From contig NW_026921094.1 of the NCBI RefSeq assembly GCF_032062105.1, forward strand, positions 1 to 64,000: a stretch of 64,000 nt of DNA, written 5' to 3'. Source of the stretch: Saccostrea cucullata (lineage: Eukaryota). Below the pieces are notes generated by a model, which was given only the letters and a program-made list of their open reading frames with translations, did not search any database and was not told the origin of the DNA. Positions 1 to 64,000 of the stretch are shown piece by piece. The translations under genes and the position numbers were made by a program. The first letter of the stretch is position 1, and every line of letters starts with the position of its first letter.

Positions 1-498
1 AGAAACCAAGCTTTAGTGTTTACTATTATTCAGTAATAGGAATTTGAAGGGGTATCCCCGCTCTCAGACAAGATATTTCTCAATTCAAAATGTTCATTAC
101 AAAGTTTTGAAAATAAATCGGTTATATGGATTATGATTTAGACATTTTCTTCCTTATTTACAAGTTTCAATAAATAATCTGATCACAAGTTTTCGTTCGG
201 GTTTAATTTTCGTTGTTTTCGAGGTATGAAGAGACTCACGAATTCTTGTCCACCACGAAATGTAAAATGTTACATACATGACTACTCGACAATTCTTCAT
301 CCCCGAATTCAAATCCCAAAGAACCAAGAGTTTTTATTCAAACCAAGAAAATTTGACGCCGAGAAAATATGTGATTTTACAGTAACTTTAAACTGATATC
401 TTTTCGCGCAACAATATATTTTACACGATATCTGTGATGCTATCCTTTGCAGTGCAAAATGATATATTTTGGTGAAATATAACTCAAAAGCAATTGTT

Positions 499-1646
499 AA
501 TAATAATAATAATAATACTTTATTTATAGTAGGTAATCCGATTAGTGCATGCGCCGTTCTACCTCGGGGCCTTCTTTAAAACACATGTACACTGGTTTAT
601 ACAATAATAAAGACAATAATCACAAATATGGAACAATCAAATATAAACACTATGTTACAAAAGAATAAATTAAACACTTTCATTTCATTATAAAGTTCAG
701 AGAAATAAAAACATTATTTTTTCATGAAGAACGTTTCATAAGTAAAAAAAATTCAATCCTCTTTTAAATATTGCAAGGGATTGGGAATTCCTGATACTGA
801 TAGGCAACTAATTCCAGATAACAACCCCCTGAATATTGTAAAGAATTTTTAAATAAATTAGTTTTATATTTTGGTAAACAAAGTTCTGAATTTGTCTCTG
901 AGCGTAGCGTGTATGATCCACAACTTTGAAATTAAAAAAAAAATCATGCATATAATCAGGAGACATATCTTGAAATGTTTTGAACATCAGAATGCTTTTC
1001 TGTAAATATAGAAGTTCATGAATGTTAACCAGCCTAAAATGTTAAACAAGGGCATTAAGAGTATATTTTTCATTTAAAATGATCCTAGCTGCTCGTTTTG
1101 AAGTTTATATATTCTATCGATGTGAGTTTGAGGAGAGTTACCCCAAATAGATAGACAATATAAAATTGATGGTAGAATATATGCGTTATAAAATAGCTTT
1201 CTAGTATGTAATGGAAGGAACTTTTTGATTTTTCGTAAAGTAAATAATTTATATGCAAGAGTTTTGCAAAGTGCATCTACCTGACTAGTATATTGAAGAT
1301 TATGATCAATGTGAACACCTAATAATATCTCTGTTGTAACATTTTCAAGGGGTTGGCCAGACAGTTGTAAACGAAGATTAGCGTTTTCTAATTTTGATTT
1401 CTTTTGTTGTGTTCCCATTAACATACACTTAGTTTTGTCAGTATTCAAAATCATCTGATTTTGTTGACACCAGTTTTGTATTTGATAAAGGTCTTGATTG
1501 AGAGTTGCTTCAATATGTGAAATATTGTAACCATGAAAATGCATTGTAGTGTCATCGGCAAACATATCAATATTACAATGTTCAACAGATAATGGTAAAT
1601 CATTCATATATAACAGAAATAACAAAGGACCTAAAATAGAGCCCTG
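499..1646 (-). mobile_element. 5'-truncated CR1/L2-group LINE (RT C-terminal part, 3'UTR, AATAAA and (TTA)n tail)
   Basis: ORF 1074-1661 has QGSILGPLLFLLYMNDLP and MFADDTT RT motifs. (AAT)n run at 499-516 next to tttatt. The flanks rejoin as an empty paralogous site near 14510-14530 (caattgtt|tgatatatgtc). Confidence 0.9.
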
Positions 1647-2651
1647 TTCAATATATGTCATTTTTAAAATTATATATCAACAATTATTTCCAGAATATTA
1701 GAATAATGATTAAATGGGGAAAAAATGGCAACAATATATTTGTTTGTCAAAATTTAATTTTCAATTAAAATAAGTAAAATCATTAATATAATTATTTGAT
1801 TTTTAACATATTCTAAATATACGATATTTCAGACTTGATTTTCTATCAAAGAAATCTGTAATGATGAAATACTCTAGTTTAGTTGTACACATTAGATCTA
1901 ACTGGAACATTACTTGAGAATTCAGAGACATTATTGTAAGCATATTCAATTGCTTAATTCCTGATTTTCAGAACCTAAAAAATAAGAGGCTCTTTTTTCA
2001 TCACAGTGTACAGTGTACAATAAAAGAAACGATCAGAACGACTATAATTTAAAAAGACTGATTAACAAATCAGGGGGGTGATTACTGCTCCATGGCACTT
2101 GATCCCACCGTCTGGGTTTTTAGGATCCCGTGTTTCCTCTGTTACCTTTTTTGCGTTGCTTTGATGGACTTTTGAGCTTCAATATTTTTAGTTATCTTTA
2201 TCATATTCACTCTCCAGCTTAGTTGATAAAAGATATATCTTCTATAGTATGAACATGTTTATAGTAGCTATTATTTTGTAGCTGGGGAGTGCGTATGGTA
2301 CTGGTTTATATTGGTGAATGTTTTCTTATAGATTTAAGATAAATACAATATCAATCTATAACTGCATTTCAATCACATAAGTCACTTAAAAAATCAATAA
2401 CACTGAATAACACTCTCTGTACTATAGGCCGTATTGACATGTAACAATTACGATTCATATAATGGTAGACATTGGAACTACTTAAATAGTAAACTGTTTG
2501 TAGAAATTTAAAATCGATTAAGAATGAGTATTATGACTAAGTCTTCTTTTGTAAAAAAAAAAAATATTTAAAAGTGCAATTAAAATGTTTTTAAAAATAT
2601 TTACAAACAGTAAGGAGGTGGACAGCTCATAAAATTTATCTAACAGTATGT

Positions 2652-4111
2652 TTAAAAGTGAAGATTAAACATATGTTTATATTTGAAAACTTTGACAAGT
2701 CCTCTCGTATTCCCCACCCACAAATTGGATTTGTTCAGTGTTAATGCGGTTGGAAATTGCACTTCACCCCCTGTCAGCAATAACTTTAAGAATCTCCCAG
2801 AAGGACTCAGTAAATGGATCCGATGATTTTTTGCGTCGGTAACAAGTATGTTACAATAGGAATCACATACCACGTCAAACGGATCAAAGTTCTCCTTCGG
2901 GTGGTTGTCAGTCAAGTTACATCCATGATATACACACTTTTTCTTACCAGATGCAGACAAAATCGTCATAGAATTAATAACCCAGTCTACAACACATATG
3001 TCGCTGTTACCATTCTGTGTAATGCGTCTCGGGAAGCTAAAAGTATCTCCATATAAGAATCATAAACACCGATCACCTGTTAGGGTCATATGTCTTATGA
3101 GACTTGTAGAAGTACTCAGGAAACAAGAGTACTCTGTCAGGGCGACCAGAAGACCACCATCCAACGACTCACAGATTCCTAGTGGTTCTAAATCGTCTGT
3201 ATTTGCGATAACAGAGACAGATCCTGAAGGAAATAGTTGGTAATTACCCCCAGGTAGGATAGTTCTCAATAGCAGTAAAAAACCTCACCATTCTTACATA
3301 CACATATATCACAAAGATTTATCATGTATTCTTGTCTATTCCTCCCTTTTATGTTAATTTGATTTAAAGAGTCTGATGAAAAAGACTGGATATAACAAGT
3401 GTCTTCACTACAAACCTCATGTGTACGTACTGGATTTTCTCCATTTTGAAGAGATCCTACTTCACCAGCAATGGCATCAATTGACCAAGTTTGATGCAAG
3501 TCATCAAACAATTTTCCTCTATCGTATTCTAAAGGATATTCAATGTCTTTAATATCAGACTGTAACTGTTTTTCAGAATTTTCAAATTGTCGATCAGGTG
3601 GAAATCTGATATATTTCTGCTGTTGTTCTCAATTAATTCTATGGTGTCAACAAGCTGGTATTTTTTCTTGTCCATCTGAGATTTCAGAGATTTTATTTGT
3701 TCGTTTGTTTTGCTTAAGTGGTTTTTTCAGGTTTTTTTCCATTGTTTTTCTTCATTTCTGTTAGCCTGCAAATGAATTTTCAAAATGCTTCTGTAAAACT
3801 CTGAATTTTTTATCAAACTCAACTTCATTATCCTTTTCCTGTGTTAATTTTTTCTCCTTTTTCTCCTCAAACTTCGGTATGTGTTTCTCCTTTATCTCTG
3901 TTAGGTACGTTTGGAGTTCTTTCCTTCTTTGAACAGCTACATTAGCTAGAGTTTCCCAGTTGTGTTTCTTGTGCTTGGATTTTGCACACTTGGAACAAAT
4001 GAATTCATCACAATCCTAACAGAACATATCAATTCGTTTGTAATGTTTGTCACAAGTTGGAATGTGTTGTTGAGGAGAGCCTAACGCAGATTCGGGTGTG
4101 TTGGTCGCCAT
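2652..4111 (-). pseudogene. B-box/coiled-coil/NHL-like propeller gene, subfamily alpha (3' end gamma-like); disrupted
   Basis: Starts MATNTPESALGSPQQHIPTCDKH at 4111. In-frame TAG in the B-box (~4016-4018) and several frameshifts. C-terminus has FDPFDVVCDSYCNILVTD...LWVGNTRGLVKVF. Confidence 0.9.
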
Positions 4112-4332
4112 TACTAGTTGTATTGACTTCCCATATCCTTATAACGATGGTTGGCGATACGATTCACTAGTTTGTTTGAATTGCGTTGAAAAAGCTTTTA
4201 ATTTTTTATGAATCGCGAATGAGAAGAAAAATCAATAATATGGATTTAAAACATACATGAAGTTATTAAAAGCCTAAATAAACAGGAGCAAACCCTCTTT
4301 CAATTAATCATCCATGAAAACTTGAAAAGAAT

Positions 4333-4334
<2 letters not shown>

Positions 4335-4367
<33 letters not shown>
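4335..4367. repeat. (CT)n microsatellite upstream of alpha gene
   Basis: Direct reading; the homologous position is also CT-rich at 20467 and ~35737. Confidence 0.95.
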
Positions 4368-4370
<3 letters not shown>

Positions 4371-5002
4371 TTCAAATCAACTATTCTAAAATACGAGGGA
4401 TAAACTATTCTCCTAGAAACGAAAGGGTAGGAATATCAATGAACTGACTTAAATTGCATCTCTAAAATAAAGTATTTTAGAATCAATATACTATTACGAA
4501 ACATGGCCAAAATTGAACACGACAATGATACACGTAATTGTATGTAATTGTAAAACAATTTTGGATAAAGTTTTTCTATATTTACAAAAGAAAGAATGAT
4601 TTATGGATTTTGAAATCGAATACTGCTCATTTCTCCATATCCTTAATTTTTTTTTAAATCAAAAATTTGGTACTTTGAAATTAAAGTATAAAGAAATCCG
4701 TTGTTAGAAAGAATTTGGAAATCTTTAAAGCACGATAAATTCTATATAATTGATTGGAAGTAAAAGAAAAGGAACCCCCGATTTTACCCTACTGGGCTTG
4801 TTTGTCAAAAACTTATAGGGAGTAAAATATATGTCTCCAATCTGTTAGTCTGTTTTCAATACTGAATTAACAATGTTAATAACATCTACGAGATACTTTT
4901 CAACATCCTAGGCTACGTGTTCTTCTATACGTCACGATACTCTAAGTGGTAGTGCGTTCACTTTGTGATGGTGGACATCATTCTCGTTCGCCGCGCCGCG
5001 TC

Positions 5003-5731
5003 AAAGAAGATGGGGGATAAGGCGTGCTCAATGCCTATAGCGTCAGATATTAAGAAATCACACTTGATACGTAAATTGAGTATTAAAATTTACTTCTCAT
5101 TATTGAAATTTATGAAGATATGAGGAAAAAAACATTTTCTGAGAGAAAATAAATATCTTGAAAAAATTCCATTTATAAGAATATAAGATACCAGATGGTC
5201 TACGTGGGATTCGAACTCCCAGCAATAAAATACCGATGTATCATATTGCTAACCACTATGCTACATGGCTCATGATTAGAGGCATTTAAATCATGCTTGT
5301 GATACGACCCTTGACTTAATGGACTTGAAGTATTTCTCGGAAAAATGCGAATGTTTTGTCATAAAAGTACACTTTTAAGGTAAAGTGGGTCTTCGCTCCA
5401 TTTTTTTGTAAATCAAAAAATATTTATTTTATCGCAAACTTTTATGATTATCTTAAAAAAAAAATGGAGCGAAGACACACTCATATTTAAAAATTTTGTT
5501 AAAATGTGAAAAAAATGGTCGTTTTTGTTCTTTTAAGTTTGTGTATGCTTTTACATAGGCTAATATTTTCAGTTTTTGTGAGATTTTTATAAATTATAGA
5601 TATTTTTCATTAAGTATACTTTAATATTAAATGAAATATGGAATAAAATTTGGATATAATTGAGATTAAAATTTTCACTTTTTATCTGTCGCGCTATAGG
5701 CATTCTGCCCGCCTTATCCCCCCTTCCTTAA
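5003..5731. mobile_element. Non-autonomous DNA transposon (MITE), Kolobok/piggyBac-like TTAA end
   Basis: Imperfect ~45-bp TIRs (gggggataaggcg..aatgcctatagcg / cgctataggcatt..cgccttatccccc), with TTAA at the right end. Confidence 0.7.
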
Positions 5732-6226
5732 AATGTAAATAATATGCATATCGGCTAAGCCCCCCCCCCCCCCCAGCCCCCCGATTCCGACGCCTATGCA
5801 ATTGATACATGAAAAAGTAGATACATTATGATGTTATATATTATTTAGAGAATCTACATATTTCGTCAATAAATTTATGAACAGCAGCAGAAAAACTATA
5901 ATTTACTGTAAAGGCGAATTAATATCACCACATAATATATATAATAGATTTGTATAAATAGAAACCAAATCAAGCATGAACAAAAGATTAAAAAAGTACT
6001 TATCTAGCATTAGAATTCAATGTAATTTGTGCATGCAAAAAAGAAATGGTACACATTTCAATAAACATAATGGACTACTTACACTGTCTCGTTTATATAG
6101 ATCTATTAAATATACAGTAATGTTTTAACTTGGTATGAATGATATTTGTGTATCGTTCACCAAAAGAATAGTATGATGATGGATTTTACGAAATGTTTGA
6201 TTGAAACGGCCTCTCTGGTTTCTGTC

Positions 6227-6335
6227 TTTAGCTCACCTGAGCTGGAAGCTCAACTGAGCTTTTCTGATCATCCGTAGTCCGTCGTCCGTCCGTCCGTCCG
6301 TCCGTCTGTAAACTTTTCACATTTTCAACTTCTTC

Positions 6336-6370
<35 letters not shown>

Positions 6371-7380
6371 TACAAAGCATCCTTGGGTAAAGGGGAATTT
6401 AAATTGTTAAAATCAAGGGCCAAATAGTCAAGAAAATACAAAAATAGAGTTTGTTCATTAAAAATCTTCTCAAGAACCACTTGCCCAGAAAAACTTAAAC
6501 TTGTGTGGAAGCATCCTGGGGTAGTGTAGGTTCTAAATTGTTCAAATCATGACCGGGTAAGGCGGGGCCACAATAGGGAATCCAAATTTTACATAGAAAT
6601 ATACCGAATAAGTAGAATTTTTAGCGAGGATTTAATTTTGGCATTGTTAGCGAGGATGCTGACATCGCTAAAATTGAATATCGCTAAAAATAAATTGCAT
6701 ATTATTTGTAATAGTTTCTTTAAGTAGCATTTTAAAATCCCTAAAATTACTTCTGGCTAAAAATAAAATACCACTTCTCAGGTAGAAATCGCTAAATTTG
6801 CGTCTCGCTAAAATTTCCACTTATACGATATAGGGAAAATCTTTAAAAATCTTCTTCTCAAGAACCACTGGGCCAGAAAAGCTGAAACTTATGTGGAAGC
6901 ATCTTGGGGTAGTGTAGATTCTAAATTGTTCAAATAATGTCCCCCGGGGGATAGGGTGGGGTCACAAAAGGGAATCCGAGTTTTACATAGAAATATATAG
7001 GAAAAAAAATTTAAAATCTTCTTCTCAAGAACCACTGGGCCAGAAAAACTGAAACTTATGTGGAAGCATCTTGGGGTAGTGTAGATTCTAAATTGTCCTA
7101 ATCATGACCCATGGGGTAGGGCGGTCCATAATGGGGAATCCAAGTTTTACACTGAAATATATATGGAAAAATCTTTGAAAATCTTCTTCTCAAGAACCAT
7201 TGGGCCAGAAAAACTGAAACTTATCTGGAAGCATCTTAGGGTAGGGTAGATTCTACATTGTCCAAATCATGACCCCGGGGGTAGGGCGTGATCACAATTG
7301 GTATTACAAATGGGGAAATCTGTTAAATCACAGCATGGCTTAAGTTTCTCAGCGAGCGATGTGGCCCATGAGCTCTTGTT
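6227..7380 (+). mobile_element. Helentron-associated non-autonomous element (HINE) with (GTCC)n and ~166-bp satellite-like units
   Basis: 5' ttagctcacctgagc, (gtcc)n at ~6283-6305, tandem units starting ~6854, 7021 and 7186, 3' gagcgatgtggcccatg..ctcttgtt. This matches the known oyster HINE / Cg170-type layout. Confidence 0.85.
6602..6830. mobile_element. TA-targeting MITE nested in a satellite unit of the HINE
   Basis: TIRs cgaataagtagaatttttagcgag / ctcgctaaaatttccacttatacg interrupt gaaatata|tagggaaaat. Confidence 0.75.
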
Positions 7381-8008
7381 AATAAGTTCCATTGTTTTGT
7401 AGCATCAGGTACGAATGAGTTTCTAAATAGTTCTAATCTACACCTTGGAACAATAAAATCTAGTTTGTTACGGGTCTTTTACTTATCATGAATTATGAGT
7501 GATAAGTTCAAGACGAGTCACCCGTGGGTATCCGACGATGACATATGTAATGATTTTTCGTTTGCCAAGATCTCAGCAATAAACTGTTAAAGTTAAAGCA
7601 ATAGTCCTTTCGGATGGAACCTTAAAAATCAAACATGATAAAGAACCCTTACTGTTCAGTACCGTGATGGCGAGTACAGGTTGACATTTGAAGCCCTTCC
7701 TCGGCATATGATGTTTTCTCGAATAAGATGTAAAAAATATTATGATCAGTTCTTCCTCGTAGATATGTTTTGCTCTATATTTATAATATAACTAAATACT
7801 AATATGATCAGTTTTTGGTTTTGATAAAATAGTGTCGCCATTGTGATAATTTTGTTGACATATTACAGACAGTTATTACTAACCTGTTCTTGTGACCTTG
7901 CCCTTTGGATATCACATGAATGTACTGTTATTTGATATTACATAAATTTTAATTTCATGATTTCTTTTACATAGATCGTTTAAAATTACAACACGTATAG
8001 TATCATCT

Positions 8009-9959
8009 CTAAGACACCTGGTAAACAGAGCATTGTTTGCCTAAACCTAACAACAATATCTTCTCTCCAGCTGGATGAAGTATAATGTTATAAGAATCGG
8101 TCATGTCACTATCTGCTGGATCAATGACTCTGCTCTCGACGAATCCATGTTTAAACTGTTTAAGTTTAGATGATCTATTGCAAACCAAGATGTTATCTTC
8201 TAAGTCAAATGAGAGTCCTCTAAAATTTTGATCGCAAGGACTCTTACAAATCTCTTTGTCATTCTGATCTACAATTATTACCATCCCATCTCTAAAACAA
8301 TGTGTATCTGACACCAAAGACGACGACACAAAGGGCGCATCTCCATGCTGTTTGTATGGTGAACTATGGTTGATGCAGAAGTCCAAAGAACAAATAAATC
8401 TTGTAGAACGATTGGCAGCAAATACTGCTGTTGGCCCATGAGAAATCGCCAACATGGGTTGTTTCAAGTGAATAGTTTTAAGTTTTGTAAATGTTATAGA
8501 TTTTGTGACATCAATCCGATAATGGTTGATAAAACTTTCAAAAGAAACATAAAATTCATCCATGCTCAAACCGGAGTGACAGAGGTCGTACGGTTTCTGC
8601 TGAAAAATCTCTGTGTGAACACATTCTCCAGTGGAACCACTAATGTCGAAAATCTTCAGCGACCGTTGACTTGTCTGAGATAATATTGTGATTCTGTCAC
8701 TGACAAACAAACCATAATGAGCCGTTTCTGATAAATTTTTAATCTGGGATAATTTCGTTAGGTTTACTTTCATCCAGTCTTTGTGGGTATAGACTAATGA
8801 ACTCCTTAGTAATTTTTCTACTTTCCAAGATTGTTCTTTAGACAATACCACGTCTTCAAATTCTTTTGAATTCGAAATTTGACTAAGAAAGTTCAAGTTG
8901 TCTTGTTTGTAATCTTTGGGAAAATTCCAAATTTGTAAAGACTTTAAACGACAGATGTGGTCAGACATTTGATTTTGCAACTTAAGATTCGTAATAAACA
9001 GTTGTTTTGCTGACCCACTCTTTAACACTGATTGTAGTATTGTTCTTGCCTCATGTATTGTAGTGGAAAACCGTTTCAACTCATCATAAGCTACTTCAAT
9101 GTTTCCAATGGAATCTGCATGCATCTGTTCAAATCGTTTTAACCAATTTGTATGTGAATTGTCCAAAAGTAATTTGATTTCTTCAACTTTATCTTCAGTG
9201 GTCATACATATTTCTTGCTTCTTAATATTGAGTTCGGCTTTTAGATTTAATTTTTCTAACAACATGTCTTCAACATCTTTTTCAAAAGCAATATATTTGG
9301 AAACAATGTTTTGAATGTGATCTCTGACAATTGCCAGAGCTGTATCTTCAACTGTATCTACTTTCTTGAACGATTTATGCTGTTTGACATGACAGACGCT
9401 GCAACATAGCTGCTGGTGGCCGTGGCAAAAAACATCGAGTATCTTTCCTTTGCGCAAGAGACATGGCTCCTCTATCTCGATTTCACTGTTCACCTCCTTG
9501 ATGTTCGCAAGGTTTATAATTTCATGATCCTGTAGACTTGGAACAAGTCTATGAAATGATTTACAATCTTCACAAATAGCTTCCATACATATCTTGCACC
9601 AGTGCCTCGCAGGTATCGTTTTCTCAAAACATACAGTTTTTATTTTCATCTTGCACAGGATCTACTGACAAAGTCAGAACAAGTTTGTTCATAGGTAATT
9701 CTACTGCCCATTCTTCACTTGAAATGTTCTTCCTGGGAGCGTCGACATATCTACGACAAACGGGACATTCGATCGATTTAACCGTGTTGGTTTCCTTATT
9801 TGCTGCCGTACTTGAAATGTAAGTCTGAATACACGGCTCACAGAATGTGTGATAACACGGCAAATACTTCGGTTTTCTTACCTCCTCTAGGCATATTGGA
9901 CAGTGGTATTTATTCCTTTCAATGTTAGCAACAGAGGTTTCGGTTTTTGACTCAGCCAT
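8009..9959 (-). pseudogene. TRIM (RING-Bbox-Bbox-CC-propeller), frameshifted paralog of 36391-38394
   Basis: RING CPICLEE..CYHTFCEPC..CPVC in 9624-9959. An 11-bp deletion at ~9626 relative to 38046-38060 shifts the frame. The rest is open as 8009-9649. Confidence 0.9.
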
Positions 9960-10243
9960 TCAATGGAAAGATGGATATCTGGCCAGCCCCACTGTCTCTC
10001 TTTCCGTTTAAAACTGATAACTATGGAACGTTGATGGTGTTAAAAGTAAATGGGCACGGACACGATTTTATTTTGTTGGTGTGTTTTAGTCCTGTGCGAA
10101 ACGGGAGTGAAGTAATTTATATGGCTGGACCTAAACCGAATCTGGGACCCCTGGCCTGAATTCTTTTGTCCAATTGAGATTTTGCACCGTTAAATTAGTC
10201 GTTTGCTTTACGCAGGTTGATTCTAAGTGTGTTTCTTTGTTGC

Positions 10244-10605
10244 ATCTCTTCATTTCTGTGAGACTACTTATCACTTCATCAAAAAGTTTATGCAAAATTC
10301 GAACACCACAATCAAAATGAGTTTCATTATCCTTTTTCTGTGCTGATATTTCCTTCTTTTTCTCCACAAATTCTGGTATGTCATGCTCCTTTATGTCCGC
10401 TAGGTAAGTAAAAATTGCTCCACTTCTTTAGCTAGCTACGCTAGCTAGTGTGTCCCAGTTGTAATCCTAATGGTCTGGTTTTGCAGACTTAGAGCAAATT
10501 AATCCATCACAATCTTCACAGAACATATGACAGAACGTTCTCTATGTTTGTTACAAGTTGTTCTTGAGGAGACCCAACAGGAGATTCGGGTGGGTTAGTC
10601 GCCAT
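10244..10605 (-). pseudogene. 5' fragment (B-box and start of coiled coil) of a gamma-like gene, directly upstream of the TRIM
   Basis: MATNPPESPVGSPQE start, degenerate B-box, EHDIPEFVEKK...LHKLFDEVI; truncated. Paralog at 43211-43552. Confidence 0.8.
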
Positions 10606-11189
10606 TACAACTCGTGTTGAAATCCCATAGATCTTCCTTAAAAATAGTAGGCGATACGATTTACTGGTTTGTTTGTATAGCGTTTAAAAGGTCGAGACCA
10701 CTACCATATATGGAAGGCAATTTTCATCACGTGACGATATCTTCGTCACACCCGTTCGCCAATCAAATGAATGAGTCTGAAAGCATGACACTCTACTACG
10801 TGTTTACGATTCAAGCGCGACACGTGGTTTTCGTCAGTTTCTGCATAATATTCACTTCGTCACCGGAAAAACCGTAGATCTTCATGAAAAATATGCCTAC
10901 GTGTAAGTCTGTGTGATTCTCACGGCAATAATTTACTCAAAACTTATAAACATTCCTTATATTTACATTTTACATGTTTGGAAGCACCAAAAATATACTC
11001 AATATTAATTTTGAATTTCTCGCTGCCCTATATCGTAAAACTTTTACTAAAGTCGCTGTAGCCTTATTGTGACGTCACATTAACGCACGTTCCTTATTGT
11101 ATATTTCTACACGTGAGTATACACGAAAATGGTTTTCAAATCAATTTTACAGTTGGCTCAGTAAAAAAACACAGCGAATGTAAATATTT

Positions 11190-11760
11190 AAGTATGGATA
11201 GCATACAAAATATCAGAAATTTTTGGTATGCCATAGCAGTAACGGAAAATGAACAGTAATAGAGCCTAAAGGATTTCTAAAAAATCAGATAAAAATCTGC
11301 GACCGTGTCAGAAAACTAAGATCAGGTGACTAGGAGGAGTGACCTGTCCCTGTTGACCATGACTCTCTTCGTGAGCCCTATCAATTGATTAGGAAGTTGA
11401 TTTTTGTAGTCAATTTTAGTAGATGAATAAGGGCTGAAAAATCGGTATAAATCAGGTATTTAATACGATTGTTTATATCCGTAAACAAAGTCATTATAAC
11501 GGTCATTATATCGACCACAGAATGTAAGAAATTCTGATTCTAAAGCCGCCCTTAACGTCCCTTTAACGTCAACTTTTCTGTCAGAAGCCTGTCTTGGCTT
11601 AAACATTTATCGTAGTTTGACTGTGCCCTTGAATATAGAAAATAAGTTGGGAGACAAATCCACCCTGTATAGGTGATAGTAGAATATCACAACATAATTA
11701 AAAAAAACATTACAGTGGAAGAGCTGAAATCTTCTCGTTTATCATGCTTTTCAGTTATTA
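11190..11760 (-). mobile_element. Highly decayed Penelope-like RT/3' end remnant (paralogous copy ~46905-47450)
   Basis: Degenerate match to the gatcaggtg..ggaggagtga..tatcgaccatagaa..tcgtttatc pattern of the better copies at 26.0 and 32.1 kb. Confidence 0.55.
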
Positions 11761-12297
11761 GTTGACCCTAATCGCCTACAGTTAGTAAAACAAAAAGAAA
11801 CACATGTAGAAGACTGGTGTCTTTTATTTCAAATTCACTAGGATACATCAAGTTGACGTATGAATGAAAGTAAGTACATACATTGTTAATTGATTATATA
11901 ATTATATTTTGTCGATAACCGAATGCCGTGCTGAAGACCACAGAAACTGTAGCGCTTTCTTCTCAAATAGATGTTTCTGAATAAATTCACCACCATAGCA
12001 ATATACTGGTATAATCAGGTCGGCTTATACAAGATCACATTTAGATCACATCTGAATCCCAACAGCTTTTTAGAAGATCTTGTCAATGAAAACTCATTTC
12101 ATGTCAACTTCAGAGTTTTTGTATGTGTTAAACCAGAGTGGTTCTTTACGAAAAACAATGTTGAAGACCAATCACAGATGTTAAAAATTCCGAGTTTATT
12201 TCAATGAAAAAGTACTTGTCCAAGTTAAATAAAGTGTAAAGACGGACTCTTCAATAAATTTCTAGAATATCTTAATATCAAAATATCTTAGATATGT

Positions 12298-13766
12298 TTA
12301 AATGTCAAGATTAAACATATGTTTGCATCTGAAAACTTTGACCAGTCCGCTGGTGTTTCCCACCCACAGTGTAGACTTGTAGAGAGATAGTGAGGTCGGA
12401 AAATTCAGAGTCAGCAAAAATTTTACAAATGTTCCAGAAACACTCAGCAGATGTATCTTGTGATTCTTTGCGTCGGAAACAAGGATGTTACAGAGAGAGT
12501 CACACACTACGTCATATGGATCAAAATTCTCTCCCGTGTCTTTCATATTTTGTCCAGTATAGATAGATTTAATAAAACCTGATGAAGTTATAATGAACAG
12601 ACTACCGGTGGAAACTGTCCAGTTTACAACACAAATATCATGGTTACCATTCTGCATGACTCGCCGTGGGTAAATGATCGGTTGTTTGTGGTCTTGAAAC
12701 TTGTATTCGTGTTTTATCTCACCTGTCAACGTCAGCTGCAACAATGGAGGGAAACAATAACAGTAGTAACGTTCACAAGAACAGTATGGTCTGGAAAATT
12801 CGAGGTTACTGTGTATAAGTGTAACTAGCAGATCACCCGTTATTGACTGACAAATTCCAAGTGGTATTTGTTGATACTTGTTAAAGACTTTAGAAACGGA
12901 TCCCGACGTGGATAGACGATAGATGGCTTTGTTCTCATTGTCAGTAAAATATACGACGCCATCAATACAAACACATATATCAGAAATATTGAACATGAAC
13001 GATTGTTGAATCGCACCTTGTGTGTTGATTTGATGCGTGTCTTCTGAAGCTGCCTGAATGTAGCAATAATTTTCATCGAATGCTTAAAGAATTCTTGTTG
13101 GATTATTCTTATATTGAAATGATATTGTTTCATCGGCAACTAACTCTACAGACATGGTTTCCCGCAAACAATCGTGGAGTGTTTCTTTTTTATAATCCAT
13201 AAGCCATTCAGATTTCTTTATTTCGTTGTATTTCTGTCGCCACAATCGGACATTGTCCAACAAGCTGTAATCAGACATAGTGGCGTTGTTACTTTCGATA
13301 AAACCTACTTCTTCAACAAGTTGGTTTAACTTCTTCGCTATTTTTTTACCTTCTGCTTCTGCGTTCCATAGATTGTCATTCACTGTTTCCTCATTCTTCT
13401 TCTTGATTTCTAGCAGCCTATTTATGATTTGATCGTAATGTATCTGCAAAGTTTTAATGTCAGAATCATGAAGATTTTTATTTTCTTCTATCTTTTTTTT
13501 TTTAACTCCATACGTTCTGTAAATAACTTTGAGGAATCCCTGTTGATAGTGAGTTTCGATTTTTCCAGCAGTTTTTTCCTCATTTCGCCTGCTGCAGTAG
13601 CCAAAGTCTCCCAGTTATGATCTTTGTGTTCTGTTTTAGCACACTTGGAACAAATAAATTCATCACAATCCTCACAGAATATATCTATACGCACGCCGTG
13701 TTTGTCACAAGTTGGAATATGTTCTTGCGGAGAACCTTCTATGCATTGCGATTTGTTTGTCGCCAT
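12298..13766 (-). pseudogene. B-box/CC/propeller gene, subfamily beta (Cys-rich loop); disrupted
   Basis: Three consecutive ORF pieces. T11 run at 13493-13503 (T6 in paralog) and GAA>TAA at 13084. Carries the RPYCSCERYYCYCFPP loop. Confidence 0.9.
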
Positions 13767-15212
13767 TTTTACCTTGTGTGAAACTGTTGAATACTTTAGC
13801 TAACATTAAAAGCTGTCGATAGGATTCAGTGAAATCATTTCAGTTGTGAAAGCATTAAGAATTATGTCTGTATACGCCGTATAAGATTTGCAAGTTAAAA
13901 TACAACCCCTTTGTATGTTTTGATGTGTTTGGTTACCACTAGAACATTTTAATGAATTTACATATGCGCTGTCAACAATCAATTTAATGGTTGGTTGCAT
14001 TTAGTGCCAATGCTTAAACATCTCTTTTTTTACTATCTGATCTACCATTAAATTTCAATCGAAAGAAATGATTTAAAAGTGATATGGGGATTTCAAAAAG
14101 AATAAACGTGTACAAATGATAATGTAACTGCACACGTGTTTACTATTGTTCAGTAAAAGGAATCATTCTGCCTTAAAATGAAAGCGTATAGGGAGGGGAA
14201 AATCCCGCTCTCAGACAAGATATTTCTCGATTCAAAACGTTCATTAAAAAGTTTTGAAAATAAATCAGCAATTAGGATTATGATTTTTCCCTTATTTATC
14301 AATAAATAATCTGTTTTCAGTTTTGTTTTTGAGGATATCTGCTCCTCAGCTAGGAATAATTTTTAATCTTAATTTTTTTTTTCTTTTATATCTGAGAACT
14401 AAGATTGAAACTGAAATCTTTTCGTGTCATAGTAAGTTTTGTTTACGATAACTGATGCTACTCTTTTGCAGGGCAAAATGATATGTTTTGGTGAAATATA
14501 ACGCAAAGGCAATTGTTTGATATATGTCAATTTTAAAACTATATATCAACAATTATTTCCTGAATATCAAAATAATAATTTAATTTAAAAATGGCAAAAT
14601 ATGCATGTATAATATCAAATTTTCAATTAGAAGTATAAGCATCAGCATATTGATTTAATTTTAAAATATTCTGATTTGATTTTCACTAAATGAAATCTGT
14701 AATAATGATCTTTGAAGAAATACCATGGTTTACTTTTACACATTTACTGAGACATTACTTGAGAGTTCACAGACATTATTGTAAGCATTTTTAATCGTTT
14801 TTGTGTTGCGTTTATGGACTTTTGAGCTTCAATATTTTTCGTTATCTTCAGTAGATATGCATTTTGTAACAATTCAGCTGGAGAATGTGTATGGTACTGG
14901 TTAACATTGGTGAATGTTTTCTTATTATACTTAAAATTGATAATTATAATGTCAAATTATTGCTGCATTTAAATCAAGTGAATCATTGAAAAAATTCGAA
15001 TAATATGACTGTAGTAGTGTACTATAAAGCAGAGATGACATGCTTAGGAATTGCGATTCAAAGAAGGGAAGAAATTTAAAATACGAACCTACTTTTGTAA
15101 CACATTTATCTAAAAGGACAATTAAATATTTCAAAAAAGAATTTAAAAACAATATGATTGTCATTCGGGGCTGGACACTTTGACCATTCATAAAGCTTTT
15201 CTACCGGTATAT

Positions 15213-16458
15213 TTAAACGTGAAGATTAAACATACTAGTATGTTTGCATCTAAAAACTTTGACATTTCCCTTTGTATTTCCCACCAACAATCTGGATTTG
15301 TACAGGGATAGTGAGGTTGGAAATTGAACTTCACTCTCTGTCAGCAAATATTTCAACAATTTCCCAGATGGACTAAGTAAATGGATGCGATGATATTTCT
15401 CGTCGCTAACAAGGATGTTACAGTAGGAGTCACATGCCACGTCATACGGATCAAAGTTCTCCATGGAGTAGTAGTCAGGGTTTTCGTCTGTCAAGATACG
15501 TCCGTGATACACAAACTTAACCTGACCAGAAGAAGACATTATGACCAGATTTCCTTGAGGAAATATCCAGTTCACAAAACAGATGTCAGAGTTACCATTC
15601 TGTTTGAGCCGTGCTGGATAAATTAAGTGATATCCCCCCTCTATATATTCGTGATCATGATTAGATATGAAAGCACCTGTTAAAGTCAGGCGTCTCACTA
15701 GACATGAGGCAGGGTCAAAAAAGTGAGTATCCGGGGGGAATTTCACAATATCCACTGCTAAGGTGACTAACAAACCACCATCAACTGCCTGACAGATTCG
15801 TAATGGTAAAAATTTCTTTGTATCCGCGATGACAGAGACTGATCCTGAAGGAGAGAGACACACATCAAAGGGATTTATCGTGAGCTTTCTTTTCTCGGTC
15901 CCTCGTATGCTAATTTGATTCACGTACTCGGATGTATGGGACTGGATATAACTAATATCATCACCACATCCCTCCAGTATACGTATTGGTTGATCTCCGT
16001 ATTGAAACAATCCTACATCATCAGGAAAGTTTTCTTTAAAATATCAAATTTTTTTCCTCCATCAGCATTGCGAAGGAAAGTCAAGGTTCTGTATGTCATA
16101 TTGTAGTTGTTCTAGAGTTCAATAACGTTTTCAACTAGAATGAGATCGGACATGCTTCCACTGTTTTTCTTAATATATTATTCCAAGATGCTAAAAAAGC
16201 TTGGTTTTGTCGTCTAAATGAGACTTTACACCCTTTATTTGTTCGTTTGCTTCATGCAAGTTACTTTTCAGTGCCTTTTCAGTGTATTTCTTTATTTTTG
16301 TGAGCCTTCTAATTGCTTCATCGAAATGTTTATGCAAATTCCAACATCACAATTAAAATGATTTTTGTTGTCTTTTTCATATTTTAAAATTTTCTCCTTT
16401 TTCTTCCCAAACTCTTGTATAACTTCCTCCTTTTTATTCGCTAGGTATGTTACATCTC
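15213..16458 (-). pseudogene. B-box/CC/propeller gene, subfamily gamma; 5'-truncated
   Basis: ORF 15213-16010 is homologous to 51540-53027 with an internal in-frame deletion. Coiled-coil region is frameshifted, and the B-box is replaced by SINE-like sequence from ~16460. Confidence 0.85.
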
Positions 16459-16459
16459 T

Positions 16460-16795
16460 TACCATTGGTCACGGTACCGTAGTGGTAGTTCGTTCGCTTT
16501 GTGACGATAGAAAGGATTCTCCTTTGCCGATCCGCGGCAAATCTTAAACGTAAACAATTGAAGTGTTTGTTCCCTTGCAAAGCACCCGGTATTCTCATGA
16601 AAATGAATGTCACTGACCTTTCGGATGATACCTAATTTAAAATCGAGATTAAGTTCCCACGATAATGAACCCTTGATTTTTGTTACTCTGACTGTCAATT
16701 AAGCACTTGATTAAATTTAAAGCCTAGCTTTGATAGACATTTGATGCTTCTCTTGAGGTGTGAAAAATTCTCGAATGAGACGTAAAACAATTTCT
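16460..16795 (+). mobile_element. Decayed tRNA-head SINE-like retroposon
   Basis: cgtagtggtag A-box-like head; cacgataatgaaccct and tgaaaaattctcgaatgagacgtaaaacaa 3' region similar to 60977-61241. Confidence 0.5.
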
Positions 16796-17069
16796 TCCTT
16801 GAACATGTTGAAGATCAGTTTTGCTTTATGTTTAGAAATATAACCAAGATAAAAATCCAGTTATAAATATGATCAAGTTTTTTTTTTTACGAAATTATGC
16901 TGACATTTAACTTTACAGATAATTATCACTAGCCTGTTCTTGTGACCTTGCCCTTTCAACGATCCAGAAACACGGATAAGATATCATATGATTGTGCTGT
17001 TTTTGATGTTATATAATTTTAAATTCCTTATTTCTTTTACATGGATTATTCATAACTAGTATCGTATCA

Positions 17070-17190
17070 ATTCTATGATATCTGGTACACAGAGCATTCT
17101 TTGCTTAAACCTAACAATATCTTCTCTCCAGCTGGATGAAGTATATAATGGTATACGAATTATGTCATTTCAGTATCTGCTAGATCAATT
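17070..17190 (-). pseudogene. 3'-terminal fragment of the TRIM gene (LHPAGEKIL..CSVYQ)
   Basis: Nucleotide match to 8009-8125 and 36391-36510; continues briefly after the insertion at ~17744. Confidence 0.75.
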
Positions 17191-17743
17191 TTTAACATAC
17201 TTAGTAAAAAAAAAAAATACAGGATTTTTGCATATGCAATATGCCTGACGTCACAATAGCCGCATCAGCCCTGCAGGGCTGATATGTCTTTGCGGGGCTG
17301 ATATGGATTTGCAGGGCTGATACGGATCAATATCACAACCTTAGTAAATTAAACCTTAAAAACAGTACTTGTCACATCATACACATATTTTGGGGGCTAC
17401 AAAATTATCTTAATTTTAACTTTTTGATTGTAAGGATAATCTAATAGACAAAAAATAAATTATTTTCAATAACGGATCGGGACCATTTAAAATATAGGTA
17501 CATGTAGATACCCAATTAATAGACCACGTACATTGTAAAAAGCCCGTGCATTGTTATTTACTTATTTTCCTCTCAGATTATTGTGTTCTGTATTTTATTA
17601 TTAAGTATGTAATAAACATAATAAACTATACTCTTTTCCACATCACATCCTGTATCAGTCCTCGTCCTTCATCCCTCTGGCTGATATTGATGTCTCGGGC
17701 TGAAACAGAATGTGATATGGAAAAGGGTATGTATTATTTTCCA
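17191..17743. mobile_element. Non-autonomous element with gggctgata repeats and a ~110-bp terminal palindrome (Crypton-like)
   Basis: Absent from paralog 28308-28325 (gatcaat|gtctctactc). Inverted arms at ~17628-17660 and ~17697-17730. Confidence 0.55.
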
Positions 17744-18127
17744 TGTATCTACTCTTACTGGATCTATACCTGTTGGCTGTGCTCCAGATTTGTATTGGTT
17801 TGATTGATTTTCGATTTCTATTTCTTATCTTTATCATATGCACTCCCAAGCTTAATTCTCTCTTCTTTTTTTTAAAATCTAAATCAACTATGGAGGTATA
17901 AACATGTTTATGGTAGATTTGTGATTGTAAATGATTAAGTTTGGTGTATGCTTCTAATTTAATTTGGTAAATGTGTTCTTGTGAATTTTATTAAAATAGA
18001 TCATTACAATCTCAATTTAAAACTACATTTAAATACAATAAAAAAGTCATATATTTTTTTTAAAATAACCATGACCATGTCTTCTTATGTAACAAATATA
18101 ATAAAAACTGCAATCAAAATATTTCAT

Positions 18128-19160
18128 TATGTGCTCTTAAATACTGAAACTGATGAACAATTCGGTTCATGTGAACCTGAAGCACATTTGCAGCTCTGTT
18201 CTGCAGCATGTTAAATAATAAAGAGGGTGTGTGTGTGTGTATAGAGCATTTATTACAAATGCCAAATGAGATTACAGATTTTACAATATCAGAATGCAGC
18301 AGAAGGTGGGGCCCAAAAACATCCCACACCTTATACAAAAGAAAACTAGTACATATATTTTCTACAAAATTAACAATAAGTACCTTAAACAAAAGAAACT
18401 AGTACATCTATTTTCTACAATAACAAAAGTCATGCAATAACAATAGGCACCTTATATAAAAGAAACTAGTACATGTATTTTCTACAATAACAATAATTAT
18501 GGAGGATTGAAGGGGTGGTGGTGGGTAAAATTTGTAAACCACATTTTGGAGCCGAAATGTTATTCTGATAAGGATAAGGCTAATAGCCGTTACTAGAGGA
18601 CGCTTAAGTATAAAACCCGGAAAACCCTTCGGGACCCATGAATTCAAACAAATTGGTAATTAATAAAAATATGCAATTTATTACGTATTTAGATCACATA
18701 AATTCCTTTATATACATAAATACACTTATGTGCTCTTAAATACTGAAACTGATGAACAATTCGGTTCATGTGAACCTGAAGCACATTTGCAGCTCTGTTC
18801 TGCAGCATGTTAAATAATAAAGAGGGTGTGTGTGTGTGTATAGAGCATTTATTACAAATGCCAAATGAGATTACAGATTTTACAATATCAGAATGCAGCA
18901 GAAGGTGGGGCCCAAAAACATCCCACAAGAGGGACAATGAACGTACAGAGAAGGGTCCCTCGCCCCCCCCCCCCACATTTTGGAGCCGAAATGTTATTCT
19001 GATAAGGATAAGGCTAATAGCCGTTACTAGAGGACGCTTAAGTATAAAACCCGGAAAACCCTTCGGGACCCATGAATTCAAACAAATTGGTAATTAATAA
19101 AAATATGCAATTTATTACGTATTTAGATCACATAAATTCCTTTATATACATAAATACACT
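18128..19160. repeat. Head-to-tail dimeric insertion (units 18128-18726 and 18727-19160)
   Basis: Near-identical first ~200 bp and last ~190 bp in both units with different middles; absent from paralogous flanks. Confidence 0.9.
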
Positions 19161-19235
19161 AAATATTTACAAACAATGAGATTATAATTAAAGATGGACA
19201 CTTTTACGATTCAAACAACCTATCTACGTGTATGT

Positions 19236-20455
19236 TTAAACTTGACTAAACATATATTTGTATCTGAAAACTTTAACAAGTCCTTTTGTATTTCCTACCC
19301 ACAATTTAGATTTGTACAGTGATAATGCGGTTGGAAATTCCATTTCACCTTTTGTAAGCAAAAACTTCAATAATTTCCCAGAAGAACTTAGTAAGTGGAT
19401 CCTGTGATTTTTTGCATCAGTTACAAGGATGTTACAGTAGGAATCACACGCTACGTCATACGGATCAAAGTTCTCAATCGGTCTGTAGAAAGGGTTGTCT
19501 TCTGTCAAGTTATATCCACGATATGTATACTTTATTTGACCAGATGAAGACAAAGCTAAAAAGTATATTTCCATCAGAATCATAAACGCCGATCTCACTT
19601 TTGACGTCACCTGATAGTGTCATATGTCTTACAAGACTTGTAGAAGGCTGCATGAAATGAGAATAATCTGTCAAGGCGACCAGAAGACCACCATCCACCG
19701 ACTCACAGATTCCTAGTGGTTCTAAATCTCCTGTATTTGCGATAATAGAGACAGATCCCGAAGAAAATAGTTGGTAAATACCCCATGTAGGATAGTTCTC
19801 ATTAACAGTGAAAAACACTTCACCATTCTTACAGACATAGATATCACAAAGATTTATCATGTATTCTTGTTTATTACTCCCTTCTATGTTAATTTCATTT
19901 AAAGAGTCTAATAAAAAAGACTGGATATAACAAGTGTCTTCACCACAAACCTCAAGTGTACGTACAGGATTTTCTCCATTTTGAAGAAATCCTACTTCAT
20001 CAGCAATGGCATCCATTGACCAAGTTTGACGCAAGTCATCAAACAATTTTCCTCCATCGTATTCTAAAGGATCTTTAATATTTTTAATATCAGACCGTAA
20101 CTGTTTCAGAATTTTCAAGTTGTCGATCAGGTGGAAATCTGACATATTTCTGCTGTTGTTCTCGATGAATTCTATGGTGTCAACAAGCTGGGATTTTTTC
20201 TTGTCCATCTGAGATTTCAGAGATTTTATTTGTTCGTTTGTTTTGCTCAAGTGGTTTTTCAGTGTATTTTCATGGCTTTTCTTGATTTCTGTCAACCTGT
20301 TCATCACTTCATCAAAATATTTATGTAAGACTCTAATATCATTCTCAAACTGAATTCCATTATCATTTTCCTTTGTTAATATTTTCTCCCTTTTCTCCTT
20401 AAACTCCGGTATCTCATGCTCCTTTATGTCCGCAAGGTACGTCTGGATTCCCCTC
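19236..20455 (-). pseudogene. B-box/CC/propeller gene, subfamily alpha; B-box deleted, internal frameshifting deletion
   Basis: ORFs 19510-20307 and 19236-19610. The QNGNSDIC segment is missing, and the 5' end abuts the (CT)n tract. Confidence 0.85.
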
Positions 20456-20464
20456 CTTTTACAT

Positions 20465-20466
<2 letters not shown>

Positions 20467-20526
<60 letters not shown>
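20467..20526. repeat. (CT)~30 microsatellite
   Basis: Direct reading. Confidence 0.97.
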
Positions 20527-20531
<5 letters not shown>

Positions 20532-21172
20532 ATTCAAATTACTTACTTCAAACTTAACTATCCTGAAATACAAAGGATAAACTTTTCTCACAGGAACGAC
20601 GTCCGACAGGATAGGAATATCATGAATTGACTTAAAAAGCATCCCTTAAATAAAGTATTTTAGAATCAAGATACATGGTATTACGAATCATGACTACAAA
20701 TAAACACAACAAACGTACACGTAACTTTTAATGACGTAAATTCAATTAAGAACAGTGCGAAATTTAACTCCGGACACGACATTTGTCTGGACTTTCGCCA
20801 ACCACTTTTCCAAAGATACATGGAAGATACATGGAAACCATTTATGTCATCTGGTGGGATTTTTTTTATCGCACAGCATGGACTAACCTTTAACCCTGAA
20901 TATCTTCTAGTTTAAAAGATATTACACCTGCAATCAAGAAATCCCATGGGATAATGGTGGGATTTTCTGTCCTAACCAATATCCCACCATTATTCTGTGG
21001 GAGAAAAATGAGTTCTGTGGGATTTTTTCTCCTATAGAATCAAAACTCCCATTTTTAACCTTACATGGGATTTTTTATCCAATAATTTGTGAAATTGGAC
21101 AAGAAGTTCTATAATTGTCATAAATAGAAATAAAAGTTCTCTATCAAAATGTTTTATAGAATATTTTATATC

Positions 21173-21550
21173 AGGCCAAAATAAAATTATAGTTTGTTTG
21201 GAATTGCCTCCCGCCTCATTGAAATGCCCCCTCCTGAAAAAATTTTATTGACTAAAAGTAGGAGGATATTTTTTTTTATTTAATCAATTTTTTCCCATTA
21301 TATGTATCATAATTATGCACCATACAAAACACCAAAATATAGTGTCAGATCTATGTAAAATTAGTTTCTTGGTTGATGGTAGATACTTTTTTTAAAGTCA
21401 GAAAATTTATTTACTGTTTACTGAGATATTTATCAAAAAATTTAAATTTATCTTCCATTAAAAAAAATAATAATAATTTCCCTCCCTCCCTCCTGTGTCT
21501 GAAACCCTACAGGCGGCAATTCCAAACAAACAATTTTTTAAGGATGGCCT
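21173..21550. mobile_element. MITE
   Basis: TIRs aggcca..gtttgtttggaattgcc / ggcaattccaaacaaac..tggcct. Confidence 0.7.
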
Positions 21551-22287
21551 CATACGTGTAGGTGATGCAGGTCGTTAGATAAACTTACGCTTTATCAACG
21601 GCTAGATGCTTTAGCAATAGCACTTTCGGTTTTGACACGATCCCTGGCTTCAAGATTTTATTTTATTTAAACTTTTATTTGTGAAAATTATTTCCCTTAT
21701 AAAATGAATGATAAAGGGCAGTAATATCGTTAAAAGCAAGAAAAAGACTCGTATATGTCAAAGAAGTGTCTTATTTTATCAAGAACCTGTATTGGCTACT
21801 TGAAGACAGATGTTACACCCCCCCCCCTTAAATCGTTTCCGGAAAAAGAAAAAACTAACAGTTAGATTGTTGTTATAAGATTCCTATATCGTCTTCAATA
21901 ATGCTTTCTTATATTATACAATGTATACCTACCTAGTACATGTAATGCAGGTGTAACTTGCCATGGATCAACAATGAATCTACAAAGCCTTGCCCAGCCA
22001 TTTTGTACTACCACCGTACAAAGATTTAATTTTCACGATCCCATGGTCCTTACAACTTTCAGTCAGAGGTTCGTTTGATGTAGAGCCCCAGCAATTGTCA
22101 CATAATGTTTTCAAAGACGCAGATAGCAAAAATTTTAACTTTTGAACACGATCTACTTTCTTTCGAAGCATGTCAACATCAACGGTGGTACGTTATCAAG
22201 CTATACGTCATCAATTTGAATTGGCAAATATTTGTGTAGTTTTGCAGGGGAAGTCTCAAAGTTTTGTTAAAACGAATATTGTATGAA

Positions 22288-22445
22288 ATAAATAGAATAT
22301 CTATAACTGTGTGGTTTGATATTGGCTTATCCAACTCGTTGAAATGGTGTATATTCGCTCGGCAAGCCTCGCGAATATATACACCATTTCAACTCGTTGG
22401 ATAAAGACAATATCCAATCACACAATATAGATATCCTCTATTTAT
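22288..22445. repeat. ~158-bp imperfect palindrome (probable end of a non-autonomous element)
   Basis: Arms ataaatagaatatctata..tccaactcgttgaaatggtgtatattcgc / gcgaatatatacaccatttcaactcgttgga..tatagatatcctctatttat. Confidence 0.85.
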
Positions 22446-23979
22446 CCTGCAGGAGAATGGAAATTGTTTTTATCTCTTTAATTTTCTCCCCCAATGAAAA
22501 TTTCAGTCCTCTTACAATTTATCATTTATCATTAAGAAAGTACATGATATTGCAAGCAAAATTATACCAAATTGTCAAAATTTCATTTAGCAATAAAAAA
22601 GTTATGACCATTCAAGAGAACACACCAGTATGATTAACAGAATAATATGACATGATGATGGATTCTCCCTCTGTAAATTTCAGTCCTCTCACAATTTATC
22701 ATTTTACATTTAGAAAGTATATGCTAATAGGATGAAGTTGTTTGTTTTTAATATATATTCACGAAAGCAAAGAATTATTTTCTTTTTAATAATCTCAAAT
22801 TTCATACTTTGAAAATATAGTATAAAGAAATCCGTCATAAAAATAATTTGAAAATCACTATCTCTTTCGTCAATCATTATTTGGAAGTGAAAGGAAAGGA
22901 CCCCTCGATTTTATCCTACTGGGTATGCAGTGTTGGTGATGCCTGTTCTGATGATATGAATGAAAATACAGTTTCTGGGCAGTAATTATGAAAACACACA
23001 GACTTTTAACGGAAAAATATTTCATTTTGTTTGGTATTCACAGCTGTGGGTTGGAGCATAATAATCTGACCTCACATTTGTTGACAGGTTTCCAGGAAGT
23101 GCTCAAGTTTGACCTCTGACCTTTATGATGCACCCTGACCTGAAGAATTTCATGTTCTTTCAAATAGATTTGCATGACTATAATTGTGAAAATAAACAGT
23201 ATACTTGTATAACCAGATAAAGTATATTAAAATCCACATATAATTCTGCAACATCTATGTTTGTCATCTCTATAAATATATAGTGTAATGTATGTTAGGA
23301 ACAAAACACATACTGTAATTCATATAAACACATTAGTGAAAACACATTAGTGAATGATAAATCTATTAACCTTTGTATACTGCTGAATAAAAAAAAACAC
23401 CATGAAATAAGCTTTGTTTGGTCTATTGTTCTTTAATGTTTAATATGAATATAGTTAAAGAAGTTAAATTGTCAATCACTGATTTCTGCAGCTTAGATAT
23501 AGAATTTCTAAAAATTGGTGAACAAAGAAGACACCCTTTAGATTTTTATTATTCAATAAAAGACCAAATCCATCCCAGACAATTCAGTGTTTAAATAATG
23601 GTCAAACAATTAGAATGAAAAGCGTGAGTTAACGGTCGACATAATGTAGATTATATATTTGTTGACAATTAGCTCATTGTTCGGCCATACAACTTGCAAG
23701 ATGATGACTTTCAACAAGATGGTTGATATCCTTGTTTCATCAAATTGTTTGTCAATATAAAGTTTGCCTTTTTTAAGAAATTGTTTTCACCTAGAACAAG
23801 CTTTTGCGTATTGAGTCAGGCGACATAAACCCATATACTGCTATATAATTATAAGTAAGGAAAGTTGAAGTGATGGTCAAAACGTTTATCATTAAACGTC
23901 TTTTGTTAGGTTACCATTAACGGCTGAAACGAGGAGCTAGCAAGGCATCAACTTTTTGACGAGTAAAATTGAAAAATGT

Positions 23980-25476
23980 TTAAATCTTAATACTAAAAGC
24001 ATGACTATACTGGAAAACTTTGACCTGTCCTCTCGTATTTCCCGCCCACAGTGTCGACTTATACAGGGATAAAGAAGTTGGAAAAATCATTTCTTTCTCT
24101 GTAAGACAAAATTTAAGGAATTTTCCTGCAGGATCTAATAAATGGATTTTGTGATTCCTAGCATCAGTAACAAGAATGTTGCAGAGGGAATCACAAACCA
24201 CGTCATAAGGATCAAAGACCACCGAAGAGTTTTGAAAGGGGCTGTTATTTACAATGTTTTGTCCCCGATAAACGGACTTAAGTATCCCAGAAGAAGTCAA
24301 AATGACCAAATCTCCTTCAGAAGAATTTCTCCAGTTTACAATGCATATGTCACCGTTGCCATTCTGTGTGACTCGCCTTGGGTAAATTAACAGTGGTTTG
24401 TCTTTACTGTTTAGGTGAAGATTTTCGATATCTCCAGTCAACGTTAAGTGTTCTACAGAACGGAAGCTCCAATTCATTAAATGATAAAACTTTGACTCAG
24501 TGTCCATCATAGTGACCAGAAGCCCACCATCCACTGATTGACAGATTCCTAGTGGTTTCATGTATTCTATATCTGAATCAAGGACTTCGGAGACTGATCC
24601 TGTTTTGGAAAAACGAAAGATATTTAAGTTCCTATCGTCAGTGAAATACACCTCTCCATTATCTAAAACGCAGATATCGAAAATTTTTAGTTTGAGTTTC
24701 TTTTTCGTCACACCTTTTTTGTTGACCTGACAAGTGGATTTCGAGAAAAAGGACTGAACGTAACTATCATCTTCTCCAAATGCCTCAAGGATAAGTATTG
24801 CATTGTCCTTATATTGAAATGAGTCTATTTCCTTTGAAACCAAACTAACATTTTCAGAATTTTCAAGTAAATCGTCATAAATTTTCCCCCGTTTGTATTC
24901 CGTCGGATACTCGTATTTTTTGATTTCAGACAACAGTTTTTTCAGTTCTCTGCAGTTGTCAATCAGACTATAATCAGACATTGCTCTGTTATTTTTCTCA
25001 ATCAATTCAACAGTGTCAACAAGTTGGGTCCTCTTTCTTTTTAACACATGCATCACAAGGTTTGCTTGTTCCTGGGTGTCATTATAATTTTCCCTCAATT
25101 TTTGTTGAAAGGACTTCCTGATGTTTGCCAATCTTATCATTATTTCCGCAAAATGTTTCTGAACGAATCTTGCATCGAGATTATAATGTTTTGCATTAGT
25201 CTTTTTCTGTGTTGTTATTTTTTCTATTGTCATATCAAGCTCTGACAAATCCTTCGTCTTAGTATCCTCCAGATATTTCAGCAGATTCTTTCTTTTCAAA
25301 ATTGCTAAATTGGATAAAGTTTCCCAGTTATGATCCTTGTGTTTTGATACACACTTGAAACAAATAAATTCCTCACAATCCTCACAGACTATATCAATAC
25401 GTAAACTATGTTTGTCACACGTGGGGATGTGTTCTTGTTGAGCCCTCACTATAGATTACGAATTACCGGTCGCCAT
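23980..25476 (-). pseudogene. B-box/CC/propeller gene, subfamily delta; full-length frame with one nonsense codon at codon 7
   Basis: ATG GCG ACC GGT AAT TCG TAA at 25476-25456, then 489 open codons containing the B-box, coiled coil and propeller. Confidence 0.8.
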
Positions 25477-25989
25477 TTCCTCAGAATGTTGATAACGTAT
25501 CAAAGACTGATGTGATACGGTACAATGATTTCGGTTAGGTAAATTGTTGGTTCTTTAAATATCCCCCGTTTTTGTAATCAGAACTCTGTGCTTTGAAAGT
25601 AAAAAAGGCAAATATAATCGATTATATTTCAAAAGCTATACATTAGATTTTCATATGAATAATGAATCTCTTTGTATCATGTTCAAATAAACTCTCTCTC
25701 TCTCATATACATCTCATTTGTCATGAATCCAAATAGGATAAGGACAGAAAATGTAAGATTCGAATTTTGTAAAGTGTATGATTGCAATACTCACTGATTT
25801 GGAAAAGCAAACGTTTGATAAAACAGAAAAATGTTTGCAGTTGTCTTTCTGGAAGGTGACATAAACTCGTCACCCCACTAAGACTAACATTTTTATAAAA
25901 AATAACATTTGTTCTGTTCAATCCAGGTCCGTATGAAAACGATGGGGAATAATTTTGCCAGAATATTCTTTATAAGTAGGACATATATT

Positions 25990-26600
25990 AGAAGATTGAT
26001 ATGGATATAACGAACAGTATTCATTCTCAAAGTCCATTAAACAATACAAATTAAGAGTAGAGCAAACACGGACCTCCGAAATATCAGAGGTGGGATCAGG
26101 TGCCATGGAGGAGTGAGCATCCCCTGCCGACCGGTCACACCCGCCGTGTGCTCGTTGTCATGATCAGGAAATAACTTAAAGAATCCGTCGTCAATTCAGT
26201 GTATAAATAATGGACTAACAATTGGTATGAAAAACGTCAGTCAGCATTTGACTCAATGATAAATTGTATTTGCTGACAAGGTCATTGTATCGACCATAGA
26301 ACTTACGAAATGATGACTTTAAACGAGACTGCTGCTATTCTTGTTTCATCAATCTGCTTGTCAATAATTTACCTCGTTTAAAAAATTGTTCATACGTAGA
26401 GCATGCTCTTGCGTATCGAATCAACTGAGATATATATACTCCGTATGCAGGTGATGAAGGTATATTGCTGCATAAGTAAGGGAAGTAGACGATAGAAAAG
26501 TTAAAGTCATCACGTTTATCATATAGCTTGGTTGTTAGATTACCATTAGTGCATTTTTCAAGTAAAATATCCAAGTATGAATCAGAAGTGTCGGACTCTA
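25990..26600 (-). mobile_element. Penelope-like element (Naiad-type) 3' fragment
   Basis: LYDKRDDFNFSIV.FPYLCSNIPSSPAYGVYISQLIRYARAC plus the conserved 3' block; near-identical to 32.1-32.7 kb. Confidence 0.8.
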
Positions 26601-27323
26601 AATCTAAATCGAAATCTAAATTACGTCTGTGTCTTTTAAAATGCCTGATGACCTTTTTTTAAAACTATTTTTCTATGTCAAAAATTTCTGTTTCGTGCAA
26701 TCATATTTAGCTCACATAGTAATTTGCATTTTCCTCAATTTTGCAAACTTTTCATAAAATTTGAGAAAAAAAAACCCATGAATGAGTAGCATTTGTAATA
26801 GCTATACAATGTAACCACTTTCTCCATCATGTAGCATCTTTCTTCAATTTTCTCTGTCAGCCTGACCATTTTTACACATGTTGAGAAAGCTATATGATTT
26901 CCTGTTCGTCTCAAGGACATCAAAATTTTCTGTGCTAAATGCAGTTTAGATTTCTCATTCTGCTTCAAAATATGTTCAATTTCGAATTAGACATTTCTTT
27001 GTCGACTTAATAATAAATAAAAAAGAAAATTCCACATCTGTGAAATACTATTCCTTAAATTATTTTGGCTGAAATTGAAATTGTACTTATTACTTACAAA
27101 GGCATATCATGTAGCTTGTTTTCCTTTTATTGAAAAATAATCTACGTACGTATTTTTAATACAAAAAAAATTAGGTTAGTGAAAACGTTGTGTAGTTCCT
27201 AAATTCATATTTTTTGTACTTTATACCTTGTATACAATTAAAATGAAATATAAAAATAAGAAAAACACTAACTTGCAAGTAATACAGTTCAACTGAAATA
27301 GGTTTTCAAATTGACTTTTTTTT

Positions 27324-27845
27324 TTACTTAAACACTTTTACAAGACCATCTTCATTTCCCACCCAAAGGTTTGATTTCCACAAATATATAGAGGTGGGAA
27401 TATTTACTTCATTTTCATTCAATAAGTTCTTTATAATCTCTCCATCAGGACCCAGTAAATGAATTCGTTCGTTGTATCGGCCTGAAACGAGAATGTAACA
27501 GAGGGAATCGCAGACCACATCAAACGGTAAGAAGTTCCACCTCAGTGTCTGGGCACTATAGATCGATCTGAGATGTCCAGCAGAAGACAAAATAACAAGG
27601 TTCCCTTTAGTTCTGCTTGACCAGTTAACAACACAGATGTCTGAGTTACCATTCTGTGTGACTTTGACTGGTAGAGTAAACAGCTTTGTTTTACCGTCAG
27701 GAGTGTACTCGTATTCTCGGATAGTGTCACCAGTGAGGGAACCGTGTCTCACCAAACGTCTGCTGTCTGAATCTGAATTCATCCACTGTGTTGTGTTGTC
27801 TTTCAATGTCACCAGGAGACCTCCACTTCTTTTCCTCCTGGTAAC
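27324..27845 (-). pseudogene. 3' half of an epsilon-subfamily propeller gene
   Basis: ORF 27324-27812 is homologous to 53796-54345; its 5' side is fused to TRIM downstream flank. Confidence 0.85.
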
Positions 27846-28062
27846 TGATATTATTTTAACGAAACTGCTGCAATTGCGATGTATTTAATTGCGATTTTCC
27901 AGATAGTATTATCAGTATCTAGCCTTTTCTTGTGGTCTTGCCCTTTAGAAGACCCAGATACAAGGAAAAGATATCACATGCCTGTGCTGTTTTTGATATT
28001 ATATAATTTTAATTTGATGATGTTTGTAACATGGAATGTTTATAACTAGTAAACTATGAATT

Positions 28063-28340
28063 CTAAGATACTCGGTACACAGAAGAAGGATATGGAGATA
28101 ATGAAGAATGTTAAATCTTAAAGTCCATAAAACAATAAAAATTAGGAGCAGAGCAAACACGGACCTCCGAAACATCAGAGGTGGGATCAGGTGCCATGGA
28201 GGAGTAGTACACAGAACATTCTTTGCCTAAACTTAAACAATTTTATCTTCTCTCCAGCTGGATGAAGTATATAATACTATAAGAATTAGTCATGTCAGTA
28301 TCTGCAGGATCAATGTCTCTACTCTAACTGAATCCACGTC
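28063..28340 (-). pseudogene. TRIM 3' fragment interrupted by a short Penelope-like end (28085-28206, direct repeat gtacacagaa)
   Basis: Match to the TRIM 3' end; 10-bp repeat at 28075-28084 and 28207-28216. Confidence 0.75.
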
Positions 28341-28721
28341 TGTTTCCAGATTTGTAATGCTTTGATGGATTTTTGATTACTGTTTCATATCTTTATCATA
28401 TTCACTTGCAAGCTTAATCTTAAAAGAAAACTATCTACATCTACTAGTGGTATAAACGTGATTATAGTACATTTGTAATTGTAAACTATAAACAAAGCCT
28501 GGGGAGCCTATGGTACTGATTTACTTTGGTGAATGTGGTCTTATAGCATTTTATTAAAATAGATAATAACAATCTCAGTTTAAAACTTCATTTCAATACA
28601 GTAAATCTTTTTAGAAATTAACCATGACTAGGTCTTCTTGTGTAACAAATTTATTGAAAATTGCAGTTTTAATACAATGAATTGTAATAAGCAGATGTAC
28701 ACTTTGACAGTTCGTAGACCT

Positions 28722-29090
28722 CAGGCACGTAGCATCGTTTTTAAAAGTGGGGGGGGGGCCAAATTGAGATAAATTTTTATTTACTAACCTGAAAAAGTTG
28801 ACAAGCAAAAAAAAAAAAAAACGAAAATTAAAAGTTGACCAAACTCGACAATCCTATAACGTGGGGGTGGGTTGGGGGGGGGGGTGGGGGGTGGGGTGGG
28901 GGTAGCCAACTTTTCAAAGCCAACTTTCCCATTTTTTCCTTACAATCCTTGCTATCACTATACTATGGTTTTAAAGTGAGGGGGGGCCAACCACCCTAGC
29001 AATGAATATTTACTATAGTAAAGATTATGTTGGGGAAAAAAGTGGGGGGGACCAGGCCCCCCCCTGGCCCCCCCGGATGCTACGTCCCTG
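28722..29090. mobile_element. G-tract-rich MITE with CAGG termini, ~4-bp TSD (acct)
   Basis: caggcacgtagcatc / gatgctacgtccctg TIRs; empty site near 33626. Confidence 0.8.
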
Positions 29091-29109
29091 ACCTTATCTA
29101 TGTGTATGA

Positions 29110-30591
29110 TTAAACTTGAAAACTAAACATATGTTTATATCTGAAAACTTTAACAAGTCCTTTTGTATTTCCTACCCACAATTTAGATTTGTACAGTGAT
29201 AATGCGGTTGGAAATTCCATTTCACTCTCTGTAAGCAAAAACTTCAAGAATATCCCAGAAGGACTGAGTAAATGGATCCGATGATGTTTTGCGTCGGTAA
29301 CAAGGATGTTCCAAAAAGAGTCACATGCCACGTCATACGGATCAAAGTTCTTCTTAATCGGGTGCAAGTTATATTCTTCGTAAGTCACTTTACCCCCATA
29401 CTTACTCTTAACTTGACCGAGTGAAGACAAAATTGTCAGATTATCATGGGGATATGCCCAGTCTACAATACAGATGTCACTGTTACCATTCTGTGTAATT
29501 CGTTGTGGAAAAGAAAAAAGTTGTTCATGAAAATAAGGAAAACCACCGATCTCACTATGACGTCACCTGTTAAGGTCATATGTCTTACTAAACTTGTAAA
29601 AGGTTCCCAGTATTCAGAATAATCTGTTAAGGCGACCAGGAGACCACCCTCCACTGACTCACAGATTCCTAGTGGTAGTAATTCTTTTGTATTTGCGATA
29701 ACAGAGACTGATCCTGAAGAAAAGAGTTGGCAAATAGTATTGTTCTCATTATTAGTGAAAAACACTTCACCATTCTTACAAATACAGATATCACAAAGGT
29801 TTATCATGAATTTTCGTTTGTTCCCCTCTCTTATGTTAATTTGATTAAAACAGTCCAATAAAAAAGACTGCATATAACAAGTGTCTTCACCACAAACCTC
29901 GAGTGTACGTACTGGATTATCGCCGTTTTGAAAAAAATCCTACTTCACCAGCAATAGCATCAATTGACCAAGTATGCCGAAAGTCATTAAAATGTTTTCC
30001 TTCCTCGTATTCCAAAGGATCTTCATTGTCTCCTATATCACACTGTAATTGTTTCAGAATTTTTAAGTTGTCGATCAGGTGAAAATCTGACATATTTCTG
30101 CTGTTGTTCTCAATTAATTCTACGGTGTCAACAAGCTGAGATTTTTTCTCATCCATCTGAGATTTCAGATATTTTATTTGTTTGTTTGTTTTACTCAAGT
30201 GGTTTTTCAGTGTTTTTTCATTGCTTCTCTTGATGTCTGTAAGCTTGCAAATCACGTCATTAAAATGCTTCTGTAAAACTCTGATATCATTCTTAAACTG
30301 AATTTTATTATCCTCTTCCTGTTTTAATATTTTCTCCTTTTTCTCCTCAAACTTCTGTATGTCTACATCCTTTATCTCTGTTAGGTACGTTTGGAGTTCT
30401 TTTCTTCTCTGACTAGCTACGTTAGCTAATGTGTCCCAGTTATGATCCTTATGTTTTGATTTTGCACACTTGGAACAAATTAATTCATCACAATCCTCAC
30501 AGAACATATCAATTCGTTTGCTGTGTTTGTCACAAGTTGGAATGTGTTCTTGAGGAGAGCCTAAAACAGGTTCAGGTGTGTTGGTCGCCAT
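29110..30591 (-). pseudogene. B-box/CC/propeller gene, subfamily alpha; two single-base frameshifts
   Basis: MATNTPEPVLGSPQEHIPTCDKH start. +1 in the A7 run (~29931) and -1 near 29555; otherwise full length. Confidence 0.8.
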
Positions 30592-31350
30592 TGCTACTAG
30601 AGTTAATTTCTCTATTAATATATACATAGGTCGCGATACCATACGATTTGTTTGTATAGCGTCGAAAACAGCTCTAAATTTTTTTATGAATAGCGAATGA
30701 AAATAAAAATCAATAATATGGATTTAAAACATAGATGAGGTTGTTAAAAGTCTATATATAAAAGGAGCAGAAACCTTCTTTCGATTGATCACCTAAGTAA
30801 AAGTAAAGGAAAGTTTGCGATTGCGAAGGAAAGTTGAAATCATCTCATACAAACATTTATCAGTACATCCTAATTATAAGTTAGCCTTCATCTTCAATAG
30901 TCATAAGAAATCTAAATACAAAACAGATATGGAGACTCTTTCGTATCTTTAATTTGAAGTTAACTTGGATATATATCGATTTGATATAGAATTGAAGTTT
31001 CTGTCGTTAACTGAGAAAACATCATCGATATAAATAAATCTCGAGAGGAAGTCCACAGCAATTGTTTTCTTCTCAATTAAAAATGTTTTTAAAGATGCAA
31101 ATAACCAGTTACAATGATATTGACACCGTTAATGTAAATATTCTTAATGACAAAAGGGTAACGAATGTAACAATATTAACACCAGTAAAGGAGAATCTTC
31201 AGGAGAACTGTACAACACCCTTGAGAAGTGTAGTTAATCAGAAGTGGACAAACTCAAGGAAAAAAATCAAATCCAAAATAAATACACTGTAACATTAAAA
31301 ACGAAAAAAATGTAATTTAGAGTTCAAATAAAGTAATCAATACCTATCCA

Positions 31351-31900
31351 TTAACTTACGCTATTTTCGTACTTGAAAACTTTAACGACGCCATTTTCAT
31401 TTCCCACCCGAAGGTTTGATTTGAACAATGAAATTGAGGTGGGAAAGTTAACTTCATTTTCAGTCAGTAAATACTTCAAAATTTCTCCGTTGGGACTCAG
31501 TAGATGAATTCGTTCGTTGTATCGGTCGGACACAAGAATGTAACAGAGAGAATCGCAGTCCACGTCAAAAGTAAAAAAATCCACTTCAATAGCTGTCCAC
31601 TGTAGATGGATCTGAGATGTCCAGCTGAAGACAAAATAACAAGAGTCCCTTTAGTTCTGCTTGTCCACTTAACAACACAGATGTCCGAGTTACCATTCTG
31701 TGTGACTTTGACTGGTATAGTTAACAGCTTTGTTTTACCGTGAAGATTGTACTCGTATTCTCGGATAATTGTCACCAGTGAGGGAACCGTGTCTCACCAA
31801 AGGCCTGCTGTATGAATTAGAATTCATCCACTGTGTTGTGTTGTCTTTCAATGTCACCAGGAGACCTCAACTTCTTTGACTACATATTCCTCCTGGTAAC
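31351..31900 (-). pseudogene. 3' half of an epsilon-subfamily gene, frameshifted
   Basis: ORFs 31351-31584 and 31497-31775 end KYENSVS, as does 53796. Confidence 0.85.
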
Positions 31901-32096
31901 AGATATTATTTTAACGAAACTGCTGCAATTGCGATGTATTCAATTGCTATTTTCTAGATAGTATTATCGTTATCTAGCCTTTTCTTGTGGTCTTGTCCTT
32001 TAGAAGACCCAGATACAAGAATAAGATATCACATGCCTGTGCTGTTTTTGATATTATATAATTTTAATTTTTGATGTCTTTAACATGGAATGTTTA

Positions 32097-32965
32097 AAAG
32101 AAGGATATGGAAATAACAAATAGTATTCAATCTCAACGTCCATTAAACAATACACAAAATATCAGCAGAGCAAACACGGACCTCCGAAACATCAGAGGTG
32201 GGATCAGGTGCCATGGAGGAGTGAGCATCCCTTGCCAACCGGTCACACCCGCCGTGTGCTCCTTGTCATGGTTAAGAAATAATGGGAAAACCTGTCGTCA
32301 ATTCATTGTATAGATAGTGGACTAACAATTGGTATGAAAAACGTCAGTCAGCATTTCATTCAATGATAAATTGTATTTGCTGACAAGGTCATTGTATCGA
32401 CCATAGAATTTACGAAATGATGACTTTAAACGAGACTGTTGATATTCTTGTTTCATCAACTTGCTTGTCAATAGTTTACCTCGTTTAAGAAATTGTTCAT
32501 ACGTAGAGCATGCTCTTGCGTATCGAATCAACTGAGATATATATACTCCGTATGCAGGTGATGAAGGTATATTGCTGCATAAGTAAGGGAAGTTGACGAT
32601 AGAAAAGTTAAAGTCATCACGTTTATCATATAGCTTGGTTGTTAGATTACCATAAGTGTCTTTTTTAAGTAAAATATCCAAGTATGAAGCAGAAGTGTCG
32701 GACTCTGTGGTATCTTTTATCTCAAGCTCACCAGAATATATCGTGTCGACGTAGGAATGGAAATTATCATTATTAATTGACAATACGTCGTCGATATATC
32801 TAAATGTCGAGTTGAAGGCCACAGCAAGTGTTTTCTTCTTTACTCGCATAAGATTTTGCATAAATTCTGCTTCATATGAATATAAAAATAAGTCTGCTAA
32901 TAACGGAGCGCAATTTGTACCCATGGGAATTCCAATAGATTGTTGGAATACCTGGTCTCCAAAAA
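32097..32965 (-). mobile_element. Penelope-like retroelement (Naiad-type, C-terminal RT), 5'-truncated
   Basis: QQSIGIPMGTNCAPLLADLFLY, FRYIDD, YLDI and YDKRDDF motifs. The ORF ends without a C-terminal GIY-YIG. Empty site at 28031-28050. Confidence 0.85.
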
Positions 32966-32984
32966 AAACTAGTAAAGTATGAAT

Positions 32985-33250
32985 TCTAAGATACCTGGTA
33001 CACAGAAGAAGGATAAGGAGATAACGAAAGTATTCTATATCAAAGTTCATAAAACAATACAAAATAGGAGCAGAGCAAACACAGACCTCCAAAACATCAG
33101 AAGTGGGATCAGGCGCCATGTAGGAGTAATACACAGAACATTCTTTGCATAAACTTACTAACAATTATATCTTTTCTCCAGCTGGATGAAGTGTATACTA
33201 TTATCATAAGAATTATGTCAGTATCTGCAGGATCTACTTTAAGTGAATCC
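32985..33250 (-). pseudogene. TRIM 3' fragment with the same short Penelope-like insert as 28063-28340
   Basis: Collinear with 28063-28340. Confidence 0.75.
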
Positions 33251-33839
33251 ATGTCTGTTTGATTTTCTGTGCTCCAGATTTTGATTACTGTTTCATATCT
33301 TTATCATATGCACTCGCAAGCTTAATCTTAAAAGAAATATATCTACATCTACTAGTGGTATAAACATGATTATAGTACATTTTAACTGTAAACTATAAAC
33401 AAAGCCTTGGGTGCCTATGGTACTGGTTTGCTTTGGTGAATGTGGTGTTATAGCATTTTATTAAAAAAGATAATAACAATCTCAATTTAAAACTTCATTT
33501 CAATACAATAAATCATTTTTAAAAATTAACCATGACTAGGTTTTCTTTTGTAACAAATTTATTGAAAATTGCAGTTTTAAAACATGAAATTTCAATAAGC
33601 AGATGGACACTTTGACGGTTCGTTAACCTATCTATGTGTATGATTAATCTTGAAGACTAAACATATGTTTATATCTGAAAACTTTAACAAGTCCTTTCGT
33701 ATTTCCTATCCACAATTTAGATTTGTACAGTGATAATGCGGTTGGGAATTCCTTTTTCACTCTTTGTAAGCAAAAACTTCAAGAATACCCCAGAAGGACT
33801 CAGTATATGGATCCGATGATGTTTTGCGTCGGTAACAAG

Positions 33840-34019
33840 TACAGTGAAACCTGTCTAATCCGACATGCTCTGGGAGACAGAATTTGTGTTGGAATAGACA
33901 GGGTGTCGGATTGCACAGTGTAAAAAACAAGGAAAATACTTGAAAGGGAAAGAATTTTAACGTCGGAATTCACAGTGTGTCGGATTATTCAGGTGTCGGA
34001 TTAGACAGTTTTCACTGTA
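33840..34019. mobile_element. Tc1/mariner-pogo-type MITE, TA TSD
   Basis: ta-cagtgaaacctgtctaatccgaca / tgtcggattagacagttttcactg-ta. Confidence 0.88.
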
Positions 34020-34547
34020 TGTTCCAAAAAGAGTCACATGCCACGTCATACGGATCAAAGTTCTTAATCGGGTGCAACTTATATTCGTCGTCGTAAGTCA
34101 CATTACCCCCATACTTCCTCTTAACTTGACCAAGTGAAGACAAAATAATCAGATTATCCACTGGATATGCCCAGTCTACAATACAGATGTCACTGTTACC
34201 ATTCTGTGTAATTCGTTGTGGAAAAGAAAAAAGTTGATCCTGAAAATACGGATCACTGATATCACGTATGACGTCACCTGTTAAGGTCATATGTCTTACT
34301 AAACTTGTAAAAGGTTCCCAGTATTCAGAATAATCTGTCAAGGCGACCAGGAGACCACCATCCACCGACTCACAGATTCCTTGTGGTAGTAATTCTTCTG
34401 TATTTGCGATAACAGAGACAGATCCAAAAGGAAAGAGTTGGCAAATGGTTTTGTTCTCATTATTAGTGAAAAACATTTCACCATTCTTACAAATACAGAT
34501 ATCACAAAGATTTATCATGATCTTTCGTTTGTTCCCCTCTTTTATGT

Positions 34548-34758
34548 TACTGTATACAGGGATATTTTCGCCCCTGTTTTATTTTCGCCCCTTTCGCCCT
34601 ACCGTCATTTGGGCGAATTTAAAACGGGGCGAATTCACATAATACAGTATGATTTCTTAAACAAAACTGTAACTGGGTGAATTTAAAACGGGACAAAATT
34701 GTTTGCAAGTTGGAAAGTGCGAAAATAACACGGGGCTAAAATAACCCTGTATACAGTA
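34548..34758. mobile_element. TA-targeting MITE (ctgtatacaggg TIR); partial second copy at ~60927-60967
   Basis: ta-ctgtatacagggatatttt / aaaataaccctgtatacag-ta. Confidence 0.85.
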
Positions 34759-36390
34759 CTAAGTAATTTGATTAAAACAATCCAATAAAAAAGACTGGAT
34801 ATAGCAAGTGTCTTCACCATAAACCTCGAGTGTACGTACTGGATTATCTCCGTTTTGAAAAAATCCTACTTCATCAGCAATGACATCAATTAACCACGTT
34901 TGTTGCAAGTCATCAAAAAAATTTCCTCCATCGTATTCTGGCGGATCTTTAATGTCTTTAATATCAGACCGTAGCTGTCTCAGAGTTTTTAAGCTGTCGA
35001 TCAGGTGGAAATCTGACATATTTCTGCCGTTGCTCTCAATTAATTCTATGGTGTCAACAAGCTGGGATTTTTTCTCGTCCATCTGAGATTTCAGAGATTT
35101 TATTTGTTTGTTTGTTTTGCTTAAGTGGTTTTTCAGTGTTATTTCATTACTCTTCTTGATTTCTGTTAGCCGGCAAATGACATTATCAAAATCTGTAAAA
35201 CTATGATATCTTTATCAAACTGAATTTTATTATCCTTTTCCTGCGTTCATATTTTCTCCTTTTTCTTTTCAAACTCCGGTATGTCCTCGTCCTTTAACTC
35301 TGTTAGGTACGTTAAGAGATCTTCCCTTCTCTGGCTAGCTACATTAGATAGCGTATCCCATTTGTGATCCTTATGCTAAGTTTTCGCACACTTGGAACAA
35401 ATGAACTCATCACAATCCTCACAGAACATATCAATTCGTTTGCTGTGTGTGTCACAAGTTGGAATGTGTTGTTGAGGAGAACCTATCGCAGATTCGGTCG
35501 CCATTACAACCTGTATTGAAGTGCCATATTCTTATAAAGATAGTTGGCGATACGATTTACTTGTTTGTTTAGATAGAATTGAAATAGCTCCCAATTTCTT
35601 ATGAATTGCAAATGAAAATGAAAATCAATAATTTGGATTTAAAACGCACATGAGGTTGTTAAAAAATCTGAATTAACAGGCGCAGACGCCTAGCTTCTGT
35701 TTATAAATCATCCATGAAAAGAATTACACTGACTACTCTCTCTCTCTCATAGATTCGTATTGAACTTAAGTATCCTTAAATACAGGAAAGACAGGAAAGG
35801 AATGTAAATGAATTGACTTTAAAAAAGCATCACTGAAATAAAGTATTGCGGGATCAAGATACATGAAGTACAAATCATGGCCAAAAATGAACACATCAAA
35901 TGTACACGTAATTTTTAACGTTATTGTAAAATCAATTAGGAGGAAGTTTTTTATGTTAACAAAAACAAAAAAAATGTTTTTAAGAATCTTAAGTTTCGTA
36001 CTTTGAATATAGCATAAAGAAATCCATCGTAAAAATTATTTGAAAATCCCTGTCTATTTCTTCACTAATTACTTAATTTGAAGTGAAAGAAAAAGAACGT
36101 AACAGAATTATGATCAGCACTTCTTCCTATCAGATCAGTTTTGTTTTATGTTCACGATATCACTTATTACTAGAATTTTGATACTAATATGATAAGGATT
36201 TTTTATTTTAACAAGATAGAGTTGCCATTGCGATTTTTTCGATGATATTTTGTAGATATTGTAGTTATCATGGTCAACACTAGCCTGTTCTTGTGGCCCA
36301 GCCCTTTTGAAGAATAAAAAAGTCATATATGATTGTGATTTTAATTTCATGATTGCATTTACATTGTTTATAACAAGTAAAGTATCATCT

Positions 36391-38394
36391 CTAAGATACC
36401 TGATAAACAGAGCATTGTTGAAATAAATCTAACAACAATATCTTCTCTCCAGCTGGATGAAGTATAATGTTATAAGAATCGTTCATGTCAGTGTCGGCTG
36501 GATCGATGTCTCTACTCTCGACGAATCCATGTTTAAACTGTTTAAGTTTAGATGATCTATTACAAACCAAGATGTTATCTTCTAAGTCAAATGAGAGTCC
36601 CCTAAATTTTTGATCGCCAGGACTCATAGAAATCTCTTTGTTATTCTGATCTACAGTTATTATCATCCCATCTCTAATAAAACTATGTGTATCTGACACC
36701 AACGACGAAGAAACGAATGGTACATCTCCGGACGGTTTGTATGGTAAACTATGCTTTATGCAGAAGTCCAAAGAACAAATAATTCTTGCAGAACGATTGG
36801 CGGCAAACACTGTTGTTGGCCCACGAGAAATCGCCAACATCTGTTGTTTTAAGTGAATAGTTCTAAGTTTTGTAAATGTTATAGATTTTGCGACATCAAT
36901 CCGATAATGATTGATAAATCTTTTAAAAGAAACATATATTTCATTCAAGCTCCAACCGGAGTGACAGAGGCCGTATGGTTTTTGCTCACACATCTCTGTG
37001 TGAACACATTCTCCTGTGGAATAACTAATGTCGTAAATCTTCAGCGACGGTGGACTTGTGTGAGATAATACTATCATCGTGTCGCTAACAAACAAGCCAT
37101 AATAAACTGTTTCTGATAATTTTTCAATCTGGGATAATTTCCTTAGGTTGACTTTCATCCAATCTTTTTGACACATTTTTTTTCTCCTTTGTAAAATATT
37201 TTCTTTGTCGCCCACGACCGGTGAACTCATTAGTATTTTCTCAACTATCCAAGATTGTTCTTTAGACAATACCACGTCTTCAAATTCTTTTGAAATGGAT
37301 ATTTGACTGAGAAAGTCCGAGTTATGTTGTTGGTAATCTTTGGGAAAGTTCCAAATTTTTAAAGACTTTAAATGGGAGATGTGGTCATTCATCTGATTTT
37401 GCAATTTCAGATTCGTAATAAATAATTGTTTAGAAGACCCACTTTTTAACACTGATTGTAGAATGGCACTTGCTTCATTCACTGTAGTGAAAAACCGCTT
37501 CAGTTCATCATAAGCTATTTCAATGTTCCCAATGGAATCTGCATGAATCTGCTCAAATTGTTTTAGCCACTTCGCATGTGCATTGTCCAATAGTGATTTG
37601 ATTTCTTCAACTTTCTCTTCAGTTTTCATACATATATCTTGCTTCTTAGTACTGAGTTCGGCTTTCAGATTCAATTTTTCTAACATCATATCTTCAACAT
37701 TCTTTCCCAAACCAATATATTTGGAAACTATGTCTTGAATGTAATCTCGGTCAACCGTGAGAGCCGTATCTTCAATTGTGTCCACATTCTTGCACGATTT
37801 ATGCTGTTTGACAAGGCATACACTACAGCATAGCTGCTGATGGTCGTGGCAAAATACATCAAGTACCTTCTCTTTGTGAAAGAGACATGTCTCCTCTATC
37901 TCGATTTCACTGTTCACTTCCTTGATGTTCGCAAGATTTGTAATTTTATGATCCTGTAGACTTGGAACAAGTCTGTGAAATGATTTGCAATCTTCACAAA
38001 TAGCTTCCATACAGATCTTGCACCAGTACCTCGCAGGTACCGTTTTCTCAGCCCGTGTGCAAAACATACAGTTTTTATTTTCATCTTGCTCAGGATCTAC
38101 TGACAAAGTCAGAACAAGTTTATTAGTAGGTAATTCCAATGCCCATTCTTCACTTGAAATGTTTTCCCTCGGAGCGTTGACACATCTGCGACAAACGGGA
38201 CATTCGATTGATTTAACTGTGTTGGTTTCCTTATGTGCTGCCGTACTTGAAATGTAAGTCTGAATGCACGGCTCGCAGAATGTGTGATAACACGGCAAAT
38301 ACTTCGGTTTTCTTACCTCCTCTAGGCATATCGGGCAGTGGCATTTATCCCTTTTAATGTTAGCAACAGGGGTCTCGGTTTTTGACTCAGCCAT
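36391..38394 (-). CDS. Intact single-exon TRIM E3 ligase-like protein (RING, two B-boxes, coiled coil, C-terminal beta-propeller), 667 aa
   Basis: C3HC4 RING, B-box1 CMFC..CKICMEAICEDCKSFH..H, B-box2 CLFH..CHDHQQLCCSVC..H..C, heptad-rich region, beta-rich C-terminus with GLSFDLEDNILV. Confidence 0.92.
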   Translation of the reverse strand: MAESKTETPVANIKRDKCHCPICLEEVRKPKYLPCYHTFCEPCIQTYISSTAAHKETNTVKSIECPVCRRCVNAPRENISSEEWALELPTNKLVLTLSVDPEQDENKNCMFCTRAEKTVPARYWCKICMEAICEDCKSFHRLVPSLQDHKITNLANIKEVNSEIEIEETCLFHKEKVLDVFCHDHQQLCCSVCLVKQHKSCKNVDTIEDTALTVDRDYIQDIVSKYIGLGKNVEDMMLEKLNLKAELSTKKQDICMKTEEKVEEIKSLLDNAHAKWLKQFEQIHADSIGNIEIAYDELKRFFTTVNEASAILQSVLKSGSSKQLFITNLKLQNQMNDHISHLKSLKIWNFPKDYQQHNSDFLSQISISKEFEDVVLSKEQSWIVEKILMSSPVVGDKENILQRRKKMCQKDWMKVNLRKLSQIEKLSETVYYGLFVSDTMIVLSHTSPPSLKIYDISYSTGECVHTEMCEQKPYGLCHSGWSLNEIYVSFKRFINHYRIDVAKSITFTKLRTIHLKQQMLAISRGPTTVFAANRSARIICSLDFCIKHSLPYKPSGDVPFVSSSLVSDTHSFIRDGMIITVDQNNKEISMSPGDQKFRGLSFDLEDNILVCNRSSKLKQFKHGFVESRDIDPADTDMNDSYNIILHPAGEKILLLDLFQQCSVYQVS

Positions 38395-38890
38395 TCAATA
38401 GAAAGATGGATATCCAGCCAGCCCAACTGTCTCTCTTTCCGTTTAAAACTGATAACTATGGAACGTTGTTGGTGTTAAAAGGAAATGGGCACGGACACGA
38501 TTTTATTTTGTTGTTGTGTTTTACTCCTGGGCGAAACGGGAGTGAAGTAATTTATATGGCTGGACCTAAACTGAATCTGAGACCCTGGCCTGAATTCTTT
38601 TGTCCAATTGATATTTTGCACCGTTAACCTGGTCGTTTGCTTTATGCAGGTTGATTCTAAGTGTTTCTTTGTTGCATCTCTTTATATTCTCCCTCACTTC
38701 GTTCGTCCGAATATAAATTAATTATACTCTTTATTCTGTATTGAAAGAATAATCAACTCATATGTATGGAATGCTGCTCGTCAGAACGTAGAACAATCAA
38801 AGAGAAAAGTGCATGTAAATAATAATAATACCTGTCTACACACACACACTATATATGCATATATATTTATTAATAGATATTCATTCATAT

Positions 38891-51539: not shown

Positions 51540-53027
51540 TTAAACGTGAAGATTAAACATATGTTTACATCTAAAAACTTTCACAAGTCCTCTTGTATTT
51601 CCCACCCACAATTTGGATTTGTACAGGGATAGTGAGGTTGGAAATTTCACTTCTCTCTCTGTCAGCAAAAACTTCAAAAATTTCCCAGAAGGACTCAGTA
51701 AATGGATCCGATGACTTTTTGCGTCGGTAATAAGGATGTTACAATAGGAGTCACATGCCACGTCATACGGATCAAAATTCTCCATCGGGTGGTAGTCAGG
51801 GTTGTCGTCTGTCAAGTTGCGTCCGCGATACACAAACTTAACCTGACCAGAAGAAGACATTACGACCAGAATACCTCTAGGAAATGCCCAGTTAACTATC
51901 ACTATGTCAGAGTTACCATTCTGGGTGAGGCGTGCTGGATAAAATAATTGAAACCCCTCTTCCGTATATGCATACCGACGTATTATATCACCTGTTAAAG
52001 TCAGGTGTTTTACAATACATGGAGAAGGATAACCGAATTCAGAATACACGGGGATTTCTAATCCTGCCATTAAGGATACTAACAAACCACCATCAAGAGA
52101 CTGACAGATTCCTAATGGTAGAAGGCCTGTATTTGCGATAACAGAAACTGATCCTGAAGGTAAGAGTTGACAAATGGTTTTATGCTCATTATCAGTAAAA
52201 AACACTTTACCATCCTTACAAACACAGACATCAAAGGGATTTATCGTGAACTTTCTTTTCTCGGTCCCTCGTATGCTAATTTGATTCACGTACTCTGATG
52301 TATGGGACTGGATATAACTAACATTATCACCACAATCCTCCAGTATACGTATGGGTTGATCTCCGTATTGAAACAATCCTACTTCATCAGCAAAAACGTC
52401 AATTGAAAAAGTTTCCTGTAACATATCAAAGATTTTTTCTCCATCGTATGGCGAAGGAAATTTAATGTCTTCTATGTCAGAGCGTAGTTGTTCGAACGTT
52501 TTATAGTTTTCCACAAGATTGTAATCGGACATGGTTCCACTGCTTTTCTCAATATGTTCTAAGATGTCAACAAGCTGGGCATTCTTGGCTAATCGAGGCT
52601 CTACACTCTTAAATTGTTCCTTTGTTTTACGCATGTTGGCTTTCAGTATTTCTTCATTGCTATTCTTGATTTTTGTAAGTCTGTTTATCACTTCATCAAA
52701 ATGTTTATGCAAAATTCCAACATCATAATTAAAATGATTTTCATCATCCCTTTTCTGTGTAAATATTTCCTCACTTTTCTCCTCAAACTCCGGTATCTCA
52801 TGCTCCTTTATGTCCGCTAGATATGTTAGAAGACCCCTCCTTCTCTGACTAGCCGCATTAGCTAGAGTTTCCCAGTTGTGATCCTTATGCTTTGATTTTG
52901 CACACTTGGAACAAATGGATTCATCACAATCTTCACAGAACATATCAATACGTTTGGTATGTTTGTCACAAGTTGGAATGTGTTCCTGGGGAGAGCCTAC
53001 AACAGATTGGGGTTTGTTGGTAGCCAT
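51540..53027 (-). CDS. Intact RING-less B-box/coiled-coil/NHL-like beta-propeller protein, 495 aa (subfamily gamma)
   Basis: B-box2 CDKH..CEDCDESICSKC..H..H, coiled coil, and NHL-like repeats (PLGIC, PARLTQNGNSDI, DPYDVACDSYCNILITD..HRIHLL, FPTSL). Confidence 0.92.
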   Translation of the reverse strand: MATNKPQSVVGSPQEHIPTCDKHTKRIDMFCEDCDESICSKCAKSKHKDHNWETLANAASQRRRGLLTYLADIKEHEIPEFEEKSEEIFTQKRDDENHFNYDVGILHKHFDEVINRLTKIKNSNEEILKANMRKTKEQFKSVEPRLAKNAQLVDILEHIEKSSGTMSDYNLVENYKTFEQLRSDIEDIKFPSPYDGEKIFDMLQETFSIDVFADEVGLFQYGDQPIRILEDCGDNVSYIQSHTSEYVNQISIRGTEKRKFTINPFDVCVCKDGKVFFTDNEHKTICQLLPSGSVSVIANTGLLPLGICQSLDGGLLVSLMAGLEIPVYSEFGYPSPCIVKHLTLTGDIIRRYAYTEEGFQLFYPARLTQNGNSDIVIVNWAFPRGILVVMSSSGQVKFVYRGRNLTDDNPDYHPMENFDPYDVACDSYCNILITDAKSHRIHLLSPSGKFLKFLLTEREVKFPTSLSLYKSKLWVGNTRGLVKVFRCKHMFNLHV

Positions 53028-53795
53028 TTTTACTTGTATTGAATTGCCATATTCTTAATAAGATAGTTGGCGACACGATTCACTGGTTTGTTTGTATAGC
53101 GTTGAAAAAAGCTCTCGATATTTCTTATGAAAAGCGAATGAGAATGAAAATCAATAATATGGATTAAAAACATAGATGAGGTTGTTATAAGTCTATATAT
53201 AAAAGGAACAGAAACCTTCTTTCGATTAATCACCCAGGTAAGAGTAAAAGAAAGTTTACGAAGGAAAGTTGATATCATCTCATACAAACATCTATCAGTT
53301 CATCTTAAAGTTGGCACTCATCTTCAATAGTCATTAGAAATCTACAATCTACAGAAAAATACAAAACAGATATGGAGACTCTTTGGTATCTTTTATTTGA
53401 AGTTAACTGGGATATATATCGACTCGATATAGAATTGAAGTTTCTATTGTTAATTGAGAAAACATCATCGATATAAATAAATTTCGAGAGGAAGTCCACA
53501 GCAGTTGATTTCTTCTCAATTAAAAATGTTTTTAAAGATGCAAATAACCAGTCACAATGACATTGACACCGTTAATGTAAATATTCTTAATGACAAAAGG
53601 GTCAGGAATGCAACAATATGAACACCAGTAAAGGAGAAACTTCAGGAGAACTGTACAATATCTTTGCGAAGTGTTGTTAATCAGAAGTGGATATACCCAA
53701 GGATTAAGAAAATTTCAAATCCAAAATAAATACTCTGTAACATTAAAAACGAAAAAAGGTAATAGAGATCAAATAAAGTATTCAATACCTTTCCA

Positions 53796-55222
53796 TTAAC
53801 TTACGCTATTTTCGTACTTGAAAACTTTAACAAGGCCATTTTCATTTCCCACCCGAAGGTTTGATTTGAACAAAGAAATTGAGGTAGGAAAGTTTACTTC
53901 ATTTTCATTCAGTAAATACTTCAAAATTTCCCCGTCGGGACTCAGTAGATGAATTCGTTCGTTGTATCGGTCGGACACAAGAATGTAACAGAAGGAATCG
54001 CAGACCACATCAAACGGTAAGAAGTTCCACCTCAATGTCTGTCCACTGTAAATCGATCTGATATGTCCAGCAGAAGACAAAATAACAAGGTTTCCTTTAG
54101 TTCTGCTTGTCCAGTTAACAACACAGATGTCCGAGTTACCATTTTGTGCGACTTTGACTGGTAGAGTAAACAGCTTTGTTTTACCGTCAGGAGTGTACTC
54201 ATATTCTCGGATAGTGTCACCAGTTAGGGAAACGTGTCTCACCAAATGCTTGCTGTCTGAATTTGAATTCATCCATTGTGATGTGTTCTCGTTCAGTGTC
54301 ACCAGGAGACCTCCACTTCTTTGACTACATATTCCTCCTGGTAACAGTGGATCTGTTTTAAGGACAACAGAAACAGATCCTGATGGAGAAAGGCGAGCGA
54401 TGGACCTGCTATCAACATCAGTAAAGTATACACTGCTTCTACTCACACATAAGTCATTGGGTTTTATCTTGAATTCTTTCTTCTGCTGGCCTTTTTTATT
54501 GATTAGTTTGGTGTGATCAGAGTAGTGAGATTTTATATATATATCATCGTCAGTGAATGACTCCAACATTATAATAGTGCTATGTTCATACCGGAAAGAT
54601 CCTATTTCATTGGCAATGACCTCATCTGTATCAATAATCTTTCCAACCATACATTTCAGTTGCTTATCACTTATTTTTCCTCTTCTAAATCTCTTTCGCT
54701 GTTCACATCTCTTCATATCAACATCCAAGTCGGACATCAGTTCCGTCAGTTCTTTGTGGTTCTCAACGAAGCTGTAGTCTGACATGGTACCGCTGCTTTC
54801 CTCCATAAATTTTACCAGATCAAGAAGTTGTTTCTTCTTCATTTCTAACTGTGATTTCACGCGATTTATTTGTTCATTTTGTACATCGAGACTGTCTCTA
54901 AGAGTTTGTTCGTGTTTCTTCTTGATTTCTTCGAGCCTCGTTATGATTTCTTCGTGATGCCTCTGCATAAATTGTATATCCACGTCACATCGCCGTTTAC
55001 TTTCTATATTTTGTTGAGATAAATATGAAGGCCTCTCCTTATTTCACCGACTATCATCGCTAATGTTTCCCAGTTATGATTGCTGTGGTCTGATTTTGCA
55101 CACTTGGAACAAATGAATTTGTCACAATCATCACAGAACATATCTATACGTACACTGTGTTCATTACAAACCGGGATGTGTTCCTGAGGCGATCCAACGG
55201 TGTCTTTTGTATCATCAGTCAT
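53796..55222 (-). pseudogene. B-box/CC/propeller gene, subfamily epsilon; frameshifting deletion after the B-box
   Basis: ORF 55004-55222 (B-box) is out of frame with 53796-54983 (395 aa, CC and propeller). Confidence 0.82.
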
Positions 55223-56009
55223 TGTTTTGTTTATGTTGAAAATTTCATTAAATTTAACTCAGCTACAACTACTTGTGATTTAAAGTGTTAGATCGGTACC
55301 AACTTATAGCAAGTTTACTCGATGGTTTTTAAGATTAAACAGTTACCCGAATTTAAACTACATCCTTTGTAACAAGACAATGAATTCAGCATTGTTCAAT
55401 CACCATCGGCCCATTAAGGTAGTGTGCAGTCATAAGCCCGCATAATAATCATTACAACCCTATCCTGTGTCTGCAAGAAATTCCCCTCCTTAACAAATTG
55501 TAAATTCCAGTCGATGACAATCTAGGACAGCTGTAATTGCTTTCAGAAATCAAATATTCGGCGTGCAAATAAATAAAATTAAGAAGCATGTGAAATATTA
55601 CATTATAAATATTACAAATTACAACAGTAGTAATGAGTCTCTGACTAGACTTTATCTCTAGTCGTGTATACTCAAAAAGCACTTTAAACATAATAGAAAG
55701 GCATCAACAGTAAGAATTATTTTAAAAAATGATCGTAAGTTCAGCTTACTTCGTTTGTGAGATAGCGCTTTACAAATTCGAAGTGAATAAGTTGCATTGT
55801 GATCGATATGTTTTTGTAAGGGAATGTTGCGCCTTGTGGTGTTCTTGTTTTCATTCAAAGCTTTTTTCCATTTTTGACAATACAATATTTGTAGTTTTTC
55901 TAGCGTTTTAAAACCTTTCAACCAAAAATAAAATCAGCAGTGTCTAGATATAGGACATCTGAATTTAATTCTTCAACGTTTTCATGTTCTACAATGAAGC
56001 ATATATAAA

Positions 56010-57005
56010 ACAAGATAACGAACGGTATTGAAGTTCAGCACTCCATAAAACAATACAAAATAGGAGCAGGGCAAACACAGACCTCCAAAACATCAGAGGT
56101 GGGATCAGGTACCATGGAGGAGTGAGCTACCCCTGCCGACCGGTAACACCCGCTGTGTGCTCCTTGTCATGATCGGGAAATAACGGGAAATCCGTCGTCA
56201 ATTCAGTGAATAAATAATGGACTAACAATTAGTATGAAAAAGGTCTGTCAACATTTGACTCAATGATTAATTGTATTTGCTGGCAGATCATTGTATCGAC
56301 CATATATCTTACAAAAGGATGACTTTGAATGAAATTTCTGATATTTTTGTTTCATCAACTTGTTTGTCAATATTAAGTTCGCGAATATTAATAACGCTAA
56401 CCATTAATTTTGCTAAGCATTTGTAAAGAATTTTTTTCTCAGTCGTGGAAATTAATCTTCGAGGATTGATTTTTAATTGACGAATAGCGAATAATATATG
56501 ACGCGAATAATAGTGTGTTTGCAGTAACTAACCTCGTTTTAGAAATTGTACATATTTAGAGCGTGCTCTTGCCTATCGAATCAACTGAGATCTATAAACT
56601 CTGCATGCATGTGATGAAAGTAAATTGCTGCATAAGTAAGGGAAGTTGACGATTGACGTTTATCAAACAGCTTGGTTGTTGAATTGTCATTATTTAACGT
56701 CTTTTTCAAGTAAAATATCCAAATATAAAAAACACATGTGTCAGACTGTGGTATCTTTCATCTCAAGCTCACTCTGTGGTATCTTTTATCTCAAGCTCAC
56801 AGGGATATATTGTATCTACATAAGAATGGAAATAACCATTTTAACTGACAATATGCCGTCGATATAACTCAGTGTCGAATAAAAGGGCACAGCCTTTAAA
56901 AATGTTTTCTTCTTTTCATCCGTAAGATTTTTGACAAATTCTGCTTTATATGAATACACAAAGAGGTCTGCTAACAAAAGGGCGCAATTGGTGCCCATGG
57001 AGACC
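56010..57005 (-). mobile_element. Decayed Penelope-like RT fragment with a nested small insertion (~56370-56525)
   Basis: MGTNCALLLADLFVYSY and the conserved 3' block. Confidence 0.78.
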
Positions 57006-57390
57006 TCCTGGTCTCAAAATACTGGACATGTCATTACTCGCACGTGACGTAAATATAGTTTAAAATGACTTTCAATCACTTATTATTAGAGGGCCAAAGA
57101 TTAGGAAACCCCAATTTTTCAACTGGAGTAATAATTTCATAAACATGAATTTTATGGACTACGCCATTCATTCCTCAATTTACAATTAAATAAAGCATTT
57201 TATTATATACTAGTAAATATAATAATTATATGTGTATTTTCTTTGCATGCTACTACTTGTTTATTTGATATTTGGGATCAATTTTTTGGACCACAAACAA
57301 AAAAGACCAATATCAAAATACAACGTATTCGGGTCATTTTTCTCTATATGATTAGTTGGTGTACATTGCAGCACTCCAGAACGAAAGCCT

Positions 57391-58737
57391 CTAGATGTAG
57401 ACTAACGAAAATGTTCCCGTGCGTCTAAATTTAAATACTTTGACAAGTCCTTTAGTATTCCCGACCCAAAGTACAGAACCATGCAATGATATTGAAGTTG
57501 GAAAATCAACATCATTTTCTGTCAGCAAGTATTTGAGGAACTCCCCGTCAGGACTCAAGATATGGATCCTATGGTTAAGCGTATCACTTACAAGAATATT
57601 ACAGTAGGAGTCACACACCACTCCGTTTGGCTTAAAGTATCTTGTCATGTTCTTCCGCCATAGACAGACTTAGTTCGACCAGAGAAAGACAAGAGAACCA
57701 GTTCGCCCGTCTTATCACCTGACTGGTTAAGAACACAGATGTCTCCATTCCCATTCTGAGCAACACTGGTTGGTTGGACAAAAATTCTGGTCTGACCATC
57801 CTCCTGGTATTCATAATCATGGATGAGATCACCATTTATCTTCAGGTGCCTGACCAAACGTCTACTGCATGGTTGTAATTTAAATGTATCTGATAATTCA
57901 TCTGTCAGCGTGACCAGGAGTCCCCCATCCGAAGATAAGCAGATTCCTCCAGGCGTTAAGGGTTTAGTGCTGACTATTGTAGAAAGATATCCGTATTTAT
58001 ACAGACTCGAGATGCATTTGTTCCTATAGTCTGTGTAATAAACACAATCATCAGCTTTTACACACACATCTTTGGCATTTATCCCGGATTCCTATTTCTC
58101 CCTACTTTCTATGTTGACTTTTCTGAATTTTGATATCATGGAACGAATGTAACAAGAATCGTCACTGACTGCCTGAAGAATAAGTATTGATATTTCCATG
58201 TCAATATGAATTTGTTTCAGAAGCATTAATGTCTTGTTTCAGAAGCATTAATGCCTTTTAAATCCAAAGTGTTCAATGATAGATTCCTCGGCGTCATCAT
58301 CAATTCCTCCTCTCATGTATTTCGCTGAATATTCACAATTGTTTAATTTGATATCCAAGTCAGGCATTAATCACATGTATGTGGTTGGTGATCAAGTTGT
58401 AATCCGATTCTATATAATCAACCAATTGTTTTCTTGCCCTGCTGAATTCCTATATCACACTGTTCGATATTTTCCCAATATTCTCAACAGCTACCAGATT
58501 CTTGTAAGCTTCTGGTAGCTTTTCCCTCTTTAACTTTTCAAAGTACTGAAACAAAGCTCTCCTTTTTTGAGCTGCCACCGTCCATCTCCACAGTGTCGTT
58601 CCAGTTGTGGTTTCTGTTATCCGTTTTTGCACACATGAAAAAAAATGGATTCATCACAATCGACACAGAATACATTAATAGGACATCGGTGTTTGTCACA
58701 ATTAAGAATTTTAGTAGTCTTTACTTGCCGCCGCCAT
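57391..58737 (-). pseudogene. Divergent B-box/CC/propeller gene (subfamily zeta), multiply frameshifted
   Basis: CDKHRCPINVFCVDCDES at the 5' end; PGGIC..GGLLVTL..QNGNGDIC..VVCDSYCNILVSD..LWVGN. Confidence 0.85.
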
Positions 58738-59631
58738 TTCATGTGCCTATAATGACTTGTATCTAGATATTTATGGATCAATGCTTATATTAACTTTGAA
58801 TAATAACATGTAACGATTGGTTCTTTTAACCGGCATGAATAAGACAATATAGATTGTTTATTTTCCTATATAACTGGCATAAAAGGCTATCCTTTAGCAA
58901 TGTAAAAATTTGTGAACTATTACTTGCTTTCAATGCATTGTTATGAGATTTTCAAATGACTTTCAGTGTCTTTTTAAAAATAAGAAAATATCAATGAAAA
59001 GAAATTTTATTGTCTTTATTGAAATCAAAAATAAATATTTTTTCTGTATCATAGTGAGATAAATGGAAATCAGAATTAAATATGTTTCTTTATGAACATG
59101 CAAATTATGTAGAATTCAATTGGTTGATAATATGTTATAATCATGTAGAAGAATGTGTGTTATTTAAAATGCTTTGGTAGAGACATCATGTCAACTTTTG
59201 GTCTTTGATAATAATAAAGACTTCATTACATTTAAGAGTCTCAGATGTATTGAAGATTTTTTTATTGAGGTTATTCTTTTGAACTTCCATTATTTTAAAC
59301 AATACATTTAAATCACAGAGCGCTATTTCTCATTGCATGGGGTTTTTTAAAGTCCACCTTATAAAGCCTTACACATTTACCAAAAAAAAAAATTGGAAGT
59401 CCATGGGCCACAACTTTTTCTAAAACACAACTGAAATACCTATATAATTATATTCTCCGATTGTAGCCTTATGTAGCTACTATTTATTTCCTATATTTGC
59501 ATATATAAACATTATCCATATATATTTTCCCATCTCAAGCAAAACTATTCTGGGATTGATTGTTGTTTTAAGCCCCATTCAAGATTTTCCTCTTATAAGA
59601 GAAGTCATAATGTACTGGTGAAAGGCTTTAA

Positions 59632-60215
59632 AGAACTTTATTCGGTAATAACCAATATTTGCCCCAAAATCATTTGCCTCCAAATGATGGAGATATATTT
59701 AATTAAGTTCTTAAACAGGGGAGTATATGCTGACTTCAAAGCACTGAACATTTTCATACGTAATGACGCCATATGTACGTAATGACGTCACAAACATGAC
59801 GTGAATTTCATTTTTTTATGAATTTTACAGAAAAATGTACATATTTCGTCCATATTTTGAGTAAAAGTCACCGAGCGCATGTGTGTTCAGGATCAATATT
59901 TTGATATAATGTGTAGAATGATAATATCAATGAAATATGTCAATATTGTTCCTGAACAAACTTGCGCTCTATAAATTTTAAAGCTAAAATTGTTGAAATT
60001 TTGTCCATTTTGTCCTCTTTCTGAAAAAGGATATAAAATCGGACTAGTTTGTGACGTCATAAAAACAAAAATTGTGAATACACTGCTTTGACACTATAAT
60101 ATTTTCTGTTAATTTATATTTCTCATACAATTTATTGAATTCAGCACATTTCAGGAAGTTTTCAAAAATTGACTTTTGTGGGGGCAAATATATGCAATAT
60201 ACCGCATATAGTTCT
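59632..60215. mobile_element. Kolobok-like MITE inserted in a decayed SINE copy (~59550-60500)
   Basis: TIRs agaactttattcggtaa..tatttgcccc / ggggcaaatat..taccgcatatagttct; TTAA/TTAG flanks. Confidence 0.65.
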
Positions 60216-60976
60216 TTAGACCTATACTTGCCACTCGGGGCTATAGAGCAGTAAAGGATCTTTATCATATCAACACCTACGATGAAATGAAAATTCTGTT
60301 TTTAAGGTGTCTTTTGAAAGACCCGTGCTTTCTACTGCTGGAGACATCTCTAAATGAGTTTAAAATTCTCAATTTGGACGGAAAATATCAAACAATCAAG
60401 AGCAGTCACTTCCTATGTTTAAGTGGTTTGACACGGCGAACAAGAATCGAAGCAAGGTCACTCGATTATAAAGTGAACGCCTTACCACTAGGCAACCACG
60501 ACAGGTCACTATTCACGGCAAAGTCCTTCGACGAAATAAAAAAAGTAATCAACGGACCGAATTAATAAAGAAAAAAGTGAAGATAAATGCAAGATTAAAA
60601 ACACCTACAAACAATGCATCTTCCTGTAATCAACTAGTATATACAATCTTACTTCCACTTAATAAACAAAGAACTATATTTCTGAGTTAAATAATGCCTC
60701 ATTATATCGTCTATCAGTCGGCTTTATCCTTGAAACACACAGAGCTAGTCAAATGAAAATTTTTAGTTTCAGATCTTTCGTAGGAGACCTTGAAACCGAA
60801 GTCCTGTGTCACGGCAAGCTTTGGCACAATGTCAATCCATCTCTGCTCAATGGCCCTAAGTTCCGAGTAAATGTCTATAGTTAAATCCTTTCACTGGTAT
60901 ATGATGTCGTCTCTATGTAACAGATGCTGTATACAGGGTTATTTTCGCCCCGTGTTATTTTCGCCCCTTTATTGGA

Positions 60977-61241
60977 TTGATTGTATACTTTTTAACGTCC
61001 CTCTCCAGAATATTTCACTGATATGGAGACGTCACCATTGCCGGTGAAGGGCTGCAAATTTAGGCCTATGCTCGACACTTACGGCCTTTGAGCAGGGAGG
61101 GATCTTTATCGTGCCACACCCGCTGTGACACGGGGCCTCGATTTATAGGTCTCATCCGAAGGACCGCCCCATTTAGTCGCCTTTTACGACAAGCAAGTAC
61201 TGGGTACTGAGGACCTATTCTAACCCGGATCCCCACGGGGT
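60977..61241 (-). mobile_element. Young SINE-like / non-autonomous retroposon with 13-bp TSD
   Basis: TSD cccctttattgga at 60964-60976 and 61242-61254; short (CAAT) tail; 5' region has gtcgtaaaaggcgactaa. Confidence 0.85.
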
Positions 61242-61965
61242 CCCCTTTATTGGAATATCACTACATAATTAAGAAAACTTGACAATGGAAAACCTGAAAT
61301 CCTCCCGTTTATCACGGTTTATATGTATTTAGTGATTAGTTGATCCTTGTCGTCTATAGTCAGTAAAACACCAAAAATGAATCAGATGTAGAAGACTCTG
61401 TGGTGTCTTTTACTTCAAGTTCACTAAAATATTTCGAGTCGACATATGAATAAAGTATTTATTGTTAATTGATCATATGTCCTCGGTAATCTAAATGCCA
61501 AGACGAATTAAGGCAACAGAAAGTGTAATATTTTCTTCTCACATAGAAGTTTCTGAATAAATTCAGTTTCATAGCAATATAAAATCAGGCCGGCTAATAA
61601 AAGAGCACATTCAGATCACACCTGAATCCCAACAGTTTGTTGGGAGATCTTGTCTCCGATCGTGAAGCCTATAAATATTGTTAATGAGAACCCCGGCATC
61701 CTTTAATTTCAATTTCAGAGTACTTGTATATGTTGAATCAGAGTGGTTTTTTTTTTTAAAAATTGTTGATGACAATTCACAAGATGTTAAAATTTCCGAG
61801 TTCTCTTTTTAATGAAGAAGTAGTTGACAAAGTTTCCATAAGCACAGTTTTTAATTCATCGTGGGGAATGGATGTATAAAGTGTAGAGAAATACTTTTAA
61901 AATCAACATCAAATGATTGACATTTACAGTACAAAATCGCTTCGACCAGAAAAACTGAAATATAA

Positions 61966-63197
61966 TTAAATGGGAATATCAATCATATGTTTGCATCTGA
62001 ACACTTTGACCAGTCCTCTAGTATTCCCTACCCACAGTGTAGACTTGTAGAGCGATAGTGAGGTCAGATATTTCAGTGTCAGCAAAAATTTCACAAATGT
62101 TCCTAACGGACTGAGCAGATGTATCCAGTGGTTCCTTGCATCGGAAACAAGGATGTTGCAGAGAGAGTCACATACTACGTCATAAGGATCAAAAATCTCT
62201 TTTTTGTCTTCCATGATTTGTCCGTTATAGATAGATATGAAAGAACCTGGTGATGATAAAATGAACAGACTACCGCTGGAAACTGTCCAGTTTACAACAC
62301 AAATATCATGGTTACCATTCTGTATGACTCGTCGGGGGTAAGTAATTGGTGGGTCCCTATCTTTTAACTTGTATTCGTGTTTCACCTCGCGTGACAACGC
62401 CAGTTGCAACAATGGAGGTAAACAAAAGCAGTAGTAACGTCCGCAATAGTGGTCTGGACAGGAAAGTCTAAACTCAGAGGGAATCTGTGTGACTAGCAGA
62501 TCACCTATTATTGATTGACAAATTCCAAGTGGTTTTTGTGGATTTGTGTTAATGATGGTGGAAACGGATCCTGACGGGGATAGACAGCAGATGGAGTTAT
62601 TCTCATTGTCAGTAAAATATACAACACCATCATTACAAACACATACTTAAGAAATATTGAACTTAAACGTTCGTTTCCTCTCACCCTGTGTGTTGATTTG
62701 ATGCAATGTCTTCTGAAGCCATTGCCTGAATGTAGTAAGCATCTTCATCGAATGCTTCAAGAATTCTTGTTGGATTATTTTTGTATTGAAATGATGTTGT
62801 TTCATTGGCAACTAATTCAACAGAAATTGTTTTCTGCAAACAATCATTGAGAGGTATTCTTTTAAAACGCATTAGCCATTCAGATTTCTTTATTTTATTG
62901 TAGTGCTGTCGCCACAATTGGACATTGTCTAGCAAACTATAATCAGACATAGTGCCTTTGTTACTTTCGATAAAATCTACTGCATCGCGAAGTTGTTTTA
63001 ACTTCCTACCTATATCCAAAACTTCTGCATTTGCTTTATTCAGATTGTTCTTCATTGCATCTCCATCTGTCCTCTTGATTTCCGTAATCCTGTTTATGAT
63101 TTGATCACAATGTTCCTGCAAGGTTTTAACGTCAGACTCATAAAGAAATTCATATTCTCTTCTCTTGTGTGCTAATTCTACTGATTTATTGAATAAC
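61966..63197 (-). pseudogene. Beta-subfamily gene (diverged), B-box replaced by fusion to an epsilon gene
   Basis: ORFs 62681-63223 and 61966-62412; loop reads SCPDHYCGRYYCFCLPP. Confidence 0.85.
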
Positions 63198-64000
63198 TGT
63201 GTTGTGTTGTCGTTCAATATCACCAGGAGACCTCCACTTCTTTGACTACATATCCCTCCTGGTTAGAGTGGGTCTGTTCTTAGAACAACTGAAACAGATC
63301 CTGACGGAGAGAGGCAAGCGATGGACCTGTTATCAACATCAGTAAAGTATACACTACTTCTACTCACACATAAGTCATTGAGTTTTATCTTGAATTCTTT
63401 TTTTTATTGATTAGTTTGGTGTGATCAAAGGGGTGAGAATTTATATAGATATCATTGTCAGTGAATGACTCCAACATTAGAATAGTGCTATGTCCATACT
63501 GGAAAGATCCTATTTCATTGGCAATGACCTCATCTGTATCAATAATCTTTCCAACCATACATGTAATCAAGAAATGCAAATGTCTGAATCACTTGGTTAA
63601 AGCCCCATTCCACGCATTGTCTCAATGCACACATCTGCCGGTCAAATTCTGCTTCTTCTGGACTCACCCGAATTCCCTTGACCGGCCCAAGTACATACTG
63701 GTTGACGGCATAAGCTGCGTCTCCGTACAAGCAGTACGGCTCACCGTTAAGGGAGTACATGTAGCGTACAAGTTCGTCTCCAAGACCACTTTCCCTAAAA
63801 ACCGCTGCATCGTGCTGTTTACCTTCAAAAGGTCCAGCCAAATTTGCATCTCTTCATAACATCATCCAAGTCAAACATCAGTTCCGTCAGTTCTTTGTGG
63901 TTCTCAACGAAGCTGTAGTCTAACATGGTACCGCTGCTTTCCTCCATAAATTTTACTAGATCAAGAAGTAGTTTCTTCTTCATTTCTAAGTGTGATTTCA
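63198..64000 (-). pseudogene. Epsilon-subfamily gene middle part, running off the window; interrupted
   Basis: Collinear with 54277-54859. Confidence 0.85.
63563..63846 (-). mobile_element. Internal fragment of a PIF/Harbinger-type DDE transposase
   Basis: GPFEGKQHDAAVF..LYGDAAY..FDRQMCALRQCVEWGF (HD, GDxxY and RxxVE motifs); no TIRs. Confidence 0.8.

Follow-up and report, generated by a model that had tools for sequence, protein, structure and literature searches.

TRIM-NHL proteins (TRIM2, TRIM3, TRIM32/Thin, TRIM71/LIN-41, Brat, and Mei-P26) combine a B-box and a coiled coil with a C-terminal six-bladed NHL propeller. Flies, worms, and mammals carry three to five such genes per species, and the ligand face in Brat is the top face of the propeller, made up of the BC and DA loops (PMC4015489). 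The finTRIM/TRIM5-type genes (teleost ftr and primate TRIM5/22) have undergone lineage-specific tandem expansion through birth and death, with many pseudogenes. In this group, positive selection falls mainly on the surface of the recognition domain at the C terminus (PMC2657112). Bivalves have an expanded B-box orthogroup (PMC8382680), and "TRIM" genes make up about one-third of the genes whose basal expression tells virus-resistant families of C. gigas apart from susceptible ones (PMC6971885) and are found among the loci associated with OsHV-1 survival in this species (PMC9437489); they thus figure prominently among genes tied to OsHV-1/POMS resistance. Expanded oyster "TRIM" families are already known, and the family described here belongs to the same broad gene set; in these three papers, "TRIM" genes figure as one category within lists of expression or association results, and the literature searched contained no description of a RING-less B-box/NHL architecture, of a single-exon structure, or of the pattern of top-face selection reported below.

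The window analyzed is a 64,000-nucleotide stretch of a Saccostrea cucullata contig. A tblastn search of the whole window with an intact 495-amino-acid (aa) open reading frame (ORF) as the query yielded 17 copies, some of them fragments, of one family between positions 2658 and 64000. The initial annotation had counted about 20 co-oriented copies; the number is lower, and the common orientation stands, as all 17 lie on the minus strand. They form a tandem cluster of ∼66 kb within a large, oyster-wide family. The last copy in the window (c17) continues to position 64381 of the contig, followed by an additional broken copy on the plus strand (contig positions 66760 to 68217), and five further 10-kb samples of the contig contained no copies of the family. 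The window copies sort into about six subfamilies and are interspersed with genes of a second, RING-bearing type, as follows.

2658..4111, minus strand: c1, broken, subfamily a (recovered by tblastn as two pieces that occupy different frames, one with 5 in-frame stops and the other with 1)
7739..14121: block A, a multi-gene duplication that holds a RING-type gene, an N-terminal fragment, and a subfamily b copy, with its counterpart at 36107 to 50058 (self-BLAST, 84 to 88% nucleotide identity)
8012..9959, minus strand: second copy of the 667-aa RING-type gene, in two reading frames split near 9626 (78 to 90% aa identity in two pieces; 84% nucleotide identity to 36107 to 38690)
10233..10605, minus strand: c2, N-terminal fragment (residues 1 to 126; tblastn, 2 stops)
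12301..13766, minus strand: c3, broken, subfamily b, with a cysteine-rich insertion in loop 1 (1 stop, ∼34 codons missing; 88% nucleotide identity to c12)
15216..16453, minus strand: c4, pseudogene, subfamily d, positional counterpart of c13 (9 in-frame stops, B-box missing)
19245..20460, minus strand: c5, broken, subfamily a (first 61 residues missing; two pieces in different frames, ∼25 codons missing)
23983..25476, minus strand: c6, full length, subfamily e, with TAA at codon 7 followed by 489 open codons (tblastn)
27339..27824, minus strand: c7, C-terminal fragment, subfamily c (tblastn)
29113..30591, minus strand: c8, two frameshifts, subfamily a (three tblastn pieces in three frames, 0 stops)
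31372..31902, minus strand: c9, C-terminal fragment, subfamily c (three pieces, 1 stop)
33650..35504, minus strand: c10, broken into five pieces, subfamily a (2 stops, internal gap at 34548 to 34762)
36394..38394, minus strand: intact 667-aa gene with a RING, two B-boxes, a coiled coil, and a C-terminal beta-propeller (Pfam, homologs, AF2 pLDDT of 85)
43213..43552, minus strand: c11, N-terminal fragment adjoining a retroelement (tblastn)
48264..49710, minus strand: c12, one frameshift and ∼20 codons missing, subfamily b (a 355-aa ORF is left)
51543..53027, minus strand: c13, sole intact copy, 495 aa, subfamily d (ORF list, Pfam B-box and weak NHL, AF2, structure matches)
53817..55219, minus strand: c14, frame-breaking deletion near 55008 to 55014, subfamily c (tblastn)
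57430..58709, minus strand: c15, degraded, subfamily f (at least 3 stops, four pieces)
61969..63247, minus strand: c16, broken, subfamily b (first 59 residues missing, 1 stop)
63215..64000, minus strand: c17, fragments of a further copy (tblastn; to 64381 on the contig)

The 495-aa type, represented by c13, consists of a B-box (residues 18 to 54), a coiled coil (residues 55 to 206), and a six-bladed NHL propeller (residues 207 to 493). The Pfam B-box (PF00643, residues 18 to 51) scored 32.9 bits against a cutoff of 24.1, and its ligands (C20, H23, C31, C34, C39, C42, H47, and H50) are invariant or almost so. In the AF2 model (pLDDT of 84.9), the coiled coil is an unbroken helix from residue 55 to residue 162 with more helices up to residue 206, and 24 strands make up six four-stranded blades. 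The Pfam NHL scores were borderline (18 to 25 bits against a cutoff of 20); the best structural matches were the TRIM-NHL domains of Thin, TRIM3, TRIM2, and Lin41 (Z scores of 26 to 27, root mean square deviation of ∼3 Å over ∼250 residues), and NHL domains including that of Brat matched at Z scores of 25 to 27, with NHL sequence identities of 15 to 22%. Pfam found no RING in the 495-aa type, whose B-box starts at residue 18, and the family consensus also begins with M-A-...-B-box. There was likewise no Pfam match to a filamin/Ig domain, with the propeller beginning at residue 207 directly after the helical region, and none to PRY/SPRY (B30.2). The proposal that these proteins use a propeller rather than PRY-SPRY is thus borne out by both the model and the structure matches, while the description as TRIM-like fits the B-box, coiled coil, and NHL propeller but not the absence of a RING, without which the proteins do not have the full tripartite motif.

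Compared with the TRIM-NHL proteins, the oyster family lacks the RING and the filamin domain (present in TRIM2, TRIM3, and TRIM71), has one B-box only, and has a top face that is net acidic by residue count and fast evolving, whereas that of TRIM-NHL proteins is basic and conserved. Its numbers also differ, with at least 85 near-full-length copies in the same genome (87 scored matches; 3,159 first-look candidates) as opposed to three to five. Compared with finTRIM/TRIM5, the recognition domain is an NHL propeller instead of B30.2/PRY-SPRY, and the lack of a RING means no intrinsic E3 activity. The coding sequence is a single exon, in agreement with the annotation as intronless: 65 of 70 paralog loci fetched from elsewhere in the genome consist of one ORF of ∼490 to 500 codons. 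More than 150 homologs were found across Saccostrea, Magallana, Crassostrea, and Ostrea, and those of Magallana gigas carry the annotations "TRIM2-like" or "TRIM71-like."

The cluster had been pictured as a receptor array, but it is not one of working receptors: c13 alone has an uninterrupted ORF, and the other 16 carry stops, frameshifts, truncations, or an insertion, so that the locus itself contributes almost nothing functional. Its history is one of birth and death, as the initial annotation had proposed for this co-oriented tandem array, with block duplication, divergence into subfamilies, and then decay of nearly all copies here. Self-BLAST revealed multi-gene blocks, including a RING/B-box/propeller gene, duplicated at 80 to 88% nucleotide identity; c2 directly follows the RING-type gene, c11 occupies the same position in the duplicated block, and c8 matches c13 plus c14 at 80% nucleotide identity across 2.85 kb. 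The homologs of the 667-aa gene are oyster "TRIM56/45/33/MID2-like" genes, and its protein model matched COP1 and WD40-type propellers in Foldseek. Copy c6 opens with ATG GCG ACC GGT AAT TCG TAA, and the gene call P0083 (386 aa) begins at an internal Met, while the NCBI model P0010 (LOC134259163) fuses c7 with the N-terminal part of c8. The S. echinata locus holds the same kinds of genes, some likewise broken. Retroelements surround the cluster, with retroelement ORFs at 41613 to 43065, beside c11.

Conserved blocks frame the propeller in the window copies. Among copies whose alignment reaches each block, the PLGIC..GGLLV and QNGN.DIC..W regions are present in 13 each, the FDP.DV.CDS.CNILV region in 11, and LWVGN in 14, and the blocks of several copies differ by one or two substitutions. 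The blocks named in the initial annotation are thus present, and each loop string quoted there was recovered where stated. The three loops between the blocks diverge on this fixed frame as claimed: mean aa identity in the loops versus the remaining propeller is 0.57 versus 0.79 within subfamilies and 0.28 versus 0.54 between them, and the loops are the less identical part in 13 of 13 within-subfamily pairs. They correspond to the BC loop of blade 3, the BC loop of blade 4, and the DA loop from blade 4 to blade 5, and all three lie on the top face by strand topology and the published definition (PMC4015489). Calling them "CDR-like" was an overstatement, as they are subfamily-specific germline sequences; some within-subfamily pairs share the exact loop, such as TDYSEYWEPFTS in the copies at 29113 (c8) and 33650 (c10). 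For the copies at 15213 and 51540 (c4 and c13), loop 1 is indeed the most divergent segment (51% nucleotide identity, compared with 68 to 96% in other propeller segments), but the two are not the recent duplicates they were taken for, with ∼78% nucleotide identity and c4 in the decayed state listed above.

Selection was estimated in 65 intact paralogs of the main clade from the same genome, which are only ∼45% identical to the window copies, with propeller faces assigned by strand topology and one near-identical paralog pair (99.2%) left out. Family-wide, purifying selection acts on the B-box, the coiled coil, and the scaffold of the propeller. The top face (BC and DA loops and the first strand A residues around the central channel) evolves two to four times faster, with a dN/dS of ∼0.8 to 0.9 compared with 0.2 to 0.4 for the bottom face, coiled coil, and B-box. 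Maximum-likelihood omega was highest on the top face (0.92), with values of 0.40 on the bottom face, 0.41 in the coiled coil, and 0.18 in the B-box; in 22 independent paralog pairs (dS of ∼0.25), the two faces had values of 0.77 (top) and 0.36 (bottom). In these pairs, loop 2 exceeded 1 as a class (omega of 1.90; 95% range, 1.15 to 3.44), as the initial annotation had anticipated for all three loops, but loop 1 (0.57) and loop 3 (0.83) did not. Positions at the start of strand A reached 1.88, also with a range above 1.

A subset of top-face sites has a dN/dS well above 1. In a site-wise likelihood test, omega exceeded 1 (P < 0.05) at 14 of 124 top-face sites, 1 of 98 bottom-face sites, and 1 of 44 mid-strand sites (Fisher P = 0.002), placing 14 of the 16 such propeller sites on the putative ligand-binding surface of the C-terminal domain, a likeness to finTRIM/TRIM5. 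Site P values went down to 3 × 10⁻¹², four sites passed Bonferroni correction for 478 sites, and the selected sites recurred when another tree was used and after three divergent sequences had been dropped. The strongest signals come from single residues at the start of strand A and not from the loops: in P364-x-R366, F418-x-P420, and P463-x-R/S465, 12 to 16 different residues occur at x between invariant neighbors, and these hypervariable sites take the same structural position in blades 3 to 6, in gap-free columns. Entropy was 1.89 bits in the BC loops compared with 0.82 to 0.98 in the CD loops, AB loops, and strands, and loop lengths are free to vary across the family. Variability is thus concentrated on the top face as proposed, but the three loops are neither its only nor its strongest sites.

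The reading we hold to be rather probable is that of a decaying tandem cluster of a RING-less B-box/coiled-coil/NHL family whose variable top face serves as a germline-encoded repertoire of intracellular binding specificities. By analogy with TRIM proteins, the oyster proteins would dimerize through the coiled coil, and the variable top face of each would bind a different ligand; non-self or otherwise fast-evolving targets, and with them an immune role, would be the likeliest. Lacking a RING, the proteins would not ubiquitinate by themselves and would act by sequestration or via RING-bearing partners, the RING/B-box/propeller genes scattered through this cluster being candidates for that role. 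A more specific version, which we put forward only tentatively, is that of RING-less sensors whose specificity would come mainly from the BC loops and from a ring of hypervariable single residues around the rim of the central channel (x in the motifs P-x-R, F-x-P, and x-P-x-G, where strand A begins in successive blades), and whose signaling would proceed by B-box/coiled-coil pairing with the co-duplicated RING-bearing RBCC-propeller genes. If true, this would be a propeller-based counterpart of TRIM5/finTRIM in which recognition and ligase activity are divided between two gene families.

Several observations count against a repertoire. The face-averaged top-face dN/dS remains below 1 (0.77 to 0.92), as does loop 1, and c13 shows plain purifying selection against its S. 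echinata relative LOC133186512 (72% identity; dN/dS of 0.23 to 0.47 in all regions, top-face omega of 0.38). Relaxed constraint alone, in which top-face loops are structurally unimportant in fast-turnover, largely redundant or decaying paralogs and no adaptive diversification occurs, would account for the class-wide values below 1, including those of loops 1 and 3, as well as for the freely varying loop lengths and the many pseudogenes in the window. We nevertheless regard it as unlikely. Neutral drift does not produce an omega above 1, as seen at the Bonferroni-surviving sites and, at ∼1.9 in independent pairs, in loop 2 and at the strand A start; variable single residues recur between invariant ones in blades 3 to 6, and paralogs elsewhere keep intact ORFs in 65 of 70 cases, with purifying selection on the remaining protein. 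That the signal stems from gene conversion, from misalignment, or from alleles and paralogs being mixed in an incompletely collapsed assembly appears very improbable. The assembly (1.17 Gb in 23,869 contigs) did contain the 99.2% identical pair, and identity between c13 and c8 is mosaic (B-box, 91%; C terminus, 89%; middle, 60 to 70%), which points to gene conversion that could inflate site tests; however, that pair was excluded, the columns of the top sites are free of gaps and flanked by invariant residues, pairwise estimates made without a tree match the tree-based ones, and the findings persist when the tree and the set of sequences are changed.

Alternatively, the family could consist of endogenous posttranscriptional regulators whose propellers bind RNA, as in Brat, LIN-41, and TRIM71, with paralogs partitioning host or transposon RNA targets instead of sensing pathogens. 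RNA-binding TRIM-NHL domains are the nearest structures solved; on the same face, NHL domains have come to recognize RNA in very different ways (PMC5908797); and retroelements lie around the cluster. A positively charged top surface, however, distinguishes RNA-binding TRIM-NHL domains (PMC4015489), and a crude residue count, as distinct from electrostatics, gave the 65 paralogs a mean top-face net charge of −5.7 (range, −15 to +2), with a few neutral or positive values. We therefore consider RNA regulation quite unlikely, and return to the repertoire of binding specificities as the favored reading.

With respect to expression, no run searched held the window stretch near-identically; two oligo-dT runs from other samples contained just 5 and 11 reads with 90 to 99% identity to the window copies. 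A 1,167-nt contig from an RNA library is ∼96% identical to c14 and has 58 extra bases at the point of its deletion.

With the sole long intact open reading frame (ORF) of the window (positions 51543-53027, 495 aa, termed c13 herein) as the query, tblastn identified 17 copies and fragments of one family, which we number c1 to c17 by window coordinate. The minus strand carries every ORF of ≥150 aa in the whole window. The source contig, free of N runs within the window, comprises 179,650 bases in an assembly of 1.17 Gb and 23,869 contigs. The conserved sequence blocks and the strings of the three variable linkers (loops 1 to 3) that had been quoted in the initial annotation were all found in these copies, most of which can be assigned to subfamilies on the basis of their loops.

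Subfamilies of the window copies, defined by their loops
Subfamily a: c1, c5, c8, c10
Subfamily b: c3, c12, c16 (loop 1 cysteine-rich)
Subfamily c: c7, c9, c14
Subfamily d: c4, c13
Subfamily e: c6
Subfamily f: c15

The loops vary more than the frame that carries them, as had been proposed: loop identity was lower in 13 of 13 within-subfamily pairs and also in the between-subfamily mean (mean identities of loops versus the rest of the propeller, 0.57 versus 0.79 within subfamilies and 0.28 versus 0.54 between them). For the copies starting at 15216 (c4) and 51543 (c13), previously described as recent duplicates that differ most in loop 1, the second part of the description holds (51% nucleotide identity in loop 1 versus 68 to 96% in the other propeller segments); the duplication itself is old, the two copies being ∼78% identical, and c4 contains nine in-frame stops. 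In subfamily b, loop 1 carries a cysteine-rich insertion (..RPYCSCERYYCYCFPP..) at 12740-12795 in c3 and at the same position in c12 (48264-49710) and c16 (61969-63247); the insertion is conserved between c3 and c12 but varies in c16, and could form a small metal- or disulfide-stabilized knob on the top face of the propeller.

The description of the locus as a receptor array was overstated, because most of its members are pseudogenes. Among the 17 window copies, c13 is the only uninterrupted gene; c6 is full length with a TAA as codon 7, frameshifts and no stops are found in c8, c12, and c14, and the other copies have stops or lost ends or are fragments. Assembly error was considered as the main cause of these disruptions and rejected, since, of 70 paralog loci retrieved from other parts of this assembly (the best matches, and thus a selected sample), 65 have intact ORFs of ∼490 to 500 codons and since multiple in-frame stops in several window copies also count against it. 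Exactly at the break in c14 (55008-55014), 58 additional bases are present in ∼96%-identical contigs derived from another sample (an RNA library and a DNA run), and the break is therefore a real frame-breaking deletion or polymorphism that may be lineage specific. The NCBI model LOC134259163 (455 aa), which connects the N-terminal part of c8 (29929-30591) with the C-terminal fragment c7 (27327-27851), ∼2 kb away, appears to be chimeric, combining two pseudogenes. The practical message is that the window is mostly a pseudogene graveyard, in which one existing gene model splices two dead copies together.

In the 495 residues of the c13 protein, Pfam recognized a single B-box and, at a borderline level, an NHL domain, and it gave no RING match. 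An AlphaFold2 (AF2) model based on 91 homologs (pLDDT 84.9) places the B-box at residues 18 to 54 (numbering follows c13 throughout), followed by a long helix (55 to 162) and further helices up to residue 206; residues 207 to 493 form 24 strands arranged in six four-stranded blades, with an N-terminal strand closing the propeller. The top structural matches (Foldseek and VIA-align) were the NHL domains of Thin, TRIM3, TRIM2, Lin41/TRIM71, and Brat, with Z scores of 25 to 27 and a root mean square deviation of ∼3 Å over ∼250 aligned residues. Strand order identifies loops 1 (321 to 336) and 2 (380 to 385) as the BC loops of blades 3 and 4, respectively, and loop 3 (401 to 419) as the DA loop that leads from blade 4 to blade 5. 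When the four strands of a blade are antiparallel, the BC and DA connections emerge at one end and the AB and CD connections at the opposite end; all three variable loops are of the BC or DA type and are thus predicted to share a single face of the propeller. This assignment of faces relies on strand order together with the published definition, by which the top surface of an NHL domain is its BC/DA side, the side that serves as the ligand face of Brat (PMC4015489).

The family extends far beyond the window, with at least 87 scored matches and 3,159 first-look candidates in the same genome and more than 150 homologs across Saccostrea, Magallana, Crassostrea, and Ostrea. Family-wide tests were carried out with the 65 intact ORFs (median pairwise identity, 64%); the selection analysis concerns the main clade of the genome, which is ∼45% identical to the window copies. 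In this set, entropy was highest in the BC loops (1.89 bits) and DA loops (1.28 bits), compared with 0.91 bits in the AB loops, 0.82 in the CD loops, 0.98 in the strands, and 0.81 in the B-box. The BC loops are variable in all six blades, that is, beyond blades 3 and 4.

Class-wise omega values (IQ-TREE, GY94, fixed tree) were 0.92 for the top face, 0.57 for the strands, 0.40 for the bottom face (AB/CD side), 0.41 for the coiled coil, and 0.18 for the B-box; the top face thus averages an omega below 1. A grid-based, site-wise likelihood test in which internal states were summed over (logL −45110.7, versus −45107.9 in IQ-TREE) and which contains no recombination model detected omega >1 at 22 of 478 sites (P < 0.05), 16 of them in the propeller. 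Fourteen of these 16 are located in BC/DA loops or are one of two strand residues adjoining them, giving 14 of 124 sites on the top face, 1 of 98 on the bottom face, and 1 of 44 in mid-strand positions (Fisher P = 0.002). The strongest signals were obtained for sites 365 (P = 3e-12), 305, 419, 303, 464, and 382. Site 382 falls in loop 2, and the other five are found where strand A begins in blades 3 to 6. Sites 365, 419, and 464 are single residues enclosed by invariant positions, and 12 to 16 different amino acids occur at x in the motifs listed here; in the motif x-P304-x-G306, sites 303 and 305 are the residues on either side of P304.

Hypervariable motifs at single sites
P364-x-R366
F418-x-P420
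P463-x-R/S465

The site results held with a nucleotide-based tree and after removal of three divergent sequences. As a tree-free check, 22 independent paralog pairs (dS of ∼0.25 to 0.38) were compared, yielding pairwise dN/dS values of 0.77 for the top face (95% range, 0.67 to 0.87), 0.36 for the bottom face, 0.33 for the coiled coil, and 0.20 for the B-box. The strand-A-start positions, a class defined post hoc from the site results, reached 1.88 (1.51 to 2.36). The emphasis originally placed on the three loops is borne out for loop 2 (1.90; 1.15 to 3.44) and was too strong for loop 1 (0.57) and loop 3 (0.83). Between c13 and its 72%-identical relative in S. echinata, purifying selection was found everywhere, with a top-face omega of 0.38.

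A crude residue count gave a mean top-face net charge of −5.7 (range, −15 to +2), with a spread twice that of the bottom face. Since RNA-binding TRIM-NHL proteins are set apart by a basic top surface (PMC4015489) and the top face here is net acidic by this crude count, RNA is not the obvious ligand for most members. A near-identical stretch of 51000-55300 was present in no public run (maximum word share, 0.15). Reads over this region came from two oligo(dT) RNA runs (5 and 11 reads, 90 to 99% identity), c14 was matched by a 1,167-nt contig from a metatranscriptomic run (∼96% identity), and for c13 the coverage consisted of no more than one 92%-identical DNA contig and a few reads of 90 to 95% identity. 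These reads and contigs stem from other individuals or relatives, and transcription of the window copies is not demonstrated by them.

Bivalves have no adaptive immunity and suffer mass mortalities caused by OsHV-1 and Vibrio. The view of a TRIM-like birth-and-death family with its variability on one propeller face, for which TRIM5 had been cited as a parallel, proved right in outline, and the immune role assigned to it was overstated. finTRIMs are marked out by the combination of expansion and positive selection in the recognition domain (PMC2657112); compared with the PRY-SPRY TRIMs, the propeller described here represents a second structural solution for a diversified TRIM-type repertoire. 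A B-box orthogroup is among the bivalve-specific expansions (PMC8382680), about one-third of the genes that distinguish POMS-resistant from susceptible C. gigas families by basal expression are "TRIM" genes (PMC6971885), and loci associated with OsHV-1 survival include "TRIM" genes (PMC9437489). Resistance screens repeatedly yield "TRIM" genes, but as an undifferentiated category. In a limited literature search, we found no paper on a B-box/NHL family that lacks a RING and has a single coding exon, or on selection at the top face of NHL propellers, and TRIM is not mentioned in Zhang 2015 (PMC4346834) or Takeuchi 2016 (PMC4759782). One large "TRIM" subfamily is now characterized as RING-less, with its coding sequence in one exon and with an NHL propeller that diversifies at defined ligand-face residues, which turns the category into testable hypotheses on the residues that set specificity, the paralogs to assay, and the neighboring RING genes as candidate partners.

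These neighbors encode a 667-aa protein of a separate family that combines a RING and two B-boxes with a coiled coil and a C-terminal propeller, the latter giving matches to COP1 and WD40-type propellers; oyster homologs of this protein are named TRIM56-, TRIM45-, TRIM33-, or MID2-like by the sources. Self-comparison of the window revealed that 7739-14121 and 36107-50058 share 84 to 88% nucleotide identity, each block containing one RING-type gene of 667 aa together with a subfamily-b copy and an N-terminal fragment; the two 667-aa gene copies were duplicated along with the B-box/NHL copies. The second block is broken up by an inserted retroelement.

Neighboring genes and retroelement sequences in the window
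36394-38394, minus strand: 667-aa gene, intact
8012-9959, minus strand: second copy of the 667-aa gene, split into two reading frames near 9626
17076-17189 and 28198-28341: short C-terminal remnants of the 667-aa type
42244-43065: retroelement gag-like ORF with a CCHC zinc knuckle
41613-42587: retroelement reverse-transcriptase ORF
1074-1661 and 32322-33164: further reverse-transcriptase fragments

Between the retroelement and c12, an AT-rich stretch (GC 0.29) contains two arrays of an 83-bp satellite in opposite orientations (44695-45321, 7.5 units; 45687-46451, ∼9 units; 85 to 93% matches). A further pair of segments, 29103-31902 and 51533-54347, is 80% identical at the nucleotide level. Along the gene, nucleotide identity between c13 and c8 forms a mosaic (91% in the B-box, 89% in the last 75 codons, and only 60 to 70% in the middle), as it likewise does between c13 and c4; this pattern suggests gene conversion between copies of different subfamilies.

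Beyond the window, one more broken copy, encoded on the plus strand, occupies contig position 66760-68217, and five further 10-kb samples of the contig contained no family copies; as judged by this partial sampling (six 10-kb samples of the remaining contig), the array ends near 68 kb. The locus of the closest relative, in S. echinata, is built from the same ingredients: a single-stop copy, 667-aa-type remnants, and an intact copy, followed by a vinculin gene. The next-closest relatives of c13 are located on contig C3893 (8342-9742, 91666-92364, and 96410-97861) and include a 489-aa copy that is intact and 63% identical, as well as a fragment with 81% identity; this group is probably a sister cluster.

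Follow-up and report, generated by a model that had tools for sequence, protein, structure and literature searches.

A cysteine-rich loop extension on the predicted top face of an oyster B-box propeller family

A tandem cluster of intronless B-box propeller genes

The window analyzed here, 64,000 nucleotides of Saccostrea cucullata DNA (contig NW_026921094.1, positions 1 to 64,000), contains a tandem cluster of intronless minus-strand genes in which a B-box (PF00643) is followed by a presumed coiled coil and, at the C-terminus, by a propeller. Using the intact copy as query, we found 16 family loci in the window, 15 of which are broken, while one keeps an unbroken frame. This sole intact member (51540–53027, minus strand; 495 aa) served as our reference for the architecture; its loop at the site discussed below comprises 24 aa with one cysteine.

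Three of the broken copies, all on the minus strand, carry the loop under study and are called b12, b48 and b62. The b12 gene (12298–13766), an intronless B-box/presumed coiled-coil gene with a predicted six-bladed propeller, is interrupted by a frameshift in an A-run of the coiled-coil part and by an in-frame stop at 13084–13086. In b48 (48261–49710) the propeller frame (48264–49130) is open, and the breaks consist of a 20-nt deletion with frameshift in the coiled-coil part and the replacement of a B-box cysteine by arginine. The b62 gene (61966–63163) has no B-box: its 5′ end is lost, and it contains a 1-nt insertion and an in-frame stop (62647–62649). Errors of assembly may account for some of the frameshifts. 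In the public model of b48, Saccostrea cucullata LOC134259165 (P0002; 235 aa), splicing leaves the propeller within blade 4 and joins a short tail exon (48034–48062, minus strand) located in a b48-specific insertion.

The B-box profile scored 24.3 bits in b48 (cut-off 24.1), where one cysteine is changed to arginine, and 32.9 bits in the intact paralogue. The Pfam NHL match is only weak in the carriers. A RING was matched neither in the N-terminal ORF of b48 nor in the intact paralogue and was found only in a separate gene at 36391–38394. By inspection, there is no signal peptide, and the polar N-terminus runs straight into the B-box. These features agree with the preliminary description of the locus, which had placed the protein in the cytosol, where disulfides would be unlikely.

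The RING-containing TRIM gene (36391–38394, minus strand) is an intact single ORF of 667 aa with a RING, two B-boxes and a C-terminal domain, and could be a candidate ubiquitin-ligase partner of the RING-less genes. A broken copy lies at 8009–9959 (minus strand), and both copies are contained in a duplicated block (7739–10257, similar to 36107–38690). The 5′ end of b62 adjoins a piece of another paralogue (63198–63562, 89% like 54277–54654), a rearrangement between cluster members, which is followed by a DDE_Tnp_4 transposase piece at 63539–63853. A tyrosine-recombinase retrotransposon-like element, presumably of the DIRS/Ngaro type, occupies 38964–43068 (minus strand) with a zinc-knuckle ORF, reverse-transcriptase pieces, a weak Dam-like methyltransferase match and an integrase-family ORF. 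Further reverse-transcriptase remnants lie on the minus strand at 1074–1676 (with an RVT_1 match), 26335–26658 and 32322–33164; the latter two are alike, and no Pfam match was obtained for 32322–33164.

Sequence, relatives and origin of the four-cysteine loop

On the minus strand, positions 12745–12792 of b12 read RPYCSCERYYCYCFPP, a four-cysteine motif whose cysteine core spans 12754–12783 and which lies within a 29-aa loop (12736–12822) assigned below to blade 3. The same protein sequence, RPYCSCERYYCYCFPP, occurs in b48 at 48708–48755 (loop 48699–48788, 30 aa), with two synonymous changes. The corresponding motif of b62, SCPDHYCGRYYCFCLPP, lies at 62413–62463 (loop 62404–62490, 29 aa). The positions and protein identity of the first two motifs, both in frame, are as the preliminary description had reported, and so is the divergence of the residues upstream of the motif between b12 and b48. 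That description had also credited the third copy with four cysteines, which is correct; the protegrin spacing C-x-C-x4-C-x-C, present in b12 and b48, is absent there. The spacing in b62 is C-x4-C-x4-C-x-C, and only the last three cysteines are in register with the other copies: the first has gone from its position, and a cysteine stands three codons further upstream. In all three copies the last cysteine is followed by F/L-P-P-L-L-Q. In each of the three copies the motif is read in phase with the conserved strands on either side of it, so an artefact or a wrong reading frame is rejected. A six-frame translation of the window contains the exact C-x-C-x4-C-x-C pattern two times, compared with once in 20 shuffled windows (mean 0.05). 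At the 1.4% cysteine frequency of homologous loops, at least four cysteines in a 29-residue loop have a probability of about 7e-4, with the three copies counted as a single event.

To place the loop among its relatives, we assembled 206 proteins, dropped 81 long repeat proteins and two b48 sequences, and aligned the remaining 123 with seven copies from the window. Both loop anchors were present in 122 of the 130 rows, 119 of which are non-carriers (one of the proteins, P0004, duplicates a window copy). Non-carrier loops measure 14–27 aa with a mode of 22 (47 of 119) and contain no cysteine in 92 cases, one in 21 and two in 6. The loops of b12, b48 and b62, at 29, 30 and 29 aa, have four cysteines each. 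The knob had previously been called an insertion; the loop is indeed longer, yet that term overstates the case, since its sequence has been replaced and the net lengthening is 7–8 residues. In a quick tree of 42 chosen rows of the 130, built with the loop removed, the carriers form one clade of three (SH-aLRT 100) within a group comprising three window paralogues and a S. echinata protein, in agreement with the earlier assignment of the motif to one subfamily. The nearest relatives of b48 are Saccostrea proteins of about 490 aa.

Protein databases yielded no intact carrier. A loop-focused search returned four candidates, a single one of which, the shortened public model of b48, carries the loop. 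The same model was the only motif-bearing sequence among 61 matches to the whole ORF (the other 60 were without the motif, the next best at 49% identity) and among 2827 candidates of a profile built from the three loops, and the best 150 representatives in a search of representative proteins contained no further carrier (next best 56–57% identity). These protein searches have limited sensitivity and would miss unannotated genomic copies. Formally, the loop was found in broken genes only, an outcome that the preliminary description had regarded as speaking against a functional knob. As a test this is weak, because 15 of the 16 family loci in the window are broken and the carriers evolved under purifying selection (see below). 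Searches of the open-licence literature listed no paper on this oyster family or its loops; PMC8195603 deals with other bivalve expansions. The loop is real and unusual within its family, and it is confined to three paralogues, all of them broken.

The loop exceeds the modal length by seven codons. Its two Y-C-x-C units, in b12 and b48, agree at 11 of 12 nt when compared at a lag of 21 nt; at least as many matches were seen in 3 of 361 paralogue windows and in 10 and 8 of 2000 codon shuffles. This test was chosen after the repeat had been seen, and the null windows overlap. The repeat is absent from b62 (7 of 12). These sequences are most simply, and probably, explained by a seven-codon (21-nt) tandem duplication that took place in the common ancestor and has since become blurred in b62, with the ancestral state unpolarized. 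Derivation of the cysteine units as frame-shifted copies of the ancestral C-L/I-V strand was rejected: of 40 comparisons, only one ranked within the top 5% against 429 null windows, and that one lay away from this strand. A compensated 5-nt shift as the difference in b62 appeared under only one of four gap settings. The first half of the b12 loop (12796–12819, minus strand) has been replaced relative to b48 and b62; its 8 codons carry about 9 replacement changes (at about 19 replacement sites) and 3 silent ones against b48. No donor for this segment was found in the window (best other match 17 of 24 nt), and an inverted origin was rejected, its score being reached by 441 of 1000 shuffles.

Predicted position and selective constraint

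The AlphaFold2 model of the b48 propeller (66 aligned sequences) is all-beta, with a pLDDT of 89 and a pTM of 0.88, and its strand pattern is read as six predicted four-stranded blades. The best Foldseek rows were the NHL domains of TRIM2 and TRIM3 (E ~1e-12, TM 0.70–0.74, 14–16% identity). In the model the loop connects E90–96 and E120–123, which are strands two and three of blade 3. The top surface of NHL propellers, with which Brat binds RNA, is described as being built from the b-c and d-a loops (PMC4015489). The motif loop is accordingly predicted to be the blade-3 b-c loop, located on the top (ligand) face. As to the positively charged, RNA-binding top face of TRIM-NHL propellers, the top loops of b48 contain 10 K/R against 8 D/E, a residue count that suggests a nearly neutral surface.

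Among 50 relatives with at least 38% identity, mean entropy was 2.24 bits in top-face loops and 1.45 bits in bottom loops (11 versus 11 segments, p=0.003). The blade-3 b-c loop itself, at 2.07 bits, does not rank first in sequence variability, yet it varies in length. With the top-face position in the model, this bears out the earlier view of a variable surface loop, here on the predicted ligand face. Having mostly broken loci and, across Saccostrea paralogues, top-face loops as the most variable part of its propeller, the oyster family looks like a diversifying receptor set.

Two structural pictures of the motif emerged. Within the domain model the loop is coil (pLDDT 51–63) and lacks stalk strands. 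Folded alone (33 aa, three sequences), it forms a helix and a hairpin (pLDDT 75–77, pTM 0.27) whose strands, residues 15–18 and 23–26, place the two CxC units on facing strands across a four-residue turn. Of the hairpin knob proposed earlier, the propensity of the isolated peptide stands, while a folded knob in the domain is not supported by the model. The isolated model gave 0 of 29 Foldseek rows in the PDB at E≤0.001 and no chain at Z≥2 among 48161, both weak tests at 33 residues. An ESM Atlas search with residues 170–225 returned only mollusc NHL clusters (0.82–0.84), which we treat as a lead.

Over about 340 codons, dN/dS of the carrier pairs was 0.36 (0.22–0.58), 0.46 (0.33–0.67) and 0.50 (0.35–0.73), and all three pairs showed an excess of third-position changes (41/77, 67/149 and 66/146; p 0.0007–0.01). 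When neutral evolution was simulated with transition bias, 0–2 of 300 runs attained the observed ratio for b12/b48 and 2–15 of 300 for b48/b62, and the contrast of 0-fold and 4-fold sites in the latter pair was borderline (p=0.057). Between b12 and b48, the 3′ flank differs at 8.8% of sites, below the 13.3% at four-fold sites, and the 5′ flank at 17.6%. On balance, the carriers evolved under purifying selection as whole genes. Because the loop is common to all three constrained carriers, it existed in working genes. Since the loop arose, the carriers have been broken, like most of the cluster, which is a case of birth-and-death turnover.

Selection on the motif itself is less clear. Its 15 codons show no replacement and two silent changes between b12 and b48, a conservation that does not stand out significantly from the remainder of the gene (Fisher p=0.26). 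It does stand out from the fast-changing segment just before it (p=1e-5), which may represent a single replacement event. For three cysteine codons to survive, the probability is about 0.13 if evolution was neutral and 0.35 if the replacement rate of the gene applied. Two of the three shared cysteine codons are silently changed in b62, which still has four cysteines. The loss of one cysteine in b62 and the presence of another three codons upstream may hint at selection for cysteine, and are suggestive only.

Interpretation and comparison with known systems

We tentatively favor, at slightly below even probability, a lineage-private and likely metal-clamped extension of a ligand loop on the top face of the propeller in the three-copy clade. 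Such an extension would have begun with the 21-nt tandem duplication of a Y-C-x-C unit that lengthened the loop by 7–8 residues. To judge from the B-box and the polar N-terminus, the protein would reside in the cytosol, where it may dimerize through the presumed coiled coil and present two propellers. Top loops would set specificity, with the loop possibly in contact with the ligand; the duplicated unit would add a hairpin and likely altered what the propeller bound. A metal ion (Zn or Cu), and not disulfides, would probably hold the four thiols together.

Nearly as likely is a near-neutral accident, to which we assign a probability well over one third: slippage in AT-rich DNA would have doubled a Cys/Tyr unit in a tolerant loop, leaving the cysteines without a role of their own, while selection on the genes had other causes. 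Loop length and sequence do vary freely in the family, and b12 and b48 have diverged at 9 of about 19 replacement sites in the half of the loop that precedes the motif. Cysteine conservation lacks significance, the first cysteine is out of register in b62, the lineage is nowhere found intact in protein searches, and the loop is disordered in the domain model. Against an accident stand the absence of replacements in 15 motif codons beside the fast-changing segment (p=1e-5; perhaps a single replacement event) and, in b62, the retention of four cysteines after one was lost, together with silent changes in two cysteine codons. A different and rather improbable role for the cysteine cluster would be S-acylation (palmitoylation) or a redox patch, making the loop a membrane tether or an oxidative-stress switch. 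Acylated cysteine clusters may resemble the cysteine pattern of the loop, in which clustered cysteines stand among aromatic residues in an exposed flexible segment; the basic residues that precede the motif in b48 fit this role as well, but are absent in b12.

Two further readings, each very improbable, start from the spacing of the cysteines. The loop could be a Mac1-like Cu(I)-sensing module that switches the protein with cellular copper; the x4 form of the REP spacing occurs in S. cerevisiae. REP motifs begin CxC-x3-CxC in A. nidulans Mac1 (C339, C341, C345 and C347; PMC6354809) and bind Cu(I) in yeast. The oyster loop shares this CxC-x3/4-CxC start and the intracellular setting of Mac1 and Cuf1, but it is part of an unrelated protein. 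The REP motif is described as comprising five cysteines and one histidine (PMC6354809, PMC6514546, PMC2396432), and the Cu4 clusters as using six ligands (PMC2396432), whereas the fifth cysteine and the histidine (x2-C-x2-H) are missing in all three oyster copies.

The other of these readings, a disulfide-laddered hairpin as in protegrin or a disulfide knob as in ultralong CDR-H3, would account for the spacing in b12 and b48 and for the predicted hairpin of the isolated peptide with its facing CxC units. A symmetric ladder, as first proposed, fits these two copies and fails in b62, where the spacing is asymmetric. Protegrins are described as cut from secreted cathelin precursors (PMC4410394), and no cathelin match was found in the family proteins searched. 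Protegrin-1 is secreted, processed and disulfide-bonded with a reported net charge of +7 (PMC2956088), whereas the oyster motif, with a net charge of about +1, is internal to a likely cytosolic protein whose polar N-terminus leads into a B-box. The loop had no match among PDB sequences at E≤10, consistent with the earlier view that the resemblance is convergence rather than kinship, and no fold match was obtained. Bovine ultralong H3 loops are reported to carry knobs on stalks and to reach 70 aa (PMC5994613). These structures, with stalk and disulfide knob, are somatically diversified and secreted; the oyster loop is germline-encoded, gains only 7–8 residues net and has no stalk, so that the likeness drawn in the preliminary description reduces to the idea of a cysteine-rich addition to a binding loop. 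Both the protegrin and the bovine-knob likenesses are superficial.

If the metal-clamped finger of the favored reading was functional, it would show that an expanded invertebrate TRIM-like family can gain a new structural element on its binding face through a small duplication, and the top face would be the place to seek ligands of these uncharacterized proteins. An unlikely extension of this reading is that a family of cytosolic propeller receptors varies its binding surface with metal-clamped beta-hairpin fingers that grow from a single loop, originate in a seven-codon duplication, retain four thiols even after one has been lost and replaced, and are still intact in other Saccostrea haplotypes; if true, they would be a germline, intracellular counterpart of the disulfide knobs on antibodies. 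A neutral loop would be nothing out of the ordinary, a by-product of the turnover of a tandem cluster in decay. The more general result holds either way: nowhere does the family vary more than in its top-face loops.

In architecture, the oyster genes resemble the TRIM-NHL proteins (TRIM2, TRIM3, TRIM71/LIN-41, Brat and Thin), which share the B-box, a helical region and a six-bladed NHL-type propeller with a ligand-binding top face. The oyster genes differ in lacking a RING, which is also absent from Brat, and a Pfam filamin match, and in their identity of only 12–16%. They are intronless, tandemly expanded and mostly broken, with an apparently nearly neutral top face in b48 and, in the three carriers, four cysteines in one loop. 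The three carriers nest inside an oyster B-box/NHL-like expansion of the same architecture, whose members measure about 490 aa in Saccostrea and about 554 aa in Magallana/Crassostrea, where they are labelled TRIM3-like or TRIM71-like; none of the 119 other loops exceeds 27 aa or two cysteines.

For the mode of change, the closest likeness is to TRIM5alpha and the fish finTRIMs. Duplications in the v1 loop of TRIM5alpha are described as giving new specificities, including a natural 20-codon duplication in the African green monkey (PMC12230231), and the loops of clustered finTRIM genes as diversifying (PMC2657112). These proteins use a B30.2/SPRY domain instead of a propeller and possess a RING, and a ligand and positive selection have been shown for them only. 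By analogy, the oyster family may have an immune role: both systems consist of clustered, fast-turning-over TRIM-type genes with variable C-terminal ligand loops.
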